From contig CAWIOS010000012.1 of the NCBI GenBank assembly GCA_963837815.1, positions 783,005 to 847,004 of the forward strand: a stretch of DNA of 64,000 nt, written 5' to 3'. Shown in pieces: positions 1 through 64,000 of the stretch. The position numbers and the translations under genes were made by a program. The notes below the pieces were generated by a model. That model saw only the letters and a program-made list of their open reading frames with translations, had not been told where the DNA came from and did not search any database. The stretch is from Ignavibacteriota bacterium (GTDB taxonomy: Bacteria; Bacteroidota; Ignavibacteria; UBA10030; UBA6906). The stretch's first letter is position 1. Each line of letters opens with the position of its first letter.

Positions 1-413
1 ACCGCCGTGATGTAATCCGCGTCGATTCCTGCCACAATGGGCGGGGGCGGCTCGGTGACGCTCCTGGGGATCCGGAGGACCTCGCTCACCGCGTCAACGA
101 CAAAACCCACGATCTTCCCGTTGAGCTCCACGACGACAATGCGTGTGTTCTTGTCGCTTTCTTTCCGCTCCATGCCGAAACGCCTTCGCAACGCGATGAT
201 CGGTATCACCTTCCCCCGAAGGTTGATGACGCCGTCCACGAATTCCGGAGCATTCGGCACGCGCGTCACTTCCAGCATGCGGTTGATCTCCTGCACCTTC
301 AGGATATCGACGCCGAATTCTTCATCGCCGATCTTGAAGCTCACAAGCTGCAGAAGTTCGTCGCTCCCCGCTGCCGCACGCGAACTTCCTTTGATATCGA
401 CTGTCTCATTCAT
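1..413 (-). CDS. cheW: CheW chemotaxis coupling protein (C-terminally truncated by window edge)
   Basis: Manual minus-strand translation from ATG at 413 gives MNETVDIKG...EFGVDILKVQEINRMLEVTRVPNAPEFVDGVINLRGKVIPIIALRRRFG...IVVVELNGKIVGFVVDAVSEV, a canonical CheW-domain sequence. Runs off the 5' edge, so it is absent from the ORF track. Lies directly downstream of the MCP on the same strand. Confidence 0.8.
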   Translation of the reverse strand, partial: MNETVDIKGSSRAAAGSDELLQLVSFKIGDEEFGVDILKVQEINRMLEVTRVPNAPEFVDGVINLRGKVIPIIALRRRFGMERKESDKNTRIVVVELNGKIVGFVVDAVSEVLRIPRSVTEPPPPIVAGIDADYITA

Positions 414-442
414 TGGTCTTAGTCCCAATTAAGGATCGTGAT

Positions 443-2212
443 CTACTCGTGCGGAACGATTGCCCCGTTCTCGCGTACCGCCAGGTTCGATTTCGGCACA
501 TTCGCAGAAGCCTTCCTTCCGCCTTGCTTCCCGCCGGCAGCGAGGGGTGTGCCGGATGCTCCATGAGCCGACCCGTGTCCGTCGACTTTGAATTTTCCCA
601 GAATCTGCTGCAGGTTTTCCGTCAGGCGGTTCAGGTCCTCCGCCGCGCGGGCGATCTGCTGGGTCCCCTGTGCCGTTTCCCCGGTCACCGTGCTTATCGC
701 CTCGACGTTCTTGCTTATCTGTTCGCTTGCGCTCGACTGCTCTTCGCTGGCGGCGGCAATCTGGGATACCATGTCCGTCAGGTTCTGGATCATCGCCACG
801 ATCTCCTTCAGGGACGCGCCCGCCCTGTCGGCCAGCTTGATCCCGTGGTCTACCTCCTGCGTCCCCTCCTGCATCGACGCCACGGCCCCGGTCGTGTCGC
901 CCTGTATCGTCTTGATCATTCCGGCAATCTCCTTCGTCGCCTTGGTCGTGCGTTCCGCGAGCTTTCTTACTTCATCGGCCACCACGGCAAACCCGCGCCC
1001 CTGTTCCCCCGCGCGTGCCGCTTCGATTGCGGCATTAAGCGCCAGCAGGTTCGTCTGGTCCGCGATATCGTCGATCACCCCGATGATTTCGCCGATCTGA
1101 TCGCTCGATTTGCCGAGCGCTTTCACGGTTTCCGCCGACCTGTTGACAACCTCGGCGATCCGCTTCATCCCGGCGACGGTCTCTTCCACAACGGCACCGC
1201 CCTGCTCCGCCGCTTCCTTCGCCTTCTTCGCCGTTTCGGCCGTATTCCCTGCATTCTTGGAGTTCTCGACGATCGTCTTCGTCATCTCCTCGACTGCCGA
1301 AGCCACCTCGCCGGCCTGGGAGGTCTGTTCCTGCGAACCCGCGGCCATTTGCTCGGTGCTGGAGGATATTTCCGTGCTTGCGCTTGCCACCGCAGACGAT
1401 GCCTCACCCACCTGACCGATCGTCTCCCGCAAATTCTCCACCATCTGCCTGAACGCCCCGGCAAGCTGCCCTATTTCGTCCGCGGAATGCGCCTCCACAT
1501 CCACCGTCAGATCGCCCGTCGCCACCGCCTGCGCCTTTCCTGCAAGCTCCCCGACCGGCTTGCTTATCACCTGTGCGATGAAGAAACCAAGCGCGATGGC
1601 CGCCAGAACCGACAGCGCCAGCACGATGAGCATGATTCGCTGCGCGCTTTCCGCGAGCGAAGTGTTTTCCCCGGAAGTCTTCTTTGCCGCTTCGACGTTC
1701 AACTGAACGAGCCTGTCAATCGCGGCCTGCTGCGCTTTCGCGGCGGCAATGGCCGCATCGCTGCGAAGCACAACGACCGATTCGGCGTGCTTATTCGCAA
1801 GCGCGAGCTCGACGATCTGGTTCTGGAACGGGAGGAACGCCTCATGAGATTTGACAAAGTCCTTGAAGGCATCCTTGATCTCCTGGGAGATTATTGCTTT
1901 TTCGAATTCCGTGTTGGCTTTTTCCATTTTCTGTTCGAAATCCTTGAGCGCGGCGGAGTATTTTTCCTGTTCGGCCGGGTTCCGGGCAAGTATGGCATCG
2001 CGGTAGCTGACGCGAACCTGCTGGAAATCCGTCGCCATCGATGTGAGCGTGGCGATCGGCAGTGTCATATTCTCGTACAGTCTGGTGTCGGCTGCGCTGA
2101 CATCCTTCAGGTCTGTTATCCCGATGTATCCGACCAGTGCCGCAAGGCATGCCACCAGGATGAAGCTCACGAGGAGCTTCACGCGCACCTTCAGATCAAA
2201 GAACCATTTCAT
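443..2212 (-). CDS. Methyl-accepting chemotaxis protein (N-terminal sensor with 2 TM, HAMP, MCP signalling domain)
   Basis: ORF 443..2332; likely true start [11 protein letters not shown] at 2212 (GGAGGA RBS about 12 nt upstream on minus strand). Highly conserved MCP signalling-domain signature in C-terminal half ([48 protein letters not shown]); HAMP-like region after second TM ([21 protein letters not shown]). Confidence 0.85.
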
Positions 2213-2627
2213 GACGCTCATCCTCCAGGTTATCCGATTGTGATGAGACCCGACACTTCGTCCTGATATACCTATTACGACGGAAGCGGGCCGTGAAGCC
2301 TTTGTGTGCGAGACAAGAGGCGCAAAGTCCATGCCACAACGTTTGGCTGTTTATGCACTTCGTTGCGAACGGAAGGAAGTCTCCGGTGTCCATGGTTGGC
2401 CACGTGGTCGGGATTCTCACGCGCCGGCCGTCCGCGCGACACCTCCCGCCAGTGGCAATGGTACAGAGATTCACTCCGTCCGCCCGGATTATGAAGAGAA
2501 TTCCGTCGCGGGAAGGGTTGGCACAGCAATTGTCATTCATCAACCACCTTCCATCCGACATGCCGGAAGGAGGATGTCAGGCTGTCACGGAAGCAACAGT
2601 GTAATCGCACCCCAGGAGGAACATCAG

Positions 2628-4937
2628 GTGATTACAGCTCGAAAGCATATGCGGCTCATGCACGCAATCGTGCTCTTCACCTTCACTTCTATGCTCGTTA
2701 CGGTGACGCTCCCTGCGAGCGCTCCGGCACAGGAACTCTCGGCGAGAGAAAAACTGCTGAAGCTCCTGGATGAATCCGGCACGGCGAAAACGAACGGACG
2801 AACGGCAACGGGCGCCACGGCAAAACCTGCGAGGAGCCCTGAGAAGAGTCCGGCCCCGCACCGTTCCACGCCTGCAACGCCGCAGGCGTTGACTGCAACG
2901 CCGCAGGCGTTTACTGCAACGCCGCAGGCGGTGACTGCAACGCCGCAGGCGGTGACTGCAACGCCGCAGGCGGTGACTGCAACGCCGCAGGCGGTGACTG
3001 CAACGCCGCAGGCGTTGACTGCAACGCCACAGGCGGTGCCCGCGACGCAGCAGGCGGCGCACGCCGCAATCGTGACTTCCGGACCCGCGGTCGAGATTGC
3101 GCAACAGCCGCAGGCAGCCGCGGCACCCTCCCCCGCACAGGAACAGGGCCACGGCTCTTTCCCGATGACCGCCGTGATTGCCGCTGCCGCACTGGGGGGA
3201 GTTGCGGCTCTTGCAATCGGCATCCGGAAGAAGAAGATACGCTCGTACAGGCACTGGAGTCTGTCCGCAAAGGTGTGTTTTGTGTCCGTTGCCGCCGTGA
3301 TACCTCTGCTCCTTGTCGTGCTCGTGTACATACTTCCGACAATCCGGGAGCGCCTGTATGCGGAAAAAATCCAGGCGACAAAACAGGTCGTCGACCTCGC
3401 GTATGCGGTCCTTGCCGATTCCAGGGCGCAGGCGGACCGGGGCATTCTCACCGACGCAGCGGCACGCGCGCAGGCAGTCGAAAACCTCAGGAGGCTCCGA
3501 TACAACAAGGAGGACTACTTCTGGATCAACGACCTCACGCCGACCATGATCATGCACCCGTTCAAACCCGAAATGAACGGCAAGAATCTGAACGACTACA
3601 AGGATCCCAACGGGAAGCGGTTTTTCGTCGATATGGCAAAGGTGTGCGAGGCGCAGGGTGAGGGGGCAGTGGACTACATGTGGCCCAAGCCCGGGTTCGA
3701 CCGGCCCGTTCCCAAGATCTCCTACGTAAAGCTCTTCACGCCCTGGGGCTGGATCGTCGGCAGCGGCATATACGTCGAAGACGTGGAAGCCCAGATCGAC
3801 TCGCTCCGGATGGGCATACTGGCGGGCGCCCTTGGCGCGCTCGCCCTGTCGACACTTCTCGGGCTCGTGGTAGGACGGTTCATCAGGAAGCCCTTGCTCG
3901 ATGTGGCCACCCAGATGGCCAACGCTGACCTAAACACGGAATTCCGATCCGATCTCGACAATGAGATAGGCGACCTGCTGCGCGCATTTGACAAGTTTGT
4001 CCACTCGATACGACACGCCCTCCTGCAGGTGAGGGAAGCCTCCTTCGCCCTGGCAAGCGCAAGTGCGGAAATCAGCAGCAGCACCGAAGAAATGGCGGCG
4101 GGCGCACAGGAGCAGAGTTCGCAGGCAACCGAGGTGGCAGGTTCGGTGGAGGAGATGACAAAGACAATACTTGAGAACTCGCGGAATGCGGCCGGGACTG
4201 CCGAGATCGCGAAGCACGCGCGGCAGGCCGCCGAGGAGGGAGGGCGACTCGTGCAGGAGACCGTGGAAGGAATGAAGGGGATCGCGGAAGTCGTCAACGC
4301 CAGCGCGGGAATCGTCAGGGAACTCGGGAAATCGAGCGGCCAGATCGGCACGATCGTCACCGTGATTGACGAAATCGCAGACCAGACAAATCTCCTTGCC
4401 CTGAACGCCGCCATCGAAGCGGCCCGGGCAGGCGATCAGGGACGCGGATTCGCCGTTGTCGCGGACGAGGTGCGCAAGCTGGCTGAACGGACAACAAATG
4501 CCACAAAGGAAATTGCCGGGATGATCAAGAGGATTCAGTCGGATACCTCGGAGGCGGTGAAGTCCATGGGCGACGGCGCGGAGCGGGTCACCAGGGGGTC
4601 CGATCTGGCTGACCGGGCGGGCTTATCGCTTCGCGACATCGTGCAGACATCCCAGAAAGTCACGGACATGGTGGCACAGATCGCGGCGGCAAACGAGGAG
4701 CAGTCGGCCGCAAGTGAACAGATCTCAAAGAACGTCGAGACGATAACCATGGTCACCGGCCAGACCGCCGAGGGAACGACACAGATCGCAAAGGCGGCCG
4801 AAGACCTCAACCGGCTGACGGAAAACCTCCGCTCGCTTGTAGGGACGTTCGCACTCGACGACTCCCCCGCTCCGGCCCAGCAGCAACGCACCGGATCCCG
4901 GAAGCACGAACAGGAGCTCGCAGAACATGAAGCATGA
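2628..4937 (+). CDS. Methyl-accepting chemotaxis protein with signal peptide, TPQAxTA low-complexity repeat, periplasmic Cache-like sensor, HAMP and MCP domain
   Basis: ORF 2304..4937. Probable start GTG 2628 (AGGAGGA RBS 2613-2619) or ATG 2649 ([25 protein letters not shown] signal-like). Cache-like motif [45 protein letters not shown]...YMWPKPG; MCP signature [43 protein letters not shown]. Divergent from the upstream MCP. Confidence 0.8.
2871..3045 (+). repeat. Tandem 21-bp direct repeat (about 8 copies of actgcaacgccgcaggcggtg) encoding (TPQA[VLF]TA)n inside the MCP gene
   Basis: Directly visible in sequence 2871-3045; in-frame, translating to [26 protein letters not shown]...; minor unit variants (ttg/ttt/gtg at one codon). 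Confidence 0.85.
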
Positions 4938-4974
4938 TACCGACCCCACTCATACACTATCGCAGCGAGCGGAA

Positions 4975-6384
4975 ATGAAAACAATTGCGGTGTGGAGTTT
5001 TGCCCTCCTCGTGGCAGTCTGCCAGGCGTCCTACGCGCAGGACCTGCGCAAAGTCATCGACATCGTCGGACAGCTTGAGGATTCCCTGCGGGCCAAAATC
5101 AAGGACGAGACAAGGGAGAGGAACGGTGACGTGGCCGCCCTCCGCGCGGAGGTGACGGAACTGAGGAGGCAGCTTGAACACGCGCGGGAGGATCAGGCCC
5201 GCCACACAAAGGACACCGTTGTGCTCCAGCAGGTGGCAATGCCGCCGGCTCCGGCCGCGGTAATTCCCGACGGCTTTCCCACGCTCAAAGTCGGCGCGCT
5301 GGCCCAGGTCCAGGCATTCGGATCGTCGGAACAGACCACAGCGGCGGAGGACGCAGATCCGAACTACCACTCTCACTGGCAGCGGCAACTCGATGTTCGC
5401 AGAATGAGGGTACTTGTCGGCGGGAATGTCTCCAAGGCCACGTCGGTCTTCTTCGAATCGGACGCGCCCAACATCGGGAAAGTCTCCGCCAATGGAACCA
5501 AACTCTCCGGCGTCTCAATGTACGTGCAGGACGCTTACGTGCAGCATGTGTTCTGCCCCGAGGCCGGACTCGTGGCCGGTTTGCAGCTCGTCGGGATCAC
5601 ACGGAACAGCCTGCAGAGCGCCGCGTCACTCATGGCACTGAACTATGGCACATACTCCTTTGTGCAGACGGGACCGCTTGACAATTCCGTCGGGCGCGAC
5701 GTGGGATTTAATGCACGCGGGTTCCTGCTGGACGAGCGGCTGGAATACCGCGCGGGCGCCTTCTCCGGGAAAAATCTCAACATGTATTCCCCCCTGCGAT
5801 ACACGTTCCGGCTCAACTATGACTTTCTCGACAGGGAGAAGGGATTCTTCTACACCGGAACGACGCTCGGGAAAGGCCAGATTCTCGCGGTGGGGGGAGG
5901 AGCTGATCTCCAGGGGTCATACGGGGGGTATGCCATCGATGCAATGGCGGATTTGCCCCTCTTCGAGGCTGGTTCAGCGACCGTTTCCGCATCGTTCAGC
6001 CACCTGGACGGCGGCGGGTCGGCCACGGATTCCACGTTCTTCACCGGGCAGATCCCCCGGCAGAACATACTCTTTGCGGAGGCGGGATATTTTCTCGGGC
6101 AATGGGGGTTGCAACCTTACGTGAAATACGAAGCGGAGATCGTGGACGCACAGGTGTGGAAACAGGTCGGCGCCACCTCGCCCGCATCGCTCGACCTTCA
6201 GAACAAACTACGCACCGGACGCCGCTACGGCGGCGGGCTGAATTACTATCTCAACGGACACGGGGCGAACTTCAAGCTGCTCTATGAGCACGTGCTGCGC
6301 AACAGGCTCACGCTGGACAAGACGAGCTGGGAATCAGCCGGATCAAACGAGATTTCATTTCAAGTGCAATACTATGTCTACTGA
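4975..6384 (+). CDS. Outer-membrane beta-barrel protein, porin-like (possibly phosphate-selective porin O/P family) with N-terminal coiled-coil
   Basis: ORF 4927..6384; likely start MKTIAVWSFALLVAVCQASYAQ (signal peptide) at 4975. N-terminal coiled-coil (DLRKVIDIVGQLEDSLRAKIKDE...). Alternating amphipathic beta-strand pattern; C-terminus ends in aromatic residues (QVQYYVY) typical of OM barrels. Family assignment from memory only. Confidence 0.5.
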   Translation: MKTIAVWSFALLVAVCQASYAQDLRKVIDIVGQLEDSLRAKIKDETRERNGDVAALRAEVTELRRQLEHAREDQARHTKDTVVLQQVAMPPAPAAVIPDGFPTLKVGALAQVQAFGSSEQTTAAEDADPNYHSHWQRQLDVRRMRVLVGGNVSKATSVFFESDAPNIGKVSANGTKLSGVSMYVQDAYVQHVFCPEAGLVAGLQLVGITRNSLQSAASLMALNYGTYSFVQTGPLDNSVGRDVGFNARGFLLDERLEYRAGAFSGKNLNMYSPLRYTFRLNYDFLDREKGFFYTGTTLGKGQILAVGGGADLQGSYGGYAIDAMADLPLFEAGSATVSASFSHLDGGGSATDSTFFTGQIPRQNILFAEAGYFLGQWGLQPYVKYEAEIVDAQVWKQVGATSPASLDLQNKLRTGRRYGGGLNYYLNGHGANFKLLYEHVLRNRLTLDKTSWESAGSNEISFQVQYYVY

Positions 6385-6472
6385 TGGCGCGGCGGACGCC
6401 ACACTTGTTCTTATGCACTGAGCACGTTCCGGGGGACGGATCAGATACTCCGGCGAGGTCTGGAGGAAGGGC

Positions 6473-6832
6473 ATGAGAAAAACAAACTGCTGGGAATATT
6501 TGAATTGCGGGAGGGGACCCGGAGCGAATGCGGGCCAGCCCTGGGGACCATGCCCCGCAGCATCCGAGAGGCGGGCACACGGTGTGAACGGCGGACGGAA
6601 CGGCGGGAGGGCCTGCTGGGCGCTCGCGGGATCGTTTTCCGGACGGGGTGTATGCGGGACACTTGCCGCGAAGATCTCAGATTGCATGGATTGCAGTTTC
6701 TTCGGGCTCGTCGGGTCAGAGGAGGGGAGCGACTATATGGGGGCGAAAGCAATATTCGCGCGGATCCATATGCATCATCCCTCGCATGCCCGCAGCACGC
6801 GGCCGCACCTGATTCACAGGATCGCCCGTTGA
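6473..6832 (+). CDS. Small Cys/Trp-rich protein resembling the 'two-CW domain' family
   Basis: ATG 6473 preceded by GGAGGA (6461-6466). N-terminus MRKTNCWEYLNCGRGPGANAGQPWGPCPAASERRAHGVNGGRNGGRACWALAGSF...CGTLAAKISDCMDCSFF shows two C-W pairs and a paired-Cys pattern recalled for two-CW domain proteins of anaerobes. C-terminal His-rich tail. Lies in an otherwise 460-bp gap between convergent genes. Confidence 0.5.
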   Translation: MRKTNCWEYLNCGRGPGANAGQPWGPCPAASERRAHGVNGGRNGGRACWALAGSFSGRGVCGTLAAKISDCMDCSFFGLVGSEEGSDYMGAKAIFARIHMHHPSHARSTRPHLIHRIAR

Positions 6833-6842
6833 CTCCCCGGCT

Positions 6843-7937
6843 TTACCTGAAGAGCCAGAGGAAATTGCCGTATCCCTCCTTCTGCATCTCGTCGGAGGGA
6901 ATGAATCTCATGGACGCGGAATTCATGCAGTAGCGAAGCCGGGTGGGAGGTGGACCGTCATAGAACACGTGCCCGAGGTGGGAATCGCCGTACCGGCTCC
7001 TGACCTCCACCCTCGTTTCCTCAAGCGATCTGTCGATCTTCTTCACAAGCATCCGCGGATCGATCGGTTTCGTGAAGCTCGGCCAGCCCGTCCCCGAATC
7101 GAACTTGTCCGTTGAGCTGAAGAGCGGCTCCCCCGAAACGACGTCGACATAGATGCCGGTTCTCCTGTTATCGTCGTACTCATTCTCGAACGGCTTCTCC
7201 GTCCCCTCATGCTGTGTCACCAGGTACTGCACCGGAGTGAGCCGTTTCCGCAACTCGTCGTCCGGCGGCTTCGTGAAATCCGTCCAGGCGATCTTCCCCC
7301 AGGTCTTCGCGATATAGGCGTCCCTCCCGGAGCCGGTCCTGTACGAATGGTAGCGGTCCGCACTCGTCTTGCAGTAATGCTGGTGGTAGTCTTCCGCGGG
7401 ATAGAACGACTCGAATGGAACGATCTTCGTGACGATGGGTCCGGCGAACAGGCCGGAGCGGCCAAGGAGCTCTTTTGTCGCCCCGGCAATCGCCCGCTGC
7501 GTCCCGTCGTGATAGAATATCGCCGAGACGTACTGCGATCCCCTGTCGTAGAATGATCCGCCGGCGTCTGTCGGGTCGAACTCCCTCCAGTAAACGTCCA
7601 GTATCTCCGCATACGAAATCACCTGCGGGTCGAACGTGACCTGCACGGTCTCAACGTGACCCGTCGAACCGGTGGAGACCTGCTCGTACGTCGGATTCCT
7701 GACGCTCCCCCCCGCATACCCGGAGACCACTTTCCGCACGCCGTCGAGATCCTCAAACGGCGCATCGATGCACCAGAAGCATCCGCCGGCAAACGTCGCG
7801 GTCTCGAGCCCGGCATCGGGCGCGACCGCGGCCCCGCCCCCGAGGGCGGTGCGCCCGTCTCCCTGCGTCCCCGCATCGCCGCTTCTGACGCACCCGGAGA
7901 AGGAGAGAAGCACACACAAAGACACAATCCTGATCAT
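6843..7937 (-). CDS. msrAB: Bifunctional peptide-methionine sulfoxide reductase MsrA-MsrB, lipoprotein
   Basis: ORF 6843..8000; start [16 protein letters not shown] (lipobox) at 7937 with AGGAGG RBS. MsrA active-site motif GGCFWC; MsrB motifs ([17 protein letters not shown]). Confidence 0.9.
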
Positions 7938-8165
7938 GAAAACCTCCTGTCGGGAGATATCGGGATTTCCGCCGCGGCGGACCGGAACGCCCCACTGCAT
8001 ATGAAACGTCCCGCACGAGCGCGGAGGTTCCCCGCCGGGGCGATACAGGCAGAATTCCTGGGGGGCGCGGGGGATCGCGGGGACTCCGCGGGATTTGTCA
8101 TCTCCCGTTCTGGCAACACGCGCCGGATTTCGTTATGTTGGGCGGTCGACGTGAAAGGAACAGCC

Positions 8166-8678
8166 ATGAATACACTGCTGAGAGATCTCTATTCGCACCA
8201 GGCGTGGGCGGATGCGCTGCTCTGGAAAGGTCTGGAGGCGTTCCCGCCCGCACTCAAGGACACCGCGATACGCAACCGCCAGCATCACTATCATCTTACA
8301 CAGACCGCGTTCCTCTGGGTGGCCAGGGGATCGGGGGAGCCATTCAAAAGGACGAAGCCCGAGGATTACAGGACGGACGCCGAGCTCAAGGCGCTCGGAC
8401 GCGAAGTCAATGAAGCGTTCCGTGAATTCCTGCACGGTGTGACGGAATCGAGGATGCAGGAGGTCGTGGATATCCCCTGGGGACCGCCCAAGCCGCGGTC
8501 TTCCCTCACGCTGGAACTGGCCCTCACGCAGGGAGCGATGCACAGCCACCACCACAGGGCTCAGAATATCGCGAAGCTGCGTGAGCTGGGAGGGTCTCCC
8601 CTGCCGGAGGATTTCATATTCTGGCTCTGGAAAGGGAAGCCGGAACCGGACTGGGGAGAGGCGGGCATTCAGATGTAG
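8166..8678 (+). CDS. DinB/YfiT-like metal-dependent hydrolase family protein
   Basis: Start MNTLLRDLYSHQAWADALLW at 8166 (AAGGAA RBS). His-rich motifs (RQHHYH, MHSHHHRAQN) typical of the DinB_2/YfiT four-helix-bundle family. About 170 aa. Confidence 0.65.
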   Translation: MNTLLRDLYSHQAWADALLWKGLEAFPPALKDTAIRNRQHHYHLTQTAFLWVARGSGEPFKRTKPEDYRTDAELKALGREVNEAFREFLHGVTESRMQEVVDIPWGPPKPRSSLTLELALTQGAMHSHHHRAQNIAKLRELGGSPLPEDFIFWLWKGKPEPDWGEAGIQM

Positions 8679-10330
8679 AACCGCTCCGACGGCCAGAGGG
8701 CCTGGAACGTCGTGTTCATCCCCCTGCAGAGGAACAACAGGCGCCCGTTTTCGTACGGCATCGCATAACGGCACTCCGTGGTTCCCGCAAGCTCCACGCT
8801 CCTGTAACGCCGGTTCAGGTCGTTCAGGTTATCCTGAAGAAGCCTGTCGTGCCCGACGATGATGGCGATGTTTCCCGTCCGCTCACCCGGTCCCCACATC
8901 CAGTAGCTGTTGTGGGCGCAGAGCGCGGGGGGGAGCCCGTACTTCTTCCCGAAGAAATCCAGCGCCCCCGCCTCCCCGTAGTTGCGGACGAATATGACGC
9001 ACTGTTTCTGTTCCTCCGGAGAGAGCGTCCCGTAGATCTTCGCCACCCCGGCGGCAAACTCCTCCCATCCGAACTGATCCGCGTAATACTGCGGGAGCTC
9101 GCCCACCGAGCTCACTTCTTCTGATTTCGGCGCCCTGCCGAGCGCTTTCTCGTACGCGACGAACTTCTCCACCGGAAGGACCGGAAGCATGAACGGGAGA
9201 CCCACGGCAAGCAGGGCGACAATCAGCGCCGGGTAGACGACGCCGAGCGCACGCCAGACCCGGACGGCGGCACGCTCACGGAGGATCTTTTCCAGGAACA
9301 CCGCCCCCCCCGCAAGAAGCACGGGGTACGAGGCCGACATGTAGTACACCTTCCCGTTCCCCGCGATGATAATGCAGAAGAGGACGACGTACATCCACCC
9401 GAGAGCACGGAAGGGCTTCCCCCCCGGGTGGAAGAAAAAGAAGACGAGGCCGAGGATCCAGAGCGGCCCGTTCATGTAATTCATGCCATCGAACTGGCCC
9501 AGTATGAACTCTCCCAGGCCTATCTTCGCGTTCTTGATCTGGCTCGCGTTGTGCATGAACTCGAGCGAGGGGAATCCTTTCTGTATTTCCCAGACGACAT
9601 GCGGAAGGAAGATAAGGGCCGCGACGAGTACCCCCCCCCAGAATCTCGCCGTCGCCAGGTGCCTCCGGCCGGAGCTGAGAAGAAGTCCCGCGGCGATTCC
9701 CGCGCACATGAAGCCGATCGAGTACTTGTTGAGCAGACCAAGCCCCGCGACCGCGCCAAATGCCAGCCAGAGGTTCGGTGAGTCACCCGCAAGCACCCGG
9801 ACGCAGATGTAAAGTGAGGCCGTCCAGAGGAATACGTCGAGAGGGTTCATCGAATACGACCGCCCGCTCCCCAGGAGCATCCCGGCGGCTACAACCGAAA
9901 GAGATGACAGCCAGAGGGCAAACTTCCCGCCGCCGAGCCTCCGGGCCATCAGGGCCGTCAGGACCGAGGTGCCGCTTATCGCGAGCGCCGCGGGCACCCG
10001 GATGGCGTGGAGCGAGTCTCCGAAAAGCCATCGCCACGCGGCGAGGAATGCGATGGAAAGGGGAGGCTGATCGACGTATCCCCATGCAAGATGATCGGCA
10101 CACGCAAGGTAATAGAGCTCGTCCCTGAAGTAGCCGTAGGCCCCGTGAAAAGCCACCATGAGAAGGAATGCCGCGCAGGCAATCACAAGGGGGATCTTCA
10201 AATCCCCCGGCGCGGCTCCGGGGACAGGCGGGGAATCAATGCGGAAATCCATAAGACCTGGTACGTAACACGAGGGAAGGAGTTGCAGAGCCGGCAGCGG
10301 GAGAGGGGGCAAAGGCCGGGCTGCGGACAT
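8669..10330 (-). CDS. Integral-membrane glycosyltransferase, GT39/GT83 (PMT/ArnT-like) family
   Basis: 553-aa polytopic membrane protein with the conserved FRDELYY motif in the first periplasmic loop (DE motif of PMT/ArnT-type GT-C transferases); long soluble C-terminal domain. Alternative start at 10252 (MDFRIDSPP). 3' end overlaps the DinB-like gene convergently by 10 nt. Confidence 0.6.
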   Translation of the reverse strand: MSAARPLPPLPLPALQLLPSCYVPGLMDFRIDSPPVPGAAPGDLKIPLVIACAAFLLMVAFHGAYGYFRDELYYLACADHLAWGYVDQPPLSIAFLAAWRWLFGDSLHAIRVPAALAISGTSVLTALMARRLGGGKFALWLSSLSVVAAGMLLGSGRSYSMNPLDVFLWTASLYICVRVLAGDSPNLWLAFGAVAGLGLLNKYSIGFMCAGIAAGLLLSSGRRHLATARFWGGVLVAALIFLPHVVWEIQKGFPSLEFMHNASQIKNAKIGLGEFILGQFDGMNYMNGPLWILGLVFFFFHPGGKPFRALGWMYVVLFCIIIAGNGKVYYMSASYPVLLAGGAVFLEKILRERAAVRVWRALGVVYPALIVALLAVGLPFMLPVLPVEKFVAYEKALGRAPKSEEVSSVGELPQYYADQFGWEEFAAGVAKIYGTLSPEEQKQCVIFVRNYGEAGALDFFGKKYGLPPALCAHNSYWMWGPGERTGNIAIIVGHDRLLQDNLNDLNRRYRSVELAGTTECRYAMPYENGRLLFLCRGMNTTFQALWPSERFYI

Positions 10331-10382
10331 TCCGGCAAAGCTGCCTTTTCAGGCGAAACCGTGGGACTGGCCGAATTCGCGC

Positions 10383-10814
10383 TCAGACCCCGTGCTGCGG
10401 GACTGCTGACCAGTCCGCAGCGCCGAACGTGTCCTGTCCCGTTCTGAGAAGGAGGGCGAATTTCTTCACCGTTTCCACCGAGAGGAGGTAGTTTATTTCC
10501 GGCGCCTCCCAGGCATAGATGACCTTCGACACGAGCGAGCCGGTCGGCGTCCTCGGGTCCCAGGAAAACCGCTCGGACCTTACGAGCACCGTTGCGATGT
10601 CCTCGAGATGGCACGGCTTCACTTCCCTGAGGATCACCGCGTCACACAGCGCGGCGAGGTGGTCCGCGGTCACCACGAAGGCGGTGGAACGATCGTCCGC
10701 CAGCACAACGTCCGCCGCATCCCGCACGTCATTGTGCATCGTTTCGGCCTCTGCCGCCAGTACGGACGCTTTGATGCGTCCCTCAAAGAATCCTTTGATT
10801 GTCTCTGCGTTCAT
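10383..10814 (-). CDS. Hypothetical protein
   Basis: 143-aa ORF with coding-like composition, co-directional with neighbours; no family recognised. Confidence 0.35.
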   Translation of the reverse strand: MNAETIKGFFEGRIKASVLAAEAETMHNDVRDAADVVLADDRSTAFVVTADHLAALCDAVILREVKPCHLEDIATVLVRSERFSWDPRTPTGSLVSKVIYAWEAPEINYLLSVETVKKFALLLRTGQDTFGAADWSAVPQHGV

Positions 10815-11125
10815 TGTCCACCCCCCGCTGTGCGATCAATGGGTTTGTCGACCCAATGGATGCAGACACTGCGGCCAAGGGGAGAGCAGGAAGGTACAGA
10901 GAGAATCTCCGCAAATATCGAACGGGATCGGTGCGTGAAGACGCGGGAGAAGACGGAAGGAGGGATCCAGGGGCAGATTCAGCTTCTTCTGCACACACTC
11001 CCGGTTCGGATGGAGTGACGCAGTGTCAGCATAGGAAAGAACCTGGCCACTTTATGTTTCAACCTACACTTAATCCCCGCCAAAGTCAAGGCGCCGGTTG
11101 CGCCCGCACACCGGCACCGGAAGGC

Positions 11126-12301
11126 TCAATACCTCGGCATGTCGTTGTCGATGAGCTCAGCCCACGCGTCGATGCCGCCGACGAGGTTCTTCACCTTGCG
11201 GAACCCGAGCTGTTTAAGGAATTGAACGGCCTTCCCGCTCCGCACGCCGCTGTGACAGTAGACGACGATATCCTGTGACGAATCGAGCTCGTGAACACGC
11301 CGGGGAAGATCGTTCAGCGGGATCAGGTGACCGCCGAGATTCGCGATCTGGTATTCCTGGGGCTCGCGAACATCAAGAAGAAACAGATTCTCGCCACGAT
11401 CCAGTTTCTCCCTGACACCGGTGACAGTTATCGCGTATTCCCCGGACTCCGCTTCCGATTCTCGGGGGGTGATCCCGCAGAACGCCTCGTAATCGATAAG
11501 TTCCGTTATCGAGGGGTGCTCGCCGCACACCGGGCACTCCGGGTTCCGCCTCAATTTGAGCTCACGCGTCTTCATCGTGAGCGCGTCGATGAGAAGAAGT
11601 CTCCCCACGAGGGGTTCCCCGATTCCCAGTATGAGCTTGACCGTCTCAGCCGCCTGTATCGTCCCGACGATCCCCGGAAGAACTCCCAGCACTCCCCCCT
11701 CTGCGCAGCTCGGAACGAGCCCGGGAGGAGGAGGATCGGCATACAGACACCGGTAGCACGGACCGCCGGGAGCGGAAAACACGGAGACCTGCCCCTCGAA
11801 CCGGAAAATGCTCCCGTACACGTTCGGCTTCCGGAGGAGGACGCAGGCGTCATTGACAAGATACCGCGTCGGAAAGTTGTCAGTCCCGTCCGCGACGACA
11901 TCGTAGGCGCCAAGGATTCCCAGGGCGTTCCCCGACGTCAGGCGCGTGCCGAACAGCTCCACCTCCACGTGCGGGTTGAGGGAGTGAATTCTGTCCTTCG
12001 CGGAGTCCAGTTTCGGCCTGCCGACGTACGGTGTGGAATGAAGAACCTGGCGCTGGAGGTTCGATTCATCGACGACGTCGAAATCGACGATCCCGATTCT
12101 TCCGATTCCCGCCGCCGCGAGATAGAGCGCAAGGGGGGACCCGAGCCCTCCCGCACCGACGAGAAGAACGCTCGCGGATTTCAGCTTCACCTGCCCCTCA
12201 AGCCCCACCTCGGGAAGCATGAGGTGGCGCCCGTACCGCCGGATCTCTTCATGTGAGAGCCGGACGTCCGTCCGCACTCCCCTTCCGCCTGTTTCTCTCA
12301 T
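11126..12301 (-). CDS. moeZ: Sulfur-carrier-protein adenylyltransferase/sulfurtransferase MoeZ (ThiF/MoeB E1-like domain plus C-terminal rhodanese domain)
   Basis: Start MRETGGRGV at 12301 (GGAAGGAG RBS). ThiF/MoeB nucleotide-binding motif LLVGAGGLGSPLALYLAAAGIGRIGIVDFDVVDESNLQRQ; CxxC...CPVC zinc motifs; rhodanese active-site loop YCHSGVRSG. Directly downstream of cysO. Confidence 0.85.
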   Translation of the reverse strand: MRETGGRGVRTDVRLSHEEIRRYGRHLMLPEVGLEGQVKLKSASVLLVGAGGLGSPLALYLAAAGIGRIGIVDFDVVDESNLQRQVLHSTPYVGRPKLDSAKDRIHSLNPHVEVELFGTRLTSGNALGILGAYDVVADGTDNFPTRYLVNDACVLLRKPNVYGSIFRFEGQVSVFSAPGGPCYRCLYADPPPPGLVPSCAEGGVLGVLPGIVGTIQAAETVKLILGIGEPLVGRLLLIDALTMKTRELKLRRNPECPVCGEHPSITELIDYEAFCGITPRESEAESGEYAITVTGVREKLDRGENLFLLDVREPQEYQIANLGGHLIPLNDLPRRVHELDSSQDIVVYCHSGVRSGKAVQFLKQLGFRKVKNLVGGIDAWAELIDNDMPRY

Positions 12302-12302
12302 C

Positions 12303-12587
12303 TCAGAGGCTCCTTCCGCCTGCAATCGATGGAATGATGCTCACCGTGTCCTTTTCCGAGACCCGCGTCTGCTCCTTCTGCAGATAGCGGATATCCTCGT
12401 CGTTGACATACACGTTGACGAAGTTTCGCAGGGACCCCGTGTCGTCATAGAGGTGCCTCTTCAGAGGAGCGTACGTCGCCGTGAGTTTCCGCAGCAGCTC
12501 CCCGACGGTGCTCCCCTCCAGCGTCACGCTCTCCAGCTTTCCGGTGTACGTCCTGAGCGGCGTGGGAATCAAAACCTTTGTCGCCAT
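12303..12587 (-). CDS. cysO: MoaD/ThiS-family sulfur carrier protein CysO with C-terminal extension after the Gly-Gly motif (…IAGG-RSL)
   Basis: True start MATKVLIPTPLRTYTGKLESVTLEGSTVGELLRKL at 12587 (GGAGAAG RBS). 94 aa with ubiquitin-like beta-grasp pattern; ends …IIPSIAGGRSL. Flanked by the JAMM protease and MoeZ genes. Confidence 0.75.
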   Translation of the reverse strand: MATKVLIPTPLRTYTGKLESVTLEGSTVGELLRKLTATYAPLKRHLYDDTGSLRNFVNVYVNDEDIRYLQKEQTRVSEKDTVSIIPSIAGGRSL

Positions 12588-12609
12588 CGCTGTCTTCTCC
12601 CTGGAATAG

Positions 12610-13101
12610 TCACACTGTTTTTGAAATCGCGGCACCCGCCCGTTCGCGCACGGGCCGCACGGAGACGGTTTCGAGCGTATCGATGATCTCTTCATCGAAA
12701 CCCGACCGGTCCTCTTTCAGGACCCACGACTTTACCGCGGCGGGAATCCTCTGCTCGACTGCGGCGATGACATAGGAGCACCAGGGCCACGCATGATCGA
12801 GATCAAACTGCGACGGCCGGGCCGGATGATCGGGATGGGTGTGATAGAAGCCCATGACGCCGAGCCCTTCGGCCTCCGCGGCCGCCTCCGCCCTCCTGTA
12901 CTCTTCCGGCGTGATAAGGAACCGGCGCGTCCGGTTCTCTTCCTTCGCATTGCCGATGCGGAGGACGTCGTAGACCTCCTTCCCCTCCGCTTCCTCCAAC
13001 CCGATGAGAATGCCGCAACACTCCTCGGGGTACGATTCCATCGCGTGGACCTTTATCTTGTGCATCGCCGCGTGGGTTATCGCGATTTTCAATGCTGCCA
13101 T
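12610..13101 (-). CDS. mec: JAMM/MPN+ metalloprotease (Mec+-like CysO-cysteine hydrolase / C-terminal processing peptidase)
   Basis: Start MAALKIAITHAAMH at 13101 (GGGAGGA RBS). JAMM motif E(x)nHTHPDHPARPSQFD (H-x-H-x7-S-x2-D) plus upstream EECCG. Gene order cysM-mec-cysO-moeZ. Confidence 0.8.
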   Translation of the reverse strand: MAALKIAITHAAMHKIKVHAMESYPEECCGILIGLEEAEGKEVYDVLRIGNAKEENRTRRFLITPEEYRRAEAAAEAEGLGVMGFYHTHPDHPARPSQFDLDHAWPWCSYVIAAVEQRIPAAVKSWVLKEDRSGFDEEIIDTLETVSVRPVRERAGAAISKTV

Positions 13102-13105
13102 AGGA

Positions 13106-14035
13106 TCATTCCTCCCAGAACCGTTCACTCAGGTACCGGCTCCCGTGGTCGGGAAACACAGTCACGACGACCCCTTCGCTCAGTCTCCGGGCGACATGAA
13201 GGGCGGCGACCGCGGAGGCCGCGGAAGAGACTCCCACCAGAATCCCCGCCGTTTTCGCAAGGTGCCGCGCCATATCATGCGCCTCATCGGTTGAAATTTC
13301 AAGATGCTCGTCGGCAAGCTTCGTGTCGTAGATTCCGGGGACGATCGCCGTCTGGAGATGCTTCAGCCCCTCAAGACCGTGAAGGGGCGTATCGGGTTGA
13401 AAGGATATGCAGCGGACCGACGGGTTCAGCTCCTTCAAACGGCGGGCGGTTCCGACGAACGTGCCCGACGTCCCTATACCCGCCACGAAGTGGGTGACCC
13501 TTTCTCCCGCCTGGCCGTATATCTCGAGAGCTGTCGTCCTGTAGTGGGCCTGCCAGTTGGCCGGATTGTTGTACTGATCCGGATAGAAATATTCTTCCGG
13601 ACGCTCTGCAACAAGCTTTTTCACGTAGAGCTGCGCCCCGTCGGTCCCCTCCAGGGGATCGGTGTACGTGACCTCAGCCCCGTAAGCGGAGAGGATTCGT
13701 TTCCGCTCGGAGCCGGCATTGGCCGGCACGGCAAGCCTGACGCGGTATCCCAGGGCGGCGCCGATCATCGCATAGGCGATGCCGGTGTTGCCGCTCGTTG
13801 CATCCACTATCGTCTTTCCTTTCGTGAGCGCACCGGTCTTTTCCCCTTCCCGTATCATACTGAGCGCGGCCCTGTCCTTGACGGAACCGCCGGGATTGCA
13901 CCATTCCGCCTTGGCAACCACCTCCACGCGGGGGGAAATCCCCGGAAACGCCGGAAGTCTCAGGAGGGGCGTATTGCCGATCCTATCAATCAGGGGAGGC
14001 GCCCCTGCCGTCAGGTATGTCAAAGAATCTATCAT
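13106..14035 (-). CDS. cysM: PLP-dependent cysteine synthase, CysM-type (O-phosphoserine/CysO-thiocarboxylate dependent)
   Basis: ORF 13106..14071; probable start MIDSLTYL…IDRIGNTPLLRL at 14035. PLP-binding Lys motif SVKDRAAL, glycine-rich GNTGIAYA loop; fold-type II PLP enzyme of the CysK/CysM family. Operon context with CysO/Mec/MoeZ. Confidence 0.85.
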   Translation of the reverse strand: MIDSLTYLTAGAPPLIDRIGNTPLLRLPAFPGISPRVEVVAKAEWCNPGGSVKDRAALSMIREGEKTGALTKGKTIVDATSGNTGIAYAMIGAALGYRVRLAVPANAGSERKRILSAYGAEVTYTDPLEGTDGAQLYVKKLVAERPEEYFYPDQYNNPANWQAHYRTTALEIYGQAGERVTHFVAGIGTSGTFVGTARRLKELNPSVRCISFQPDTPLHGLEGLKHLQTAIVPGIYDTKLADEHLEISTDEAHDMARHLAKTAGILVGVSSAASAVAALHVARRLSEGVVVTVFPDHGSRYLSERFWEE

Positions 14036-14280
14036 TCGAAAAACTGTATATTCAATGAACAACGGAATCACACAGTGCGTTTCGTTTCAGCGGGAAGCAG
14101 GGCGTGTTACGTCAACAGGGGCGACAACAACAGCAGCACGGGAGTGGGGAACATGCGGGGCGACTGGCTCCGGCCGGTGCCGGGAAGGCCGCGTATGTGA
14201 ACCTTGTTCTCATTCAGTAATTAAGCGAAAAAGGGGGAATTGTCAAATCTGAATCCGTCCATTCACAGGGGGAACACAGA

Positions 14281-14973
14281 ATGGGCTTCACCGGTTCCAG
14301 GAAATCGCCCCAAAAGAGGAAGGGAAACGGGGCAGGGGGAGAAGCAACCGGAGCCGGCATCGAAGCGCTCATTATTTTCGCCACGCTCCCCAAACCGGGA
14401 GACGTGAAAAAGAGGCTCGCACGCGAGATCGGAGGGGAGCCTGCAGCCGCACTGTACAACGATCTCGCTCTTCATACGTTCCGGATCGGGCAGGAAGCGC
14501 TCGACAGGGGCTGGTCGGTGAACCTGTTTTATGATTCGAGGGTAAAAGAGGAAGAGGTCCGGGCGTGGGTCGGGAGAGGTTTTCACTTCGCGGCGGAGCG
14601 CGGAGGCGAGCCGGGAGAACGGATCCAGTATGCATTTGACTACACGTTTCACCGCCGCGCGGGGAAGGCGATCATCATCAGCAGCGACATACCGGGACTC
14701 GAATTCCCGCTCCTGGAGGAGGCCACAGAGACGCTTGACATCGTCGACGTCGTGATCGGACCGGCGAGCGACGGCGGGTGCTACCTCATCGGCATGAAAC
14801 CGCCCACGAAAGGCATTTTCCGGGACCTCCCGTGGGGGACATCGAACGTGTTCAGGGAAGCGTCAGAGAGGATTCACCGGCTCGGGCTGAAACAATCGAA
14901 TCTCACAAGGCTCAGCGACGTCGACACGGCGGAGTCGTACAGGAGCTATCTTCTGAAGAAGATGAAGAGATAG
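14281..14973 (+). CDS. DUF2064-family protein (glycosyltransferase-like/nucleotidyltransferase fold, TIGR04282-like)
   Basis: 230 aa; GGGGGAA RBS; motifs ALIIFATLPKPGDVKKRL and DGGCYLIGM recalled for DUF2064. Divergent from cysM. Confidence 0.55.
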   Translation: MGFTGSRKSPQKRKGNGAGGEATGAGIEALIIFATLPKPGDVKKRLAREIGGEPAAALYNDLALHTFRIGQEALDRGWSVNLFYDSRVKEEEVRAWVGRGFHFAAERGGEPGERIQYAFDYTFHRRAGKAIIISSDIPGLEFPLLEEATETLDIVDVVIGPASDGGCYLIGMKPPTKGIFRDLPWGTSNVFREASERIHRLGLKQSNLTRLSDVDTAESYRSYLLKKMKR

Positions 14974-15006
14974 AAGGCCCGGCATTGCCGAATGCAGGAC
15001 GGATTT

Positions 15007-17844
15007 TCATGAACCCGCTTTCGCCGTCGTGCATCTGTCGACGAGATAGACTATCGACTTGTAGCTCACGCCGCTGTGAAGCGAGAGCCCGATTTCACAC
15101 GTCCTGCTCGTCGAAAAGCCTTCCGCGCAGTCCCCGGGGATGCCCTCACGGAGAGCCGCAAGCGCGGATGCGTTCAATGCGGGGAACGTGAATCCACGAT
15201 CACCCGCCCATCCGCAGCAGCCGACGCCCTCAGGAACGACAACCCGCTCGGCGCACAATCCGGCAAGCTTCATGAAACTTGCCGAGAGACCCATCTTTTC
15301 CGCACTGCACGTGGTATGGATGGCCACGGTGACCGGCAGCTTACTGAACTCGAGCGTTTCCGGCAGGTACTTCAGGATGAATTCCACGGGCTCATACAGA
15401 CGAAGACGACTGTCGAGCGTCTCCTTCATCCGGTACAGGCAGGGGCTCATATCCACGTAGACGGGAAATTCGCCGTTGCGTGACGCGTCAAGGAGCGCCC
15501 GGTTAAGTTCGGCGGCCTTCATGGCCCCTTCCTCCCTGAATCCCTTGCTGTCAAAGGCCATTCCGCAGCAGAGACGGGAAAGATCCCGCGGGAACACGAC
15601 CTGATAGCCCGCCTTTTCCAGGAGCCCGACCGTCTTCTGCGTCAGCGCGGCTTCGTGAGCGTAATCGCGCGATCTCCCCATCGTCCGGTTTATGCAGCTC
15701 GGAAAATAGACGACCTTCCGCCGGAGTCCGGTTCCGGCACCGCGCACCCGCGGTATTCGGCCGGCACCGCGGGGCATGTATTCGTTCCAGAGGGGGATTC
15801 TGCCGCCCGAGAGGTTCCGTAACGCCCGCGCGGCGGCTCGCGTGTACGCCGTGCCGAACAGTGTGTGGCACACGCCGACAACCGACAACAGCGCACGCAT
15901 GAACAGGATAACAGCAGGGAAGTGCCGTGCGATCCGGCGCGCAACGGCACGGGGGAAGGGACCCGCATCCCGCCACCGGATTTCCTTTACCAGTTTTCCC
16001 GTGTCAATCCCGACGGGACATGCCATCGCGCAGAGACCGTCTGCAGCGCAGGTTTCAACGCCCGCGTAGAGGTACCCCGCGCGGAGCGCAGCGAGCCGGC
16101 CAGGGTTCTTCCCGGCCGCCTTGAGAAGCGACATCTCCCTGTACACCGCGATCCTTTGCCGCGGCGTGAGCGTAAGGTCCTTTGAGGGGCACCGGACTTC
16201 GCAGAAGCCGCATTCGATGCACCGGTCGATTATTGCGTGGGCTGCGGGGAGGGGTTTGAGATTCCGGATGTGAGCCAGGGGATCGTCGTTTATCACCACG
16301 CCGGGATTGAGGAGACCTTCCGGGTCGAATACCGACTTGATCTCCTTCATCAGGGCGTATGCTTCTGCGCCCCATTCGCGCTCGACGAACGGCGCCATGT
16401 TCCTCCCGGTGCCGTGTTCCGCCTTGAGCGAGCCGCCGTACTTCTGAACAACGAGCCGGGTCACGTCATCGATGAACTCCGCGTAGCGATCGACGCCCGA
16501 GGTTTCATTGAAGTCCTGGCTGAACACAAAATGGAGGTTCCCTTCAAGCGCATGGCCGAAGAGTATCGCATCGGCGTAGCCGTGCTTCACGAAGAGCTTC
16601 CTGAGATCCGCCGATGCCGCAGCCAGACCCGGGACGGGAAACGCGACATCCTCGATGATGACCGTCGTGCCGGTCCTCCGCATCGCCCCGATGGACGGGA
16701 AGAGTCCTTTGCGGATGTTCCAGAGGGTTTCATATTCGGCCTGGACGTCCGTGAAACGGAGCGGACGCACAAGCGGGCGACACTCCAGGGCGCGGGAGAT
16801 CTCCACAATGCTGCCTGCCAGGCCGGAAGGATCGCCCGAACGTGCCTCGACGAGAAGCGCGCAGACGTTTTCGTCAAGTCCCGGGAGATACTCCGGCATC
16901 CCCTCCTTCCCTTCCACGGAGCGGAGCGATGACCTGTCCATCAGCTCCACGGCGTCCGCTCCGCATGATCGCAGCGCCGGCACGGCGGCACACGCCGCAG
17001 CGATATCGGGGAAAAGGACGAGCGCGCTGGCTTTACAGGGAAGATCGGGGACGGTCCTATACGTCAGTTCCGCAATGAATCCGAGCGTCCCCTCCGAGCC
17101 AACCATCAGATGCTGTATGACGTCGACGGGATCATCAAAATCCACAAGGGCATTGAGGCTGTAGCCCGTCGTGTTCTTCATCCTGTATTTGTCGCGGATT
17201 CTGGAGGCAAGGGCGGGGTTGGATTTTATGCGGCGGGAGATTTCCGAGATCCGGCCGACAAGATCCGCGTGCCCGGCAGTGAACTCCTCCCTGCTTTTCC
17301 TGTCACCCGTGTCCAGGACGGATCCGTCGCCGAATATGATCCTCATGGACGCGAGGGTCCGGTAACTGTTCTGCGCGGTCCCGCAGCACATCCCGCTGGC
17401 GTTGTTCGCGGCAATCCCCCCGATCATTGCCGAATTGATCGAGGCGGGGTCGGGGCCGATCTTCCTCCCGTACGGGGCGAGAGCGGCGTTCGCGTGCGCG
17501 CCCACCACACCAGGCTGAAGCGTGATGCGGGAGCCGTCTTCCTGGATCGTGATCCGTGTCCAGGCACCGGCAAGGACGACCAGAATTGAATCGGAGACCG
17601 ACTGCCCGGAGAGACTTGTGCCTGCCGCGCGGAATGTCACGGGGAGCGAGAACCTCCGCGCTCCGGCGAGAACGCGGATGATCTCCGCCTCCGACTCGAC
17701 CCTGACGACGAGTTTCGGAATGAGCCTGTAGAAGCTGGCATCGGTGCCCCAGGCGAGCGTGCTCAGGTCATCGACGAGGAGCCGTGACGGGGGGAATGTA
17801 CTCTGCAGCGCTGAATGGATTTCGGCGTACCTGCCCGAAAGCAT
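15007..17844 (-). CDS. FAD-linked oxidase fused to Fe-S/CCG domain (D-lactate/D-2-hydroxyacid dehydrogenase, YdiJ/GlcD-GlcF-like)
   Basis: 945 aa. N-terminal FAD-binding PCMH-type domain (RAAGTSLSGQ); 4Fe-4S ferredoxin motif CIECGFCEVRCPS; C-terminal cysteine-rich CCG-type domains (GCCG). tatA lies immediately upstream on the same strand. Confidence 0.85.
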   Translation of the reverse strand: MLSGRYAEIHSALQSTFPPSRLLVDDLSTLAWGTDASFYRLIPKLVVRVESEAEIIRVLAGARRFSLPVTFRAAGTSLSGQSVSDSILVVLAGAWTRITIQEDGSRITLQPGVVGAHANAALAPYGRKIGPDPASINSAMIGGIAANNASGMCCGTAQNSYRTLASMRIIFGDGSVLDTGDRKSREEFTAGHADLVGRISEISRRIKSNPALASRIRDKYRMKNTTGYSLNALVDFDDPVDVIQHLMVGSEGTLGFIAELTYRTVPDLPCKASALVLFPDIAAACAAVPALRSCGADAVELMDRSSLRSVEGKEGMPEYLPGLDENVCALLVEARSGDPSGLAGSIVEISRALECRPLVRPLRFTDVQAEYETLWNIRKGLFPSIGAMRRTGTTVIIEDVAFPVPGLAAASADLRKLFVKHGYADAILFGHALEGNLHFVFSQDFNETSGVDRYAEFIDDVTRLVVQKYGGSLKAEHGTGRNMAPFVEREWGAEAYALMKEIKSVFDPEGLLNPGVVINDDPLAHIRNLKPLPAAHAIIDRCIECGFCEVRCPSKDLTLTPRQRIAVYREMSLLKAAGKNPGRLAALRAGYLYAGVETCAADGLCAMACPVGIDTGKLVKEIRWRDAGPFPRAVARRIARHFPAVILFMRALLSVVGVCHTLFGTAYTRAAARALRNLSGGRIPLWNEYMPRGAGRIPRVRGAGTGLRRKVVYFPSCINRTMGRSRDYAHEAALTQKTVGLLEKAGYQVVFPRDLSRLCCGMAFDSKGFREEGAMKAAELNRALLDASRNGEFPVYVDMSPCLYRMKETLDSRLRLYEPVEFILKYLPETLEFSKLPVTVAIHTTCSAEKMGLSASFMKLAGLCAERVVVPEGVGCCGWAGDRGFTFPALNASALAALREGIPGDCAEGFSTSRTCEIGLSLHSGVSYKSIVYLVDRCTTAKAGS

Positions 17845-17872
17845 GATGCACGGTGGGGGACGACTTGTGAGC

Positions 17873-18085
17873 TTACTTGCTTTCCGGCGGCTGGGGAGGG
17901 GGAGGCGGCGGAGGGTCCTTCATGGATTTCTCAACGCCGTCCTGAATATCCCTCATCGCGTTCTTGAATTCGCGGATCCCCTTGCCAAGATTCTTGCCGA
18001 GCTCGGGCATCTTCTTCGGACCGAAGAAAATCAGAATCACAAATAGGATGACAAGTAGCTCTCCGCCGCCGACGTTTTCGAACAT
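17873..18085 (-). CDS. tatA: Twin-arginine translocase subunit TatA/E with Pro-rich C-terminal tail
   Basis: Start MFENVGGGELLVILFVILIFFGPKKMPELGKNLGKGIREFK at 18085 (GGAGGGA RBS); classic TatA TM and amphipathic helix; tail …DPPPPPPPQPPESK. Confidence 0.8.
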   Translation of the reverse strand: MFENVGGGELLVILFVILIFFGPKKMPELGKNLGKGIREFKNAMRDIQDGVEKSMKDPPPPPPPQPPESK

Positions 18086-18171
18086 GTCCTTCCCTCCGTT
18101 TGCAGTATTAGACAAATATATTGCAGTTTCGGTTTATTTGCAAGAAATTGGAAAAAAGACCGGGATTGCCG

Positions 18172-19407
18172 ATGAAAAGAGTGCTGACACTTCTCTGTGC
18201 GATGACCGTCGCAAGCGCGACGTTTGCCCGCCCCCCACAGGTGATCACGGGAATCGAAGTCCTTCGCGAAGAGCATTTTGCCCCCCTGAAGGGGAAGAGG
18301 GTGGGACTCATCACGAACCCGACGGGGGTCGATTCGCGTCTCCGATCAACAATTGACATCCTCGCATCCGCCCCCGGGGTAACGCTCGCAGCCCTCTTCG
18401 GGCCCGAACATGGCGTGCGGGGGGATCACGCGGCGGGGGACCGGGTGGATTCAGACACCGACAGGGTAACGGGACTCCCCGTCTACTCGCTCTACGGCAG
18501 GACCCGGAAACCGACACCGGAAATGCTGAAAGGGATCGATATACTCGTGTACGACATACAGGATATCGGGTGCAGATCGTACACGTACATCAGCACAATG
18601 GGACTTGCCATGGAAGCGGCCGCCGGGAGCAACATTCCATTCCTCGTGCTTGACCGGCCGGACCCGCTCGGGGGGGTGAGAGTGGAAGGGAACCCCACGG
18701 AGAAGGGCTTCGAGTCGTTCGTAAGCCAGTATCCCGTCCCTTACGTCTACGGGCTCACGTGCGGAGAGCTGGCACAGTATCTCAACGGGGAAGGACTGCT
18801 TGCCGGCGGCGTCCGCTGCGCGCTGACGGTGATCCCGATGAAGGGGTGGAAACGGGGGATGACGTTTTCCGAAACCGGCCTCCCCTGGGTGCCGGCATCC
18901 CCGCATGTTCCGGAGGCCCACTCTCCCGCGTACTACGTCTCTTCGGGCCTCCTGGGGGAACTGGGGGTCATCTCGGAGGGAGTGGGATACACCGTCCCGT
19001 TCCAGGTGTTCGCCGCCGGGTGGATTGACGGGAATGCGCTCGCGAAAAAACTGAACAACCTCAATCTTCCCGGGGTTCTGTTTCGGCCGACAAGCTTCAC
19101 CCCGTTTTACGGCAGGTTCAAGGACGAGGAACTGCACGGGGTGCAGGTGCATATCGCGCCCGGGGCGGGCGCAAGCCTGATGAGCATCCAGTTTCTTATC
19201 ATGCAGGCACACAATGAACTGTATCCGGAGAAGAACCCTTTCGCGCTTGCGGATCCGGCCAGGCTCAAGACGTTCGACAGGGTCGCCGGGAGCGACAGCG
19301 TGAGAATCCTCTTCACGAAACGGATGACGTACGGAGACGTGAAGCCATTTCTCGAAAAAGAGATCGACGGATTCAGGAAGAGAGCAACAAAGTACATGCT
19401 GTACTGA
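18172..19407 (+). CDS. namZ: DUF1343-family exo-beta-N-acetylmuramidase-like protein (NamZ-like)
   Basis: ORF 18121..19407; start MKRVLTLLCAMTVASATFA (signal peptide) at 18172. DUF1343 signature region (GLITNPTGVD…LFGPEHGVRG…YDIQDIGCRSYTYISTM…LVLDRPDPLGG). Confidence 0.7.
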   Translation: MKRVLTLLCAMTVASATFARPPQVITGIEVLREEHFAPLKGKRVGLITNPTGVDSRLRSTIDILASAPGVTLAALFGPEHGVRGDHAAGDRVDSDTDRVTGLPVYSLYGRTRKPTPEMLKGIDILVYDIQDIGCRSYTYISTMGLAMEAAAGSNIPFLVLDRPDPLGGVRVEGNPTEKGFESFVSQYPVPYVYGLTCGELAQYLNGEGLLAGGVRCALTVIPMKGWKRGMTFSETGLPWVPASPHVPEAHSPAYYVSSGLLGELGVISEGVGYTVPFQVFAAGWIDGNALAKKLNNLNLPGVLFRPTSFTPFYGRFKDEELHGVQVHIAPGAGASLMSIQFLIMQAHNELYPEKNPFALADPARLKTFDRVAGSDSVRILFTKRMTYGDVKPFLEKEIDGFRKRATKYMLY

Positions 19408-19423
19408 CAGACGGAGAGCGATC

Positions 19424-21613
19424 ATGACAATGCCGAAAACAGCGATCCTCCTGTGTGCGATTGCCGGGCTGATTGCGGGCGGGTGCAGCAGGAAGAGCGA
19501 AGGACAGAAGACCGCGGCGCGTTCCGATTCGACGGCCGCCGCGCCGCCGGACACGGCGCTTGCCGCGGAGAGTAAGCCCGTGATCATCAAGTTCATCACG
19601 TGGCCCGATACGCTCACCCCCCAGATCGAGGACATTCCTTCGACGCTCACCTGGAACTATTTCGATTCCACGTCACGTCAGACACTGAGCCCGGCCGAAT
19701 TGAACATCCTCTCGCGGGAAGGATTCTTCGTCCGGGAAATCCCCCCCCGCCCGGACGTTTCAACGGACGACATGGTGGACCGCTACAACGAGCTGTACGT
19801 GTTCAACTACGGCCAGAGCTACAGCACGATCCCGGTGTTCATCTCCTCCGACTTCCTCATGCACGTGTTCCACGTCCTCTTCGACAGGATGTTCCAGAGC
19901 GTGGAACAGAAGAGGTTCCTGCCGATCCTCGATGACCTCACTGCCAGGCTCCTCCGGCAGAGCGTCGAACAGATGCGGAATGCACGCGCACCGCTTATGA
20001 AGGCCGCCGCAAGGGGAAACGTCGCGTTTCTTTCCGTTGCGGCGAAGATCCTGAACGATTCCGTGGACGTCCCGGAGGAAGCGAAGGAACTGACCGGATG
20101 GGAGCTCCGGCTCATCAACGACGCATCGGGGTTTCACGATTCCCCGCTGATGGGATTCCAGGAGGATTACTCCCAGTACAAGCCCCGGGGACATTACACG
20201 ATCAACAGCGACCTGACACGGTATTTCAAGGCCATGATGTGGTACGGACGGAGGTCGTTCACGACGAAATCCGACACGCTCACGCTCCAGGCGGTTCTCC
20301 TGACGCACTTCCTGAGCACACCGGAAAACCGGGAGTTGTGGGAGAAACTGTACAAGCCCACGGAATTCGTGGCGGGGGAATCGGACGACCTGAGTTTTTA
20401 CGACTACGCGGGCATGATGAGGACGACGTACGGGGAGATACTGAATACCGGCGAACTCGCCGATACCGCAAAGCTCCACCGGTTCATGGAGGACGCAACA
20501 CGGCACGCCTCTCCAACAATCTCCGGGAACAGGCTCCGGAATCCGGACAGCGCAAACACGATCGAGCGGGGATTCCGGTTCATGGGGCAAAGGGAAACGC
20601 CGGACGCCTACATATTCTCCGAGTTGACATCACCGCGCGTGGGATCCGACGTTCACCCCCGGAACATGCCCACGGTCCTCGACGTCATGAGCATTCTCGG
20701 TTCCCCCGTCGCGGACGAACTCCTCGAGAAGTACTCCTCCGTTCCGAATTACCCTGAACAGCTCGCAAAGTTGAAGGGTGAGTTCAATGCGTATCCCCCC
20801 GGGGCATGGACGCAGAACCTTTACCTGTGCTGGATCAACGCGCTCAGGCCGCTGATCCAGGAGAAGGGCCCGGGCTTTCCGTATTTCATGAGGGGCCGCA
20901 AGTGGGCAACCAAGGGGCTGCTGACAGCGGTGGGATCGTGGACCGAGCTGAAGCACGACACGTTTCTCCTGTCCAAACAGAGCTATGCCGAGCAGGGAGA
21001 GGGTGAAGACGAGACGGTGCCCACTCCGCCCCCGCAGCCGAAAAGCTACGTGGAACCGGATATCGAGTTCTTCAACAGGATCGTCTACCTTGCCGACAGG
21101 ACGCGCGTGAGATTTGCCGGCCTGGGGCTCCTTCCCGCCGAGTACGAAAAGAAGCTCGGCATTTTCTACGATCAGCTCGTCAATCTCCGCTCCATCGCGC
21201 AGAAAGAGCTTCTGAACGCCGAGATCTCGACGGATGAATACGAATCGATGCTCCTCTTTGCCCAGAAAATAAGCCCGATTATACTCCCCGAGGATGCAGG
21301 GGATATCATCGAGGACCGGTACAAGGAAATGGCGCTTGTCGCGGACACGCACACCGACGCGTTCCCGACAGAGATGCTGGCCCTGGAAGACGCCGTCGGT
21401 GCCCCCCAGCAGATCTACGTCGCCGTGAAAGACAACGGCGGCACGCGCATCTGCATCGGGTACGTTTACAGCGTTTATGAGTTCTCCGCACCGATAGCCA
21501 ACAGGCTCACGGACGAACAGTGGAAAGGGATCGTGTACGCGGCGAACAGGAAGCCCCTCGCACCGCGGGAGCCGGACTGGGCGCGCGGGCTTCGGTCCAT
21601 CGTCCGGCGTTGA
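19424..21613 (+). CDS. DUF3160-like lipoprotein (function unknown)
   Basis: 729 aa with lipoprotein signal (MTMPKTAILLCAIAGLIAGGCS). Size and composition match what I recall for DUF3160. 17 nt downstream of namZ, so probably co-transcribed. Confidence 0.5.
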   Translation: MTMPKTAILLCAIAGLIAGGCSRKSEGQKTAARSDSTAAAPPDTALAAESKPVIIKFITWPDTLTPQIEDIPSTLTWNYFDSTSRQTLSPAELNILSREGFFVREIPPRPDVSTDDMVDRYNELYVFNYGQSYSTIPVFISSDFLMHVFHVLFDRMFQSVEQKRFLPILDDLTARLLRQSVEQMRNARAPLMKAAARGNVAFLSVAAKILNDSVDVPEEAKELTGWELRLINDASGFHDSPLMGFQEDYSQYKPRGHYTINSDLTRYFKAMMWYGRRSFTTKSDTLTLQAVLLTHFLSTPENRELWEKLYKPTEFVAGESDDLSFYDYAGMMRTTYGEILNTGELADTAKLHRFMEDATRHASPTISGNRLRNPDSANTIERGFRFMGQRETPDAYIFSELTSPRVGSDVHPRNMPTVLDVMSILGSPVADELLEKYSSVPNYPEQLAKLKGEFNAYPPGAWTQNLYLCWINALRPLIQEKGPGFPYFMRGRKWATKGLLTAVGSWTELKHDTFLLSKQSYAEQGEGEDETVPTPPPQPKSYVEPDIEFFNRIVYLADRTRVRFAGLGLLPAEYEKKLGIFYDQLVNLRSIAQKELLNAEISTDEYESMLLFAQKISPIILPEDAGDIIEDRYKEMALVADTHTDAFPTEMLALEDAVGAPQQIYVAVKDNGGTRICIGYVYSVYEFSAPIANRLTDEQWKGIVYAANRKPLAPREPDWARGLRSIVRR

Positions 21614-22626
21614 AGGGATTGCCGGGGATATTCGCCGGAGCGACGGCGGCCGTTTGTTTTGCTCTCGCGGCGACATCATATCCGCCCGGCGCCGGCGCGC
21701 CGGTTGCTGAGATTCCTCAGGCGGCGGAGGCGGGCACCGGCACGGTCCCCCGCCCGTTCTGCCTCCATTACCAGTATGCATCATTTGCCGACGACACGGC
21801 GCTCTACGCAAATGCATACAGGGCTGCCGGGCTGGCGGCCCGAGACGCCTGCGGGAAGGGGACAAACGGCCGCACGGAATTGTCGGAGGGGGGAATCGGC
21901 AGTATCCGAGCCGGGACGATCTCGCACCATCTTTTTATACGGGATCTGATCGCCCGGTATTTCACCGGGCTGGCCCGGCGCGTTCACCCGGAGACGATCA
22001 TCCTTATCGGCCCGAACCATCATGCACGCGGACACTCCCCCATCGCGATTTCCGCGCTCCGCTGGAGGACCCCGTTCGGTTTCGTCGAACCCGACACCGC
22101 GAGAATCCGGAGGATATCCACCACCGGGCTCGCCTGCGTTGAGGAAGAACCGTTCGTCAACGAGCACTCGATCGGGGCGCTCGTACCGTTCGTGCGGCGG
22201 TCGTTCCCCGGAAGCCGGATCGTGCCAATCATATTCAAAAAAGCGGCAAACAGACGCGAGTGCATGGAGCTCGCCCGCGTCATCGCGTGTCAGATGGAGG
22301 ACGCGATCGTCCTCGCGAGCCTTGATTTCTCACATTACAAAACAAGCAGTGAGGCCGAGGCGGAGGACAGTGCAAGCATCAGCGTCCTCCGTTCATTCGC
22401 GGCGGACCGGATAGACGAGGCATTTGTCGATTCCCGCCCCGCCCTCCTGACGCTGATGTCAATCTGCGAGATTATCGGCGCCGGCAACATCGATGTCGTG
22501 GAGCATACAAATTCCGGGATACTCTCCCACAACGCCCGCGTCGCGTGCACGAGCTATATCAACACGTACATCGAAGAGGGGGGAAATATGGTTCACCTGC
22601 CACTCTTCCAGAGTGATCCTCCATGA
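21610..22626 (+). CDS. MEMO1-like protein (AmmeMemoRadiSam system protein B family; class-III extradiol-dioxygenase-like fold)
   Basis: ORF 21520..22626. Likely TTG start at 21610 overlapping the upstream TGA (TTGA, translational coupling), giving MKGLPGIFAGATAAVCFALAAT N-terminus. Memo-family motifs IILIGPNHH and NEHSIGALVPF (compare LGPSHH / DEHSIEMHLPY in MEMO1). Confidence 0.55.
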   Translation: MKGLPGIFAGATAAVCFALAATSYPPGAGAPVAEIPQAAEAGTGTVPRPFCLHYQYASFADDTALYANAYRAAGLAARDACGKGTNGRTELSEGGIGSIRAGTISHHLFIRDLIARYFTGLARRVHPETIILIGPNHHARGHSPIAISALRWRTPFGFVEPDTARIRRISTTGLACVEEEPFVNEHSIGALVPFVRRSFPGSRIVPIIFKKAANRRECMELARVIACQMEDAIVLASLDFSHYKTSSEAEAEDSASISVLRSFAADRIDEAFVDSRPALLTLMSICEIIGAGNIDVVEHTNSGILSHNARVACTSYINTYIEEGGNMVHLPLFQSDPP

Positions 22627-22738
22627 CGCGACAGATAACAGCGCTTCACTTCCTGTGGTTCGTCGTCACACTGACTCTTGAGGCAAGGCATTCCCGACTT
22701 TTCTTTTTCGCGGGCGGAAGCCTGACCGGAGGACTGAA

Positions 22739-23482
22739 GTGAATACAGATCGCCGCACTTCATGGATCCCGGCTCTCGTCCTGACCGCGTTACTGCCCCG
22801 GCTGGGGATCGCCGGCCCCCCGTTCAAAACGGACGATCCGCAGCCGGTCGATTTTCATCACTGGGAGTTTTACGTCGCTTCGGAACAGTCTTTCGCCAGA
22901 GCGGAAACCGACGCGACACTTCCCCATTTCGAAGTCAACTTCGGGGCATTCCCGAACGTCCAGCTCCACCTCGTCGTTCCCATGGGATACGTCCGCACCG
23001 GGAGCGGGAATGCGTACGGTTATTCGGATACTGAACTGGGGGTGAAGTACAGGTTCCTCGAAGAATCGGACGGATTCCCCCAGGCCGGCATATTTCCGCT
23101 CGTCGAAGTTCCCACCGGGGATGCCTCGCGTCAGCTCGGGCAGGGGAGCACACAGGTGTACCTCCCCGTCTGGCTCCAGAAAAGCTGGGGTGGATTCACG
23201 ACCTACGGGGGTGGCGGCTACTGGTACAATCCGGGATCCGGCCGCAGGAACTGGGTATTCGCGGGATGGGAAGCTCAGTATGACATCTCGGGAACATTCA
23301 CCGTGGGCGGAGAGCTCTTTTACAACACTGCGGAGGCATGGGACGGTACGTCGGGTGCCGGATTCGATATCGGCGGATATATCAACCTGAGCGAGAACGA
23401 TCACATACTCGTTTCACTCGGGCGCAGCTTCAGGGGGGAGGACGTCGTCGCGGGATACCTGGGGTTCCAGTATACGATCTGA
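22739..23482 (+). CDS. Outer-membrane beta-barrel protein (MetA-pathway/transporter-like OMP family)
   Basis: 247 aa; signal peptide; conserved FKTDDPQPVDFHHWEFY N-terminal region and alternating beta-strand pattern; ends GFQYTI. Confidence 0.5.
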   Translation: MNTDRRTSWIPALVLTALLPRLGIAGPPFKTDDPQPVDFHHWEFYVASEQSFARAETDATLPHFEVNFGAFPNVQLHLVVPMGYVRTGSGNAYGYSDTELGVKYRFLEESDGFPQAGIFPLVEVPTGDASRQLGQGSTQVYLPVWLQKSWGGFTTYGGGGYWYNPGSGRRNWVFAGWEAQYDISGTFTVGGELFYNTAEAWDGTSGAGFDIGGYINLSENDHILVSLGRSFRGEDVVAGYLGFQYTI

Positions 23483-23521
23483 ACAAATTTCCGGTTCAGT
23501 CGTGAAACGACCGGACGGGAT

Positions 23522-25858
23522 TCAATAGCTCACTCTCCCCGTCCCCCGCTGTTCTTTCCGCCAGTCGGCGGAGGTATGGACGTCACACGTCCCGGGACGG
23601 GTCTTGTCCGTAAAATACTCAACGGTCCTGCCGGGACACCACGGGGTCGCGAGTTTTTCCGTCAGCGTGCAGATCGTATCGGCATAGACGCTCGCCGGGC
23701 GTTCGAAGTACTCCAGGGGCATTGCGATCGAGGGATCATCGTAGACGTACCGCATGAACCTTCCCCAGACCGGCGCGGCGGCCCTCCCCCCCTGCCCGTC
23801 CCATGTCGTAAAGTGTACGCTCGGCTCGTCAAACCCCACCCAGACCGCCGCGGAGATCTGCGGCGTGTATCCCACGAACCACGCGTCCGCGAAATCGGTC
23901 GTCGTCCCCGTCTTCCCGGCGGCCGGGAGCTGGAAGTAATCGCGGACGCGGCTCCCCGTCCCGCCGTTGACTACCCCTTCCATCATGGAGGTCATGATGA
24001 AGGCGGTCGCGTCGCTGAAGACCTCGCGGCGCTCGGGGGAATTCTCTTCGATGACGTTTCCGTCCTTGTCCTCGATCCGGAGTATCGACATCGGCTCGAC
24101 GTGGACACCCCTGTCAGCGTAGACGGCGAATGCCGACGCCATTTCGATGGGGGAGATATCGCCGACCCCGAGCGCAAGCGACGTCACGGCCGGGAGGGGC
24201 GAGAAGATCCCCATGCTCTTCGCGTACGCAATAACCTGGTCGATCGGGGCAATTTTCCTCTCCACGGTCCGGACGGCGACCAGGTTGATCGAGTGCTTTA
24301 TCGCCTCCCGTATCGTGGTATCGGGCCCGAACGAACCGTCGAAATTGGACGGTGTCCAGCGCTTGCCGTCGGGCATCATGATTGTCACGGGCTGGTTCTG
24401 AATTTTGGTGACCGGGGAGTACCCGTTGTCGATCGCCACCGTGTACACGAACGGTTTGAACGCAGACCCGACCTGGCGGAATATCTGCGTCGCATGGTTA
24501 AGTCCGTACCGGAACGATCTGAAATTCGCGCCGCCGATCATCGCGAGTACCCCGCCGGTCTTCACGTCGAGCGCGACGAAACCGGTCTCGATCGACGAGG
24601 CCACGCGCCTGACGGAATCCTGGAATACCCTGCTCCTCAGGAGCTGTCTCCTGACGTTGTCCCGTTCGTCGGCAGTCACCGCCATGCGGAACCGGGGCGA
24701 CGAGATGATCGCCTGATCGATCACGCGGACGGCGGCGTCGTGCTGTTTCGACCAGTCCCACTGTTTGTCGAACAGCTTCTGGTAGAGCGCGAGATGCTCC
24801 CCGACCGCCCGGTTCGCGTACTTCTGCATGCGGCTGTCGAGCGTCGTGTACACGGTCAGGCCGTCCCTGTACAGGTCGAAGCCGTATTGTTCCGCCTTCT
24901 TTTTCATCTGCCTGCGAACGTACTCGACAAAATGCGGGGCGATTCCGGCCTCGCCAGCCGCATCCTCAGGGAGAACCTGGAGTTTTTCCGCGGTCCCCTC
25001 TTTCGCAAGCGCGGGAGTGATGTAATCGTATTTCAGCATCTGCGCGATGACAAGGTTCCTGCGGAGCAGGACACGCTCCGGGTGCTTTCCCGAAGGATCA
25101 TAGTAACCTGGCCCCTTCAGCATCGCGATGAGCGTCGCGGTTTCGCCGAGCGTCAGGTCCGCGGGCACCTTTCCGAAATAGACCTGCGAGGCCGAGGCAA
25201 TCCCGTAGGACCCGCGGCCGAAATACACGACATTCAGGTAAAACTCGAGGATTTCGTTTTTCGTAAACGTCCGTTCGAGCTCGATCGACGTCAGAAACTC
25301 ACGGAGCTTGCGTGTGACGGTGTCAAAGACGTTCCTGTCGTTGTGCCCCAGGTAGAGATTACGCGCGAGCTGCTGGGTGATCGTGCTGGCCCCTTCCTTC
25401 AGCCGGAAGGCGAACGCGTTCTTTACCATCGCCTTGGCGAACCGGACAAGGTCGACCCCCCAGTGGCCGTAGAAGTCCTTGTCCTCCGTCGCAATCAGGG
25501 CGTTCACGATCACGGGGGGAACCTCGGCGAAGGAAAGATGCGATCTGTTCTTGACGAAGAACTCGCCGATAACTTCACCGTCCGCAGAGACGACTTTCGA
25601 AGCGAGCTCCGCGCGGGGGTTTTCTATCCGCGAGAGGGAAGGGAGACCGGAGAGGAGATAGTTGAAGTAGACGCCCCCGGCGACGAGAAGAACGAACGCG
25701 ACGGCGGCGGCAGCCAGCGCGGCGCGTGAAAACCGCGCGCGGAGCCTGCTCCTGAGCCTGCGGTAGCGCGGATCGTTGAAATACCGCTCCATCTCCTCCG
25801 GAGTGTACTTCGCCGGTTCTTTTCCGCGCCGGTCCTCTTTCTTTCCTTCGTCAGGCAT
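23522..25858 (-). CDS. mrcA: Class A penicillin-binding protein 1A (transglycosylase + transpeptidase)
   Basis: 778 aa; N-terminal TM anchor; GT51 motifs (EDKDFYGHWGVD, GASTITQQLARN); transpeptidase SxxK (SAFKPF), SxN (KHSIN), KTG (AGKTGTT). Confidence 0.9.
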   Translation of the reverse strand: MPDEGKKEDRRGKEPAKYTPEEMERYFNDPRYRRLRSRLRARFSRAALAAAAVAFVLLVAGGVYFNYLLSGLPSLSRIENPRAELASKVVSADGEVIGEFFVKNRSHLSFAEVPPVIVNALIATEDKDFYGHWGVDLVRFAKAMVKNAFAFRLKEGASTITQQLARNLYLGHNDRNVFDTVTRKLREFLTSIELERTFTKNEILEFYLNVVYFGRGSYGIASASQVYFGKVPADLTLGETATLIAMLKGPGYYDPSGKHPERVLLRRNLVIAQMLKYDYITPALAKEGTAEKLQVLPEDAAGEAGIAPHFVEYVRRQMKKKAEQYGFDLYRDGLTVYTTLDSRMQKYANRAVGEHLALYQKLFDKQWDWSKQHDAAVRVIDQAIISSPRFRMAVTADERDNVRRQLLRSRVFQDSVRRVASSIETGFVALDVKTGGVLAMIGGANFRSFRYGLNHATQIFRQVGSAFKPFVYTVAIDNGYSPVTKIQNQPVTIMMPDGKRWTPSNFDGSFGPDTTIREAIKHSINLVAVRTVERKIAPIDQVIAYAKSMGIFSPLPAVTSLALGVGDISPIEMASAFAVYADRGVHVEPMSILRIEDKDGNVIEENSPERREVFSDATAFIMTSMMEGVVNGGTGSRVRDYFQLPAAGKTGTTTDFADAWFVGYTPQISAAVWVGFDEPSVHFTTWDGQGGRAAAPVWGRFMRYVYDDPSIAMPLEYFERPASVYADTICTLTEKLATPWCPGRTVEYFTDKTRPGTCDVHTSADWRKEQRGTGRVSY

Positions 25859-26299
25859 GCAGGCGTATCCCCATTACGAAAGATAGATATCGAACTCCAC
25901 TGGCGCAACGGGACCCTTTTCGAGAAGAACGTGTATATGGCGGCTCAGGCGGGGATCATTGAGAAAAGAGTCCAGAGTGCGAAAAGAATAATTCGAAGAC
26001 GAGTCCGCTGTGCGTGTGTCATCGCGCGCCCTCCCGAATACTCCTTGAAAGCTTCGCTCACTCCTGCATAGTTGCCGCTTGCCTTATCGTCGCACACGGG
26101 CGAGAACCACCTTCCGGCGTCATACACAAACCGGCCTCCCCCGGGTTGGGGAGACCATGATTACCCCATCCATCGGTCTGAACGGGAGTGAATCCCGGGG
26201 GAACAAAAAAACCCCACATCCGGAAGGACATGAGGCCTCTGAAAGAACGTACATGCACTCGTTGAATCTACAAATTTCGCGCCAGAACCGCAATCCGCG

Positions 26300-26956
26300 T
26301 CATTCCCCGGTGTCCTTCACAATAATCCCGAGGAGCGCTGCAATCTGGATGGCCTGCACCGAATCGATAATAATCCCCTTCAACTGGCGGCCTTCGACGC
26401 GCATACCGGCGAGGTCCGATCCTCTGAGGTCGACTCCCTTCAGTGTGGTCCCGGGAAAGTCCGCCCCGGACAGATCGCAGCCCTGGAATACCGCCCCGGT
26501 CAGGTCCATCTTCTCCATCAGGGCCCCGCGGAGGGCGCACTTCTCGAACCGAGCCGATCTGAGACGCCCCGACGTGAACATCGCGTTTTCCATCATGCAG
26601 TTCACGAAGAGGAGATCCGCGCCGTTGAATTCGAAGAGCTGCATGCCGGTGAGGCGGCAGCCGATGAATTCCACCCGGTGGCACCTCGCCTTCTGCAACG
26701 ACGCGCCCGAGAGGTCTGAAGCCTCAAACCGGGTGTCAGAGATCCTGGCGTTTGGCAGGCGTGCCCGGGTGAGCGACGCACGGCGGAGGAGAACCCCTTC
26801 AAATGCAATCCTGAGAGCGGATGCATCTCCAAGAACTGCGTCTTCGGAGACCATCGGGCCGTATTCTGATTCATCGTCGAGCGCCCGCAGGTCCCCGGAC
26901 GGAAGATCCGCGGGGAAGCGAGGCGCCTGGACCTGAGAATTCAGCGGAGACTTCAT
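26300..26956 (-). CDS. Pentapeptide-repeat protein
   Basis: 218 aa composed almost entirely of A(D/N)LxG-type pentapeptide repeats (…ADLSGASLQKARCHRVEFIGCRLTGMQLFEFNGADLLFVNC…GADFPGTTLKGVDLRGSDLAGMRV…). Last gene of the long minus-strand array. Confidence 0.75.
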   Translation of the reverse strand: MKSPLNSQVQAPRFPADLPSGDLRALDDESEYGPMVSEDAVLGDASALRIAFEGVLLRRASLTRARLPNARISDTRFEASDLSGASLQKARCHRVEFIGCRLTGMQLFEFNGADLLFVNCMMENAMFTSGRLRSARFEKCALRGALMEKMDLTGAVFQGCDLSGADFPGTTLKGVDLRGSDLAGMRVEGRQLKGIIIDSVQAIQIAALLGIIVKDTGE

Positions 26957-26964
26957 TTGACGGG

Positions 26965-28062
26965 TCAGTCCGCAGGAGCGACGAGAGGCAAATCGATCCA
27001 GGCGAGCCCGATATCGCGCCCCATGTGCGACGTGCTCGATCCTTCCCTGCCGTCATACAGCAACGCGAGGCGTGAACCGACCGGAATGACGCAGGGCATG
27101 CCTATCGTCCCCTTTGCCCACAAGCAATTCCGGGTGTCGAACACAATCGCCCTGTCGTTCACATTCCAGTGGTTCAGATCCTTCGACCAGTAGACCCAGA
27201 TCGCATCGGTGTACTCCACCCCCTTCTCATCGAGGCCGATGTGATTCGTAAAGAGAAACCAGGTGCTGTCCTTCGGCTCGCAGTACAGAGAGGAGTTTTC
27301 GATCTGTTCCGAAAGCGGGACGATCGGCACCGGGTCAACAGACCACCTGCCGTCAATATTGTTCGTGCGCGCGATACCGAGCGTCCGTTTTGTATTATGG
27401 AGCTCGTCGAATATCGAAGCGCTGAAGAACTGGAGATACCCGGCCCCCGATCTAACGATGAACCCGGGGCTTGCCGTTATCGAATAGTAGGTGCCTTCGG
27501 TGGGTTTGAACGGCACAACGTTGTACTCCTTTTCCCACGGGCCCTCCGGTGAAGCGGAACGGGCCTTCAGCGTCATGTACGGAAACGAGGGAATCCTGTC
27601 GGGAGGAGGGGAGGTGTTGGGCGTCCCCATGTAGAACATGTGCCAGGTTCCCCCCTCCCTGTATACCCAGGGCGCGGAGGCGCTTTTCGCGTCAGGCATC
27701 CCGTCTCCCCCCAGACGGAGTGCGGGACCGTGTTTTGTCCAGTGCACCAGATCGGTACTCGTGGCCAGGCACGCAAGCCAGCCGGCCGGGCCGGCGCCGT
27801 CGTAGTGCATGTAATACATACCGCCCGTTTCGAATGCAATCGCCTCCCTCGCTCCGTAGACATCGCAACTGTCGGGCCCGCCTCCGTGCCTGAGGACGAC
27901 GCCGGCGTCGCGCGCCGGCATCCGCCGCGAAGCGTTCGGCCGCCCGTCGGCGTACTTCTTGAAAACGTACTGCGCGTTCTCTCCGGCGGAACCCTCCGCG
28001 CCCCGTCGGCAGGAAACGAATATCACGGACGAGACGAAGAGCATGACGAGACACCGGCTCAT
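26965..28062 (-). CDS. Lipoprotein with five-bladed beta-propeller glycosidase-like fold (GH43/GH32/GH130-DUF377-like)
   Basis: 365 aa; lipobox MSRCLVMLFVSSVIFVSC; repeated blade-like motifs (GGMYYMHYDGAG…LACLATSTDLVHW; GGTWHMFYMG). Family assignment tentative. Confidence 0.5.
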   Translation of the reverse strand: MSRCLVMLFVSSVIFVSCRRGAEGSAGENAQYVFKKYADGRPNASRRMPARDAGVVLRHGGGPDSCDVYGAREAIAFETGGMYYMHYDGAGPAGWLACLATSTDLVHWTKHGPALRLGGDGMPDAKSASAPWVYREGGTWHMFYMGTPNTSPPPDRIPSFPYMTLKARSASPEGPWEKEYNVVPFKPTEGTYYSITASPGFIVRSGAGYLQFFSASIFDELHNTKRTLGIARTNNIDGRWSVDPVPIVPLSEQIENSSLYCEPKDSTWFLFTNHIGLDEKGVEYTDAIWVYWSKDLNHWNVNDRAIVFDTRNCLWAKGTIGMPCVIPVGSRLALLYDGREGSSTSHMGRDIGLAWIDLPLVAPAD

Positions 28063-28108
28063 CTATGCTGTCCTTGAACGTGTTTTCGAAGGTATGGATG
28101 CGGAGAGG

Positions 28109-28801
28109 TCAGGACCGGCACTCCCGCACAATCGCGTCGACGTGAAGACGGGACGGGTTGATGCAGTGGATCGACAGGTCCTTCTGCGAGAGAATGAGCG
28201 GCAGCTCCGTGCACCCGAGTATCACCCCCTCGACCCCCGAGGCCTTTTTGATCCGGTTGACTATGGTCACGAGTTCGCTCCGCGATTTGTCCTTGATAAT
28301 CCCCAGCTCGATCTCCTTCATGAGTATGTGCTGGATGCGGGCGATCTCCTCCGGTTCCGGGGTCGTGAGACGGATGTTGAACCTGTCAAATTCGTCCTGG
28401 TAATAATCCGACGTCATCGTGAACCGGGTGCCGAGGAGGCAGAGCGAGCGGACGTTGAGCGTCCGGGCGTATTCCGCGGTGACCGACACGATGCTCAGGA
28501 GGGGGAGATCCGTCTTCGCCTGAATTGCGTCGAACACCGCATGGGGGGTGTTTGAGGCCATCGCACCGATCCCGGCGCCGCACCGCCTGAGCAGCTCGCA
28601 CCGTATGGCAATACGCTGGATCACAGACTCCCATTTCCCCGCGTCGACAAGCGCGTTGAAAGCTGCAAGGTCGATGCTCTCGATCACCATCTCGGGAAAT
28701 CCGGTCTTCTCGTACGAATCCCTGAACGCGGCGATGATGTTCCTGTAATAGTCGAGCGTCGATTCGGGACCGATGCCGCCGATAAGGCCGATTTTCTTCA
28801 T
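28109..28801 (-). CDS. Aspartate/glutamate racemase-family protein with Ser in place of the first catalytic Cys (SNT…GCTE)
   Basis: 230 aa; MKKIGLIGGIGPESTLDYY N-terminus typical of Asp racemases; first active-site motif reads AMASNTPH (canonical CNT), second motif ILGCTELPL retained. Confidence 0.8.
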   Translation of the reverse strand: MKKIGLIGGIGPESTLDYYRNIIAAFRDSYEKTGFPEMVIESIDLAAFNALVDAGKWESVIQRIAIRCELLRRCGAGIGAMASNTPHAVFDAIQAKTDLPLLSIVSVTAEYARTLNVRSLCLLGTRFTMTSDYYQDEFDRFNIRLTTPEPEEIARIQHILMKEIELGIIKDKSRSELVTIVNRIKKASGVEGVILGCTELPLILSQKDLSIHCINPSRLHVDAIVRECRS

Positions 28802-28835
28802 GGGGTATCCGGGAACAGAGTGGAGTGACGATCCG

Positions 28836-29858
28836 TCAGCGCGGCGAGAGATTGGCCGCGAGGTTGTCGCAAAACCTGAAAAACAGATCCCCTGCGAGGA
28901 AAATCTCGCCGAACATCACGCGCAGGTTTTCCTCCGTGAGGCGGTTGAAGTCCTTCTCAAGAGGCGTCGTCAGGACACCGCCGCAATCCACCGCCGCGGG
29001 ACTGAGGAGTATCTTCTCCTCCCCCTGCGCAAAGTAGGCGGAGGGCCTGTGCCTGGCGCGGGGAAACACAACTACCGTCCACTCCCCGGAACCGTACCAC
29101 GCGAGTATGTTCATCATCGGCTCCTCCTTCTCCCCCGTCGTTCCCGCAAGGGCCGACTCCAGGGCGCCAAGGGCCACAATAAGCGACTCCCTATCCGCGG
29201 ACCTGAGCACGATGAACCGGCGGAGCCCTCCTTCGGCGGCGACAACGCGCATCGTTTTCGTATCGGAGAGGACCCTACCCCCCGCCTCCAGGACGCCGAG
29301 CTCGTTTTCTATTGGGAGGAAGCCCTTCTCCCCGGCCTGGAAATGGAGATGGTCCGGCGCCGACGCGCCGCTTCGCGGACCGTTGTACGTCACCAGGTAC
29401 CGCTTCTGCATCGCGTGGGTCAGATCGAGCATCGTCGCGAACGAGGGACCGATCCGCTGGTCGGTGTGAGAAGTGTGGGGAATCGTGAAATGCTCACCGA
29501 ATATCGGGAACGGATTGCAGAGAACGACGTAGCTTCCGGCAAAGAGTATCCCCCGCTGACCTTCGGGAAGGTTCGCCGCGCAGAGGAAGCATTTCCGGTG
29601 GCTTATCGATTCCGCGTCGGTGTTCGCCGAGGAGGAGACGATCCTGGCCGGGTTCCACTGGATGTGAAGTGAACACCCCTCAAGTTCGATCGTCCGGGAG
29701 CGGACATCCTGCAGTCCCGCGTAACCCGTCCGGAGGAGCGGCCATGTTTCCTTTTGCTGCCGGAGGAGCAGGCGCGCGCGGGTGGCAAGATCACTCCCGC
29801 CGCGGAGAGGGAGCTCCCTGTCGGACAGGAGAATGCGCTGAATGGAGGGTTCCATCAT
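28836..29858 (-). CDS. DUF4922/HIT-like (GalT/VTC2-type) sugar-phosphate nucleotidyltransferase or NDP-sugar phosphorylase-like protein
   Basis: 340 aa; CFLC…(zinc-knuckle-like) and HLHFQA (H-phi-H-phi-Q HIT-type) motifs as in GalT/GDP-hexose phosphorylases. Overall resemblance to DUF4922 is from memory. Confidence 0.5.
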   Translation of the reverse strand: MMEPSIQRILLSDRELPLRGGSDLATRARLLLRQQKETWPLLRTGYAGLQDVRSRTIELEGCSLHIQWNPARIVSSSANTDAESISHRKCFLCAANLPEGQRGILFAGSYVVLCNPFPIFGEHFTIPHTSHTDQRIGPSFATMLDLTHAMQKRYLVTYNGPRSGASAPDHLHFQAGEKGFLPIENELGVLEAGGRVLSDTKTMRVVAAEGGLRRFIVLRSADRESLIVALGALESALAGTTGEKEEPMMNILAWYGSGEWTVVVFPRARHRPSAYFAQGEEKILLSPAAVDCGGVLTTPLEKDFNRLTEENLRVMFGEIFLAGDLFFRFCDNLAANLSPR

Positions 29859-29907
29859 GTAGTATCAACGTTTGAAAGGCAATGCGCGTTCCAGTCCCGG
29901 CGTACCC

Positions 29908-31401
29908 TTACGGCGCGCGGTGCAGCCGGCGGGCGCGGATCTCGATCGTGCGTATTTTATCCTTGTACAGATTGTTCAGGTTCATCTTCGCAATCCCCGG
30001 GTCCGCGTCCGAATTCCCGTCCCACCTCCGGCAGAGGTAGATCGGCTCATAAATCCGGCCGACGCGGTACCGGCGCGAAACGGCAAGCCCGACCGCGTAG
30101 TCCTCGCCGTAGCTCACGTTCGGGATATTCAGGCGCCTCAGGACCGGGGTGAAGAACGCCCTGGGCGCGCCGAAACCGTTGACGCGGAGCGCGTTGTTCG
30201 GCCCGTTTTCGGGGGTCCACTCCCTGTGATCGACGACTCCCGGGGGGATCTCCCTGAGGTTGAAATCCGTCATCCGGTAGCTCCCGACGACCATCGCGCA
30301 CCTGTCCCGCCGGAACCTGTCGACGATCCTGCTCAGCGTCGAATCATCGAGATACAGGTCATCACTGTCAAGCTGCGCCGCGAACCGGCCGCAGGAGGCG
30401 GAGTGCACCGCTTCGTTCCAGCACCCGCCGATCTGAAGGTCGTGCGCTTCCGGAACGATGTGGATCAGACGGGAGTCACGCGACGCGAACGTCCGGAGGA
30501 TATCGGTCGTCCCGTCCGTCGAATGATTGTCGACGACGATGACGTTGAACGGGAACGAGGCCTGCTGGCGCAGGGCGGAGGTCACGGCGTCGCCGATCGT
30601 GTTGGCCCGGTTGCGCACCGGGATCACGATCGATGCCGTGACGGGAAATTTCCCCTCGTCCAGGTCGACCGTCTCCCTGACAGGCTTCAGCCAGCCCCCG
30701 GTCTTCTTCAGGTGGTGCGTAACGGCTTTCTCCATCTCGAGCTGGACGACGCGATTCTTCGGATCGACGTAGTCGAAAAGCCTGGCCCCCTCCTTCCTTG
30801 TGTCGGGCTCGGTCTTCGTGTAGAGCATTTCGGCGATCCTGAAGACTCCTTTCTTCCTCGCAACGGCAAGCCGGAGGGCGAAGAAGCCGGCGTGGCGGGA
30901 GTCGCCGATCTCCCCGGCCGCCGCCTTCAGCGCGGATGCCTCCAGGGCGACGACGGAGCCGAAGTCGAAATCGTCACGCACGCTCCCCTCCTGGCAGTCG
31001 ATCAGGGGATGCGGGGCCGGGGAGAGACCCTTCACTTCGATGAAATCGCTGTACACCATCCCCTCACCCGTCGCGCCGGCGACGGAGGCCATCCGCTCAA
31101 GGGCGAACTGCCCGAGCCGGAGGGCGACGTCGTGGAGAACCAGGAGCGCATAGGGGGTCACCGTTTTCGCCGCGATCTTCCTCATCGTCGCGGAGGAGTT
31201 CAGCGCGTTGACGCGAAGCGGCGTGCATCCTTTGAACGGGACGGGCGCGCTCCCCGGGGCGAGGACGTACACCTTCCCGACGATGGCGGACCCGGCGAGC
31301 TGCGCGATCGTATGCCCGGCGGCATCGCTTCCGCCGTACGGAACAAACGCCGTGAAGACAGGTTTCGCTCCCGCGGCGGCTTTCGTGTGAGGACGTTTCA
31401 T
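29908..31401 (-). CDS. Two-domain protein with C-terminal family-2 glycosyltransferase (GT-A) domain
   Basis: 497 aa; GT2 signature [21 protein letters not shown]…[12 protein letters not shown]…DSDD (DxD) in C-terminal half; N-terminal about 240 aa of unknown function. Confidence 0.7.
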
Positions 31402-31411
31402 CAGGGTTCCT

Positions 31412-32689
31412 TCAGGTTTTCTTGCCGAAATCCTTGTCGATGGTGATGAGCGCGGTAACGATGAATCCGGGGATGGTGGAGAGCATCACCCAGAGGTAGA
31501 AAGTCGGATACCCGAGCCATTCCTGGAGCGCGCCGCTGAACATGCCGGGGACCATCATCCCCAGAGCCATGATTCCCGTGCAGATCGCGTAGTGCGCGGT
31601 CTTGTGTTCCCCCTCGGAGACCATGATCATATACAGCATGTACGCGGTGAATCCGAATCCGTACCCGAACTGCTCGAGAGCCACGGCGACGTTAATCAGC
31701 AGGAAATTGTCCGGCTGCACCTGCGACAGATAGACGAACATCAGGTCCGGCAGATGCATGACGATGACCATCGGCCAGAGCCAGAACCTGAGCCCCCTGC
31801 GGGGGATGACGAATCCCCCGAGAAGCCCGCCGGCCGTCAGCGCGACGATGCCTACCGTCCCGTACACGATTCCCACATCGCTCGTCGAAAGACCGAGCCC
31901 TCCCTTTGTCCTCGGATCGAGAAGGAACGGCGAGACGAGCTTGATGAGCTGCGACTCGGCAAACCTGTAGAGGAGAAGGAAAGCGAGCGTCGAGAGGATG
32001 CGGGGTCTTGTGAAGAACGCCCCGAAGACTTTGAAGAAATCCGCCAGAGGGGTCGTCACTCCCCCGCTCCGGACCCGGGCGTCGCCGGCAGGGTACGGAA
32101 GCATCAACCTGTGATAGAGGAAGAAGGCGAAGAACATCACGGCAAGTATGCCGAATGTCAGCGACCAGGCGAGCGCCGTATTCCCCCCCGTGTGCGTCTC
32201 GACTGTCCCTGCAAAGAACACGAGCGCACCCTGTCCGGTCACCATCGCGATCCTGTAGAACGTTGAGCGTACGCCCACGAATGCCGCCTGCTCGTGCTCC
32301 TGCAGACCCAGCATGTAGAAGCCGTCCGCCGCGATGTCGTGGGTGGCGGAAGCGAATGCCATGAGCCAGAACAGGACGAGCGTGGCACGGAAGAAGCCCT
32401 GCACCGGGATCGTGAATGCGACCGCGGCGAGCGCAATGCCCAGGATGAGCTGAAGCGTGACGATCCAGAGCCTCTTCGTGCGGACCAGGTCAACAACCGG
32501 TCCCCAGAGCGGCTTGATCACCCAGGGAAGGTAGAGCAGGCTCGTGTAGAGTGCGATATCGGTGTTGGATATGCCCATCCGCTTGTACATGATCACCGAT
32601 ACATTCAGGGCGATGACATACGGGAGCCCTTCGGCAAAGTACAGGGAGGGAATCCAGGCCCACGGGTTGCGTCGTTCAGGCCGGTTCAT
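31412..32689 (-). CDS. ampG: MFS muropeptide permease AmpG family
   Basis: 425 aa, 12-14 TM; AmpG-type N-terminus (…[56 protein letters not shown]…). Confidence 0.8.
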
Positions 32690-33282
32690 GCGCCGGCCCC
32701 TTTTTCGCCGGCCGATGCGGACGGAGGATCAGGCGGCGGGACCGGTGGGACGAGCAGCCTGAATCCGATCAGGTGATTGACTGTCGTTTTCCCCATCGTG
32801 AACGGGGATTCTTCCACAAATGTGAATCCGAGCGCCTTATACCACGCAATCGTCGGGGCGTTTTCGGACATGACGCCGAGCCAGACCCTGTCGTAGCCGG
32901 CCCCCCGTGCGGCGCGGAAAGCCTCCTCCATGAGCTTCGATCCAAGCCCGTGCCCCTGGCACGCGGGCAGGACATAGATCGAGGCGACGTGACAGCGCCC
33001 GGAATCCCGATCGGACGACATGATCATGTACCCGCCCGGATTCCCGTCCAGGAACGCGATGTACCCGCTCGTGGAGGGTTTCCGGAGGTTCCGGACGAGC
33101 GCGTCCGTCGAATAATGCTCGTCGTGGTAGGCCCGGAGGTCCGCCTCGGGGATGAACATTCCGTACGCGGCCTTCCATGTCTCCCAGCCGATTCGCCGGA
33201 CGTCGGGTATGTCACCTTCGGTCCAGGGCCTGATCAACGCAGTGTGAACACCGGGCCCGCTCTCACTCATCGCATCCGTCAA
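32686..33282 (-). CDS. GNAT family N-acetyltransferase
   Basis: 198 aa; acetyl-CoA binding motif (VLPACQGHGLGSKLMEEAFRAARGAGYDRVWLGV). Overlaps ampG start by 4 nt and the amidase 3' end by 20 nt, so translationally coupled. Confidence 0.75.
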   Translation of the reverse strand: MTDAMSESGPGVHTALIRPWTEGDIPDVRRIGWETWKAAYGMFIPEADLRAYHDEHYSTDALVRNLRKPSTSGYIAFLDGNPGGYMIMSSDRDSGRCHVASIYVLPACQGHGLGSKLMEEAFRAARGAGYDRVWLGVMSENAPTIAWYKALGFTFVEESPFTMGKTTVNHLIGFRLLVPPVPPPDPPSASAGEKGAGA

Positions 33283-35056
33283 GAAAATCGTCTATGCCGT
33301 CGACGATCCGACCGGCAATCCTGTGCCGGAACTCCGGATCAATCAGGTTCATCTCATCGGAAGGATTGGAAACAAACGCCATTTCGACAAGGACATTCGG
33401 GAGCTCCGTGGGCGCATTCATCGAGAAATTGAAGCTCCCGACGTTGCCGAAGAGCGGAAGTCCGGTTTTCAGCATATTCCTGATGATCGCCATCGCGAGG
33501 GGACGGTAGCAGATGTATTTATAGAACGTCGCGGTCCCCCGCGTGTTCTCCGGATTTGTCGTCAGTCCGATCGAATTGGAGTGGATGCTTATCAGGATAT
33601 CCGCCCCCGACGAGAGGACCTTCCGCACGCGGTCGGCCATTGGAACGTCGGGATCCCCGTCCCTCGTGAGGATCACGCGGGCGCCGCGGTCCTCGAGCAT
33701 GGATTTAAGATCTTTCACGACGGCAAGATTTATCTCCTTCTCGAGGGCACCGGTTGACCCGAGCGCACCGAGGTTGTCCCCGCCGTGACCCGCGTCCAGC
33801 GCGAACGTGAGCGCCTTGATTTTGAGTTTCTCCGGCTGGCGGCGGACCTTGATGACGAGTCCCGCGGGGTTGTAGCCGATTTCATATCCCCAGATCTGCC
33901 TGTGCTTGAGCTCGATCGTGATCCGGAAGACGCCCGCGGAGGGCTCTGTGTAGTACACGTTCTGGATCTCGCGGGTCGTGAGTTGCTGTATGATCCAGTT
34001 CGTGTTCGACGTCGCGCCGTAGAGATCCACGTTGATCCGCGTCGGTCCGGTCTCCGTCGTCGAAGAGTACGGAAGCCGCAGCGGGATCCCGACCGTCACG
34101 TAGTCGTACTTTTCGTCCCCGTACACCATGCAGTTCTCCGTGAGGGCCGCGGGAAGACGGGCGCCCTTCGGGATCAGGTCCACGTTTTCCGCGGCGATCC
34201 AGGCTTCCTGGCCCGGAGCCAGCGCCACGCGGTACGCGCTCCCGTGCTTCCCCGTAATCGCAAGACGTATCCCGGGATTGATGAACGACATCTTCGCGCC
34301 CCCCAGCCGATCCTCGCCGAGGCCGTAGGCGAGCGCGGGCCGCTCCCCCTTTGTGACGCCGATGTACGGAAAGTCGGCCGGCCTCATCGTGACGGTTCCC
34401 TTCGAGACCGTCTCCAGGGCCGCGCCCGAGCCGTTCTCCAGCCTGAACCTGACCTGATGAGAAGAAAGGGTATCATCATCCCGCACGGTGTACACACCCC
34501 GGTAAATTCCCCCCAGGCCATGGGCGTACGCGGGCTTCACTTCCGTCATCGGGATCCCCAGGTCGCATGACGCTTTGCATCCCGGCGTCCCCTTGAACTG
34601 CACCTCCAGCCGGTCATCTTCGTTCAACCAGACGTCGTCAGAGGGTTCCGTCATGATCGTGTCAATGACAAGGACGGAATCCGGTGAAGTCTCCGGCGGC
34701 GCTTCGCGGATGACAAGGAACGACTTTGAAATGGAATCCCCCTTCGCACCCGTCGCAGTAAGCGTGAACCGGTTTTCGCCGACATTCAGCGTAAGGAGGC
34801 CCGCCGTGGCCCCCGAGGGATAGACCTTCAGGGGGGAGCCGTTGATCGTGAGCCTGTTCCCCGGCACGGTACCCGCGGAGAGCCTGTATGTGCCCGTGGA
34901 AGCCCGAACCGTGTCCGACTCCGGAACGACAAGGCGGATAAAATTCGGGTGCGGGGGAGGGGATTGCTGGGCATCGGCGGAGGCGATCATCGTCAGAGAG
35001 AGGACGAGTGCCACACTCAACGACGCCAGAGGTGTGCGCATGTCAATGGTTTTCAT
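33263..35056 (-). CDS. Periplasmic N-acetylmuramoyl-L-alanine amidase (Amidase_3 / AmiC-like) with N-terminal accessory beta-rich domains
   Basis: 597 aa; signal peptide MKTIDMRTPLASLSVALVLSLTMIASADA (GAGGGA RBS). C-terminal Amidase_3 motifs ALDAGHGGDN…EKEINLAV…ISIHSNS…(Zn ligands H/E/H). Confidence 0.8.
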   Translation of the reverse strand: MKTIDMRTPLASLSVALVLSLTMIASADAQQSPPPHPNFIRLVVPESDTVRASTGTYRLSAGTVPGNRLTINGSPLKVYPSGATAGLLTLNVGENRFTLTATGAKGDSISKSFLVIREAPPETSPDSVLVIDTIMTEPSDDVWLNEDDRLEVQFKGTPGCKASCDLGIPMTEVKPAYAHGLGGIYRGVYTVRDDDTLSSHQVRFRLENGSGAALETVSKGTVTMRPADFPYIGVTKGERPALAYGLGEDRLGGAKMSFINPGIRLAITGKHGSAYRVALAPGQEAWIAAENVDLIPKGARLPAALTENCMVYGDEKYDYVTVGIPLRLPYSSTTETGPTRINVDLYGATSNTNWIIQQLTTREIQNVYYTEPSAGVFRITIELKHRQIWGYEIGYNPAGLVIKVRRQPEKLKIKALTFALDAGHGGDNLGALGSTGALEKEINLAVVKDLKSMLEDRGARVILTRDGDPDVPMADRVRKVLSSGADILISIHSNSIGLTTNPENTRGTATFYKYICYRPLAMAIIRNMLKTGLPLFGNVGSFNFSMNAPTELPNVLVEMAFVSNPSDEMNLIDPEFRHRIAGRIVDGIDDFLDGCDE

Positions 35057-35140
35057 TCGGTTTGTATTCCCTCAGAATGTGGGAGATATCATTCATGACC
35101 CGGAAAGACGCTTTCCGTGCAGATTTCCTCAACGACGGGT

Positions 35141-36490
35141 TCAGTATATGTTCGCAATGGACGTGCCGGGAAAGTAATGAGAAAGTATGGAGTCGGACTC
35201 GTACCCGAGATCGCCCATGACGGCTGCGCCGATCTGGCAAAGGCCCACCCCGTGCCCCCATCCCGCTCCCGTGAGAACGAAACGGCCGGGAACGCCGCCT
35301 TTGATTTCACTCCTGTCGACCACGAATGCCGAGCTGTACAGGTGCGACGGCGAGAGCGTCCGGCGGATCTCGAGCTCCTTGCCGATCGTCAATACCCTCT
35401 TTTCCCCGACGATCTTCAGGAGCGTGAGCCGCCCCGACGGACCCCGCTCGACCGGCGCAAGGTCAAGAATAGCCCCGAAATCGATGCCGGTTTTCTCCCT
35501 GATGAGCGCGGCGATGTTCTCCTGATCATACTCAGCTTTCCACCGGTAGAAATCGGCCGTTTCCTGATCGTACTTGAGGAGAACCTGTGAGAGGATGCGG
35601 GAGTCCGCCGTGTTGCAGAATGCGCGCGGGGAGCTCCTGATCCATCGGTCCGCCAGATCCTCCCGGCTGACATCGGGGAGAGAAAGAAAGCCGGGAAGGC
35701 GGTCAGACGGGGGAATGTCGGCCACGTTGACAAGGTACGGGATCCCGACGGGCTGCCAGACATTGCCAAACGGCTCGGTGATTCCTCCGCAGGATTTCGA
35801 GAACCGGGCATCGCAGATGCGGCCGTCGTGCATGACCACCTGTCCCCGTGTCAGGTTCACGGCCTGACTGACCGCCGCCGTGTTCGACTTCGTTACACCC
35901 TGGTACCGCTGGCAATGGTCGTCTGCGCAGACGTCGAAGAGCTCGTGTTCCTCCCTGTCGTACCACCTGACAAGGCGATCGCTTTCCCCTGTAATCGCCG
36001 GGAGACGAATTCCCTCCTCTTTCAGCCGGCGCGACCGTTCAATCTGCGCCAGGAGCCAGCTTCGGGAGGTGATCGCGTGCGCCTTCAGGAGATTCATGGA
36101 ACTCCCGGCGCTCATTTCCGACGAGATGACGCTCTCAAGATAGTCTTCGACCGGGACGACATTGATCGCCACGACATCGCTCCCCTTCGTCACGAGCCGC
36201 AGGGCCCCCGTGAACCGCTGGTCTTCTTTCCGCTCCCAGTGGAAGCGGATACCGATGACGACGCTGCGGATGACGAACGAGACCCCCGCCCCCCCGGACT
36301 GAGTCAGGAGAACCCCGGAATCGAACAGGGAACGTTTGCCGCCGCACTCTATGAGTATGGAAGCCCCGGAGACCGAGGCCCGGATCCGCCCGCGGAGAGT
36401 CCCCCCCGATCCCGGGACGTCAAAATCCCCTTCCACGTCCACAGCCGACGCCGTGAGAATGCCGACGGTTATTGTTGGTTCTGCCGTCAT
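35141..36490 (-). CDS. SpoIID/LytB-domain protein (amidase enhancer / lytic transglycosylase-type)
   Basis: 449 aa; hallmark C-terminal SpoIID motif GAGWGHGVGLCQIGAAVMG; start abuts stop of NagZ fusion gene (36490/36492). Confidence 0.8.
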   Translation of the reverse strand: MTAEPTITVGILTASAVDVEGDFDVPGSGGTLRGRIRASVSGASILIECGGKRSLFDSGVLLTQSGGAGVSFVIRSVVIGIRFHWERKEDQRFTGALRLVTKGSDVVAINVVPVEDYLESVISSEMSAGSSMNLLKAHAITSRSWLLAQIERSRRLKEEGIRLPAITGESDRLVRWYDREEHELFDVCADDHCQRYQGVTKSNTAAVSQAVNLTRGQVVMHDGRICDARFSKSCGGITEPFGNVWQPVGIPYLVNVADIPPSDRLPGFLSLPDVSREDLADRWIRSSPRAFCNTADSRILSQVLLKYDQETADFYRWKAEYDQENIAALIREKTGIDFGAILDLAPVERGPSGRLTLLKIVGEKRVLTIGKELEIRRTLSPSHLYSSAFVVDRSEIKGGVPGRFVLTGAGWGHGVGLCQIGAAVMGDLGYESDSILSHYFPGTSIANIY

Positions 36491-36491
36491 G

Positions 36492-39431
36492 TTACTGCCC
36501 GGTTCCTGTCACCCCGAGAGCCCGCATCACGGCATCGTTGACGGCGGGGCGGACCCTGGCGATCTTCTGGTTGGCGCGTGTCGGAAAGACCCGGTTTGTG
36601 AGGAATATGACCGCAAGATTGCGTGACGGATCAGCCCAGATGCAGCACCCGGTGAAGCCGGTGTGCCCGAACGACGCGCCGGAGAAGAGTGCTCCGGCGG
36701 ACGAGCCATGCGGCGACTTCATCTCCCATCCGAGCCAGCGTTCCTGTCCCGGGGCGCGCTTCTCGATGAAATCCGAAACGGTTTTCTCGCTCAGGTAACG
36801 CCTGCCGGCGTAGACTCCCCTGTTGAAGAGCATCTGCATGTATATCGCCAGATCGCTCGCAGTGGAGAAGAGTCCGGCGTTTCCCGACACGCCCCCCATG
36901 AACGCGGCGTTCTCGTCATGGACGGCTCCCCGGACAATGGTCTTCCGCCAGGAAGTATCAAGCTCCGTCGGCGCGCAGCGGGCACGGAGGGATTCCGGGG
37001 GGACGTATGTCGTGTTCCTCATGCGGAGGGGAACGAAGAATTCCCTCTTCACGAAGGCATCGAGCGTCATTCCGGTGACTTTTTCGACGAGTTTCCCGAG
37101 CGTGATGAACCCGAGATCGCTGTACACGGTGGAGTCGCCCGGCGCTGCGACGAGGGCTGTCGCGGCGATCGTGTCGATCACCCCGGCAGGGTCCGGGCAT
37201 TCGAGCCAGAGCCTGCGGAAGGGGGGAAAGCCTCCCCTGTGGAGCAGCAGGCTGCGGATTGTGACTCCGGCCTTCTGCCCGGTTTCAAACCGGGGGAGGT
37301 ACTTTGCGACCGGATCATCAAGCCCGATCCTCCCGCTGTCGACAAGTTTCATGACGGCCGACGTCGTTGCAATGACTTTCGTGACGGATGCGAGATCGTA
37401 CATCGTCCCCTCGTCCACAGGAGGCGAGGCAGGATCGTATGTCAGCCTCCCGAACGACCTGTCGTAGACGAGCAATCCGTCTTTGACGATGGCGAGCTGG
37501 CCCCCGGGAAACGCCGAATCCGCCACGGCGCTGTTGACGATGCCGTCCACTCGCTGCAGGTCTTCGGGATCAAATCCCGCCAGGGACGGGTCATCGCGCC
37601 TGAGCTGCGTCTGCGGAAGATCCAGGCCGGTTCCGAAGGGGTATTTCCCCGGAATGGAGACAGGGAGCCGGCCGTGCACCGGGATCTCGCCGAAGAGAGC
37701 TTCGGCCGCCGCTTCGCTTACAGGCTCGTCGTCGCCGTAGAGGCAGACGATCGATCCGGCATCCGGGATGCTCCCGGCGATATACGGGTTCCCGAATGCA
37801 AGGACAACGAGGGGGGTGTTCGTCTCCGCGACACGGGCGGCGAACGTGCGGAGGTAGTCGGGAAGCTCGATTCTCCCCGATGCCGTGCGGACTTTCACAA
37901 ACAGGGCCAGTATTGCCGCGTCTCCTTTCCGTATGCGTGTGACCGCGTCGTTCAGCTCGCGCACGTCGCTCCCGGGGGTAAGGCGGAGTATGTCGCTCCC
38001 CGGCGAGCGGTGCCGGAGGAGCTGGGCGAAGTAGGCCCCGACGGGTTCGCTTGTGGCAGGGCTGCCCGGCCTGTCCACGTCAGTCCTGTCATCCTCCGTG
38101 TCCCCGGCAAGAACGGCGACGATGTGCATGGGGCCGTCAGGGGGGAGGGGAAGCAGGCCGTTTTTGTTTCTGAGAATTGTGACGGCGTCCTGGGCGATCT
38201 CACGGGCAAGATGCCGGTTCGGCCTCGTGCCGATATGTGCGCCAATGGCGTCAATATCAACGGTCCGCCCCCTGTCAAGCCCGAGCTGATGCTTCATTGC
38301 GAGTATCCGGCGAACGGACTCGTCCACCCGCTCCCGGGGTATTTCCCCCCGCCGGACGGCAGCCACCACGGCGTTCACCGCCAGATCGGGATCCGGGGGA
38401 ACGAGGAGGATGTCCGCCCCCGCCCGGACGGCAAGAACCGCCACGGTATCCGCCGGGTACCCGCGCGTGAGCGCCCGCATCTCCAGTCCATCGGTGACGA
38501 TCAGCCCGTTGAACCCGAGTTCCTTCCTGAGGAGGCTCGTCACCATCGCCGCGGAGAGGGAGGCGGGGAGGCCGAGTGAATCAAGCGCGGGAACCGCAAG
38601 ATGGCCGATCATGACGGACTGGACGCCGGCGTCGACGGCCGCCCGGAACGCGGCCAGCTCCACCGTGTCGAGACGGGCGCGTGAAAGATCAATGACGGGG
38701 AGTTCGATATGCGAATCGGTTCCCGTGTCACCGTGTCCCGGAAAATGTTTCACGGTGGCAATGCAGCCGCCGTCGATTGTCCCCCGGATGAACGATGCCA
38801 CCATCGTGCGGACGAGCGCCGGGTCATCGCCGAACGAACGGGTGTTGATGACCGGGTTGAGAGGATTATCGTTGATATCGGCAACCGGCGCATAGTTCTG
38901 GTGTATTCCGATTGTGCGCGCTTCCACAGCCACCGCTTTCCCCATCCGGTAGGCGTACTCTGCATTCCGCGTCGCCCCGAGCGCCATGGCATCCGGAAAC
39001 CGTGTCCCCCTCCTGACGCGCATGGCGATCCCCCGCTCGAAGTCGGACGCGACAAGGAGGGGTATCCGGGAGAGGGACTGCAGCCGGTTGAGGAGGACCG
39101 CCTCGGAATAGACGTCCCCCTGGGCCATGATGATGCCGCCGACCCTGCGGACCGTGACGAGCCGCTCGAGGCGCTCAAAGAGGTCGCTGTCGGTGCTGTA
39201 GTAGTGACCGAACGCGCGCACCATGACCATCTGGGAAACCTTCTCTTCGAGCGACATCGAGGAGAGAAGCGAGTCGAGTGCTCCCGGGGTCCCCCAATCG
39301 GAGGGGACGGCGGGCTGGAGCGGCGCGGCGCGTCTCTGCAGCTGCGCGGGGATCGTTGCAGGGGGAGGTGCACATGCGGAGAGCAATCCGGAGAGAACGG
39401 CAGCCGAAAGGAAGAGGAGATGTCTTTTCAA
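36492..39431 (-). CDS. Lipoprotein fusion: GH3 beta-N-acetylhexosaminidase (NagZ-like) + serine beta-lactamase/PBP-like (AmpH/class C-type) domain
   Basis: 979 aa; TTG start at 39431 with AAGGAGGA RBS; lipobox LLSAC. GH3 N-terminal motifs (KHFPGHGDTGTDSH, IVTDGLEM); C-terminal domain with S-x-x-K (LASVTKVIATTSAVMKL) and penicillin-binding fold; ends HTGFTGCCIWADP. Confidence 0.8.
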   Translation of the reverse strand: MKRHLLFLSAAVLSGLLSACAPPPATIPAQLQRRAAPLQPAVPSDWGTPGALDSLLSSMSLEEKVSQMVMVRAFGHYYSTDSDLFERLERLVTVRRVGGIIMAQGDVYSEAVLLNRLQSLSRIPLLVASDFERGIAMRVRRGTRFPDAMALGATRNAEYAYRMGKAVAVEARTIGIHQNYAPVADINDNPLNPVINTRSFGDDPALVRTMVASFIRGTIDGGCIATVKHFPGHGDTGTDSHIELPVIDLSRARLDTVELAAFRAAVDAGVQSVMIGHLAVPALDSLGLPASLSAAMVTSLLRKELGFNGLIVTDGLEMRALTRGYPADTVAVLAVRAGADILLVPPDPDLAVNAVVAAVRRGEIPRERVDESVRRILAMKHQLGLDRGRTVDIDAIGAHIGTRPNRHLAREIAQDAVTILRNKNGLLPLPPDGPMHIVAVLAGDTEDDRTDVDRPGSPATSEPVGAYFAQLLRHRSPGSDILRLTPGSDVRELNDAVTRIRKGDAAILALFVKVRTASGRIELPDYLRTFAARVAETNTPLVVLAFGNPYIAGSIPDAGSIVCLYGDDEPVSEAAAEALFGEIPVHGRLPVSIPGKYPFGTGLDLPQTQLRRDDPSLAGFDPEDLQRVDGIVNSAVADSAFPGGQLAIVKDGLLVYDRSFGRLTYDPASPPVDEGTMYDLASVTKVIATTSAVMKLVDSGRIGLDDPVAKYLPRFETGQKAGVTIRSLLLHRGGFPPFRRLWLECPDPAGVIDTIAATALVAAPGDSTVYSDLGFITLGKLVEKVTGMTLDAFVKREFFVPLRMRNTTYVPPESLRARCAPTELDTSWRKTIVRGAVHDENAAFMGGVSGNAGLFSTASDLAIYMQMLFNRGVYAGRRYLSEKTVSDFIEKRAPGQERWLGWEMKSPHGSSAGALFSGASFGHTGFTGCCIWADPSRNLAVIFLTNRVFPTRANQKIARVRPAVNDAVMRALGVTGTGQ

Positions 39432-39434
39432 GCG

Positions 39435-40373
39435 TCAATCCTCCTTCATGCCGGCCATCGCCAGCAGGAGGGCGCCGTGCGCCGGTCCGTTCATGGGCGG
39501 GTCGATATGCGCCGCGGGAACGCTCTTCCTGATCTCCGCTTCCAGCATGCGCGAATAGATCGAACCGTGGTCGATAAGACCGCCGATCATCACAACCCCG
39601 GCCCCGCCCCGCATGCCGAGCCGGTCGATGGCGGCAACCACCTGGAGGGCAAGGGCCCCCGAGGCGCGGGAGAGTATGTCCAGCGCCACAGCATCGGATG
39701 ATTCCGCCGCTTCAAGAACCGCCGGCGCAATCGATGGTATGTCGAATTTCTCCCTGTACACGGCTGCAATGATCCTCTCGCGCGTTGCGAGGCCGAACCG
39801 GGACGAGAGGACCATGCGAAGCCGGCCGGCCTCCCCCCTTCCGTCGATCTCCCTCGAGACCGCCTTGATGGCCTCGAGTCCGATACGGTAGCCGCTCCCT
39901 TCATCCCCGATCACTCTTCCCCACCCGCCGATCGAGATTGTCTCGCCGGCGGGCGATTTTCCCATGACGACCGAGCCGGTCCCCGCGACGGCGACGACAC
40001 CGGGGCCCCCGTTGAACGCCCCCTCGAGCGCGACGCGGCCGTCGGACTGGATGGAGATGGGAACGGGAGGAAGTCCCATCATACGGAACCGGGCGTGGAT
40101 CGCATCGGTCAGGACCTGACGGTCCCGTTCGGACCCCGCCCCCGCGAGTCCCAGCACGGCGGAGCCGATATCGGCAACGGGTCGGGCGGCGGTCTTTGCG
40201 AGACCTGCTATAAGCTCCGCCAGATTCAGCGCGACAATGTCGATGCCGAACACATTCTGATTGGAGCCGTTCCCCCTGCCGCGCGCGAGAACCGTGCCGG
40301 TACCATCGGCGAGGAGACCCGTGGTCTTGGTGCCGCCGCCGTCAACGCCGAGCACGAGAGAGTGATGTGCCAA
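39435..40373 (-). CDS. BadF/BadG/BcrA/BcrD-type ATPase: N-acetylglucosamine / N-acetylmuramic acid kinase (MurK/NagK-like)
   Basis: 312 aa; N-terminal ASKHA phosphate-1 motif LGVDGGGTKT; overall BadF-type sugar kinase pattern. Confidence 0.75.
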   Translation of the reverse strand: MAHHSLVLGVDGGGTKTTGLLADGTGTVLARGRGNGSNQNVFGIDIVALNLAELIAGLAKTAARPVADIGSAVLGLAGAGSERDRQVLTDAIHARFRMMGLPPVPISIQSDGRVALEGAFNGGPGVVAVAGTGSVVMGKSPAGETISIGGWGRVIGDEGSGYRIGLEAIKAVSREIDGRGEAGRLRMVLSSRFGLATRERIIAAVYREKFDIPSIAPAVLEAAESSDAVALDILSRASGALALQVVAAIDRLGMRGGAGVVMIGGLIDHGSIYSRMLEAEIRKSVPAAHIDPPMNGPAHGALLLAMAGMKED

Positions 40374-40378
40374 TGGGA

Positions 40379-42913
40379 TTATTTCAGAAGTTCTATTTTT
40401 GTTGTCCTGACAAATCGGATTCCCCCCCCCGCATCCGATGCGATCATGCGGACGAAGTACACCCCGCTCCCGAACGAGGCGGCGTTCCAGACCGCCGAAT
40501 GCGAGCCGGCCGCCACCTGACCGTCCACGAGGCTCGCGACCTCCTGGCCCAGCAGGTCATACACTCTCAGCGAGACGCGCACGCCGGCCGGGACGCGGTA
40601 GGCGATGACCGTCGACGGGTTGAACGGGTTCGGGTAGTTCTGGCTCAGGGCATACTCCGCAGGAATCGCGGGAGCCGGCGGCGGGACGGAAACGATCACG
40701 GACCTCAAGAGTTGAAGCTGGTCGACGAGGACCAACCCCGATCGCGCGCTCACCCCGGGGAGATAGCGGAACTGGAACGCGTCAAAGCGCATCTGCCCGC
40801 CGAGGTTCGGAGCGCCGAGCCAGGAACCGACGGAGTCGTTGGCAAGATCCCATTCCACCAGCCTCCATCCAACCCAGTCGAGCGGGTACCAGCGGCTCAC
40901 CTTGTGGTTTTGTGGCCTCCCCCCGGGATAGATGTCGACGCTGTCCTCGATGCCAAACCGGAACTGGCTCAGATCGCCCTCGTTGTACACGAACGCCTCA
41001 AGCACCGTCCCCTGTTTCTGAAAGAGGATCGAGCGCTCCGGAGCGAGAGTATCGAGCGGCACGCGCAGGAGCCAGGACGACGCGGCCGTGTCCCATGCGT
41101 ACCTGAGCAATCCGGCGACCGGATCGCCCGCCAGTGCAGGGAACGCGGTGCTCTCGATAGAGTCGAACGACGCCGTGTCGACGCCCGTCGTGTAGGGCGC
41201 GGTCATCGGCTGCCTCCACTGCACCGGGCGCGTATTGAACGAGTCAATCGTCGTTGTGATGCGCGACAGGGGCTGGACGGAAAATGACCAGACGAGCGGT
41301 GAAGTGCCCGGGATGATGTTCCCCGTCATATCCTTCGCGCCGCTCACGCTTACCGTATAGGATGCGCCGGGCTCAAGTCCTCCGGTGACGAAGATATTGA
41401 CGCCGCTCCTGGAGGGCGTCCCGATGTACATGACGGTCCGCGCGAGCGAGGGGAGACCGCCGATTTGTCCGATCCTGAAATTCGCCGTGGTGACCGTCGC
41501 CGGGTTCAGCGGTTCATCAAACGTGATGTTGACCGTGGTGTACGGCGTCGCCACCGTCATCGCGGAATCCGGGAACCGGGAGAGGATGACGGGCGGGTTC
41601 AACCGGACAATTTTCGTCCGGAAGCCGAGAATGAACGGATGGCCGGGAGTCCCGACGCCGGTCCCGTCAACAGGCTGGCCCGAGGCGCTGCGGGCGTTCG
41701 TATCGACCTTCACGGTGAAATTGACAGGAAACGGGAACGGAGCGACCGGCGTGAACGTCAGGATCGTGTTGTCCGGGTCCCACGAGAGACTCCCGGTGAC
41801 CGCGGGGGCGATCGAAAAGGCCGCGCGGACGGATGCGGTGTCCATCGGTGCGGAGAAGTGTATCCCAACCGCCGTCCTCGGGTCCACGGACGTATCCCCG
41901 TTCACCGGACTCGTCGAGAGGACAACCGGGAACCCGGTCGATGCGAGCGTCCGGTCAACGAACACGGTGGCGCCGGTTCCCACGACAACGGCGATGGAAT
42001 CCGTCCTGTAGCCGGGAGTCTCGAAACGGACGGTGTAGGAACCGGGAGCGAGGCTGTCGAACATGAAGAAGCCGTTCTTGAACGCGTCCCCGCCGTACAC
42101 CCTGCCGGAAGGAAGCAGTCTCACGCGGGTATTGTTCACGGGAGCCCCGCCGGCAACATCGGTCTGTATCCCCGCGATGATGCCGCGCGGATCGGCCGGA
42201 ACGCCGAAGTACTGCATGAAGGCGTTCCGGATGGCATAGGCTTCCATTTTGTGGTAATCGTTGTTCAGGAGACGCCGGCACTCCGGATAGAAGTCATGGA
42301 ACGAACCCTCGGAGAGCTCTCCCGGCATCAGAAGGCCGCTCAGCACGCCCAGGTTGTACCCGCCCGCCGGACCTCCGTAAAATGTGTAGTCAAGCCAGGT
42401 GCTCGTGCTGCTCGTCCGGAGCATCCCCTGTATCGCCGGACCGATCAGATTCGACATCGTGACGTCCTGCGGGAACGCGGCAGTGCGCGTCGGGATGTCT
42501 TCCTTCACGAGCATCAGTGTATAATTGATGCTCGTGTTGTCCGCCAGCCCGCTCGCGTTGGAGTGTATCGAGTGAAACCAGTCGACGTTGTTCGCGTTGG
42601 CGAGCTGCCAGCGCGCCGTGAGGCTCGGCTCGTCGTTCCCGTCGGGATACGTCGTGTCGTTCGACGTCCGGGTCAGTATGACCGTCGCCCCCTGCCGCCA
42701 CAGCAGCTCCCTGAGGAGGAGCGCCTTCTCGAAGTTGCTTTCCGATTCCCAGAAATTCACACCCGGATCCGGCTGGACATTCCGGTCGTCACTCGAATAC
42801 CCGCCGTGCCCCGGATCGATGCAGAATTTCAACCCCGAGAGGTCGGACCTCTGCGCCACCGCGAGAGACGCAGAAAGGACGACGATGCATGTCAGAGGAA
42901 GTCTCCTGCTCAT
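40379..42913 (-). CDS. T9SS-secreted N-acetylmuramoyl-L-alanine amidase (N-terminal Amidase_3 catalytic domain, Ig-like/beta-sandwich repeats, C-terminal Por-secretion sorting domain)
   Basis: 844 aa; signal peptide; Amidase_3 motifs CIDPGHGGYSSDD…NFEKALLLREL…FHSIHSNA. C-terminal about 80 aa …QNYPNPFNPSTVIAYRV…VYDLLGQEVASLVDG…GSGVYFVRMIASDAGGGIRFVRTTKIELLK matches type-A T9SS CTD. Confidence 0.75.
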   Translation of the reverse strand: MSRRLPLTCIVVLSASLAVAQRSDLSGLKFCIDPGHGGYSSDDRNVQPDPGVNFWESESNFEKALLLRELLWRQGATVILTRTSNDTTYPDGNDEPSLTARWQLANANNVDWFHSIHSNASGLADNTSINYTLMLVKEDIPTRTAAFPQDVTMSNLIGPAIQGMLRTSSTSTWLDYTFYGGPAGGYNLGVLSGLLMPGELSEGSFHDFYPECRRLLNNDYHKMEAYAIRNAFMQYFGVPADPRGIIAGIQTDVAGGAPVNNTRVRLLPSGRVYGGDAFKNGFFMFDSLAPGSYTVRFETPGYRTDSIAVVVGTGATVFVDRTLASTGFPVVLSTSPVNGDTSVDPRTAVGIHFSAPMDTASVRAAFSIAPAVTGSLSWDPDNTILTFTPVAPFPFPVNFTVKVDTNARSASGQPVDGTGVGTPGHPFILGFRTKIVRLNPPVILSRFPDSAMTVATPYTTVNITFDEPLNPATVTTANFRIGQIGGLPSLARTVMYIGTPSRSGVNIFVTGGLEPGASYTVSVSGAKDMTGNIIPGTSPLVWSFSVQPLSRITTTIDSFNTRPVQWRQPMTAPYTTGVDTASFDSIESTAFPALAGDPVAGLLRYAWDTAASSWLLRVPLDTLAPERSILFQKQGTVLEAFVYNEGDLSQFRFGIEDSVDIYPGGRPQNHKVSRWYPLDWVGWRLVEWDLANDSVGSWLGAPNLGGQMRFDAFQFRYLPGVSARSGLVLVDQLQLLRSVIVSVPPPAPAIPAEYALSQNYPNPFNPSTVIAYRVPAGVRVSLRVYDLLGQEVASLVDGQVAAGSHSAVWNAASFGSGVYFVRMIASDAGGGIRFVRTTKIELLK

Positions 42914-43833
42914 CGGGGGGTTTCGGCATACGTTATCACGAGTATCCCGCCTTCGAGAGTGCTGAAGGCAATTTCGTCAGCGACCGGAGAGCACTGGGGG
43001 AACATCCCGTTGATGTGTGAAGCGGAGGTGAGATCCCCTTCCGTTTTTCCGTCGGGGGAGACGAACGCAATGGCGGATGACCGTATCCTATGCCCGTCAT
43101 CCCTGTCCGCCATATAGATGAGCCACCTTCCGTCCCGGGTCCAGGCCGGGGCGTCCCGGCGCCCGATCCTGAGTGGATGACTCCCGTCGGCGCCACAGAC
43201 AAATGTCCCCCTGTCCATCTCGTACGCGACGAGCTTCGAGCCGTCGGGGGAAAGTGAGGGCCAGACGTAGCTTCCGTTGCCGAGCGGATCGACGAGCGAT
43301 TTCACACCGTCACGGACCACGGCGATTTTCGTATCCTCGACGCCGAGGACCGAGACGACGCCCGGGGGCTGAATGGCCGGCTTCACGCCCTGGATTTCGC
43401 CGGCAACGGAGAACACGACATCGGATCTGACAAATGAGGGGAGCGAAAGTGATCTTCCCGAGGCAAGGACCGACGGGGGGCCGCCGGAGAGATTGCGGAC
43501 GACGACTTCCTGCACCCGTTCACCCGGCAGGGCCCCCGGGAGCGTCCGGCGCCAGGCGATCTGAGATCCGTCGGGGGATATCGTGAAGCCGTACCCCGAT
43601 CCCCTGTCGGCGGTTATCTGCACTGCATCTCCCCCGGCCCCGGGACACGCCCATATGCCGCCGAAATCCGAGGCGGTGTAGTAGATCGTTTTCCCGTCGG
43701 GCGACCAGCGGGGTGCAGACCAGAGGCGGGCGCTCCCCAGGGGGAGTGTCCGGACGGTCAGTACTTTTATCTGAGCTTCCAGCGGGAGAGAGACGACAAA
43801 GAGGAGCAGTGCAATCAGACTGCGCATACCCAC
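42910..43833 (-). CDS. TolB-like periplasmic beta-propeller (PD40 repeats) protein
   Basis: 307 aa; signal peptide; repeated SPDGK/SPDGS blades (WSPDGKTIYYT, ISPDGSQIAW, LSPDGSKLVAY, VSPDGKTEGD). Start overlaps upstream gene stop by 4 nt. Confidence 0.65.
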   Translation of the reverse strand: MGMRSLIALLLFVVSLPLEAQIKVLTVRTLPLGSARLWSAPRWSPDGKTIYYTASDFGGIWACPGAGGDAVQITADRGSGYGFTISPDGSQIAWRRTLPGALPGERVQEVVVRNLSGGPPSVLASGRSLSLPSFVRSDVVFSVAGEIQGVKPAIQPPGVVSVLGVEDTKIAVVRDGVKSLVDPLGNGSYVWPSLSPDGSKLVAYEMDRGTFVCGADGSHPLRIGRRDAPAWTRDGRWLIYMADRDDGHRIRSSAIAFVSPDGKTEGDLTSASHINGMFPQCSPVADEIAFSTLEGGILVITYAETPR

Positions 43834-43967
43834 TTCTCCGGAGAAAAAAGCGTGGTTCAGTTCGCCCTGGCGAGAGCGGCGTCACGGGCCCTGCGTCCGC
43901 AATGACAGGGGCCGCCCGCGAACACGCCATACCTCCCAATATAGGAAAAACGGAGGAAAGGGGCTTT

Positions 43968-46328
43968 TCAGCTCCGGTCCTCCGTGACTTTCCTGAGCTC
44001 CCTGACCATCTCATAGAATTCGGCAAGCGCCATCTCCCGGAGGAATATCATCCCGCGTGCGGCGCGAAGCCTCGGATGCCCGTTCTTCAGGAAGAAGTCC
44101 GTCCCCAGTATCGTCTTGATCATCCCGTACTGGCCGACCTGGATCTTTTGCGCAAGCTCGGAGAACGGACCGTCGTGCTCATAGCTCGGAAAGGATGCCG
44201 CGCTCTGCGAGCCGAAGCAGTTCATGAATGCCGTGTGGAGCATCGTGATGGAGTTGATCGACACCGGGACAAACAGGTTCGCCTCCGCCGGGCGGTACCT
44301 GTACCAGACGTTCCTGTATCCCCACACCCGCAGCGTGGAATCGCCGCTCTCTTTCTCGTAGAGCTTCAACGCCTCGGCCACGGCCTGGAGGGCTTTGTAA
44401 TGCGTGTCGGGCCCGCTCCCTTCCGGGTCGAATGCGACGGAGACGACGTTCGGCCGGACTTTACTGATCAGCTCGAAGATCGGCACGACGTCCCTGTGGA
44501 CTTCGGGTTCCGGCGAGAATATGTCGCCCGTGTAGAAACCGAGCCTCAGCGGATGGATCGCGTACGATTCGATGCCGAAATACGCCCAGAGGAGCTCCAC
44601 CTCCCATTCGCGCGTCATCCCCTTGAGGAGCTGGACCTGCTGCGGGTCCTTGGCGCCGCTGTACTGCGAGCGGCAGTAGCCGATGAGCTCCTGAACACGG
44701 TTGCGCAGCGTGTGGAGGTCATGCGTCTGGTACAGGCCGACGAGATTGCGGAGCAGGCGCCTCGCTTCCGCCTCGTCCTTCATCTCCTGGCTGTTCGCCG
44801 CGGCCCCGTCGAGATAGAGATAGACGTCCTCCATGCGGGAGGCGTTTTCATGCGTGTCGAAGTACCCCTGCACCAGCAGGGCGAAAAGCGTGCCGGTCTC
44901 GAGATGGCTTTCGAGCTTCACGAGGATCGAGAGGAAATACGGGTTCGAGACCGATGTGAAACCGGAGGTCAGGTTGGCGAAATAGTGCTTGTTGCTTGGA
45001 TCGCGGACGAGATGGTAGATGTGCGCGAGGTAGCCGAGCATGATGTCATCGTGATGGGGCTCGGTGTGCAGGAATGTCGTATTCGACACGTGGTCGAGAC
45101 CCTTCTCGATCTTCCCGATGATCCTGTTGCGCGCTTCCGTGGCGAGGTCGACGGGCATCTTCCCGCTCTTGCGCAGCAGCTCGGAGGCAAACCGGTCCCC
45201 CTCGAAATCCTCTTTCGTGAGCTGGACGAGCTGCTTCCCCGATTTCAGGGCGAGCGTCGTCACGACGTCCTCGGAGCGCGCGGGCGTGAGCGTGGTCTCC
45301 CTGCAGAAATCCTCGAACTGCCGCTCCGTAAGGAGGCTCGCGGCACCACGCGTGAGGTAGAACCGGGCATTGGGGAGATCCTGGAGAACGGAGGCGGGAT
45401 ACTGCGGCCCCTTTTCGTTCTCGACGGCGAGCCGGACGATCGCGGCCTTCGCGTCCCCGGCGGCGATAATGATCGCGACGGCCCCGGGGTTGTACGTGAT
45501 CGTCGCAAGCCCGATCGTAATCACAAGCCGCGTCCGGGAAATCTCGATCCCGCCCAGATCCGTGGCGGCGGCCGCCTGCGTCTCGTAGTTGGTGCCCGTC
45601 AGCCGCGTCACCGAATAGACGCTCGACCCCCTCACGTTGAACGCGATGTGTCCGTCCGGCCCGATCCCGCCCAGGAAAAACCCGATACCCCCCATCTCCC
45701 GGACCTTTGTCTCGTATTCCATGCAGAATTCGTCCACCCGGTTGATGACGTCTTTCTGCAGGAGCTCGAGATCCGAGCGGCACTGCCTGACGCGGAGCGA
45801 GAGATCGACGACGCTGCCGGGGAACACCTCGTCCATGGTCTTGCCGGGGGGAAGCCCCAGCGACGTGGCGTTGATGAGCAGGGCCCTGGAGGGGGACATG
45901 CCGAACCCCTTGATGTAGAATTCGTTGACGTACCAGTGGAAGCTGTTATGCTGCGCCGCGTTGATCGGATAGAATTCGTCGATCTGGACGAAGCTGAGCG
46001 ACCTCATGTCCGGCGGCTTCGACCCGTCGATCTCCGCGGCCGCGAGGAGAGACTGGATGTCCTTCGTCTCCCACCGTTCCAGGATGCGCGTCACCCACTT
46101 GATGAAATGCTCGGGTGTCTTTCCGGTGGGGAGCGATATCACCCCGCCGGGATTCCTGATGACCCACTCGATAAACCGGAGCGCGGTGAGCTTCCCGAGC
46201 TGCGGGAAATTCGCAACCTCCACGATTCCGATCTTTTCCGTGGGCGCATACATGGGTTTGCGTCCGCTCCGCTGGAGCTCCATTTCTTCGATCCGGGATG
46301 TCCCGTCATACTGCCTGAGGTTTGCCAT
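43968..46328 (-). CDS. Fusion protein: glucosamine-6-phosphate deaminase/isomerase-like (NagB) domain + LmbE/PIG-L-family N-acetylglucosaminyl deacetylase domain
   Basis: ORF 43968..46406; probable start MANLRQYDG at 46328. N-terminal NagB-like region (…VISLPTGKTPE…FVQIDEFYP…GIGPDGHIAFN…); central LmbE motif FLHTEPHHDDIMLGY (AHPDDE-type). Confidence 0.7.
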   Translation of the reverse strand: MANLRQYDGTSRIEEMELQRSGRKPMYAPTEKIGIVEVANFPQLGKLTALRFIEWVIRNPGGVISLPTGKTPEHFIKWVTRILERWETKDIQSLLAAAEIDGSKPPDMRSLSFVQIDEFYPINAAQHNSFHWYVNEFYIKGFGMSPSRALLINATSLGLPPGKTMDEVFPGSVVDLSLRVRQCRSDLELLQKDVINRVDEFCMEYETKVREMGGIGFFLGGIGPDGHIAFNVRGSSVYSVTRLTGTNYETQAAAATDLGGIEISRTRLVITIGLATITYNPGAVAIIIAAGDAKAAIVRLAVENEKGPQYPASVLQDLPNARFYLTRGAASLLTERQFEDFCRETTLTPARSEDVVTTLALKSGKQLVQLTKEDFEGDRFASELLRKSGKMPVDLATEARNRIIGKIEKGLDHVSNTTFLHTEPHHDDIMLGYLAHIYHLVRDPSNKHYFANLTSGFTSVSNPYFLSILVKLESHLETGTLFALLVQGYFDTHENASRMEDVYLYLDGAAANSQEMKDEAEARRLLRNLVGLYQTHDLHTLRNRVQELIGYCRSQYSGAKDPQQVQLLKGMTREWEVELLWAYFGIESYAIHPLRLGFYTGDIFSPEPEVHRDVVPIFELISKVRPNVVSVAFDPEGSGPDTHYKALQAVAEALKLYEKESGDSTLRVWGYRNVWYRYRPAEANLFVPVSINSITMLHTAFMNCFGSQSAASFPSYEHDGPFSELAQKIQVGQYGMIKTILGTDFFLKNGHPRLRAARGMIFLREMALAEFYEMVRELRKVTEDRS

Positions 46329-46341
46329 AGCGTCCGTCGTG

Positions 46342-48096
46342 TCACTCCTTTGTTGTGAGTTTCCATTCGGCCGGAAGCTCCGAAAGCCACCGGGCAAAGA
46401 ATACATTCGGCACCATGTCGTGCTCGACCCCCGCCGGGGTCATGGACCAGCGCGATCCCGCGGCGGCGACGCTCGCGGCGACGTCAGCGTGCTCCTTCGC
46501 AAGGTGGTCCGTGTACGCGGCCCTGATGATCCCCTTCCCTTTCAGGAGCCAGTCGCGGAAGTACTCGTGCTGCCCGTACAGAGCGTCAAAAAGGAACACG
46601 TGCGTTATCAGGCCGGACATGCCTCCGCGGTCAAGAACGAACCCCGCGGGGCGGTAGCCGCCGCTGTGGGCGGTGACGATCACGCGCGCGACCTCCGTTG
46701 ACGGCACGACGTTCTCTTTCTGCATCGTCGCCATGACGTCTTCCACCATCCTGCGGAAGCCCCCTTCGTCCTCCATCTTCCCGCCGAACGAATCCCTGGC
46801 CCTGTACGGCCCCTGGGGGATCACAAGCAGCGCGTTGATATTCTGCGCGATCATTGACTGGGGGAGAAGGTACTGCTCGAGGACTCCCAGGTCGTCGTTC
46901 ATGTGCCCGTGGAAATGCACAATCACGTTCGCCCCGCCTTTGACCGCATGAAACCCGTCGGGGACGAAGACGACGATGCTGCTGTCGGCATAATGAGGGA
47001 AAAACGGGTAGACCGTCCCGTCTCCCCCCGTGTATCCGTCCTGTCTCGCGGGATGGGGGAAGGGAGCGGCCGCCGAGCGGTAGATTCCCCACTTCCCCCC
47101 CTTGAACGCCGTCCAGTCGACGCCGGACGTGCTGACCGGCCCCCTGTCGTACCCCGTCATCCCGGTGAACTGGTTCCAGACGGCCCGGGCAGCGTATGCG
47201 CCGAGAAGCGTGGCCGCATCCGCGCCGTCGTCCAGATGGTCGGGGGACTTATCGACGTAGATCGCGATCGCGAACTTCACCCTGTCGGTAAGAACAAGAG
47301 CGACGTCGGCTTTGGTTTCGGTGATGCTTCCCGTCTTGTGGGCGACCGCAAACGACGTGCATGCCCACTGCGGGAGAAGCCGCGGGACCATGTCGGCATA
47401 GAACTGGTTCTCCAGTATCCCGATCATCGACGCGCAGGAGGCGGAATCACAGAGGGTGCCCCTGAAGAGTTTTTCCATGAGGAGGGCCATGTCTTCCGGG
47501 GTCGTCACGCCGATTCCGTACCGCATCGCTTCCGGCGTCTCCTGTTTTGTCTCGAGCGTGAAGAGACGGTTGAGTATGCGCGTGTTCTTCAGCCCCCGCG
47601 AGGCGATAAAATCGTTCACGTTCGCCAGCCGCGCCTGATGCGTCCCGGCGAGCCGGTCGAGGACGAGATTCGTCGCCGTGTTGTCGCTCATCGTGATCAT
47701 GAGCGTCACGGCGTCATGCAGCGTGATCACCGCGCCGTCATCCAGGAACTGCAGGACGCCCGATCCGGGTTTCCTGTCTCCGGCGCGGAGCGTGATCCGG
47801 GCCCCGGGATCGATCTCCTTCTTTCTGACCATGTCGAAATACGCCGTCATCACGGGGAGCTTGATCGTGCTCGCGGTCGGGAAACAGTCGGTCGCATTGT
47901 ACGAGACTATTTCCCCCGTGGACAGATTCTTCGCCATCACTCCCATATGCCCGCCGAACCGGGCGTTGAGCGCGCGCAGCTCCGCCATGACGTCCGCGCG
48001 GGCGGGGAGATTTCCCGCAAGAGAGAGGAAACAAAGGAGCGCAAGGGTCCGTTTGCCGGCCGCCGCGGGCCAGCAGCGATCATTCACAGATGCCAT
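46342..48096 (-). CDS. Secreted fusion: class A beta-lactamase-fold serine hydrolase (possible DD-carboxypeptidase) + C-terminal alpha/beta-hydrolase (esterase-like) domain
   Basis: 584 aa; signal peptide; N-terminal domain with S-x-x-K (PTASTIKLPV), SDN (MSDNTATN), KTG (HKTGS) motifs; C-terminal domain with oxyanion-type HFHGH and nucleophile elbow GxSxG (TAHSGGY). Confidence 0.7.
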   Translation of the reverse strand: MASVNDRCWPAAAGKRTLALLCFLSLAGNLPARADVMAELRALNARFGGHMGVMAKNLSTGEIVSYNATDCFPTASTIKLPVMTAYFDMVRKKEIDPGARITLRAGDRKPGSGVLQFLDDGAVITLHDAVTLMITMSDNTATNLVLDRLAGTHQARLANVNDFIASRGLKNTRILNRLFTLETKQETPEAMRYGIGVTTPEDMALLMEKLFRGTLCDSASCASMIGILENQFYADMVPRLLPQWACTSFAVAHKTGSITETKADVALVLTDRVKFAIAIYVDKSPDHLDDGADAATLLGAYAARAVWNQFTGMTGYDRGPVSTSGVDWTAFKGGKWGIYRSAAAPFPHPARQDGYTGGDGTVYPFFPHYADSSIVVFVPDGFHAVKGGANVIVHFHGHMNDDLGVLEQYLLPQSMIAQNINALLVIPQGPYRARDSFGGKMEDEGGFRRMVEDVMATMQKENVVPSTEVARVIVTAHSGGYRPAGFVLDRGGMSGLITHVFLFDALYGQHEYFRDWLLKGKGIIRAAYTDHLAKEHADVAASVAAAGSRWSMTPAGVEHDMVPNVFFARWLSELPAEWKLTTKE

Positions 48097-48114
48097 CGGG
48101 AGTTCTCCGGTCGG

Positions 48115-49263
48115 TCACACTTTAATGAACCACTTTCTCTTCCACATCGCCCAGACGACCAGGTACATCACCAGGATGAACGCAATGGCAAACGCTGCCG
48201 AGGCGTTCACCGGACTGAAGTAGGGAACGAAGAGGTTGTCGTAGATAAGGCCTTTCAGCGTCACCGGGTTGCCGTCGGATCCCGTGAACCTGATGAGCGT
48301 CAGGAGGCGCCCGACGATCCCCGAGAGGACGAACACCGCGATCGCGTTCATCCCGTAGATAACGAACGGGCGTGCCCACTTCGTATGCCCCTTCACGTCC
48401 ATCAGCCAGTAAAATACGGAGAAGCACACAAGGGCCCAGCCGGCCATGAACACGACGTACGAGCTCGTCCAGAGATTCTTGTTGATCGGCAGCCAGATAT
48501 CCATGATCGCCCCCGCAAGAAGGAAGAAATTCCCGAAGACGAACATCCATGCCGTCTTCTCTTCGCGCGAATGATTCGAGCGGAGCCAGTGACCCGTGAG
48601 TATACCGAGAAGCGTCGTCGCAATCGCGGGGACCGTGCTGAGTATTCCTTCGGGATCAAATCCGGGAGCAGGCGCACCACTCCAGGTATGTCCTGCAAGC
48701 AGGTGTGAATCAATGTACCAGGGGAGACAGCCGGTCGGCTGGAGGACGCCTGGGCCGAAGCCGGGGACGGGGATGAGCATCACCGCGGCCCAGTACGAGG
48801 CCAGGAGCCCCACGACCCACCAGACCTGCGCCTTCCACCCCGTGTAGAGGAATATCGTGCTCGCCGCAAGATAACAGACCGCAATCCTCTGGAGGACGCC
48901 GGGTATGCGCATCGTCGAGAGTGAAAAGTTGCCGACAATCAGGCCGAACGGGAACCCGTTCAGGAACGTCCCCAGCGCGAATATGATCACGGCCCTGCGG
49001 AGGACGTGAAGGAGGAGCTTCCCGCTGTCCTCGCCCCGGTCCTTCCTCTTCTGGAAGGAGAGCGTCATGGCGACGCCGACGATCCAGAGAAAGAACGGGA
49101 ATATCCAGTCGGTGAACGTCCACCCGTTCCACCGTGCATGCTCGAGCTGCGGGTAGATAAAGTTCCAGGAACCGGGATTGTTGACAAGTATCATGCCGGC
49201 AATCGTGGCGCCGCGAAATGCGTCGAGTGAACCGAGGCGGGAGGAGGAATCCGTGGTGGTCAT
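48115..49263 (-). CDS. nagX: Polytopic membrane protein of the DUF1624/DUF5009 HGSNAT-like family (NagX-like, amino-sugar uptake/acyl transfer)
   Basis: 382 aa, about 10 TM; conserved N-terminal RLxSLDxFRGxTIxxMILVN motif (RLGSLDAFRGATIAGMILVNNPG) characteristic of this family. Confidence 0.65.
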   Translation of the reverse strand: MTTTDSSSRLGSLDAFRGATIAGMILVNNPGSWNFIYPQLEHARWNGWTFTDWIFPFFLWIVGVAMTLSFQKRKDRGEDSGKLLLHVLRRAVIIFALGTFLNGFPFGLIVGNFSLSTMRIPGVLQRIAVCYLAASTIFLYTGWKAQVWWVVGLLASYWAAVMLIPVPGFGPGVLQPTGCLPWYIDSHLLAGHTWSGAPAPGFDPEGILSTVPAIATTLLGILTGHWLRSNHSREEKTAWMFVFGNFFLLAGAIMDIWLPINKNLWTSSYVVFMAGWALVCFSVFYWLMDVKGHTKWARPFVIYGMNAIAVFVLSGIVGRLLTLIRFTGSDGNPVTLKGLIYDNLFVPYFSPVNASAAFAIAFILVMYLVVWAMWKRKWFIKV

Positions 49264-49305
49264 GGGCTATGGTGTCGTGGGCAATTGTTTCGGGTTGCCG
49301 CGTGG

Positions 49306-49400
49306 CGCCTGCGGCGGGATGCAAAAAGCGCTCCCCGCCTGTGGCGGGATGCAAAAAGCGCTCCCCGCCTGTGGCGGGATGCAAAAAGCGCACATTGATT
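49306..49400. repeat. Tandem array of three 30-bp direct repeats (ggcgggatgcaaaaagcgctccccgcctgt), each an imperfect palindrome/hairpin; third copy degenerate
   Basis: Visible at 49313-49342, 49343-49372, 49373-49395 (plus a partial leader copy from 49306). Each unit has arms ggcggga / tccccgcc around an A5-containing loop. Lies 5 nt downstream of the epimerase stop and about 40 nt upstream of the nagX start on the minus strand. Confidence 0.8.
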
Positions 49401-50539
49401 CATAGTTTGGTGATGCCGAGGCCGGGGCCGTCGGTCAGCGTGACCTTCCCGTCGACGATCGCGGCTCCTTTGAAGAGGTCGTTGCTTATCAGGAGAGCGC
49501 CGTCCAGGTCCGCATAATCCGCCAGCGGTGAAAGCTGCGCCGCGGCGGAGATCGCGCACGAGGTCTCCGTCATGCACCCGATCATCACCTTCATGCCGAG
49601 CGCCCGGGCGGCCGCGATCATCTTGTACGCTTCGTGCATGCCGGTGGATTTCATCAGCTTGATGTTGATGCCGTCGAATACGCCGATCGCGTTCTTGATG
49701 TCCGACATCCGGACGACGCTCTCGTCCCCGATGAGGGGGAGCGGGCTGCGCGACCGGAGCCAGGCGATATCATCCGGTTGCTCTTTCGGCATCGGCTGCT
49801 CCACGAACTCCACCCCCTTCGTCGCGAGCCATTCGATCTCCTTCAGGGCGGCTTCCCTGTCCTTCCATCCCTGGTTCACGTCCACGCGGATCGGCTTGTC
49901 CGTCACCTCCCGTATCGTCTCGATCATCTCCTTGTCATTCGCGAGTCCCATCTTGACTTTGAGGACCCTGTATATTTCCGCCTCCTTCACCTTCTGCCTC
50001 ACCACATCCGGCTTGTCGATCCCGATCGTGAACGTCGTGACGGGGGCTTTCGACGGGTCGAGCCCCCAGATCCTGTACCACGGGCATCCCATCTTCTTCC
50101 CTATCCAGTCGTGGAGCGCGATGTCAACGGCGGCTTTCGCGGCATTGTTCCCGGGCGCGATCGCGTCAACATCGCGGAGTATGTCTTCGAGACGGAACGG
50201 GTCGGCGTATTTTGCCATGTCCACCTTCGAAAGAAACGCTGTCGCGCTCGCGTGGCTCTCGCCGAGATAGGGGGGCATCGAGGCCTCACCGTACCCGACG
50301 ATCCCGTCCTGTTCGACCTCCACCATCATGACGGGGGTCGTGCTGCGCGAATACGTGGCCACCGTGAAGACGTGTTTCAGTTCGAGCGTGTAGGGATAGA
50401 ATCTGAGTTTCATGGGATTCCCCGTTGTTGATCCCGTGACGGCGCTTCGACCGAGCGACAAGAGAGCGCTCCGGCCGAGCGCGAGCGACGCCCCTGCGAG
50501 GGCCGACCGTTTGAGAAATGTCCGTCTGTCAGTGTTCAT
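49400..50539 (-). CDS. L-Ala-D/L-Glu dipeptide epimerase (enolase superfamily, MLE subgroup; YkfB/YcjG-like) with Tat-type signal
   Basis: ORF 49400..50578; start MNTDRRTFLKRSALAGASLALG (twin-Arg) at 50539. Enolase-superfamily KxK motif (LKVKMG), metal ligands (DVNQGW…E…D). Paired with NlpC/P60 endopeptidase gene upstream. Confidence 0.75.
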   Translation of the reverse strand: MNTDRRTFLKRSALAGASLALGRSALLSLGRSAVTGSTTGNPMKLRFYPYTLELKHVFTVATYSRSTTPVMMVEVEQDGIVGYGEASMPPYLGESHASATAFLSKVDMAKYADPFRLEDILRDVDAIAPGNNAAKAAVDIALHDWIGKKMGCPWYRIWGLDPSKAPVTTFTIGIDKPDVVRQKVKEAEIYRVLKVKMGLANDKEMIETIREVTDKPIRVDVNQGWKDREAALKEIEWLATKGVEFVEQPMPKEQPDDIAWLRSRSPLPLIGDESVVRMSDIKNAIGVFDGINIKLMKSTGMHEAYKMIAAARALGMKVMIGCMTETSCAISAAAQLSPLADYADLDGALLISNDLFKGAAIVDGKVTLTDGPGLGITKL

Positions 50540-51770
50540 AGCCGCCGTAGTACGGGAGTGATGCAAGCCGGCGGACACCCGAGGATTCCCGGGCGCCGAT
50601 GATCCTGCGTGCCCTTATGAAATTCACCGAACGGAAATCGCTGTAGTCTGAATCGGCCGGGTCCAGGCTGTTAAAATGGACGTCGGCGGACGAATGGATG
50701 AAACGCTTTCCCCCGAGCGAGATGGCAACGTGCGTTATCCTCTCCGGCTTCTCACCCGAGGCGCGAGCCCCGAAAAACATGAGGTCGCCCGGTTCCAGGT
50801 TCATGTTCCCCCCGGGAACGTCCACGGGGTCCCCCACGGCAGCCTGCTGGTCGGCGTCCCGCGGAAGAAGGACACCGTTGAGAGCATAGACCGTCTTCGT
50901 GAATCCCGAGCAGTCCATCCCCTTCGCGGAGGTCCCCCCCCAGAGGTAGGGGACGCCGAAGAACCGTTTCGCCGTTGCGACGATCCGTTCCGGTGTATCC
51001 TTCGCCCGGGCAAGCCATGTCTCACACGGTTCAGACTGGTCCCTCCCGATGAAACCCGCGCGGCCGTCCGGATATTCCACCTCGTACAACGAGCCGGAGA
51101 TCCCCCGGAAGCCAAGGAGCGAACCCGCCACGACATCGCTCACGGGCTGAGAGGATTTCTCATTCGTGGAGCGGACCCAGGCGAATTCGGCGGTGACGAT
51201 GAGTTTCGGCATCCGCGCCCAGGCGTCGTACCGGTCGTTCGCCATACAGACAATCCTGTCATCGGTCCATCCCAGGTATTCATCCGGCGTCTGGACGAGA
51301 TACCATCCGTCGTTCTTTTTCAGAATCTTCACAGGCGTGCCAAGCAGAGCCTGGGATGCCAGTTCGGCCGGGTGCATCGGTTTGCTCCGGAGGTTGGCAA
51401 CGCTCACGTTGATGACGCCGAGTGTCTTTTCCCCCACAGACGGTCCGGGGAGGGAAATGATGCTATCGATGATTGCATAGCCCCCTTTCCCGCGGAGGAA
51501 CCCGAGGAGCCGTTCGTGCATCTGCGCGTCCTGTATTTCGCCCGTCAGTGTCAGCGTCATGCCGGACACCGTTCCATGCACGTCAAACACCGCCGTGCGG
51601 TGGTCGGGGGCGAGGTTCTCCCGTGCTTCATTCAGGAGTGCGTTTGCCATCGGGGAGTCCGTTGTCCGTGTGCACGCCGCGACGAGAGACACACATGCCG
51701 CAGCCAGGAGGATCCGCCATTGGGTCCGCGGATGCGGAATGATGACGACCGATGTGCGCGCGCGGGTCAC
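50529..51770 (-). CDS. NlpC/P60-family gamma-D-glutamyl-(L)-diamino-acid endopeptidase with SH3b domains (YkfC-like)
   Basis: 413 aa; lipoprotein-like N-terminus (…LLAAACVSLVAAC); NlpC/P60 catalytic motif FGVPYLWGGTSAKGMDCSGF plus His (ITHVAISLG). Confidence 0.8.
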   Translation of the reverse strand: MTRARTSVVIIPHPRTQWRILLAAACVSLVAACTRTTDSPMANALLNEARENLAPDHRTAVFDVHGTVSGMTLTLTGEIQDAQMHERLLGFLRGKGGYAIIDSIISLPGPSVGEKTLGVINVSVANLRSKPMHPAELASQALLGTPVKILKKNDGWYLVQTPDEYLGWTDDRIVCMANDRYDAWARMPKLIVTAEFAWVRSTNEKSSQPVSDVVAGSLLGFRGISGSLYEVEYPDGRAGFIGRDQSEPCETWLARAKDTPERIVATAKRFFGVPYLWGGTSAKGMDCSGFTKTVYALNGVLLPRDADQQAAVGDPVDVPGGNMNLEPGDLMFFGARASGEKPERITHVAISLGGKRFIHSSADVHFNSLDPADSDYSDFRSVNFIRARRIIGARESSGVRRLASLPYYGGYEH

Positions 51771-54149
51771 TTATTTGATGAGGAGCATTTTTTTCGTCAT
51801 TGTAAACGCGGCGGCGGTCATTCGCACGATGTACATGCCGCTCGCCCGGTTTGACCCGTTCCACGGGACGGCGTACCTCCCGGGGGCCTGCACACCGTCG
51901 ACAAGCCGCTCCACCTCCTGGCCGAGCATGTCGTACACGATTATCGTCACCCTGCCCGACACAGGGAGCTGATAGCCGATCGTTGTCGAGGGGTTGAACG
52001 GGTTCGGATAATTCTGATCCAGCCCGAACGTCGACGGGACTCCGGGCGGGGTTTCCACGCCCGTGACCTGCACGGTGCGGAACTTGTACACCGGAGACCA
52101 TGCGCTCGTCCCGATAGAGTTGGTCGCCCGGACCCTCCAGAAATAGATCGTGAAATACTCGAGCGGGGGAGCACCCAGCGCCGTGTCGGCGACGCCGGCC
52201 GAGTCCATGACGGGAGAGGCGAAATCCGCGCTCTTTCCGATCTGCAGACGGTACGATACGGGGCCGGTCGAGAGGGCCGGACTCCACCGGAGCGACAGGA
52301 ACACAGGGAGGTCGGGCTGCATGTTCGCCGGATACAAGAGAGACGGCGTCGCCGGGAAACCTGTCCGGAAATTCGACGCCGCGGACCAGGAGCTTGTCCC
52401 CCCGCCACTTGAAGCCCGCACACGCCAGTAATACAATGCCTGCCCCTGGAACCCCTTTACGAGCCGGAACGTGTCCGTAAGGGCCGACTCATTCCAGACC
52501 AGGCCCGACGCAAACGCCGGGTCCGTCCCGACCTGAAGCTGGTAGCCCGATGCAAGGAGCGATGAACGCCATGTGACGCTCAGGCTTTCGGCCACGTCGG
52601 ACGTGCCGCTCAGGGGCGCAGAGAGAAGCGGAGCGGGAGGAGCTGAGAGTATTATGATGTTGCTCGTGTCGCTCTCGACATAGTTCCGGCTGAGGGCTGT
52701 GACGAGATAGTACCAGGGTCCACCCGGGGACGGGGGAGCCGGAGGGACGAAATATCTATTTCCTTCGACGGAGAGTATGTTCAGCGGGTTCGCAAGCTCG
52801 GACGCCGCCGGGCGGTGGTCAAAACGATACACGACATACCGGTACGCGGTATCGCCGTTCGGCGAGACAATGGGAAGGTCCCACTGGATCGCGGCGGGAG
52901 CCACGCCGGGAAGCGCCGCGTAACGGATGCCGCGTGGCATATAGGGAGGGGTCATATCCTTCCACGGCATCGGCGCGATGAGCGCCGGGTACGCGTACAC
53001 GCTGTTCCGGAGTGTGTCGGCGATCCCGCCCAGGTTCCCCGAAGTAATATCGTTCGTCGTGAACTGAATGTTCCCCTGCGTGTTCACGTCGGCCCTTGAG
53101 AACCGGATCTGTTGTGCGATCTGGGAGGCGTCACCGAACGAGCTCGTCCCAATCCTGTACGTCGCAAGCCCCGGGTACGAGTGCCGCCCGTGCGCCGCCA
53201 CCGAGTCGGACCACCAGGGCTCGAGTGTCGCGTAGTCCTGCGGCCCGCCGAACTTCCAGTAGAGCTGCTGGGCCAGGTAGTCGACATACTGGCCGTCGAG
53301 CCAGGCCATAGGGTCGCAGTAGATAACGGAGTAGTTGTCGTTTCCGCTCGTGTTCGGGGGCATACCGTCCTTCCAAATACCCGCAGGGCTCATGCCGAAC
53401 TTCACCCAGGGTTTAATCGCCTTTATGCTGTCGTAAATCGCCTGAAGGAGTATATTGACGTTGTCGCGCCGCCAGTCACCCCTGTCGGAAATTCCGCGCC
53501 AGTTGAGGCCGTAGGAGGAATCGTCCTGGTGCGCGGTGATCCCCTCGGCGTAGAAATAGTCGTCCATATGTATCCCGTCAACGTCGTAGCGGCGGGTCAC
53601 ATCGAGTAGGACGCTGGTGACGTACGCCCTGACATCCGGCAGCCCCGGGTCGAGCATCTCGAGGTTTCCGATCGTGAGTATCCACCCGGGATGCCGGACC
53701 GAGACATGCATGGAGCTAATGGGATATGCCCCGATGGAATTGACCGCCCTGTAGGGATTGAACCACGCGTGCAGCTCCATCCCCCTCTTGTGAGCCTCAT
53801 CGACGGCAAACTGGAGCGGGTCGAACGGGGACTGGGGAGGGGTCCCCTGCGACCCGGTCAGCCAGTATGACCAGGGCTCGATCGAGGACTGATAGAAGGC
53901 GTCGCACTCCGGGCGCACCTGAAATATCACCGCATTGAACCCCTCCGCGCGGAGGCTGTTGAGTATCGATACCAGCGAGTCCTTCTGCCTCTGGACCGGA
54001 CCGCCAAGAACCGGGGGCCAGTCGGTGGCCCCCACAGTCGTGAGCCAGACGCCCCGGAACTCATGCTTCGGCAAGACCTGGGAAGTGCAGGTCAGTACCA
54101 CCGACAGGAGGAGTGCGCCGACGGCCAACGGCAGATGAAGAGGTTTCAT
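51771..54149 (-). CDS. T9SS-secreted GHL10 (glycoside-hydrolase-like family 10 / YngK-type TIM barrel) protein with FN3-like repeats and Por-secretion C-terminal domain
   Basis: ORF 51771..54200; start MKPLHLPLAVGALLLSVVLTCTS at 54149. GHL10 N-terminal motif EFRGVWLTTVGATDWP…NAVIFQVRP…HAWFNPYR; middle FN3-like repeats; C-terminal …DQNYPNPFNPSTTIGYQL…VYDMLGQEVERLVDG…GMYIVRMTAAAFTMTKKMLLIK type-A CTD. Confidence 0.7.
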   Translation of the reverse strand: MKPLHLPLAVGALLLSVVLTCTSQVLPKHEFRGVWLTTVGATDWPPVLGGPVQRQKDSLVSILNSLRAEGFNAVIFQVRPECDAFYQSSIEPWSYWLTGSQGTPPQSPFDPLQFAVDEAHKRGMELHAWFNPYRAVNSIGAYPISSMHVSVRHPGWILTIGNLEMLDPGLPDVRAYVTSVLLDVTRRYDVDGIHMDDYFYAEGITAHQDDSSYGLNWRGISDRGDWRRDNVNILLQAIYDSIKAIKPWVKFGMSPAGIWKDGMPPNTSGNDNYSVIYCDPMAWLDGQYVDYLAQQLYWKFGGPQDYATLEPWWSDSVAAHGRHSYPGLATYRIGTSSFGDASQIAQQIRFSRADVNTQGNIQFTTNDITSGNLGGIADTLRNSVYAYPALIAPMPWKDMTPPYMPRGIRYAALPGVAPAAIQWDLPIVSPNGDTAYRYVVYRFDHRPAASELANPLNILSVEGNRYFVPPAPPSPGGPWYYLVTALSRNYVESDTSNIIILSAPPAPLLSAPLSGTSDVAESLSVTWRSSLLASGYQLQVGTDPAFASGLVWNESALTDTFRLVKGFQGQALYYWRVRASSGGGTSSWSAASNFRTGFPATPSLLYPANMQPDLPVFLSLRWSPALSTGPVSYRLQIGKSADFASPVMDSAGVADTALGAPPLEYFTIYFWRVRATNSIGTSAWSPVYKFRTVQVTGVETPPGVPSTFGLDQNYPNPFNPSTTIGYQLPVSGRVTIIVYDMLGQEVERLVDGVQAPGRYAVPWNGSNRASGMYIVRMTAAAFTMTKKMLLIK

Positions 54150-54223
54150 AGGAAATGATGGTTCCGATTGACGCGCGGCGGATTTCAAGGATCCCGGCAC
54201 ACTGGAATCTACTGAATTTCCCG

Positions 54224-54263
54224 AATAAATGAAAAGGCATCCCGCACATTTGCGCGGGATGCC
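54224..54263 (-). terminator. Putative rho-independent terminator (10-bp GC stem ggcatcccgc/gcgggatgcc, 8-nt loop, followed on minus strand by TTTTCATTTATT)
   Basis: Perfect inverted repeat at 54236-54263; on the transcribed (minus) strand it is followed by a T-rich tract; located 43 nt downstream of the stop of gene 54306..55769. Confidence 0.55.
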
Positions 54264-54305
54264 CTCTCAATCCTCAACCCCCGGTCAGCAAGGGGGGGCG
54301 AATAG

Positions 54306-55769
54306 CTACTTCAACAGCATCATCTTCTTCGTGATCCGGGCGTCGCCCGATGTGAACGTGTAGAGGTACGTCCCTGAGGCAAGGTTCGTGCCGTCAAGTT
54401 TCGCCGTGAACGTCCCGGGATTCATGTTCTGGTTGACGAGAGTCGCCACCACCCTCCCGATAACGTCATAGACCTTGAGCGTCGTCATACCGGCCTTCGC
54501 AACCTTGAACTCGATTTCCGTCGAGGGGTTGAAAGGGTTCGGGTAGTTCTGCTGCAACGCATAGCCTGAGGGAACGTTGTTGTTCACGACGCTGATGCTC
54601 GTGACAGTGCGCGTGTACATACGGAGCGAAGGATTCCCGTGTCCGGTGAGACCGAACACTCCGACGTAGGCCGTGTCGCCGCCCGGGCTGAATGCAATCG
54701 CACGGGGGCGTTCGTTCGCATCATTGGCGATGAAGAATGTCCACTTGATGCTGTCCCTCACCGCGCAGTTGCCGGTGGTGTCGATGGCATACCACGTTCC
54801 GGGGGTGTAATATGTCGTAAGACCGGGCCAGTCGTTCGGCACGTCGTTATACGAACCGCAGCTCGCCCAGAGGTATGCATTCGTTCCGCTCTTCTTCTTG
54901 TTCCAGCCGATCGACTCGCAGTGGAATCCCTTCAGGATCGTGTCAATGCGCGTATAGAACGAGCCGAGAAGCCCGGCCGGCGAACGATAGCGATAGATGG
55001 CACGGTCCGTGTAGCCGGGGAAATAGATGTCATTACCGTCCTTGGAGACTTCGACGGCCCGGCAGTACGAGTTCGGATCGAGCGTATCAACGGCATTCTC
55101 ATTGAACGTCAGGTCCGGGTTGAACACCGCCAGGGGGGCGGCGCCGGAGGCAACCTTTGTCGCATACACGTAGCCATTGGCGTCGACACCGACGGACACC
55201 GTCGATGCGCCCGCGGTGTTTTCGAGACCCTTCGCCATCCCCGCACCGGTCTTGTAGTTGATCCGGTAGAAGATATTGAACATCGATGCGATGATATTGC
55301 CGTCCTGGTCACAGCGGAGTCCGCGACCCGAGTTCGGGCTGCTCGACGGATTCCAGAGCCAGGGACCGCCGGTATACGCCTGCAGAGAAGCGCCGCCGAT
55401 CGTGTCCTGTTTCCCGTTGACCGTCAGGAACTTTATCGGCGAGAATGACACCTGCGTGCCGTCCGGATTGTACACGCGGATCACGCGCACAGCAACCTCT
55501 TGCTGCGTGATGCTGTCCGTGATCGTCTTTCCGTCCCCGATACGCGCGCCGTAGTTCTTGACAAGTATCGTATCCTCGGGATACGCATAATAGCTCAGGA
55601 CCCAGATCTTCCCGTCAGGGTCAACCGCCAACCCGTGTACCCCGTAGTGAATCGTGTCTCCCGCAACCTTACCCGCCGGGGGAAATATCCCCCGATCCTG
55701 CCACTGACCGAAGGCTGTAACAGCGGCGAGTATGGAGAGCAGGATGACTGCTGTAACTGTTTTCTTCAT
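54306..55769 (-). CDS. T9SS-secreted beta-propeller protein of unknown function
   Basis: ORF 54306..55868; start MKKTVTAVILLSILAAVTAFGQ at 55769 (AGGAG RBS). C-terminal …QNYPNPFNPSTEIEFKV…VYDVIGRVVATLVN…GTYLYTFTSGDARITKKMMLLK type-A CTD. Confidence 0.65.
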   Translation of the reverse strand: MKKTVTAVILLSILAAVTAFGQWQDRGIFPPAGKVAGDTIHYGVHGLAVDPDGKIWVLSYYAYPEDTILVKNYGARIGDGKTITDSITQQEVAVRVIRVYNPDGTQVSFSPIKFLTVNGKQDTIGGASLQAYTGGPWLWNPSSSPNSGRGLRCDQDGNIIASMFNIFYRINYKTGAGMAKGLENTAGASTVSVGVDANGYVYATKVASGAAPLAVFNPDLTFNENAVDTLDPNSYCRAVEVSKDGNDIYFPGYTDRAIYRYRSPAGLLGSFYTRIDTILKGFHCESIGWNKKKSGTNAYLWASCGSYNDVPNDWPGLTTYYTPGTWYAIDTTGNCAVRDSIKWTFFIANDANERPRAIAFSPGGDTAYVGVFGLTGHGNPSLRMYTRTVTSISVVNNNVPSGYALQQNYPNPFNPSTEIEFKVAKAGMTTLKVYDVIGRVVATLVNQNMNPGTFTAKLDGTNLASGTYLYTFTSGDARITKKMMLLK

Positions 55770-55854
55770 GACGCACTCCTGTGTTGGTGATTGGTGATGT
55801 GGAACCGCGTGCCAATGTGAAACGGTGAAGCGATGGTGCCAGTGAACACAACGT

Positions 55855-57081
55855 CTACCGCAAACCATAATACGGAGCGCTCAGTTTCAGCGTGTTTATC
55901 ACGAGCATCTCGTGAGTGGTCGTCGTCCCGAGGAGCGAGACGTACAGGTTCGGTCCCTTCCCCCAGGCAAACGCAGCCGGCATCGGGGTGAGCGTGCCCG
56001 GATAGAGCGGCTGGCTCGAGCCCCCCGGATGGACAACGACAACTCCCTCGGGTGCATCCGTCCCGATGTACAGGTCGCCGTCGGAGGAGAACGTAATGCA
56101 CTGGACGCCCGGCCCGTTCGGTGTGTACAATCCAGAAAAATCGAAGTATTTCGAGGCGGGGCCGAGACTGTCGGATGAGACGATGGGAAATTGCCAGACA
56201 CTTTCAACCGAGTCGGTTTTCGCGCCAACATAGAGCGACCCGTTGTAGACACGGAACGAGCGGCATGTTGCGACGAACGGGAATGCCGTGACAATGCCGG
56301 CGGGCGTCACGCTGTATATGGCATTGTTTGCGCCCCCGGCCCATATGGTGCCGTTCGCATCGAAATCGAAGTCCACGATCTTGACTCCCCCCGGAAAGAG
56401 AACCCAGATCGCCGCTGCTCCCCCGCCGGCAGGGATCTTGTAAATGACCTGGAGGTTCCGCGCGGCATACAGGACGCCCCCGGGACCCATCTTCAATCCG
56501 GTCCACTTGGTAACGCCCGGAGTCGTCGAGTACGCCGCCGACTGCCTCGTGCCGTCGGGCGCGATCTTCCAGGTGCCGAGCCCGGTCCCGGATGCAGTCG
56601 ACACGAGCGAGACGTAGACGTTGCCGGCGGTGTCGCAGGCAATGCCATTGGGGTCTTCCCCGCTCTTCTGCACGCTGAAACCGGCCGCCGCGGACTTGAG
56701 GCTGTACACGACATAGTTGCTGAAGGCCTCGGCGCCCTGGACGGCCACAGTCACGAGCAGGGAGTCCTGCACGACCAGGGGAGCCCGTACGGTAAGTGTC
56801 GTCGCGGAGGCGGTGAGTATGGCAGCGGGGGTCGTGCCGAAATAGACGAGATCGTTGGCAACCACCGGCGAGAAATTCGTCCCCTTTATCGTAATTACCG
56901 TCACGCCCGAAAAGGCGGTATTGGGCGGCAGGGCGGGATTGTCCGCAGTGAGTGACGTGATCGTGGGAGTGGGAAGGCTCTGCCAGTTGGGATCAAAGAG
57001 GCTCGGTTCGGGCTTCTTCGCACAACCGGAAAACGCGCCCACCAGCGCCGCCAGGCCAAGGATGAATACGGAATGTTTCAT
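55855..57081 (-). CDS. Lipoprotein with IPT/TIG-like domain and NHL/beta-propeller-like repeats (unknown function)
   Basis: 408 aa; lipobox FSGC; IPT-like segment (SGVTVITIKGTNFSPVVANDLVYFG); repeated blade-like motifs (GNVYVS, GVLYAA, GTIWAG, GSLYVG, GDLYIG). Confidence 0.55.
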   Translation of the reverse strand: MKHSVFILGLAALVGAFSGCAKKPEPSLFDPNWQSLPTPTITSLTADNPALPPNTAFSGVTVITIKGTNFSPVVANDLVYFGTTPAAILTASATTLTVRAPLVVQDSLLVTVAVQGAEAFSNYVVYSLKSAAAGFSVQKSGEDPNGIACDTAGNVYVSLVSTASGTGLGTWKIAPDGTRQSAAYSTTPGVTKWTGLKMGPGGVLYAARNLQVIYKIPAGGGAAAIWVLFPGGVKIVDFDFDANGTIWAGGANNAIYSVTPAGIVTAFPFVATCRSFRVYNGSLYVGAKTDSVESVWQFPIVSSDSLGPASKYFDFSGLYTPNGPGVQCITFSSDGDLYIGTDAPEGVVVVHPGGSSQPLYPGTLTPMPAAFAWGKGPNLYVSLLGTTTTHEMLVINTLKLSAPYYGLR

Positions 57082-57122
57082 GAGTTCGCCGTTTCCATTA
57101 TGCTGTCACGAAAAGACTGCAC

Positions 57123-58139
57123 CTACATTGCAAACTGTAAGGAGAGCCGGTGGACGCTGCCGAACACCCCGAAAGGCGTGTATGCGTAGTCCAGCCCGAG
57201 CCCGAGCATCCCCATGATATCCAACTTGCGGAGACCGATGCCGTACGTCCATTTTGTCTCATCCTGGGGAGAGACGTACCCCACGCGCAGCGCGATCATG
57301 TCCTGGAACCTGTACTCCACACCGAAGCGGACCATTTCGGCATAGTCCCGCGGATGCTCGGCGTCGAGCGTCACGAGGAGCGCATGAACCGATCCGTCAA
57401 CCCGCGTCAGGTCGAGCACGTTCATCGATATCCCGATCTTGAACGTGAGCGGGAGCTGGAAGGGTTCTTTCTCGTATTCCACCTCGCGCGAGAAATTCTG
57501 AACCACCATCCCGAAATTCAGGCTCTTGAAGCCGGTCTTGTAGATGAGGCCGAAATCAAACGCCAGCACGTCCACGGTGTTGCTCGACTCCGTGCGCGCC
57601 CCGCTGTTCGGGTCAATTTCCGTGACCGCGAGGCCGAGCGACTGGCGCACGTATTTCGCAGTCCCGCCGATGGAGAACTTGTCATTGATGGCCCGCGCGT
57701 AGCTCAGCCCGAGAGACAGGCCGGAGGGATGAAACGGACCCGTGTCCTGGTATCCCTGTGAGGCGGAAGGATCGACGATGGTCCCCTCAAACGTGCCATA
57801 ATCGACAAAATGGAGGGAAAGCCCGAATACCCCGTAGTCGCCGCCGGAAGGCGCGATGGCGATCGCCCCGCCGTAGTGGTCGATGTCGGCGATGTATTTC
57901 GTGTCGCTCAGCGTGACGCTTACCGGGCTGGAGAGCCGGGACATCGTCGCCGGATTGAAGAACATCGCAGACGCATCCCCTTCCACCGAGGTCAGCGCCT
58001 CGCCGAGCCCCTCGGCCCTGGCTTCCGTCCCGACTTCCAGGAATTTCATGCCGGTCTGTGCGAGCTTTTGCTGTCCGGAGGCCGTCCAGGCGCAGAGAGC
58101 ACACAGAAGGATGAGCAGTCTGAGTTGTGTCGTTCTCAT
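57123..58139 (-). CDS. FadL-superfamily outer-membrane beta-barrel, PorV/PorQ-like (T9SS-associated) candidate
   Basis: ORF 57123..58175; start MRTTQLRLLILLCALCAWTASGQQ at 58139. N-terminal motif GTEARAEGLGEALTSVEGDASAMFFNPATMS resembles the conserved G-ARA-G-GGA…DASA…NPAGL box of FadL/PorV-type barrels. Directly downstream of a T9SS cargo gene. Confidence 0.5.
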   Translation of the reverse strand: MRTTQLRLLILLCALCAWTASGQQKLAQTGMKFLEVGTEARAEGLGEALTSVEGDASAMFFNPATMSRLSSPVSVTLSDTKYIADIDHYGGAIAIAPSGGDYGVFGLSLHFVDYGTFEGTIVDPSASQGYQDTGPFHPSGLSLGLSYARAINDKFSIGGTAKYVRQSLGLAVTEIDPNSGARTESSNTVDVLAFDFGLIYKTGFKSLNFGMVVQNFSREVEYEKEPFQLPLTFKIGISMNVLDLTRVDGSVHALLVTLDAEHPRDYAEMVRFGVEYRFQDMIALRVGYVSPQDETKWTYGIGLRKLDIMGMLGLGLDYAYTPFGVFGSVHRLSLQFAM

Positions 58140-58158
58140 TGAATACCCCGGTTCAGTT

Positions 58159-60264
58159 TTAGCGAATGACGGCAAGTTTCTTTATCGCCCGCTCGCCGGT
58201 CTTCATGTTCTCAAACACCACGATATAGACGCCGCTCACAACGACCTGCCCTGACGAGGTGTTGGAATTCCAGTACTCGTCGCCGCTCCCGTTTGTGTGG
58301 AGGATCTCCTTGATCAGCTCTCCCACCTCGGTGTAGATCCGGATCCTGCACTGCCCCGGAATGTTGAAAAACGCGATCCTGTCACCAACCGTCGCCCCGA
58401 ACCGGAGGGTCGCAATGTCGGAAGCGATGCTGAAGGGATTCGGAACAATGCGGATGCTTGAAAGCGGAGTCTCCACGGACGCCCTGAGGAGATTCACCTT
58501 GTCATACGTCTGCGCCATAAGCCTGTTGCTCGTGAGGAGGGCTCCGGCGGGGGTCGAACCGGTGGGGTCGCTTGTGACAGCGGAGCCAACGCTCAACAGG
58601 TAGTAATAGTAATCGAACCCCCTGGAGAGTGCCGTGTCTTTGTAGCTCCTTTCCGCGGCACCCACGGTTGCGACGAGTGAATATGTGCCGTCAGAGCGGT
58701 CACGCGCACGGTAGATCTGGAATCCTTTCAGCAGCGGATCTCCGGGGTAGACGTCCCAGCTCAGGTTCACCCCGTCCCCGGCGGACTGGGCGGTGAACGT
58801 CTTCGGGGGAAGGGGGGGCTGCGGAATATTATATCCGGAGTTGTAGTTCGCGAGCGCCCTCCGGAATGTCTGGAAAAGCGAGTCTCTCCCGGTAAGGACG
58901 GAGTCATTTTTGGCCTTCGTTCCAGCGGCAACCGTCGCGGGCACACCTGAAGACACAGCCGCCTTGAACGCGTGCCCGACAGAGAGGCATGCCGTGCGGC
59001 TGAGACCGGAGGCACCCTCGGCGCAGACGATATGGATGCTCTGCCCCGGTCCGAGCGTGTACGGGCCGTACCCGTCGGCGTTTGTGAATCCGCCGGTCGT
59101 ACCGAGCGACGGGTCACCGGTGGGCACGTCGAAGGCCCCGTCAGGCTGCACTTTGTCCGCGTGACGCGGCGACGCGTGGCCCGATGACATCACGGCGTAC
59201 TCTGCCGCCATATACGGGACATTGAACTGGCTGTTATTCGACGTCGGAGGATTCAGCTTTTCGTCGGAGCCGAAATATGTCGTCGTCGAAGGCTGTGACG
59301 GATCGTCCGTGGTGTCGGTCGCCGATTTGTCGGCGTGAAGCGTCTCGGTCCCGATGAACTGGGCGGCCGCCAGGCGTCCGACCGTATCGGCGGGATCATC
59401 TGCGGGAAGGGCGGGGGTGAACATCGGCGCCCCGATATTGCTGTACGCGGTAAATGTGGGAAACAATCCCTGCCAGGTGTAGCGGCAGCGGAATTGCTGT
59501 CCCGCGGGGTCGGGCTTCACGCCGTCTCCCCGCGCATCATTCATCGAGTTAATCCCCCACGACGTCGGATTGCCGATTTCCTGGCTCCCGTCGTACGTGC
59601 AGGCATACCGTGACTGTATGAATATGCGGAGGCCGTTGAGCGTCTGGCCTGCAAGCGGAGCGGCGGTCGTACCGTCGATCTGACCGGTATTCGTGAACGT
59701 GTATTCGTAAATAAAGTAGTTGTCGTTGTACGTCTGGCACCAGGCGAGGATTTTCCGCGTCATTGTGACGCCGATGGCGGTATTGTCCGTGTTGATTATC
59801 ATCCGGTCGCATTTCAATGTCGGATCGGTTGTCGAGCTCGAAAGCGGCGCTCCTCCTACCGAAACGACACCGTCTGCATACACGGTGGGGGGATCAAACC
59901 GGTTTATCGTCTTGAACGTGACAGGGAAGAACTCGCCGAGACCGTTGACGCGCGGTCCGACGTGGACCACCTTCTGCAGCCACGTCGTTCCGGTCTGGTC
60001 CGTCCAGTTCGTCACGCCGATCCAGAGGCCCGACGCCGCTTCCATGTCCTGGTATTTGTAGTACGCGGGCCACTGGAGGCCGTCCTGCTGCACGGAGACC
60101 CGTCCTTCCTCGATCTCATGACCCGTAGAGGCAAACCAGTGGTTCAGCGAACCGACCGCCATCCACCGTATCTCAACCTGCGCCCGCGCGGGCACGGCCA
60201 ATGCAAGAAGGGCCGCAAGGGAGAAGGCGACCCCGGAATGTGCATACTGACGATGACGCATCAT
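58159..60264 (-). CDS. T9SS-secreted protein of unknown function (cell-surface, adjacent to TonB-dependent receptor)
   Basis: ORF 58159..60480; start MMRHRQYAHSGVAFSLAALLALAVPARAQ at 60264 (GAGGAAA RBS). C-terminal about 95 aa (…IVPNPFSIASDIATLRF…GVYIVVFENMKTGERAIKKLAVIR) resembles a variant T9SS CTD. Confidence 0.6.
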   Translation of the reverse strand: MMRHRQYAHSGVAFSLAALLALAVPARAQVEIRWMAVGSLNHWFASTGHEIEEGRVSVQQDGLQWPAYYKYQDMEAASGLWIGVTNWTDQTGTTWLQKVVHVGPRVNGLGEFFPVTFKTINRFDPPTVYADGVVSVGGAPLSSSTTDPTLKCDRMIINTDNTAIGVTMTRKILAWCQTYNDNYFIYEYTFTNTGQIDGTTAAPLAGQTLNGLRIFIQSRYACTYDGSQEIGNPTSWGINSMNDARGDGVKPDPAGQQFRCRYTWQGLFPTFTAYSNIGAPMFTPALPADDPADTVGRLAAAQFIGTETLHADKSATDTTDDPSQPSTTTYFGSDEKLNPPTSNNSQFNVPYMAAEYAVMSSGHASPRHADKVQPDGAFDVPTGDPSLGTTGGFTNADGYGPYTLGPGQSIHIVCAEGASGLSRTACLSVGHAFKAAVSSGVPATVAAGTKAKNDSVLTGRDSLFQTFRRALANYNSGYNIPQPPLPPKTFTAQSAGDGVNLSWDVYPGDPLLKGFQIYRARDRSDGTYSLVATVGAAERSYKDTALSRGFDYYYYLLSVGSAVTSDPTGSTPAGALLTSNRLMAQTYDKVNLLRASVETPLSSIRIVPNPFSIASDIATLRFGATVGDRIAFFNIPGQCRIRIYTEVGELIKEILHTNGSGDEYWNSNTSSGQVVVSGVYIVVFENMKTGERAIKKLAVIR

Positions 60265-60295
60265 GAGTTTCCTCGTTAAGGGTTGAAACAGGCTC

Positions 60296-63200
60296 TCATA
60301 TGTCATAGGACAATCGCAGGCCGAAGAAATACTGTGCCGGGTTGAGGAACGTGAACGTGGTCTGGTTCGGCATGACGATATATGCCTTGTTGTCCAGAAC
60401 ATACTGTTTGTGCGAGGGGCTCGGGTCGTTCGGATCATACGGCTCATACGGCACCGTGCGGTAATCGCCCGGGCGGTCATTCCCCGGTATGTTGACGTAC
60501 CCGAGCTGCGTATTGTATGATGCCGGGAACGCCGGGAGATGGAGCGACTTTATGTACGCGTCGAAGTCGGTCCCCAGAACGAACCCGTCCTGCGACATGT
60601 ATTTCAGGTTGAGGACATTGTACATGTCCATATAGAGCTCGATGTTCAGCTTGGCGATCTTGATATTCTTGCTTATCCGAAGGTCGAGATCGTAATAATC
60701 GCGCCACTGGAGATTGTTCTGGACGCCGGGGATCGAAGAACCGCCGCCCCCCGCCCAGGTGAAGTAAAACCCGGACTGCCAGTTGCCGATGAGATCAAGA
60801 CGCCAGTCCCCGAGAAGGCTCACCGGACCGAGCGCGGGCCCGAGGCTCGGGGGGGTAAAGAAATAAATATTCGCACGCGCATAGGGCTGGGGAATCGGCT
60901 GGTTTATCACGGGGTTTGCCTGCTCAAATGCGGCCTGCTCGCTCGCGTTCTGATAATATGTCGAATATCCAAAGTGTCCGTTTGTGCGGACGTCGTACGT
61001 ATAGTTGATGAACCCCTGGATCCAGCTCCCCTGCTTTTTGTCCACGGTCACTTCAAAACCGCGTATATCGCGATACAGGTTCGGGGTCGTCGTGCTGTAG
61101 TTGATTGTCCCGTCGTTGGAGACGTAGGTCACCGGGTACGGCTCGTCCGTCACGTCCTTGTAATACGCGGCGACCCGGACCAGCAGCATGTCGAAGAGAT
61201 TCTGTTCGTACCCGAGCTCGTACGCAATTGTCTTCGGCGCGGCCATATTCGGGTCAGACATGCGAAGAAGCGCGTGCGTGAAGAGGTCGAAGCGGGCCAG
61301 GAACAGGTTGTCCGGCGTCGGCAGGGACCGCATGTGGCCGTAGTTGAAATAGAGTTTCGAGTCCTCACTGATCGGGAATGCGATACCCAGGCGGGGGCTG
61401 ATATCGACCTGTCTCTTGGTGCGGACCTGTGCGATGAGAGTGTCAATCCCCCCCGAATAGGCCCCGGAGAACGCGGAATTGTACGGGTCAGTGTAGTTGT
61501 ACCAGGAGCCGCTCGGGTCAAGGTAGTCGAGGCGCACGCCGAGGTTCGCGATCATACCCTCGAACTCGAGCTTGTCCTGCAGGTAGGCTGCACCGCGTTT
61601 CGGGAATGTGTGAAACTTCGACCAGTAGCGCCCACCCGCCGGAAGGAATGCATCAACGGACGCGTAGTCGATGTTGTCGTCGGTCAACACCCACTCGGCG
61701 CCCGCCTTGAACTGATTGAAGTGGTCGATCTGGCTTGTGATGTCGAATTTCGCCGTGTACGTCGTCACCTTGCTTGAATCGCGCGAGTCGCTCATCCCGA
61801 CGCCCATGCGGAGTCCGGTGATGCCCGTGCTCGGCGCCGGCTCGTATCCGAAAGGAGCCATGTCGACGAGATACCCGTTCCCGAACGACATGATCGGTGT
61901 AGTGTTGCGGAGCGCGGCAGGGTTCGTGCTGTACTTCGACTGGAACACGAAGAAGCTCGCGTCGTAAAACGTCTCCCCGCCCAGCACATGCGTCACCTTC
62001 GCGCCGCCGGATTTGTAGTCGATCGTCGTCGGCGCCCAGTAATCGGTCGAAAAAATCCGGGAGTCGATATAGCTCAGCCCGTTGGACATGGAGCTTGCGA
62101 TTTCGTCCGGATTTCCCGTAAACACACCGTTGTTCGACGCATCGCTCGTCGTCGTCGCCGCATTGCCGGTTCCGGCGTTGTTGTTGTTTGTCCCCGTCGT
62201 GCGCCCTGCCAGTCCTTCCACGAGAAGCTTGAGCGTGGGTGTGATGTCCGACGTGACACGGGCCTGGCCGTTGTAGTTCCGGTACGCGTTGTCCGACAGG
62301 GGGATGATATATGCGCTCTGTGATTGTTTATACGCGGCAAAGAACCGGAGATTTCCGAGCGCTTCCCCGCCGGGAATGGGGCCGCCGATCCCGCCGTCAA
62401 AGTCGTAATCGGGGATGTTGATTTCCGCCTGCTTCCGGTACTCCCAGAGGAAAACCTGCTGGGCCGCAGTCGGCGTGAGGTGATTGGCCGGGTTGGGGTC
62501 TTTCATCGTCGCCTGCGAGACGGCATTCCAGCCCTGGAACTGGGCGTACTGTTGCTGCATGGCCGCATTCCAGGCGCCGTTCTGCGTCCCCGTCCAGCAG
62601 ACTGACGGATCGATGTAGGGACGGATCCAGTACGAGTTCGGGTCGTAGATCGACGGGCCGAAGTGCTTCGGCCGGGGGTTGGCATAGCGGCCGTTGAAGG
62701 AGAAGCTGTAATCGGATTTGCCGCCTTCCTTCGTTATCACGTTAACGAGGCCGGAGCGGAGGTCGCCATATTCAGCGTTGAACCCGCCGGTCTGCACCTG
62801 GACGTCCTGGATGGAGCTGAGCGCGATCCCCGTGTACGGGAGGTTCGTCCGCTCATCGCGCAGCGTGAGTCCGTCCACCATAAAGGCGGTCTGATCGGGG
62901 GTGCTTCCGCGGATGACGGGACCGGTCGGCGTCGCCTGAACACCGGCCTGCAGGCCGATCGCGTTTGTCACATTCGCAACGGGAAGCCGGTCAACCTCTG
63001 CGATCTGCATGTTCGCCGTGCTCGCGGAGATATCCCTCTGAACGACGGGTCTCTGTGCGGTGATGACAATTTCCTGCCCCTGGACCGTCTCTTCGCTCAG
63101 CTTGAAGTTCAGTGTCGTCGTCTGGTCAATTTCGACGCGCACATCGATCTCCGTCACGGTCGTATAGCCGACGAGCGACGCCCTGACACGGTATGACCCC

Positions 63201-63406
63201 GGAGGGATGTTCACGATAGCGTAGAAGCCGTCGACATTCGTCGCCGCACCCGTGGTCAACCCCTCAACCACGACGTTCGCAGAGAGCAGCTTCTCGCCGC
63301 TCCTGGCGTCGGTGACGATCCCGGCAATTTTGCCTGTGGTTCCAGCGAAGAGGGAGGTGGAAATCAAGAGGGGTAAAAGGACGGGCAAGCACCTGATTGC
63401 CTTCAT
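60296..63406 (-). CDS. TonB-dependent outer-membrane receptor with N-terminal carboxypeptidase-regulatory-like (CarbopepD_reg) domain, SusC-like
   Basis: ORF 60296..63448; start MKAIRCLPVLLPLLISTSLFAGTTG at 63406. CarbopepD_reg-like KIAGIVTDARSGEKLLSANVVVEG; plug region (…GLTLRDERTNLPY…FNAEYGDLRSGLVNV); C-terminal barrel ending in LRLSYDI (aromatic C-terminal strand). Confidence 0.75.
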   Translation of the reverse strand: MKAIRCLPVLLPLLISTSLFAGTTGKIAGIVTDARSGEKLLSANVVVEGLTTGAATNVDGFYAIVNIPPGSYRVRASLVGYTTVTEIDVRVEIDQTTTLNFKLSEETVQGQEIVITAQRPVVQRDISASTANMQIAEVDRLPVANVTNAIGLQAGVQATPTGPVIRGSTPDQTAFMVDGLTLRDERTNLPYTGIALSSIQDVQVQTGGFNAEYGDLRSGLVNVITKEGGKSDYSFSFNGRYANPRPKHFGPSIYDPNSYWIRPYIDPSVCWTGTQNGAWNAAMQQQYAQFQGWNAVSQATMKDPNPANHLTPTAAQQVFLWEYRKQAEINIPDYDFDGGIGGPIPGGEALGNLRFFAAYKQSQSAYIIPLSDNAYRNYNGQARVTSDITPTLKLLVEGLAGRTTGTNNNNAGTGNAATTTSDASNNGVFTGNPDEIASSMSNGLSYIDSRIFSTDYWAPTTIDYKSGGAKVTHVLGGETFYDASFFVFQSKYSTNPAALRNTTPIMSFGNGYLVDMAPFGYEPAPSTGITGLRMGVGMSDSRDSSKVTTYTAKFDITSQIDHFNQFKAGAEWVLTDDNIDYASVDAFLPAGGRYWSKFHTFPKRGAAYLQDKLEFEGMIANLGVRLDYLDPSGSWYNYTDPYNSAFSGAYSGGIDTLIAQVRTKRQVDISPRLGIAFPISEDSKLYFNYGHMRSLPTPDNLFLARFDLFTHALLRMSDPNMAAPKTIAYELGYEQNLFDMLLVRVAAYYKDVTDEPYPVTYVSNDGTINYSTTTPNLYRDIRGFEVTVDKKQGSWIQGFINYTYDVRTNGHFGYSTYYQNASEQAAFEQANPVINQPIPQPYARANIYFFTPPSLGPALGPVSLLGDWRLDLIGNWQSGFYFTWAGGGGSSIPGVQNNLQWRDYYDLDLRISKNIKIAKLNIELYMDMYNVLNLKYMSQDGFVLGTDFDAYIKSLHLPAFPASYNTQLGYVNIPGNDRPGDYRTVPYEPYDPNDPSPSHKQYVLDNKAYIVMPNQTTFTFLNPAQYFFGLRLSYDI

Positions 63407-63593
63407 GTCAAGCTCCTGGATGATGCGTACGGGATAGCAAAAACTCATAGACAGAGGAAAGAAGAGATAAGAAGGATAGCAATAGGCGCGGCCGTCAAAG
63501 AGAGGTGAGCCATTGCGGCCAAACCAGTGTAGGGGAATGTATGAAACAGCGATTGGAGTGTCAAGTGGTGCAACTAAATATCCTTCTCCCCAA

Positions 63594-64000
63594 CTAATTC
63601 CTCTGCTCTGGAAGTCTCTGTGGAACCGACCGGGGGGAAATCCGTGAGGAGAGATTCCCTGTTATTATAGATACCGCACAGCCTATCATCGTGTGCCAGA
63701 CGAAGTCGATATTCGTGAAGGAGATAACGCCGGCCATCGCACACAGACCGGCGACGAACCCCAGGAGCGCGTCCCTCCCGTTCGTGCGTGCGAAGAAGAA
63801 GCCAAGGAGAAACGTCCCCAGAAGACCCCCGTACGTGAAGGATGCGATCTTCAGACCGATTTCCACGACGGGGTTCCTCGTGTCGGTGAAGAGCATGGCC
63901 CCGCCGATCAGAGCGATCCCCCAGAAGAGCGTCAGGAGCCGGGAAGCCCGGATCTCTCCGGGTTTATCAAGCGACCGGCCCCACGGCGTGAGCCGGAACA
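63594..64000 (-). CDS. Sodium:solute symporter-family-like membrane protein, C-terminal portion (5' end beyond window)
   Basis: Minus-strand frame is open from window edge (64000) to stop at 63594: …FRLTPWGRSLDKPGEIRASRLLTLFWGIALIGGAMLFTDTRNPVVEIGLKIASFTYGGLLGTFLLGFFFARTNGRDALLGFVAGL…; hydrophobic TM helices typical of SSF/other transporters. Confidence 0.45.
   Translation of the reverse strand, partial: FRLTPWGRSLDKPGEIRASRLLTLFWGIALIGGAMLFTDTRNPVVEIGLKIASFTYGGLLGTFLLGFFFARTNGRDALLGFVAGLCAMAGVISFTNIDFVWHTMIGCAVSIITGNLSSRISPRSVPQRLPEQRN

Follow-up and report, generated by a model that had tools for sequence, protein, structure and literature searches.

Adenylation by E1 enzymes requires a free C-terminal glycine carboxylate on the carrier protein. 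In Wolinella, the carrier of the HcyS-Ala/HcyD system is encoded with a residue past Gly-Gly (Ala), and a JAMM protease exposes the Gly-Gly (GG). CysM of Mycobacterium tuberculosis uses the thiocarboxylated carrier CysO-COSH as the nucleophile and O-phosphoserine as the donor, with Arg220. In the same organism, Mec hydrolyses the CysO-cysteine adduct, and cysO, cysM and moeZR correspond to Rv1335, Rv1336 and Rv3206c, respectively (PMC3227635). In thioquinolobactin biosynthesis, the CF tail after the GG of the carrier QbsE is trimmed by the JAMM protease QbsD, and CxnF/CxnE, with a tail of 10 aa after GG, is a proposed pair of the same kind for chuangxinmycin (PMC5925218). According to the passage on MetO in the GapMind 2026 preprint, citing Hasebe 2024, Mec is needed for maturation of MetO, a carrier of the methionine route, in Streptomyces albulus; that passage says "N terminus", which we read as the C-terminus. 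DRJAMM of D. radiodurans cleaves MoaD-MoaE, thereby exposing the C-terminal Gly (PMC8832034). An operon type comprising ThiS/MoaD, E1-rhodanese, JAB and cysteine synthase genes was catalogued as "row 4c", and listed as uncharacterised, by Iyer, Burroughs & Aravind in 2006, with P. aeruginosa, R. palustris, Solibacter usitatus, Rubrobacter, Salinibacter ruber and Chloroflexus as hosts; the portion of that paper drawn on here describes neither post-GG tails nor CysO-MoeZ fusions for row 4c, and makes just the general prediction that fused ThiS/MoaD proteins could gain a free C-terminus through JAB (PMC1779556).

The window analysed here, a stretch of 64,000 nucleotides from an Ignavibacteriota bacterium (GCA_963837815.1 CAWIOS010000012.1:783005-847004), contains four co-directional ORFs, cysM-mec-cysO-moeZ, on the minus strand at 11126-14035 in whole-window coordinates. 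They encode a CysM-like PLP-dependent cysteine synthase (13106..14035, 309 aa with the ATG at 14035 as its start), a Mec-like JAMM/MPN+ zinc metalloprotease (12610..13101, 163 aa), a CysO-like ThiS/MoaD carrier (12303..12587 including the stop, 94 aa) and MoeZ, with a ThiF domain and a C-terminal rhodanese domain (11126..12301, 391 aa). An earlier interpretation made from the DNA alone (the sequence-only reading) had placed the genes in exactly this span and assigned them to the CysO route, in which cysteine is made via a protein thiocarboxylate; both points are borne out, the latter by Pfam and PDB matches that indicate the family memberships with E-values far beyond chance. Its statement that the gene order is that of M. 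tuberculosis does not hold, because the order there is mec-cysO-cysM with moeZ unlinked: an M. tuberculosis-complex contig reads ClpS-DUF2017-S58-mec-cysO-cysM with no moeZ nearby, whereas the window reads cysM-mec-cysO-moeZ. An Rfam scan of 9000..16000 yielded neither a riboswitch nor a leader in the vicinity of the operon, the sole match being a sub-threshold M23 within a coding region, and promoter and terminator patterns in 10200..14400 were not more numerous than in shuffled sequence.

The PLP enzyme matched PF00291 PALP (2.6e-71) and scored 354 bits against TIGR01138 cysM, under the 394-bit cut-off. Its best PDB score was with E. coli CysM (2bhs, 224 bits, vs 165 bits for M. tuberculosis CysM, 3dki), and it shares 35% identity with CysM of the M. 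tuberculosis-complex contig, with a Lys opposite Arg220. Because the enzyme is nearer to E. coli CysM, use of O-phosphoserine cannot be assumed, and because it and the O-phosphoserine enzyme of M. tuberculosis are not orthologues, the pathway analogy is partly assumed. The ATG at 14035 matches the gene-caller start in relatives L162-L166 (309 aa), and the ORF could be extended to a GTG at 14071. Linkage of cysM to the carrier gene is conserved across related loci.

The protease matched PF14464 Prok-JAB (5e-25) and, as its top PDB entry, 2kcq (3.3e-33), which we take to be a Salinibacter ruber protein. Its identity to mec of the M. tuberculosis-complex contig was 31% over 98 aa (E 2e-7), and its best NCBIfam model was desampylase, at 71.6 bits below the cut-off of 130. 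The JAMM motif HTHPDHPARPSQFD (H-x-H-x7-S-x2-D) is intact, with the upstream Glu within a PEECCG segment. A JAMM/MPN+ hydrolase with a complete metal-binding motif is thus encoded next to the carrier gene, and is, as the sequence-only reading proposed, the obvious candidate processing enzyme. MoeZ was recognised by PF00899 ThiF (4e-81) and PF00581 Rhodanese (9.7e-16), and by the NCBIfam models NF005902 MoeZ (492 bits) and NF005646 (535 bits), both under the cut-offs; the SAMP-activating E1 model gave 337 against a cut-off of 450. The motifs GAGGLG, CYRC and CPVC are present, and the expected rhodanese domain was confirmed together with its active-site Cys (CHSGVR). By sequence, MoeZ is an E1-like adenylyltransferase with a rhodanese domain, and is predicted to form the thiocarboxylate.

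The carrier matched PF02597 ThiS (6.9e-16), and every family profile stops at residue 91. Its top PDB relatives, CysO of M. tuberculosis (3dwg_C, 8.4e-18) and of Amycolatopsis (4n6e_B, 5.7e-17), align with it end-to-end, their own C-terminal GG lying opposite residues 90-91, and the carrier is thus homologous to characterised CysO proteins, a homology that settles its fold, and shares their conserved AGG. The best NCBIfam model was SAMP1, at 56.3 bits below the cut-off of 60. The mature part, residues 1-91 ending in Gly90-Gly91, occupies 12315..12587. However, the GG is not encoded as a free C-terminus. The 3' end of cysO reads ...ATT GCA GGC GGA AGG AGC CTC TGA g ATG..., so that the product ends IAGG-RSL; the tail codons AGG AGC CTC (Arg-Ser-Leu) lie at 12306..12314 and the TGA at 12303..12305 (together 12303..12314).

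Comparison with homologues, which the sequence-only reading had recommended, confirmed this extension. Among the 120 closest database proteins, 118 carry a tail of 1-52 extra residues after GG and only 2 end in GG. We also assembled 160 related loci from genomes and metagenomes, of which 3 run off the contig and 157 are assessable. The loci were fetched by peptide patterns without the C-terminus, so the sampling is unbiased towards tails; frameshifts in cysM were seen at some long-read MAG loci of this set, and such errors do exist. Short variable tails were found at 85 of the 160 loci, and at 72 the carrier reads in-frame into MoeZ as a CysO-MoeZ fusion, for example at L038 (Bryobacterales type) and L017 (Vicinamibacterales type); none of the 157 assessable loci encodes a GG end. 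The residue directly after GG varies (A, R, S, L, T, N, V and others). A GG motif was recognisable in 129 of the 50%-identity cluster representatives, 3 of which end there, a crude figure because most representatives are truncated or frameshifted. The masked carrier is therefore the norm rather than the exception in a large, mostly uncultured clade, and the mask spans from one residue to an entire E1. The literature searched contained no description of CysO-MoeZ fusions, which does not prove that they are new. Since the carrier and 118 of its 120 close homologues encode residues past GG, function would require proteolytic maturation.

Of the 125 loci with sufficient upstream DNA, 122 have a Mec homologue immediately ahead of the carrier gene, including 71/71 short-tail loci and 48/51 fused loci. 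The exceptions, three fused loci (L044, L074 and L076), suggest that some genomes can make use of a different protease. Mycobacterial CysO proteins end in GG in 110 of 120 cases, and the short tails of 9 others suggest that tails are tolerated wherever Mec exists.

The tail also has a counterpart at the DNA level. A Shine-Dalgarno-like AAGGAG (12310..12315) falls within the final Gly codon plus the two tail codons next to it, 8 nt ahead of the moeZ ATG (gcaGGCGGAAGGAGCctcTGAgATG), which begins 1 nt past the cysO stop. The same 8-nt spacing is found at the other two internal genes, with GGAGGA in the last cysM codons for mec and GGGAGA for cysO. All 10 close-relative loci (L001, L081-L083, L161-L166) have AGG or AAG as the first tail codon and AGC, GAC, GGC, GAA or GAG as the second; AGG accounts for just 19% of Arg codons in the window. 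These features indicate that the tail codons AGG AGC double as the putative Shine-Dalgarno site of moeZ in the lineage of the window. The overlap was also considered as a general cause of tails and was rejected, because Acidobacteriota tails (e.g., Ala-Arg-Asp) are not Shine-Dalgarno-like and the Acidobacteriota loci have a separate GGGAGA inside a 14-43-nt spacer. The post-GG extension is real and, as a feature, conserved. The term "pro-sequence" applied to it by the sequence-only reading, which implies an element made for a purpose, is overstated: both the length and the sequence of the tails are hypervariable, and in the lineage of the window they overlap the moeZ ribosome-binding site.

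Taken as a whole, these observations make it likely that cysM-mec-cysO-moeZ is a tightly packed, translationally coupled operon that makes cysteine via a protein thiocarboxylate, with CysO produced as a Mec-trimmed precursor. CysO would be translated as a short precursor ending in GG-RSL, and the adjacent Mec would hydrolyse the peptide bond after Gly91, a bond of the same type as the one that it has to cut in any case in the intermediate CysO-Gly-Gly-Cys. The MoeZ ThiF domain would then adenylate the freed Gly carboxylate, and a persulfide on the rhodanese domain would convert adenylated CysO to CysO-COSH. The CysM-like enzyme may add aminoacrylate derived from an activated serine, O-phosphoserine or O-acetylserine, after which Mec would release cysteine and regenerate CysO. 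Cleavage of the tail by Mec, and hence its dual role in trimming and cysteine release, is proposed from gene context and precedent, and the order of steps and the serine donor are likewise provisional. Points against such cleavage are the 31% identity of the protease to M. tuberculosis Mec, its desampylase score below cut-off and the three fused loci that lack an adjacent mec. Because Mec is an obligatory enzyme of the pathway, there would be little constraint on where the stop codon falls past GG. The tail would be free to vary across relatives, where it measures from 1 to about 20 residues or runs on into MoeZ, and in the lineage of the window its codons may have been co-opted as the moeZ Shine-Dalgarno site.

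A tail that is merely tolerated is, however, not the only way to account for a carrier that ends in GG at 0 of 157 loci over several phyla, and the masked state could be selected rather than tolerated. The tail or the MoeZ fusion might act as a safety catch that allows thiocarboxylate formation only if Mec is present; as variants, it might shield CysO from other E1- or MoaE-type partners, or the fusion might set carrier and E1 at 1:1. The near-absence of free GG in Acidobacteriota, Bacteroidota/Ignavibacteria-like and other MAGs (0/157 loci, 2/120 proteins), its dominance in mycobacteria (110/120) and the recurrence of MoeZ fusion at 72 loci are consistent with such selection. Nevertheless, we consider these possibilities, even jointly, unlikely: neither the length nor the sequence of the tail is conserved, unlike a recognised regulatory element; what the lineage of the window conserves is nucleotides (AGG/AAG and purine-rich codons), as fits a ribosome-binding site; the supporting counts are uncontrolled for locus relatedness and horizontal transfer; and the cluster has no associated regulator or sensor. 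In its broadest form, also doubtful although not far-fetched, the idea is that CysO is an obligate precursor clade-wide, kept masked by selection as a Mec-dependent checkpoint, with the RSL tail as the minimal form. The clade in question would comprise Acidobacteriota, Bacteroidota/Ignavibacteria-like and other uncultured lineages; the precursor takes the form of a ubiquitin-like-protein-E1 polyprotein (CysO-linker-MoeZ) in close to half of the relatives. If true, the checkpoint would parallel, in bacterial metabolism, the maturation of eukaryotic ubiquitin precursors by deubiquitinases. The data fit both selected masking and a neutral ratchet with shared ancestry or horizontal transfer, and do not separate the two.

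The three fused loci without adjacent mec also bear on whether another protease, such as a housekeeping carboxypeptidase, trims the tail, or whether the carrier stays untrimmed and does not act as a thiocarboxylate donor, being for instance a SAMP/Urm1-type modifier with the JAMM protein as its deconjugase. The top NCBIfam matches of carrier and protease, SAMP1 and desampylase (56 vs 60 bits and 72 vs 130 bits), point in the latter direction, and a conjugation role for JAB-associated systems was raised as possible by Iyer et al. 2006 (PMC1779556). However, both scores are under the cut-offs, the best solved relatives of the carrier are two characterised CysO proteins, a cysteine synthase and a rhodanese E1 are always in the cluster (a sulfur-transfer signature) and a modifier would need free GG equally, so that this group of explanations appears highly improbable. 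SAMP/Urm1-type membership itself was rejected, with the SAMP1, desampylase and SAMP-activating E1 models all below cut-off and no E2-like gene in the cluster. As for a sequencing, assembly or frameshift artefact hiding a GG-ended protein (the sequence-only reading had named a sequencing or frameshift artefact as a refutation), nothing was found in its favour and its probability is negligible: the GG-R-S-x architecture recurs in independent assemblies of the same ten close-relative loci, whose carriers are 84-95% identical, 118 of 120 proteins are tailed, and an in-frame stop right after GG occurs at none of the 160 loci. The comparative data refute this explanation, and relatives that all end in GG, which the same reading had named as evidence against the extension, are clearly not what was found.

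The comparison has practical consequences. A C-terminal GG should not be made a condition for calling CysO in automated annotation or in tools that look for pathway gaps, and to express tailed carriers in another host, one would need either Mec or a construct cut back to GG. Because each catalytic cycle already has Mec cutting behind the terminal Gly, anything encoded past GG should be tolerated, and the DNA of the tail can double as the ribosome-binding site for the gene downstream.

Compared with known systems, the window encodes the same four protein families as the Mec+/CysO/CysM/MoeZ pathway of M. tuberculosis, but CysO ends in GG there and in GG-RSL here. It is identical in gene content to row 4c and matches its order (PMC1779556). 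It also resembles QbsE/QbsD, CxnE/CxnF and MetO/Mec, in which the carrier is encoded past GG and a JAMM protease exposes GG before E1 adenylation, since residues past GG and a JAMM gene are both present in the cluster. The QbsE, CxnE, MetO and HcyS systems function in making a siderophore, an antibiotic or homocysteine, whereas the carrier of the window stands alongside a cysteine synthase; the tails of QbsE, CxnE and HcyS are CF, a decapeptide and Ala, compared with RSL in the window, and, unlike the latter, none of the QbsE, CxnE, MetO and HcyS tails is reported to contain a ribosome-binding site for the gene that follows. The 72 CysO-MoeZ fusions are analogous to the MoaD-MoaE fusions that DRJAMM and the archaeal HvJAMM1 cut as linear fusions after the carrier Gly, although MoaD is fused to its downstream partner MoaE rather than to an E1, the product is molybdopterin, and the genes of the window are separate. 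The window adds no new mechanism, given that JAMM-trimmed carrier tails are documented and the operon type was catalogued in 2006; because the masked form is usual among relatives and the arrangement is known, the finding is real but unsurprising.

The CysO-like sulfur carrier of this operon, a protein of 94 residues encoded on the minus strand (12303..12587; ThiS/MoaD, 6.9e-16), terminates as S-I-A-G-G-R-S-L, encoded by GCA GGC GGA AGG AGC CTC TGA. All family profiles on the carrier end at residue 91, the second Gly, and the two characterised CysO proteins of known structure, 3dwg_C of M. tuberculosis and 4n6e_B of Amycolatopsis, have their own terminal GG aligned at that residue. The sequence-only reading that the protein ends in GG-RSL and not in GG is correct.

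The carrier gene lies within a group of four co-directional minus-strand ORFs at window positions 11126-14071. A cysM-like PLP enzyme (13106..14035; PALP, 2.6e-71; TIGR01138 cysM, 354 bits, slightly below the 394-bit cut-off) is followed by a mec-like JAMM protease (12610..13101; Prok-JAB, 5e-25), whose segment H-T-H-P-D-H-P-A-R-P-S-Q-F-D corresponds to the JAMM motif H-x-H-x7-S-x2-D, and, after the carrier, by moeZ (11126..12301; ThiF, 4e-81). MoeZ has GAGGLG, two CxxC pairs, and a C-terminal signature of the rhodanese domain that had been proposed for it (Rhodanese, 9.7e-16; loop CHSGVR). The genes are arranged head to tail, with 4 nt between the cysM stop and the mec ATG and 1 nt between the cysO stop and the moeZ ATG, and a Shine-Dalgarno-like motif precedes the ATG of every internal gene by 8 nt. 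The operon had been called complete, which holds for the four core proteins only; functions that provide activated serine, and the sulfur source of the rhodanese domain, have their genes elsewhere. An Rfam scan of window 9000..16000 detected no element near the cluster, and promoter and terminator patterns in 10200..14400 did not exceed chance versus shuffled sequence. A sub-threshold M23 sRNA match inside a FAD-oxidase/Fe-S ORF (15714..15763, minus strand; 27 bits, gathering cut-off 41; E 0.05) is most likely due to chance.

Beyond the window, 118 of the 120 closest proteins in a collection of 5.8 billion carried residues after GG, mostly one to five, with variable sequences among which RS was commonest. 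We also sampled 160 related loci, split evenly between species-representative genomes and metagenomes (80 each), with peptide patterns that left out the C-terminus. Read to its stop, the carrier ended at GG in none of them, had a short tail in 85, continued in frame into MoeZ in 72, and ran off the contig in 3. The closest relatives (84-95% identity), which were assembled independently, shared the architecture GG-R-S/D/G/E. These data indicate that the tail is not an artefact and that homologs do not all end at GG. Neither its length nor its sequence is conserved among relatives, the residue following GG varies, and in some Bacteroidota the tail overlaps the moeZ start. Among 50%-identity cluster representatives, a set consisting mostly of truncated or frameshifted sequences, GG was terminal in 3 of 129 with a recognisable motif. 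In the mycobacterial CysO clade, GG was terminal in 110 of 120 proteins and short tails occurred in 9 (P0146, P0157, P0166, P0169, P0174, P0211, P0228, P0233, and P0237; SA, S, SAGGA, AVGR, SVDGV, and others); tails thus arise sporadically even in a clade that normally ends at GG.

The 72 carrier genes without a stop after GG encode CysO-linker-ThiF-rhodanese proteins with a full-length MoeZ, in which 14-45 linker residues precede a conserved RYSRH motif (L015, L017, L019, L025, L029, L038-L040, L044, L046, L050-L055, L059, L061, L062, L065, L066, L068, L074-L079, and many of L085-L160). They belong mainly to Vicinamibacterales, Bryobacterales, and other Acidobacteriota; a few come from MAGs labelled Bacteroidetes and one from a MAG labelled "Thermoplasmata". 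In locus L109 (Ga0116117_1005906), the carrier gene (2071-2343) is extended by 109 residues apparently comprising the MoeZ rhodanese part only (...ILDVREPHEYQ...), with the ThiF part seemingly absent or deleted. Of three unusual cluster representatives (P0307, P0316, and P0253), two have a TusA/SirA-like segment (LDCRGLLCPMPVV) after the carrier GG and a third has two tandem carrier-like stretches; these may be artefacts, because the data set is noisy.

The order cysM-mec-cysO-moeZ was kept in the great majority of loci, and of the 125 loci whose contigs extended far enough upstream, 122 had a mec homolog immediately before the carrier gene (71/71 short-tailed and 48/51 fused). Syntenic relatives were MAGs labelled Ignavibacteriae or Bacteroidota. 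The syntenic contig L161 (carrier 95% identical) shares with the window flanking DUF2064, 143-aa, and PMT_2 genes. The DUF2064 gene (14281..14973, plus strand), divergent from cysM, is conserved in L161-L165. The 143-aa ORF (10383..10814, minus strand), directly downstream of moeZ and without a Pfam match, has a 143-aa counterpart at this position in L161 and L163, which L164-L166 lack, and hence is probably outside the pathway. A methionine sulfoxide reductase fusion, PMSR + SelR (MsrA-MsrB; 6843..8000, minus strand), is encoded some 3 kb downstream and is also a neighbour in L161. The window further contains two methyl-accepting chemotaxis receptor genes (443..2332, minus strand, and 2304..4937, plus strand), one with a 4HB_MCP and the other with a Cache sensor. 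In long-read MAG assemblies of five loci (L027, L046, L047, L052, and L056), cysM is split across two or three reading frames, which probably reflects assembly indel errors rather than pseudogenes.

In adenylation by the ThiF/MoeB/E1 family, the reacting group is the unblocked carboxylate of the terminal Gly, so that the tail has to be cut away beforehand, and a fused MoeZ even more so. Mec is the sole protease encoded in the cluster, and in M. tuberculosis the enzyme hydrolyses the CysO-cysteine adduct (PMC3227635). Burns and colleagues reportedly found in 2005 that an S-to-N acyl shift turns the linkage in this adduct into a normal peptide bond, CysO-GG-Cys, and therefore removal of RSL would be the same hydrolysis, carried out on a counterpart of the intermediate that the gene itself specifies. 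Precedents for JAMM trimming of sulfur carriers include the pair QbsD/QbsE (GG-CF) and the proposed pair CxnF/CxnE (GG plus 10 residues) (PMC5925218), as well as MoaD-MoaE, which is cut by DRJAMM to leave a C-terminal Gly (PMC8832034). MetO maturation in Streptomyces albulus needs Mec, according to a GapMind 2026 preprint, and trimming of sulfur carriers by JAMM proteins was a general prediction in 2006 (PMC1779556). That Mec both trims pro-CysO and releases Cys is therefore the best explanation, and one we regard as quite probable. Mec would cut off whatever comes after GG, and stop loss after the carrier would give rise to CysO-MoeZ fusions.

As Mec would remove anything after GG, the variability of the tail fits relaxed constraint on the position of the translation stop. 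Selection for masking of GG as a checkpoint seems unlikely to us; in its favor, hardly any carriers from several phyla have a free GG end, in counts made irrespective of relatedness and horizontal transfer. The tail codons of the window's lineage may have a further role. The last Gly codon and the first tail codons, GGA AGG AGC, contain AAGGAG, placed 8 nt ahead of the moeZ ATG; all ten close-relative loci begin the tail with AGG or AAG and continue with AGC, GAC, GGC, GAA, or GAG, and AGG makes up only 19% of Arg codons in the window. This looks like nucleotide-level conservation of a putative moeZ ribosome-binding site. Such a site is ruled out as the general cause of tails by acidobacterial relatives, whose tails do not resemble a Shine-Dalgarno sequence and whose GGGAGA lies apart from the tail, in a spacer of 14-43 nt.

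The gene order had been likened to that of M. tuberculosis, which proved incorrect: an M. tuberculosis-complex contig reads ClpS-DUF2017-S58 peptidase-mec-cysO-cysM-rhomboid, without moeZ, and cysO, cysM, and moeZR are Rv1335, Rv1336, and Rv3206c, respectively (PMC3227635). In the scheme of Iyer et al. 2006 (PMC1779556), the window operon corresponds to type 4c, whereas that of M. tuberculosis is type 4d. The window PLP enzyme scores 224 bits versus E. coli CysM and 165 bits versus M. tuberculosis CysM, to which it is 35% identical, with Lys at the latter's Arg220; because of this divergence, the serine donor may be either O-phosphoserine or O-acetylserine. A literature search found no paper describing CysO-MoeZ fusions or the clade-wide picture of masking, E1 fusion, and ribosome-binding site, which is not proof of novelty. 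This type of operon and its pathway are already known, as is the trimming of extended sulfur carriers by JAMM proteins, and to these the present comparison makes a modest addition, namely clade-wide obligate masking, ~45% E1 fusions, and a tail doubling as a putative ribosome-binding site.

Follow-up and report, generated by a model that had tools for sequence, protein, structure and literature searches.

A predicted multi-operon locus for the acquisition of exogenous peptidoglycan in an uncultured Ignavibacteria-like bacterium

RESULTS

Locus extent and transcription units

The window, a 64,000-nucleotide stretch of DNA, derives from an uncultured Ignavibacteria-like bacterium. The ORF listing and the analysis of starts and junctions placed 24 consecutive genes (g1 to g24), all on the minus strand, at positions 26300–63406 (~37 kb), recovering the coordinates and the tight or overlapping junctions described in the first-pass annotation. 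The boundaries are the stop of g24 (26300) and the second ATG of the g1 gene (63406), where its signal peptide starts. With the most plausible starts, the junctions span −20 to +156 bp, and 15 of the 23 are overlapping or at most 20 bp long. The same-strand run continues on both sides. Downstream of g24, across a 441-bp gap, lies a class A PBP gene. At the other end, directly upstream of the putative g1 promoter, a gene for a sodium:solute symporter (SSF) is cut by the end of the window, which leaves its 3′ portion (63597–63998, minus strand); its counterpart in the equivalent position of the related locus L091 is 61% identical, and SSF precedes the g1 orthologue in L083 and L091 (L numbers denote related loci). 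The SSF gene and g1 are ~190 bp apart, and in this gap the promoter-like site TTGACA-17 nt-TACATT (63536–63564, minus strand) was the top sigma-70-type match on the locus strand within 44001–64000, a consensus match only, at 10/12 positions.

Terminator-like hairpins, also on the minus strand, interrupt the run. A strong one with an 18-bp stem and a T-rich tail (54230–54269) occupies the g5/g6 gap and may be either the end of the uptake-module transcription unit or a read-through attenuator. Between g8 and g9, a 30-bp unit repeats 2.5 times in tandem, and two identical hairpins lie within the array (49333–49379). Another hairpin, 3′ of g24 (26132–26157), likely marks where the last transcription unit ends. 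With such hairpins after g5, g8, and g24, the locus is not one operon but several transcription units.

Searches of Pfam, NCBIfam, and PDB confirmed 20 of 22 domain calls made earlier, and none of the hydrolases was assigned to a non-murein family. The family matches to AmpG, NagX, NagK, NagB, and class A beta-lactamase lie below the curated cut-offs.

Uptake module

The first gene, g1 (60296–63406), encodes the expected TonB-dependent receptor (TBDR), with a signal peptide from the second ATG, an N-terminal CarboxypepD_reg domain (CarbopepD_reg_2, 1e-18), and a plug (3e-7; both Pfam). It is no member of the SusC family, the TIGR04056 SusC/RagA score being just 65 bits (cut-off 368). Orthologues of g1, 40–83% identical, stand first in the module of all related loci. 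The 700-aa conserved protein g2 (58159–60261) carries a signal peptide and a divergent T9SS CTD, together with FN3-like and galactose-mutarotase-like (beta-supersandwich) domains; it matched no Pfam family and may partner the TBDR in binding glycans at the surface. Always next after g2 in related loci is g3 (57123–58139), an outer-membrane beta-barrel of the PorV/PorQ family (NF033709 PorV_fam, 197 bits, cut-off 90), in agreement with the earlier FadL/PorV-like call. It is a paralogue and neither PorV nor PorQ proper, scoring 94 against 250 bits for the PorV equivalog and 100 against 220 for PorQ.

The lipoprotein g4 (55855–57081; lipobox ...GAFSGC) has an IPT/TIG domain (TIG, 2.7e-10) followed by a probable beta-propeller (Reg_prop, 3e-5; weak SBBP/NHL matches). 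The cargo protein g5 (54306–55769), also a probable beta-propeller with faint NHL/Reg_prop matches, has a canonical type A CTD (Por_Secre_tail, 1.4e-11; TIGR04183, 41 bits, cut-off 23). Of three T9SS cargo proteins proposed for this module, g5 and, with its divergent CTD, g2 thus stand, and g4 drops out, its C-terminus failing to align with CTDs.

Predicted exported murein hydrolases

The previously proposed T9SS GHL10 glycosidase-like protein, g6 (51771–54149), proved to be a DigH/Cwp19-family glycan hydrolase (GHL10, 1.4e-64) with FN3/Ig domains and a type A CTD. Its GHL10 domain is 37% identical to E. coli DigH/YddW over 366 aa (E 1e-74) and matches C. difficile Cwp19 (PDB 5oq2, E 9.5e-85), and orthologues in related loci are 37–91% identical. 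E. coli DigH is a glycosyl hydrolase specific for denuded (peptide-stripped) peptidoglycan glycan (PMC12288456). The GHL10 call, at first the weakest, is by these comparisons now the strongest evidence for the murein reading.

The second predicted exported enzyme, g13 (40379–42913), is an N-acetylmuramoyl-L-alanine amidase, as proposed, with Amidase_3 (6.5e-14), CarboxypepD_reg, two Big_5 domains (4e-22), and a type A CTD. Its Zn-ligand and catalytic motifs (DPGHGG, WESE, SIHSNA, and LSEGSF) are intact and align with those of CwlD and Cwp6. The gene overlaps by 4 bp, and is translationally coupled to, g12 (42910–43827), which encodes a secreted PD40 (TolB-like) beta-propeller protein (PD40, 1.9e-17). 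The PD40–amidase pair is kept in L082, L083, L085, L089, L092, L118, and L132, without overlap in the last two.

Periplasmic and envelope enzymes

The lipoprotein g7 (50529–51770) combines SH3 (SH3_16, 2.8e-12) and NlpC/P60 (4e-21) domains and matches the "dipeptidyl-peptidase VI" structures 3npf and 3pvq (2e-82 and 6e-79) and 3h41 (1e-21), identifying it from sequence as a gamma-D-glutamyl-L-diamino-acid endopeptidase of the DPP VI/YkfC type. The enolase-superfamily protein g8 (49400–50539; MR_MLE_N/C) is a dipeptide epimerase of the L-Ala-D/L-Glu type (NCBIfam DgcA-like, 211 bits; L-Ala-D/L-Glu epimerase, 149 bits), matching PDB 3iji (3.3e-147) and the L-Ala-D/L-Glu epimerases 1jpd and 1jpm (1e-36 and 1e-33). 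It carries a twin-arginine (TAT) signal, also found in a relative's orthologue, and is therefore predicted to be periplasmic. Together, g7 and g8 correspond to the pairing of DPP VI/YkfC with L-Ala-D/L-Glu epimerase.

The NagX-like multi-pass membrane protein g9 (48115–49263; NF046061, 193 bits, cut-off 480) is homologous to heparan-alpha-glucosaminide N-acetyltransferase (PDB HGSNAT, 1.7e-26) and is 67–87% conserved in relatives. The beta-lactamase/esterase fusion proposed for g10 (46342–48096) was borne out in its first half, a secreted class-A-beta-lactamase-like (PBP-A-type) serine peptidase domain (Beta-lactamase2, 6.9e-58; bla_class_A, 108 bits, cut-off 200; PDB matches 4ewf and Tll2115); no family was detected by domain searches in the C-terminal region of ~270 aa, the supposed esterase. 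The fusion in g15 (36492–39431), a lipoprotein (lipobox LLSAC), was recovered whole, with a GH3 NagZ-type beta-N-acetylhexosaminidase (Glyco_hydro_3, 1e-86; NagZ, 150 bits) joined to a class-C-beta-lactamase-like (PBP4B/AmpH-like) DD-peptidase (Beta-lactamase, 7e-66; PBP4B, 191 bits); homologues are annotated as beta-N-acetylhexosaminidase in source records.

The SpoIID/LytB-domain protein g16 (35141–36490; SpoIID, 1.2e-22; TIGR02669, 165 bits, cut-off 83) belongs to the lytic-transglycosylase/amidase-enhancer family. It has no recognisable signal peptide, and its N-terminus is non-hydrophobic here and in L092. The periplasmic Amidase_3 enzyme g17 (33263–35056) is of the AmiA/B/C type (Amidase_3, 3.3e-35), with a weak AMIN-like N-terminal region (8e-4) and sub-threshold matches to the CwlD, AmiA, and AmiC models.

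Inner-membrane and cytoplasmic proteins

No signal peptides were found in g11, g14, g18, or g20–g22. The 786-aa protein g11 (43968–46328) has a NagB-like (GlcN-6-P deaminase) core (PRK02122, 191 bits, cut-off 384; nagB, 83 bits; PDB NagB, 4e-16, residues 189–332 only), and the LmbE half of the NagB–LmbE fusion assigned to it was not confirmed (PIG-L, only E = 0.14). No other protein of the locus is as conserved as g11, which has 69–91% identity where its neighbours have 50–80%. The kinase g14 (39435–40373) is of the BadF/BcrAD type, in the GlcNAc/MurNAc kinase family (BcrAD_BadFG, 2.5e-40; NagK_SO3507, 100 bits, sub-threshold). The AmpG-family MFS permease g19 (31412–32689; TIGR00901, 172 bits, cut-off 350) is 25% identical to E. 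coli AmpG over 407 aa (E 7e-26); its gene overlaps that of the GNAT acetyltransferase g18 (32686–33282; Acetyltransf_1, 1e-20), a pair kept in L085, L092, and L093.

In the GT2 glycosyltransferase g20 (29908–31401), Glycos_transf_2 (6.6e-21) covers residues 257–388, and the N-terminal ~250 aa (residues 1–254) matched no family in domain searches. A GT2 gene adjoins the module or AmpG in L085, L090, L092, L093, L118, L155, and L166. Always next after g20 is g21 (28836–29858), a DUF4922 protein (1.1e-55) with the HIT/GalT-like domain of GDP-hexose phosphorylases, GDPGP1_C in source annotation, and a weak PDB match to Ap4A phosphorylase; published work places DUF4922 in GDP-L-galactose/GDP-D-glucose phosphorylases. 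A murein "salvage" role for this pair is pure conjecture. The Asp/Glu-type racemase g22 (28109–28801; Asp_Glu_race, 2.9e-33; TIGR00035, 154 bits, cut-off 93) is accessory, being replaced by a 142-aa protein in the ~80%-identity relative L092.

The reading of almost all products as steps of murein breakdown does not extend to the last two genes, which have no murein link. The lipoprotein g23 (26965–28062) has a weak five-bladed-propeller glycosidase signature (GH43/GH32/GH117-like; GH43, 30.8 bits, cut-off 32.2; PDB matches 4e-6 or weaker) and is 74% conserved in L092. The pentapeptide-repeat protein g24 (26300–26956; 6e-28) is absent from relatives, including L092, and probably stands outside the system.

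Genes outside the run

An exo-beta-N-acetylmuramidase, NamZ (GH171; NamZ_N, 4e-84; NamZ_C, 8e-35), is encoded on the plus strand at 18121–19407. Since the locus either contains or adjoins NamZ in L085, L093, L088, L004, and L144, the enzyme is probably a functional partner. A FAD-linked oxidase/4Fe-4S protein (15007–17844, minus strand; Pfam), resembling GlcD/GlpC and GlcD/YdiJ 2-hydroxy-acid dehydrogenases, is a possible partner, perhaps in D-lactate oxidation; a protein with this architecture is encoded next after GT2(-DUF4922) in L090, L155, L159, and L166. MurQ (MurNAc-6-P etherase), NagA, AmpD, LdcA, and AnmK were not found in the window with Pfam and NCBIfam, and the MurNAc catabolic route as read is thus incomplete.

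Conservation in relatives

The locus is syntenic in relatives. Genes g1–g13 are colinear at 50–83% identity, and the lower half is also kept, in rearranged form and with NamZ inserted. Since relatives keep the gene order down to ~50% protein identity, the clustering is far beyond chance. Linkage of the five-gene uptake module (TBDR, 700-aa protein, PorV/PorQ paralogue, TIG lipoprotein, and T9SS cargo) to murein enzymes extends to four or more additional lineages, including Melioribacteraceae (Melioribacter), Balneola, Rhodothermales, and KSB1. In 20 metagenomic loci, 8 kb or more of sequence was available around the module, and 15 of these have additional genes of the locus. The module stands alone in the remaining five, where the adjacent ORFs checked were housekeeping genes with no other CAZyme gene among them. 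The predicted cell-wall kit is conserved across several phyla.

No regulator was visible in the window. In the low-GC relatives L003, L090, L155, and L166, a Reg_prop/Y_Y_Y sensor kinase and a LuxR regulator head the locus, as in inducible polysaccharide utilisation loci (PULs), an arrangement in line with the T. forsythia muropeptide operon, which is under HTCS control.

DISCUSSION

The proposal of a murein utilisation system was largely supported and strengthened by the present analysis. We consider it fairly probable (roughly 70%) that the locus is a multi-operon nutrient-acquisition system for exogenous peptidoglycan, similar in organisation to PULs but without a SusC/SusD pair.

The enzymes of the periplasm and cytoplasm can, in addition, recycle turnover products of the cell's own wall. 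DigH, AmiC-type amidases, SpoIID, and a PD40/TolB-like protein double as cell-division or turnover factors, and a class A PBP gene lies directly downstream. The signal-less g16, the incomplete MurNAc route, the sub-threshold family matches, the lack of a visible regulator, and the five modules that stand alone also speak against the proposed reading. The amidase g13 and the DigH-like g6 carry T9SS sorting domains, and a TBDR is part of the locus; these features, together with the PUL-type kinases of relatives, support exogenous rather than housekeeping use. The direction of flux, from foreign or own wall, is one that we infer solely from the TBDR and the sorting signals. The signals identified are type A CTDs in g5, g6, and g13, a divergent CTD in g2, lipoboxes in g4, g7, g15, and g23, and the TAT signal of g8.

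For the use of exogenous peptidoglycan, we propose the following scenario, in which protein identities and signal-directed destinations are read from the sequence and we infer the order of events. Outside the cell, g13 and g6, exported by T9SS, would act in turn, g13 freeing sacculi or wall fragments, derived from other and for the most part dead bacteria, of their stem peptides and g6 cutting the denuded glycan strands into oligosaccharides. At the surface, g2, whose beta-supersandwich is of a carbohydrate-binding type, g5, and the TIG lipoprotein g4, possibly anchored by the PorV/PorQ-like barrel g3, would pass fragments to the TBDR g1 for import, the g1–g5 module forming a transcription unit in itself. 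In the periplasm, the NagZ domain of g15 and NamZ, encoded 7 kb away, would trim glycan ends, g9 may re-N-acetylate de-acetylated residues, and g17 would take off remaining peptides. The two peptidases with a beta-lactamase fold, one in g10 and one in the C-terminal half of g15, may open D-Ala-D-Ala ends or cross-links, g7 would cut L-Ala-gamma-D-Glu from the diamino acid, and g8 would convert L-Ala-D-Glu to L-Ala-L-Glu. AmpG (g19) would import disaccharides or muropeptides across the inner membrane, to which the upstream SSF symporter may add. In the cytoplasm, g14 and g11 would supply central metabolism with amino sugars, D-amino acids would be handled by the racemase g22 in the loci that have it, and the GT2–DUF4922 pair and the recurrent FAD/Fe-S 2-hydroxy-acid dehydrogenase may process a MurNAc-containing product.

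As in the first-pass annotation, no published description of a peptidoglycan PUL was found in the full-text literature covered, which included few subscription-journal papers. If the proposed reading is true, the bacterium would possess a complete kit to degrade the walls of other bacteria outside the cell, import the pieces, and digest them.

RESULTS

Gene run and predicted transcription units

The first-pass annotation had placed 24 consecutive minus-strand genes at 26300-63406, and the run was recovered with identical coordinates, from g1, which encodes the TonB-dependent receptor (TBDR), to g24. The G+C content of the window is approximately 61%. Position 63406 is the second ATG of g1, where the signal peptide begins, and the start of g2 was set by database protein P0241, which matches its translation exactly. 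When the likeliest start codons are used, junctions within g1-g24 range from a 20-bp overlap to a 156-bp gap. The minus-strand run extends beyond the 24 genes on either side. The 3' end of a sodium:solute symporter (SSF) gene lies 5' of g1 on the same strand, cut by the window edge, and its product is 61% identical to the same-position SSF of a relative, and a class A PBP gene (minus strand; Pfam) follows 441 bp downstream of the run.

Promoter and terminator calls for g1-g24 are consensus matches only. On the locus strand, the top-scoring sigma-70-like match (TTGACA-17-TACATT, 63564-63536) precedes the receptor gene, a hairpin with an 18-bp stem and a T tail (54269-54230) follows g5, two identical hairpins in a tandem 30-bp unit (49379-49333) follow g8, and a further hairpin (26157-26132) follows g24, all on the minus strand. 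The 30-bp unit GCGCTTTTTGCATCCCGCCACAGGCGGGGA occurs in approximately 2.5 tandem copies in the g8/g9 gap (49290-49400, minus strand); every full copy comprises a GC hairpin with a T run behind it, and the terminator-like element thereby occurs in duplicate. These matches suggest that g1-g24 comprise at least three or four transcription units instead of one operon, the first being the five-gene uptake module g1-g5. Rfam returned neither a riboswitch nor another RNA family for the entire window, and no regulator was seen within it.

The predicted uptake module g1-g5

Pfam assigned CarboxypepD_reg and Plug domains to the N-terminus of the receptor g1, which scored 65 bits against the SusC/RagA model TIGR04056 (cutoff 368) in an alignment confined to its N-terminal part. 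No match to the SusD/RagB Pfam family was found among the 24 proteins of the locus. The gene directly after the TBDR gene encodes g2, a 700-aa protein without a Pfam family, whose fold is a beta-supersandwich, unlike the TPR-like SusD fold; the remainder consists of a helical segment, an FN3-like sandwich and an end that resembles the C-terminal T9SS sorting domain (CTD) only divergently. A search of 1.84 billion proteins at E ≤ 1e-30 gave 291 cluster representatives of the g2 family, and g2 proteins are 50-55% identical between lineages whose receptors share only approximately 40-50%. The most economical reading of g2 is a surface carbohydrate-binding protein.

The barrel protein g3 passed the PorV/PorQ family model NF033709 (197 bits, cutoff 90) and missed the equivalog models of PorV (94 against 250 bits) and PorQ (100 against 220 bits), and is therefore a distinct paralogue within the family. 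It is the single PorV/PorQ-family paralogue in the 64-kb window, in which no core T9SS genes were found. Although g4 had been claimed as T9SS cargo, it is a TIG lipoprotein without a CTD; g5 is T9SS cargo, with a CTD scoring 41 bits (TIGR04183, cutoff 23).

Enzymes predicted to act on murein

Searches of Pfam, NCBIfam and PDB sequences confirmed nearly all domain calls of the first-pass annotation. The protein g6 combines a GHL10 domain (PF02638, 219 bits, cutoff 27.9) with FN3/Ig domains and a type A CTD (37 bits, cutoff 23). Its sole PDB relative is Cwp19 of Clostridioides difficile (E 9.5e-85), an autolysin that cleaves murein glycan. Source databases name homologues of g6 'YddW (UPF0748)', YddW being DigH of Escherichia coli, and the catalytic domain of g6 is 37% identical to DigH of strain MG1655 over 366 residues (E 1e-74). 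DigH is described as specifically hydrolysing denuded glycans, the murein strands left behind when amidases strip off the peptides (PMC12288456). By family, g6 is thus a DigH/Cwp19-type peptidoglycan glycan hydrolase of putative activity.

An Amidase_3 domain is present in both g13 (52.8 bits) and g17 (122 bits; cutoff 27). In g13, it is accompanied by CarboxypepD_reg, two Big_5 domains and a type A CTD (34 bits, cutoff 23), and its motifs for metal binding and catalysis (GHGG, WESE, H-x-NA and SEGSF) are in register with CwlD/Cwp6. The locus thus pairs an amidase (g13) with a hydrolase for the product of that amidase (g6), both bearing a CTD, and the two would therefore act successively on murein. 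The other amidase, g17, is an exported enzyme with an AMIN-like region.

The lipoprotein g7 (SH3 and NlpC/P60 domains) matched Bacteroides 'dipeptidyl-peptidase VI' structures (2e-82) and the YkfC-type structure 3h41 of Bacillus cereus. Its neighbour g8 has both MR_MLE N and C domains and a twin-arginine signal, and matched 3iji from Bacteroides (3e-147), the 'dipeptide epimerase' 3jva (1e-42) and the L-Ala-D/L-Glu epimerases of E. coli and Bacillus subtilis (1jpd and 1jpm; 1e-36 and 1e-33, respectively), scoring below the NCBIfam equivalog cut-offs for DgcA (211 against 400) and YcjG (149 against 343). Its predicted substrate is the L-Ala-D/L-Glu dipeptide. In free stem peptides, DPP VI/YkfC splits L-Ala-gamma-D-Glu off the diamino acid, and the epimerase then makes the dipeptide digestible. 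The g7-g8 pair is as specific to murein as g6 and g13 are.

Among the remaining exported proteins, g10 has a class-A-beta-lactamase-like domain resembling the cyanobacterial PBP-A (Tll2115) class of DD-peptidases, g12 is a PD40 propeller, and g15 is a lipoprotein fusing a GH3 NagZ domain to a class-C-beta-lactamase-like one. The 'esterase' half ascribed to g10 matched no family in a relaxed Pfam scan (E ≤ 5), which yielded no usable match for g2 or g9 either. The start codon of g16 (35141-36490, minus strand), which has a SpoIID/LytB domain, abuts the stop codon of the NagZ fusion gene g15. No recognisable signal peptide or membrane anchor was found in g16 or in its approximately 63%-identical relative (L092, 12759-14147). 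Members of the SpoIID/LytB family act on murein outside the cytoplasm.

Membrane, cytoplasmic and accessory proteins

The NagX-like protein g9 is homologous to the human heparan-alpha-glucosaminide N-acetyltransferase (E 1.7e-26). The best matches of g19 are AmpG models, although it scored 172 bits against a cutoff of 350 for TIGR00901, and its alignment with E. coli AmpG (407 aa, E 7e-26) shows 25% identity; g19 is thus a divergent AmpG-like MFS protein and a predicted muropeptide permease. Signal peptides are absent from g11, g14, g16, g18, g20, g21, g22 and g24. The 786-aa protein g11 (43968-46328, minus strand) is NagB-like over approximately 140 residues only, its remainder being without a family, and the LmbE half previously assigned to it was not substantiated (PIG-L only at E = 0.14). 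It is the best-conserved protein of the locus, with 91% identity against 63-80% for its neighbours in one comparison and 69% against approximately 50% in another. The BadF-type kinase g14, which is NagK(SO3507)-like, scored under its equivalog cut-off, as did g9 and g11.

Further genes encode a GNAT protein (g18), a GT2 glycosyltransferase whose N-terminus of approximately 250 aa matched no family in the relaxed Pfam scan (g20; E ≤ 5), a DUF4922 protein (g21), an amino-acid racemase passing TIGR00035 (g22), a weakly GH43/32-like lipoprotein (g23) and a Qnr/HetL-like protein of pentapeptide repeats (g24; 26300-26956, minus strand). DUF4922 is described as a domain of GDP-hexose phosphorylases in the literature. 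Both g24 and the Asp/Glu racemase gene g22 (28109-28801, minus strand) are absent from the relative of approximately 80% identity, and by this gene content they are apparent recent additions, not part of the core of the locus. The scan of the locus proteins and of the remaining sizeable ORFs of the window gave neither MurT nor a SIS/MurQ-like protein. AmpD (Amidase_2), LdcA, Mpl and AnmK, which may be encoded elsewhere in the genome, were not found among the window proteins scanned, nor was NagA.

Other genes of the window

The exo-beta-N-acetylmuramidase NamZ (GH171) is encoded on the plus strand at 18121-19407, approximately 7 kb past the end of the 24-gene run, and NamZ is found inside or beside the locus in several relatives. 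In the window, the NamZ gene is followed by genes for a DUF3160 protein (729 aa, E 1e-173) and a Memo-like protein (18121-22626, plus strand). Just outside the run, a gene at 15007-17844 (minus strand) encodes an FAD-linked oxidase and 4Fe-4S protein (GlcD/GlpC/YdiJ-like), which resembles GlcD-type 2-hydroxy-acid (D-lactate-type) enzymes. In four distant loci (L090, from 21386; L155, 18319-21246; L166, 18717-21644; and L159), this protein of 945-975 aa is encoded directly after GT2(-DUF4922). Its substrate may be D-lactate derived from the lactyl ether of MurNAc, although the window has no MurQ etherase. Two methyl-accepting chemotaxis genes lie back to back at 443-4937, the minus-strand gene with a 4HB_MCP sensor and the plus-strand gene with Cache sensors. 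A cluster at 11126-14071 (minus strand) encodes a ThiF/rhodanese (MoeB-like) protein, a JAB/MPN protease and a PLP-dependent (cysteine-synthase-like) enzyme, and looks like a sulfur-carrier-protein-dependent biosynthetic module.

The locus in other genomes

Relatives of the locus were found among 'Bacteroidota bacterium', Ignavibacteria/Ignavibacteriales and KSB1 MAGs. Synteny, which the first-pass annotation had put forward as a check, was borne out: g1-g13 are perfectly colinear in three related loci (L082, L083 and L091), with proteins 50-83% identical. The relative of approximately 80% identity has the entire locus, from the SSF gene through the GH43-like gene and the PBP gene, and encodes a 142-aa protein of no known kind where the racemase g22 stands in the window. 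The class A PBP gene is also next downstream in L092. At approximately 57% identity, the lower half is rearranged to PD40, T9SS amidase, (AmiC), GNAT, AmpG, GT2, DUF4922, NamZ (opposite strand), BadF and NagZ-bla. On the 5' side of the SSF gene in L091 (approximately 80% identity), and on the same strand, 105-6665 encodes a 1239-aa protein with Alginate_lyase, Hepar_II_III_C and CBM9 domains, a 153-aa protein and an arylamine-type acetyltransferase. The counterpart of this region would lie beyond position 64000, past the window edge. By analogy with the Tannerella forsythia operon, which likewise opens with a 'xanthan lyase' gene, an enzyme of lyase fold could be part of such systems.

In more distant lineages, the module has similar neighbours: two GHL10 genes, Amidase_3, BadF and GT2 in Melioribacter(aceae) (L003 and L090); GHL10, NagX, GH3, NamZ, AmiC-type and T9SS amidases, an NAGPA phosphodiester glycosidase and a phosphoesterase in Balneola (L004); PD40 and a T9SS amidase in Rhodothermales (L089); and NamZ in KSB1 (L088). 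In Melioribacter-type loci, a second, shorter GHL10 protein (514-519 aa) without a CTD is encoded beside the CTD-bearing one (L090, 672-2231; L003, 4093-5637), suggesting one extracellular and one periplasmic denuded-glycan hydrolase, whereas the window encodes only the secreted form. In the Balneola MAG, the calcineurin-like phosphoesterase and the NAGPA-family enzyme are encoded between GHL10 and NagX (L004, 11383-13579), and they could detach teichoic acid or other polymers phosphodiester-linked to MurNAc. Tandem TBDR-g2(-PorV-like)-TIG copies, two modules each in L088 and in the Kryptoniota contig L030, were also observed in L105, L108, L109, L150 and L158. Identity between the two copies is only approximately 36-43%; they may be specialised, one for glycan and the other for peptide fragments, or the second may be devoted to some other substrate.

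When metagenome contigs were searched with the g2 alignment, 80 loci were recovered, and in 26 of them a GHL10 gene lies within the available flank. Where at least 8 kb was available outside the module (20 loci), at least one further homologue of the window locus was present in 15. In the other five, the checked ORFs beside the module were housekeeping genes (H+-PPase, citrate synthase, CTP synthase, aminotransferase and others), with no enzymes for another polysaccharide among them. The idea that the module is a generic PUL chassis for other glycans was rejected for the sampled loci, since every ORF checked next to the solo modules was a housekeeping gene. A scan of genome contigs with the GHL10 alignment yielded approximately 12 true GHL10 loci (L002-L013), of which L003 and L004 were informative, in addition to L030; one of its patterns was the T9SS CTD motif QNYPNPFN, so that most of its 80 loci were unrelated T9SS cargo. 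A compact, low-GC form of the locus (L155 and L166) consists of genes for a sensor kinase (Reg_prop propellers, Y_Y_Y and HisKA_3), a LuxR-type regulator, GHL10-CTD, the module, GT2, DUF4922 and FAD-oxidase/4Fe-4S, and its enzyme-side order is shared by L159.

DISCUSSION

Considering these results, the locus probably serves the acquisition of exogenous peptidoglycan (we put the probability at roughly 0.7), and its periplasmic and cytoplasmic part is likely to be in dual use as well. The murein utilisation reading of the first-pass annotation is thereby supported, the exceptions being its calls of g4 as cargo, of an esterase in g10 and of LmbE in g11. The model proposed here rests on protein families and sorting signals, and each step of flux is inferred. 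The T9SS-exported amidase g13 would remove peptides, after which g6 would cut the denuded strands. The surface proteins g2, g4 and g5 would bind the fragments beside the receptor g1, the PorV/PorQ paralogue g3 may keep the CTD proteins near it, and g1 would bring the fragments across the outer membrane. In the periplasm, NagZ (g15) and NamZ would take sugars off chain ends, NagX may put N-acetyl groups back on de-acetylated residues, and the peptides would be dismantled by g17, g10, the C-terminal domain of g15, g7 and g8. AmpG, and possibly the SSF symporter, would import the products into the cytoplasm for processing by g14, g11 and, where present, g22. Because the MurQ etherase is absent from the window, GT2, DUF4922 and the FAD/Fe-S dehydrogenase may, speculatively, be an alternative route for the lactyl sugar.

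Many of the same families would also suit a housekeeping cluster for the cell's own wall, engaged in septal splitting, turnover and recycling, with the TBDR recapturing lost fragments. DigH is a divisome enzyme in E. coli, the AMIN-like region of g17 is typical of septal amidases, the SpoIID/LytB, PD40/TolB-like, AmpG and NagZ proteins belong to recycling or division families, a class A PBP gene lies next downstream in both the window and L092, and a regulator was not seen in the window. We nevertheless regard this explanation as unlikely. The CTDs on both depolymerases would direct them beyond the outer membrane and off the own sacculus, the locus is headed by a TonB-dependent importer and surface proteins, and the window encodes no canonical recycling enzyme (AmpD, LdcA, Mpl or AnmK). 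Furthermore, relatives have an oligosaccharide-sensor-type (PUL-type) two-component system over the locus, and the CTD-less GHL10 protein beside the secreted copy in Melioribacter-type loci implies separate periplasmic and extracellular roles.

Two other explanations are less well supported than that of housekeeping. Secretion of both a murein amidase and a glycan hydrolase might point to antibacterial lysis as the primary function, with the enzymes killing (Gram-positive) neighbours and nutrient uptake being secondary; some Bacteroidota do deploy T9SS-secreted lytic enzymes against other cells. Nevertheless, DigH-type enzymes favour denuded glycans and would be poor lysins on intact walls, the walls of Gram-negative prey are shielded by the outer membrane, neither an immunity gene nor a toxin-like partner was found, and import and catabolism account for most of the locus, making this explanation improbable. 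It is also very improbable that the substrate is another GlcNAc-containing material (chitin or chitooligosaccharides, glycoprotein glycans or teichoic-acid-linked material) and that the murein-type enzymes are incidental. Such a substrate is brought to mind by the NagX, SO3507-type NagK and NagB-like proteins, which recall the Shewanella/Xanthomonas GlcNAc/chitin pathway, by the activity of GH3 NagZ on chitooligosaccharides too, and by the Balneola version with its NAGPA phosphodiester glycosidase and phosphoesterase. However, Pfam detected no GH18, GH19 or GH20 chitinase and no chitin-binding domain among the 24 proteins, and the two MurNAc-L-Ala amidases, the gamma-D-Glu endopeptidase, the L-Ala-D/L-Glu epimerase, the DD-peptidase-like proteins, the SpoIID-domain protein and NamZ fit murein alone. 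The acquisition of exogenous peptidoglycan thus remains the preferred reading.

As in the polysaccharide utilisation loci (PULs) of Bacteroidota, an importer, surface binders, secreted depolymerases, periplasmic exo-enzymes, a permease and cytoplasmic catabolism are encoded in the same orientation. For the PUL criterion of degradative enzymes plus a sensor, murein hydrolases are present throughout, and a Reg_prop/Y_Y_Y kinase with a LuxR regulator, a sensor type shared with PULs, is present only in the relatives L003, L090, L155 and L166. We infer that the uptake genes are a separate, highly expressed unit, as in PULs. However, SusD and a receptor of the SusC family by the curated model, the two defining features of PULs, are both lacking, and the SusD/SGBP lipoproteins of PULs are replaced by the g2 CTD protein, a PorV/PorQ paralogue, a TIG lipoprotein and CTD cargo. 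The predicted substrate, peptidoglycan, is a glycan-peptide copolymer, which would account for the peptidases and the epimerase of the locus. In Flavobacterium johnsoniae, the chitin utilisation locus includes the T9SS-secreted ChiA. The T. forsythia operon Tanf_08345-08385 encodes xanthan lyase, gtf, gtf, lytB, ampG, ybbC/NamZ and murTKQ under the control of the HTCS GppX (PMC5388701; PMC7670621; bioRxiv 10.1101/2021.12.02.470905). On the reading preferred here, it has the uptake of foreign murein fragments in common with the window locus. Both cluster AmpG, LytB/SpoIID, glycosyltransferase(s), NamZ and a BadF-type kinase, and relatives of the window share its propeller-type two-component sensor. 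The cited descriptions of the operon include no outer-membrane transporter and no secreted depolymerases, whereas the window adds the TBDR module, the T9SS amidase and DigH-like enzyme, peptide-catabolic enzymes, NagX and DUF4922; conversely, the window lacks MurT and MurQ and has only the BadF-type kinase g14.

With E. coli recycling, the locus shares homologues of DigH (37%), Amidase_3, AmpG (25%), NagZ and AmpH/PBP4B-like proteins, as well as the logic of an amidase followed by a denuded-glycan hydrolase. In the window, however, the amidase and the DigH homologue are predicted to be exported by T9SS, NagZ forms part of a periplasmic lipoprotein, there are no genes for AmpD, LdcA, Mpl, AnmK or MurQ, and the TBDR would import from outside. 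The g7 and g8 genes belong to the same two families as the YkfC/DPP VI and YkfB/YcjG pair of the B. subtilis ykf operon, and they are adjacent and overlapping; their products are closest to Bacteroides structural-genomics proteins (3npf/3pvq and 3iji). They differ in being embedded in a TBDR/T9SS locus and in the TAT signal of g8, which predicts periplasmic instead of cytoplasmic epimerisation. Similarly, NagX-like, NagK(SO3507)-like and NagB-like genes are linked to a TBDR as in the Shewanella/Xanthomonas GlcNAc-chitin regulon, but without NagP, NagA or chitinases and among murein-specific enzymes.

Peptidoglycan is a large, nitrogen-rich share of microbial necromass in soils, sediments and water. 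To our knowledge, the organisms and machinery that dismantle it extracellularly are poorly defined, the known pathways mostly concerning own turnover or the MurNAc auxotrophy of Tannerella. A full-text literature search, with few subscription journals in its coverage, returned no account of a TBDR/T9SS peptidoglycan locus, of the g2 family or of bacterial DUF4922; the nearest remark is on free-living marine bacteria, in which 'genes targeting peptidoglycan' are said to be frequent (PMC10877868). Loci for nutrient utilisation and the scavenging of murein both have precedents. The apparent novelty lies in the substrate-specific combination, in the SusD-less T9SS/PorV-type module and in several conserved uncharacterised proteins. 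Among these, g2, g5, g11 and GT2-DUF4922 are flagged for biochemical work, and the strong constraint on the uncharacterised enzyme g11 merits attention.

We tentatively suggest, as a possibility held with less than even confidence, that the module and the secreted amidase/DigH pair constitute an undescribed, SusD-independent outer-membrane 'utilisome', in which T9SS proteins are parked on their own PorV-like barrel beside the transporter, forming a dedicated murein-harvesting machine common to Ignavibacteria-like Bacteroidota, Balneolales/Rhodothermales, KSB1 and Kryptoniota. If so, those lineages would be specialised recyclers of bacterial cell-wall necromass, and the conserved GT2-DUF4922-FAD/FeS trio would be a MurQ-independent cytoplasmic route for a MurNAc-containing product. 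If the locus does acquire exogenous peptidoglycan, the PUL concept would come to include a glycan-peptide copolymer as substrate and a surface architecture that depends on T9SS/PorV and lacks SusD, secreted GHL10/DigH enzymes would gain a physiological role, and the g2 family and the DigH-CTD enzyme would be probes for a genomic marker of murein scavengers in metagenomes. This reading may be testable in culture because relatives of the locus occur in Melioribacteraceae, including a strain-designated genome. A secreted amidase/DigH pair that is conserved and linked to a novel uptake module makes it directly testable which organisms eat bacterial cell walls, and by what means.

Follow-up and report, generated by a model that had tools for sequence, protein, structure and literature searches.

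A putative one-thiol amino-acid racemase encoded at the variable 3' end of a gene cluster for peptidoglycan turnover in an uncultured Bacteroidota lineage

The window analysed here, a 64,000-nucleotide stretch from an Ignavibacteriota bacterium (GCA_963837815.1, contig CAWIOS010000012.1, positions 783,005 to 847,004 of the forward strand), carries a run of minus-strand genes in which a racemase-family reading frame lies among genes for cell-wall turnover. The features are given below in window coordinates, together with the motifs of the racemase-family protein that are discussed later.

46342-48096, minus strand: class-A beta-lactamase-like protein
40379-42913, minus strand: Amidase_3 protein carrying Big_5 domains and, at its C terminus, a T9SS sorting signal
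39435-40373, minus strand: BadF/BadG/BcrA/BcrD-type ATPase, sugar-kinase-like
36492-39431, minus strand: 979-aa protein joining a GH3 N-acetylglucosaminidase-like (NagZ-like) domain to a PBP4B/AmpH-like beta-lactamase-fold domain
35141-36490, minus strand: SpoIID/LytB-domain protein
33263-35056, minus strand: N-acetylmuramoyl-L-alanine amidase (Amidase_3, with a weak AMIN match)
32686-33282, minus strand: GNAT acetyltransferase
31412-32689, minus strand: homologue of the AmpG-family muropeptide MFS permeases (TIGR00901, 171.7 bits, under the cut-off of 350)
29908-31401, minus strand: GT2 glycosyltransferase, 497 aa, the N-terminal ~250 aa of which have no assignment
28836-29858, minus strand: DUF4922/GDPGP1_C protein, GDP-hexose-phosphorylase-like, upstream of the racemase gene
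28109-28801, minus strand: racemase-family reading frame of 230 aa, starting MKKIGLIGGIGPEST; PF01177/TIGR00035, Asp/Glu/hydantoin-racemase family
28541-28558, minus strand: motif A82-S83-N84-T85-P86-H87, at the first catalytic Cys position (Ser83 codon TCA, nt 28553-28555)
28307-28315, minus strand: E163-I164-E165, in which E165 aligns with PhAspR Lys164, a charge reversal
28199-28216, minus strand: motif G196-C197-T198-E199-L200-P201, with the second catalytic Cys retained (Cys197 codon TGC, nt 28211-28213)
26965-28062, minus strand: 365-aa five-bladed-propeller-like protein downstream of the racemase gene, with sub-threshold matches to GH43 and GH130 (beta-1,2-mannoside phosphorylase or mannosidase)
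26300-26956, minus strand: pentapeptide-repeat protein (Qnr/HetL-like), the last gene of the co-directional run
26157-26132, minus strand: terminator-like hairpin with a 10-bp stem, 3' of the pentapeptide-repeat gene
23522-25858: PBP1A gene
19424-21613, plus strand: DUF3160 protein
18121-19407, plus strand: exo-beta-N-acetylmuramidase NamZ

The racemase gene is separated from its co-directional neighbours by gaps of 34-49 bp, and GC content is even across the region (58-66%). A promoter and terminator scan stayed at background, the sole suggestive element being the hairpin that follows the pentapeptide-repeat gene, and an Rfam scan of the window gave no matches. A preliminary description of this DNA had placed the gene among murein-catabolic neighbours, and the AmpG-like permease, Amidase_3 amidase, SpoIID protein, NagZ-PBP4B fusion, BadF/G-type kinase and NamZ are all present, so that 'murein-turnover operon' is a fair description of its surroundings. 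The wall-degrading genes around the operon suggest that the organism degrades extracellular peptidoglycan and not just its own.

The 230-aa protein has no signal peptide and is therefore presumably cytoplasmic. It belongs to the Asp/Glu/hydantoin racemase superfamily: PF01177 was matched at E 2.9e-33 over residues 7-223 (Pfam HMM), and an AF2 model built on 26 homologues (pLDDT 92.3, pTM 0.88) has the two-domain alpha/beta fold of this superfamily and aligns with solved members at TM 0.85-0.92, with values of 0.92 for EcL-DER (5HRA), 0.88 for PH1733 (2ZSK) and 0.87 for PhAspR (1JFL) on superposition. The NCBIfam model TIGR00035 ('amino acid racemase', asp_race) is exceeded comfortably, at 154.3 bits against a cut-off of 93.1. 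The protein falls well under the curated cut-offs of the YgeA/EcL-DER equivalog NF007569 (122.4 bits against 417; it has Ser rather than Thr at position 83 and keeps Cys197), of the cysteate racemase CuyB model NF052483 (109.7 against 190) and of the glutamate racemase MurI model TIGR00067 (31.1 against 146.65). CuyB and MurI thus share its Pfam family and give partial NCBIfam matches, but the surroundings typical of them (CuyA, mur genes) are absent around the window gene, and there is no PALP/CuyA gene within its operon. Nor is it a canonical two-thiol aspartate racemase of the PhAspR type, since Ser83 and Cys197 lie opposite Cys82 and Cys194, and Asn49 and Glu165 stand at the positions aligned with the basic residues Arg48 and Lys164. 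In passing, NCBI gives the name 'cysteate racemase' to many Thermococcales orthologues of the P. horikoshii aspartate racemase, an enzyme defined by experiment; the name has apparently spread from the CuyB model and may lead to misannotation.

The register of the two motifs was established by HMMER alignment to solved structures and by MAFFT L-INS-i, for which the P. horikoshii aspartate racemase sequence was checked against PDB 1JFL. Ser83 aligns opposite Cys82 of PhAspR (1JFL), Thr83 of EcL-DER/YgeA and Ala81 of PH1733, and Cys197 opposite Cys194 of PhAspR and Cys197 of YgeA; by this alignment Ser83 is at the first-base position of the family. Among 119 close full-length homologues Ser83 is present in 117 and Cys197 is the sole invariant cysteine, alongside the equally invariant H87, E163 and H220, while E165 is found in 118. 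No alternative conserved first cysteine exists within this set: three others (C68, C74, C213) vary, and a further two (C121, C228), although ~90% conserved, are so in the close clade only, position 121 being Leu in PH1733 and Ala in YgeA. The preliminary description had proposed an Asp/Glu-racemase-family enzyme with Ser in ASNTPH at the first Cys position and an intact GCTELP motif, and translation, PF01177, TIGR00035 and the alignments all bear this out; the alternative that it had allowed for, a true first catalytic cysteine lying elsewhere, was not found. Its analogy to the Thr/Cys enzyme YgeA likewise holds, the two proteins having the same fold and the same numbering.

We also considered whether Ser83 might be a sequencing error or the mark of a pseudogene, and rejected both. 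The reading frame is intact, the gene is under purifying selection (dN/dS 0.07-0.14 across four orthologues), the TCA codon is two changes away from a TGY cysteine codon, and all four TCN codons are used for this serine across the homologues.

The serine had been presented as replacing a catalytic cysteine; it proves to be the norm in this branch of the family. In the best 120 database matches (46-100% identity), 118 have Ser within x-A-S-N-[TS]-P-H and all 120 have Cys within [GA]-C-T-E. A wider search used one sequence per 50%-identity cluster of ~15 billion proteins, and among its best 150 representatives position 83 was Ser in 61, Ala in 61, Thr in 11, Gly in 8 and Cys in only 6. A motif scan of 80 GTDB genomes from many bacterial phyla and some archaea, in which the best match to the racemase-family protein was 52% identical and the window's own lineage was not recovered, gave a similar spread (Ser 27, Ala 24, Cys 3, Thr 2, Val 1); the other 23 of the 80 sequences fell outside the motif pattern, and those re-examined were G-G-T-E forms. 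The two dyad columns were left out when a neighbour-joining tree was made from 137 sequences; on this tree Fitch parsimony requires at least 45 state changes at position 83, against 11 at position 197. Other positions are near-invariant whatever the dyad, namely E13, S14, T15, Y18, Y19, S42, N84, T85, H87, G124, T125, T128, M129, E163, T198, E199, P201 and H220. Judged from these sequences, position 83 in this branch is a labile small-residue site, of which Cys is the rarest common state, and Ser83 is the branch norm rather than a singular substitution, Thr and Ala variants having already been described. We found no characterised natural Ser/Cys member in the open-access literature.

Characterised relatives indicate what a protein with one thiol might do. 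The best match both by sequence (E 1e-46) and, on E-value, by structure (36% identity, TM 0.88) is PH1733 of P. horikoshii (PDB 2ZSK), an 'aspartate racemase homologue' that likewise has the N-T-P-H and G-C-T-E-L-P motifs, lacks the first Cys and keeps the second. It differs in being archaeal and in having Ala at two sites, the first position and 165, where the window protein has Ser and Glu respectively. In the account of PMC12838360, which cites Kita 2009 for the point, PH1733 (Ala/Cys) was inactive as a racemase on L-/D-Asp and Glu, the two substrates tested. EcL-DER/YgeA (PDB 5ELL, 5HQT, 5HRA), which was first described as specific for L-Asp and L-Glu and later as a broad, slow racemase acting physiologically on homoserine (PMC12838360, PMC8142540), resembles the window protein in fold, in the hydroxyl residue Thr83 facing Cys197 with identical numbering, and in being a stand-alone, cofactor-free protein of ~230 aa; it is only 30% identical, however, with a C-T-N-T-M-H motif, Trp at 12 and Cys at 165. 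The canonical PhAspR (PDB 1JFL/2DX7) shares the fold, N-T-x-H, G-C-T-E and the second Cys, but is 26% identical and has a two-Cys dyad and Arg48/Lys164 in place of Asn49/Glu165.

A further relative is RacX of Halocola ammonii (Ala79/Cys193). This one-thiol enzyme comes from the Flavobacteriales, a member of the phylum-level group to which the host probably belongs; it is fast, bidirectional and broad, acting best on L-Lys (kcat/Km 151 s-1 mM-1) in a panel that did not include Asp or Glu (PMC12838360). Its activity with Ala79 shows that the first Cys is dispensable, and an A79C variant showed a shifted kinetic bias and nothing more (PMC12838360). Mutagenesis found the N-T and T-x-x-T residues of RacX to matter for activity (PMC12838360), and the window protein keeps the N-T pair and, as T128, the equivalent of RacX Thr124. 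RacX differs from it in having Ala rather than Ser, and its genomic context has not been described as related to the cell wall. The two cysteine positions are also unequal in OpaE, another member of the superfamily, in which C90S at the first position keeps 4.8% of activity and C199S at the second 0.3% or less (PMC12661438).

On this footing we regard the window protein as an as yet uncharacterised one-thiol amino-acid racemase of the PH1733/YgeA/RacX-like kind, its activity being predicted. A less probable reading is that the protein is no racemase at all, but a single-thiol enzyme of other chemistry or a catalytically silent binding protein. Arylmalonate decarboxylase, with a Gly/Cys pair, is a non-racemase member of the same superfamily, and such decarboxylases are among the distant structural matches; PH1733 is, in the account available for it, without racemase activity on the substrates tried, and position 83 is evolutionarily free. 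Moreover, ~30 of 132 representatives lack both cysteines (G-G-T-E or A-G-T-E, that is Ser/Gly or Ala/Gly) and keep the rest of the polar network. Against this, the TIGR00035 cut-off is exceeded, the N-T and T-x-x-T residues that are important in active RacX are kept, the decarboxylases match at TM ~0.5 only, and Cys197 is invariant in the close clade. We therefore consider a function other than racemisation unlikely.

The members of the branch without both cysteines, which include proteins of Pyrinomonadaceae/Acidobacteriota (L051:8001-8696, L059:8001-8699, L061:7932-8696), cannot, on their residues, be thiol racemases. As they make up about a quarter of the branch, thiol racemisation may not be its common function. 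One could go further and suppose that the whole PH1733-like branch works independently of a thiol pair, with an invariant polar network (E13, S14/T15, Y18/Y19, N84/T85/H87, T125/T128, E163, T198/E199 and H220) carrying out proton transfer, positions 83 and 197 modulating it, and the window protein having been recruited to deal with D-amino acids from imported muropeptides. If true, this would explain both the free switching between Ser, Ala, Thr, Gly and Cys at position 83 and the quarter of the branch that lacks Cys. We think it very unlikely to be the correct account.

Returning to a one-thiol racemase, the substrate can be addressed through the residues around the pocket. In PhAspR, Arg48 and Lys164 are what we take to bind the side-chain (beta-)carboxylate of Asp. 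Among the 120 orthologues retrieved with PhAspR, a phylogenetically narrow set in that it consists of Thermococcales aspartate racemases only, at 66% identity or more, Arg48, Lys164 and Cys194 are present in every sequence and Cys82 in 119, the exception having Ala82 as in the 2DX7 chain. In the window protein the Arg48 position is Asn49, within a segment that MAFFT L-INS-i aligns poorly, and the Lys164 position is Glu165, as in 118 of the 119 members of its clade; the latter is Ala in PH1733 and Cys in YgeA. A conserved scaffold for binding an alpha-amino acid remains (E13-S14-T15, Y18-Y19, N84-T85, H87, G124-T125, T128, E163, T198-E199, H220). Because Arg48 and Lys164 are missing, with an acidic Glu165 at the latter position, and because of the preferences of the characterised relatives, we suggest, with less confidence than for the catalytic mechanism set out below, that Asp and Glu would not be substrates and that the protein would instead act on one or possibly several amino acids of neutral or cationic type (Lys, Orn, DAP-like, homoserine-like). 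Such substrates are mildly favoured by the charge reversal at 165 taken with the preferences of the relatives.

These observations bear directly on the function first proposed for the gene, in which a Ser/Cys racemase would turn D-Glu or D-Asp released from muropeptides, or the D-centres of DAP, into L-forms for assimilation. The co-directional arrangement, the short intergenic gaps and the presence in the same block of an AmpG-like permease, an amidase, a SpoIID protein and a NagZ-PBP4B fusion speak for it, as does the retention of this placement in orthologues of 74-93% identity; crystals of EcL-DER, to judge from the PDB titles, bind Asp and Glu. The best match, PH1733, is nevertheless inactive on both in the report quoted above, the other relatives prefer homoserine or Lys, the residues at positions 48 and 164 of PhAspR are not conserved, and the scores against MurI (31 against 146.65 bits) and the YgeA equivalog (122 against 417) are far under the cut-offs; in addition, the same cluster occurs in a sister lineage with no racemase in it, and elsewhere the genes next to Ser/Cys homologues are unrelated to those found here. 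Homology, pocket residues and comparative context thus offer no support for D-Glu or D-Asp as the substrate, and we regard this form of salvage as improbable.

The suggestion that the enzyme might racemise preferentially in one direction, and so give net D-to-L conversion, does not stand. For a reaction with Keq = 1 the Haldane relation demands equal kcat/Km in both directions. YgeA itself, the enzyme invoked for such a preference, has a kcat/Km of 0.76 for both homoserine enantiomers (PMC8142540). With an equilibrium constant of 1, flux could be drawn one way only if the product were consumed downstream.

The proposed link to the operon fares better, but only in part. What stands is that the adjacency of the DUF4922 gene and the racemase gene is kept in orthologues of 74-93% identity, and that the block through the racemase is retained in orthologous loci with racemases 93, 83, 79 and 74% identical, the genes after it varying. 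The link is restricted to one lineage, however. In a sister Bacteroidota lineage (L091), with 63% identity between the DUF4922 proteins, the cluster is the same except that no racemase is present, the order being NagZ-PBP4B, SpoIID, amidase, GNAT, AmpG, GT2, DUF4922, small hypothetical, GH43-like and PBP1A; two further, more distant lineages also lack the racemase, which is missing from the same cluster in L092. Ser/Cys homologues at 50-54% identity lie in unrelated neighbourhoods, and when 86 genes neighbouring 23 Ser/Cys loci in other phyla were surveyed with Pfam, no partner recurred. The gene is accordingly not a peptidoglycan-recycling component conserved beyond one lineage. Since it is kept at 74-93% identity, absent from the sister lineage and without shared context elsewhere, the racemase is an accessory of one lineage, located where the cluster varies at its 3' end. 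Its placement is compatible with the handling of muropeptide-derived amino acids, for which this is weak evidence.

The position of the gene beside wall enzymes also brings to mind synthesis rather than salvage, the protein making a non-canonical D-amino acid, such as D-Lys, D-Orn or D-Ser, for incorporation into peptidoglycan or its remodelling. Here one can point to the PBP1A gene, which follows the block in the window, in L002 and in L091, and to the characterised relatives, which are broad-spectrum producers of D-amino acids. No gene next to that of the racemase encodes a ligase or transferase with a D-amino acid as its expected substrate, however, and the racemase's dispensability for the cluster in the sister lineage and lack of conserved context in other phyla argue against such a role as well, which we hold to be quite unlikely.

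Several features of these clusters are worth recording independently of the racemase. The GT2 and DUF4922/GDPGP1-like genes form a conserved pair, present in the window, L091, L092 and L093, which lies within the peptidoglycan-turnover clusters of several Bacteroidota lineages and stands alone in an Ignavibacteriales MAG; this pair may serve in the salvage of wall sugars. The closest named homologues of the DUF4922 protein belong to MAGs of Bacteroidota and Ignavibacteriales, which, along with the T9SS sorting domain, makes an uncultured Bacteroidota bacterium the probable host. The NagZ-PBP4B fusion recurs in every related cluster that we saw (L087, L089, L091, L092). The 365-aa GH43/GH130-like gene follows either DUF4922 or the racemase in related loci, and is found downstream of the racemase in some of the orthologous loci only. 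A small hypothetical gene (142-177 aa) that is absent from the window precedes the GH43-like gene in L087 and L091.

Taken together, the reading that we favour, with a probability somewhat above even (about 0.55), is of a racemase that works with one thiol and no cofactor, probably on amino acids of the neutral or basic kind, and whose gene joined an operon for cell-wall recycling in a single lineage. According to this model, the thiol or thiolate of Cys197 would take or return the alpha-proton on one face of the substrate, while on the opposite face the proton would be handled by water or by a hydroxyl positioned by the small residue at 83, a step that must also occur in active RacX with its Ala79/Cys193 pair. 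Ser83 would then probably tune catalysis rather than serve as an indispensable base. The flanking of the substrate by Ser83 and Cys197, and the location of Glu165 near the pocket, are geometries that we infer from the alignment. In this uncultured Bacteroidota lineage the gene would have been inserted where an operon for peptidoglycan turnover varies at its 3' end, and there the enzyme plausibly interconverts D- and L-amino acids tied to muropeptide recycling or wall editing, in a net direction that would be set by downstream consumption and not by the enzyme.

For the biology of uncultured Bacteroidota, a possible connection with the recycling of muropeptides is a secondary and weaker lead. 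The practical value of the analysis lies in the correction that it brings to the family: a Ser/Cys pair is about as common as Ala/Cys among close representatives, and Ser/Cys proteins such as this one would belong to a large and widespread group of one-thiol racemases.
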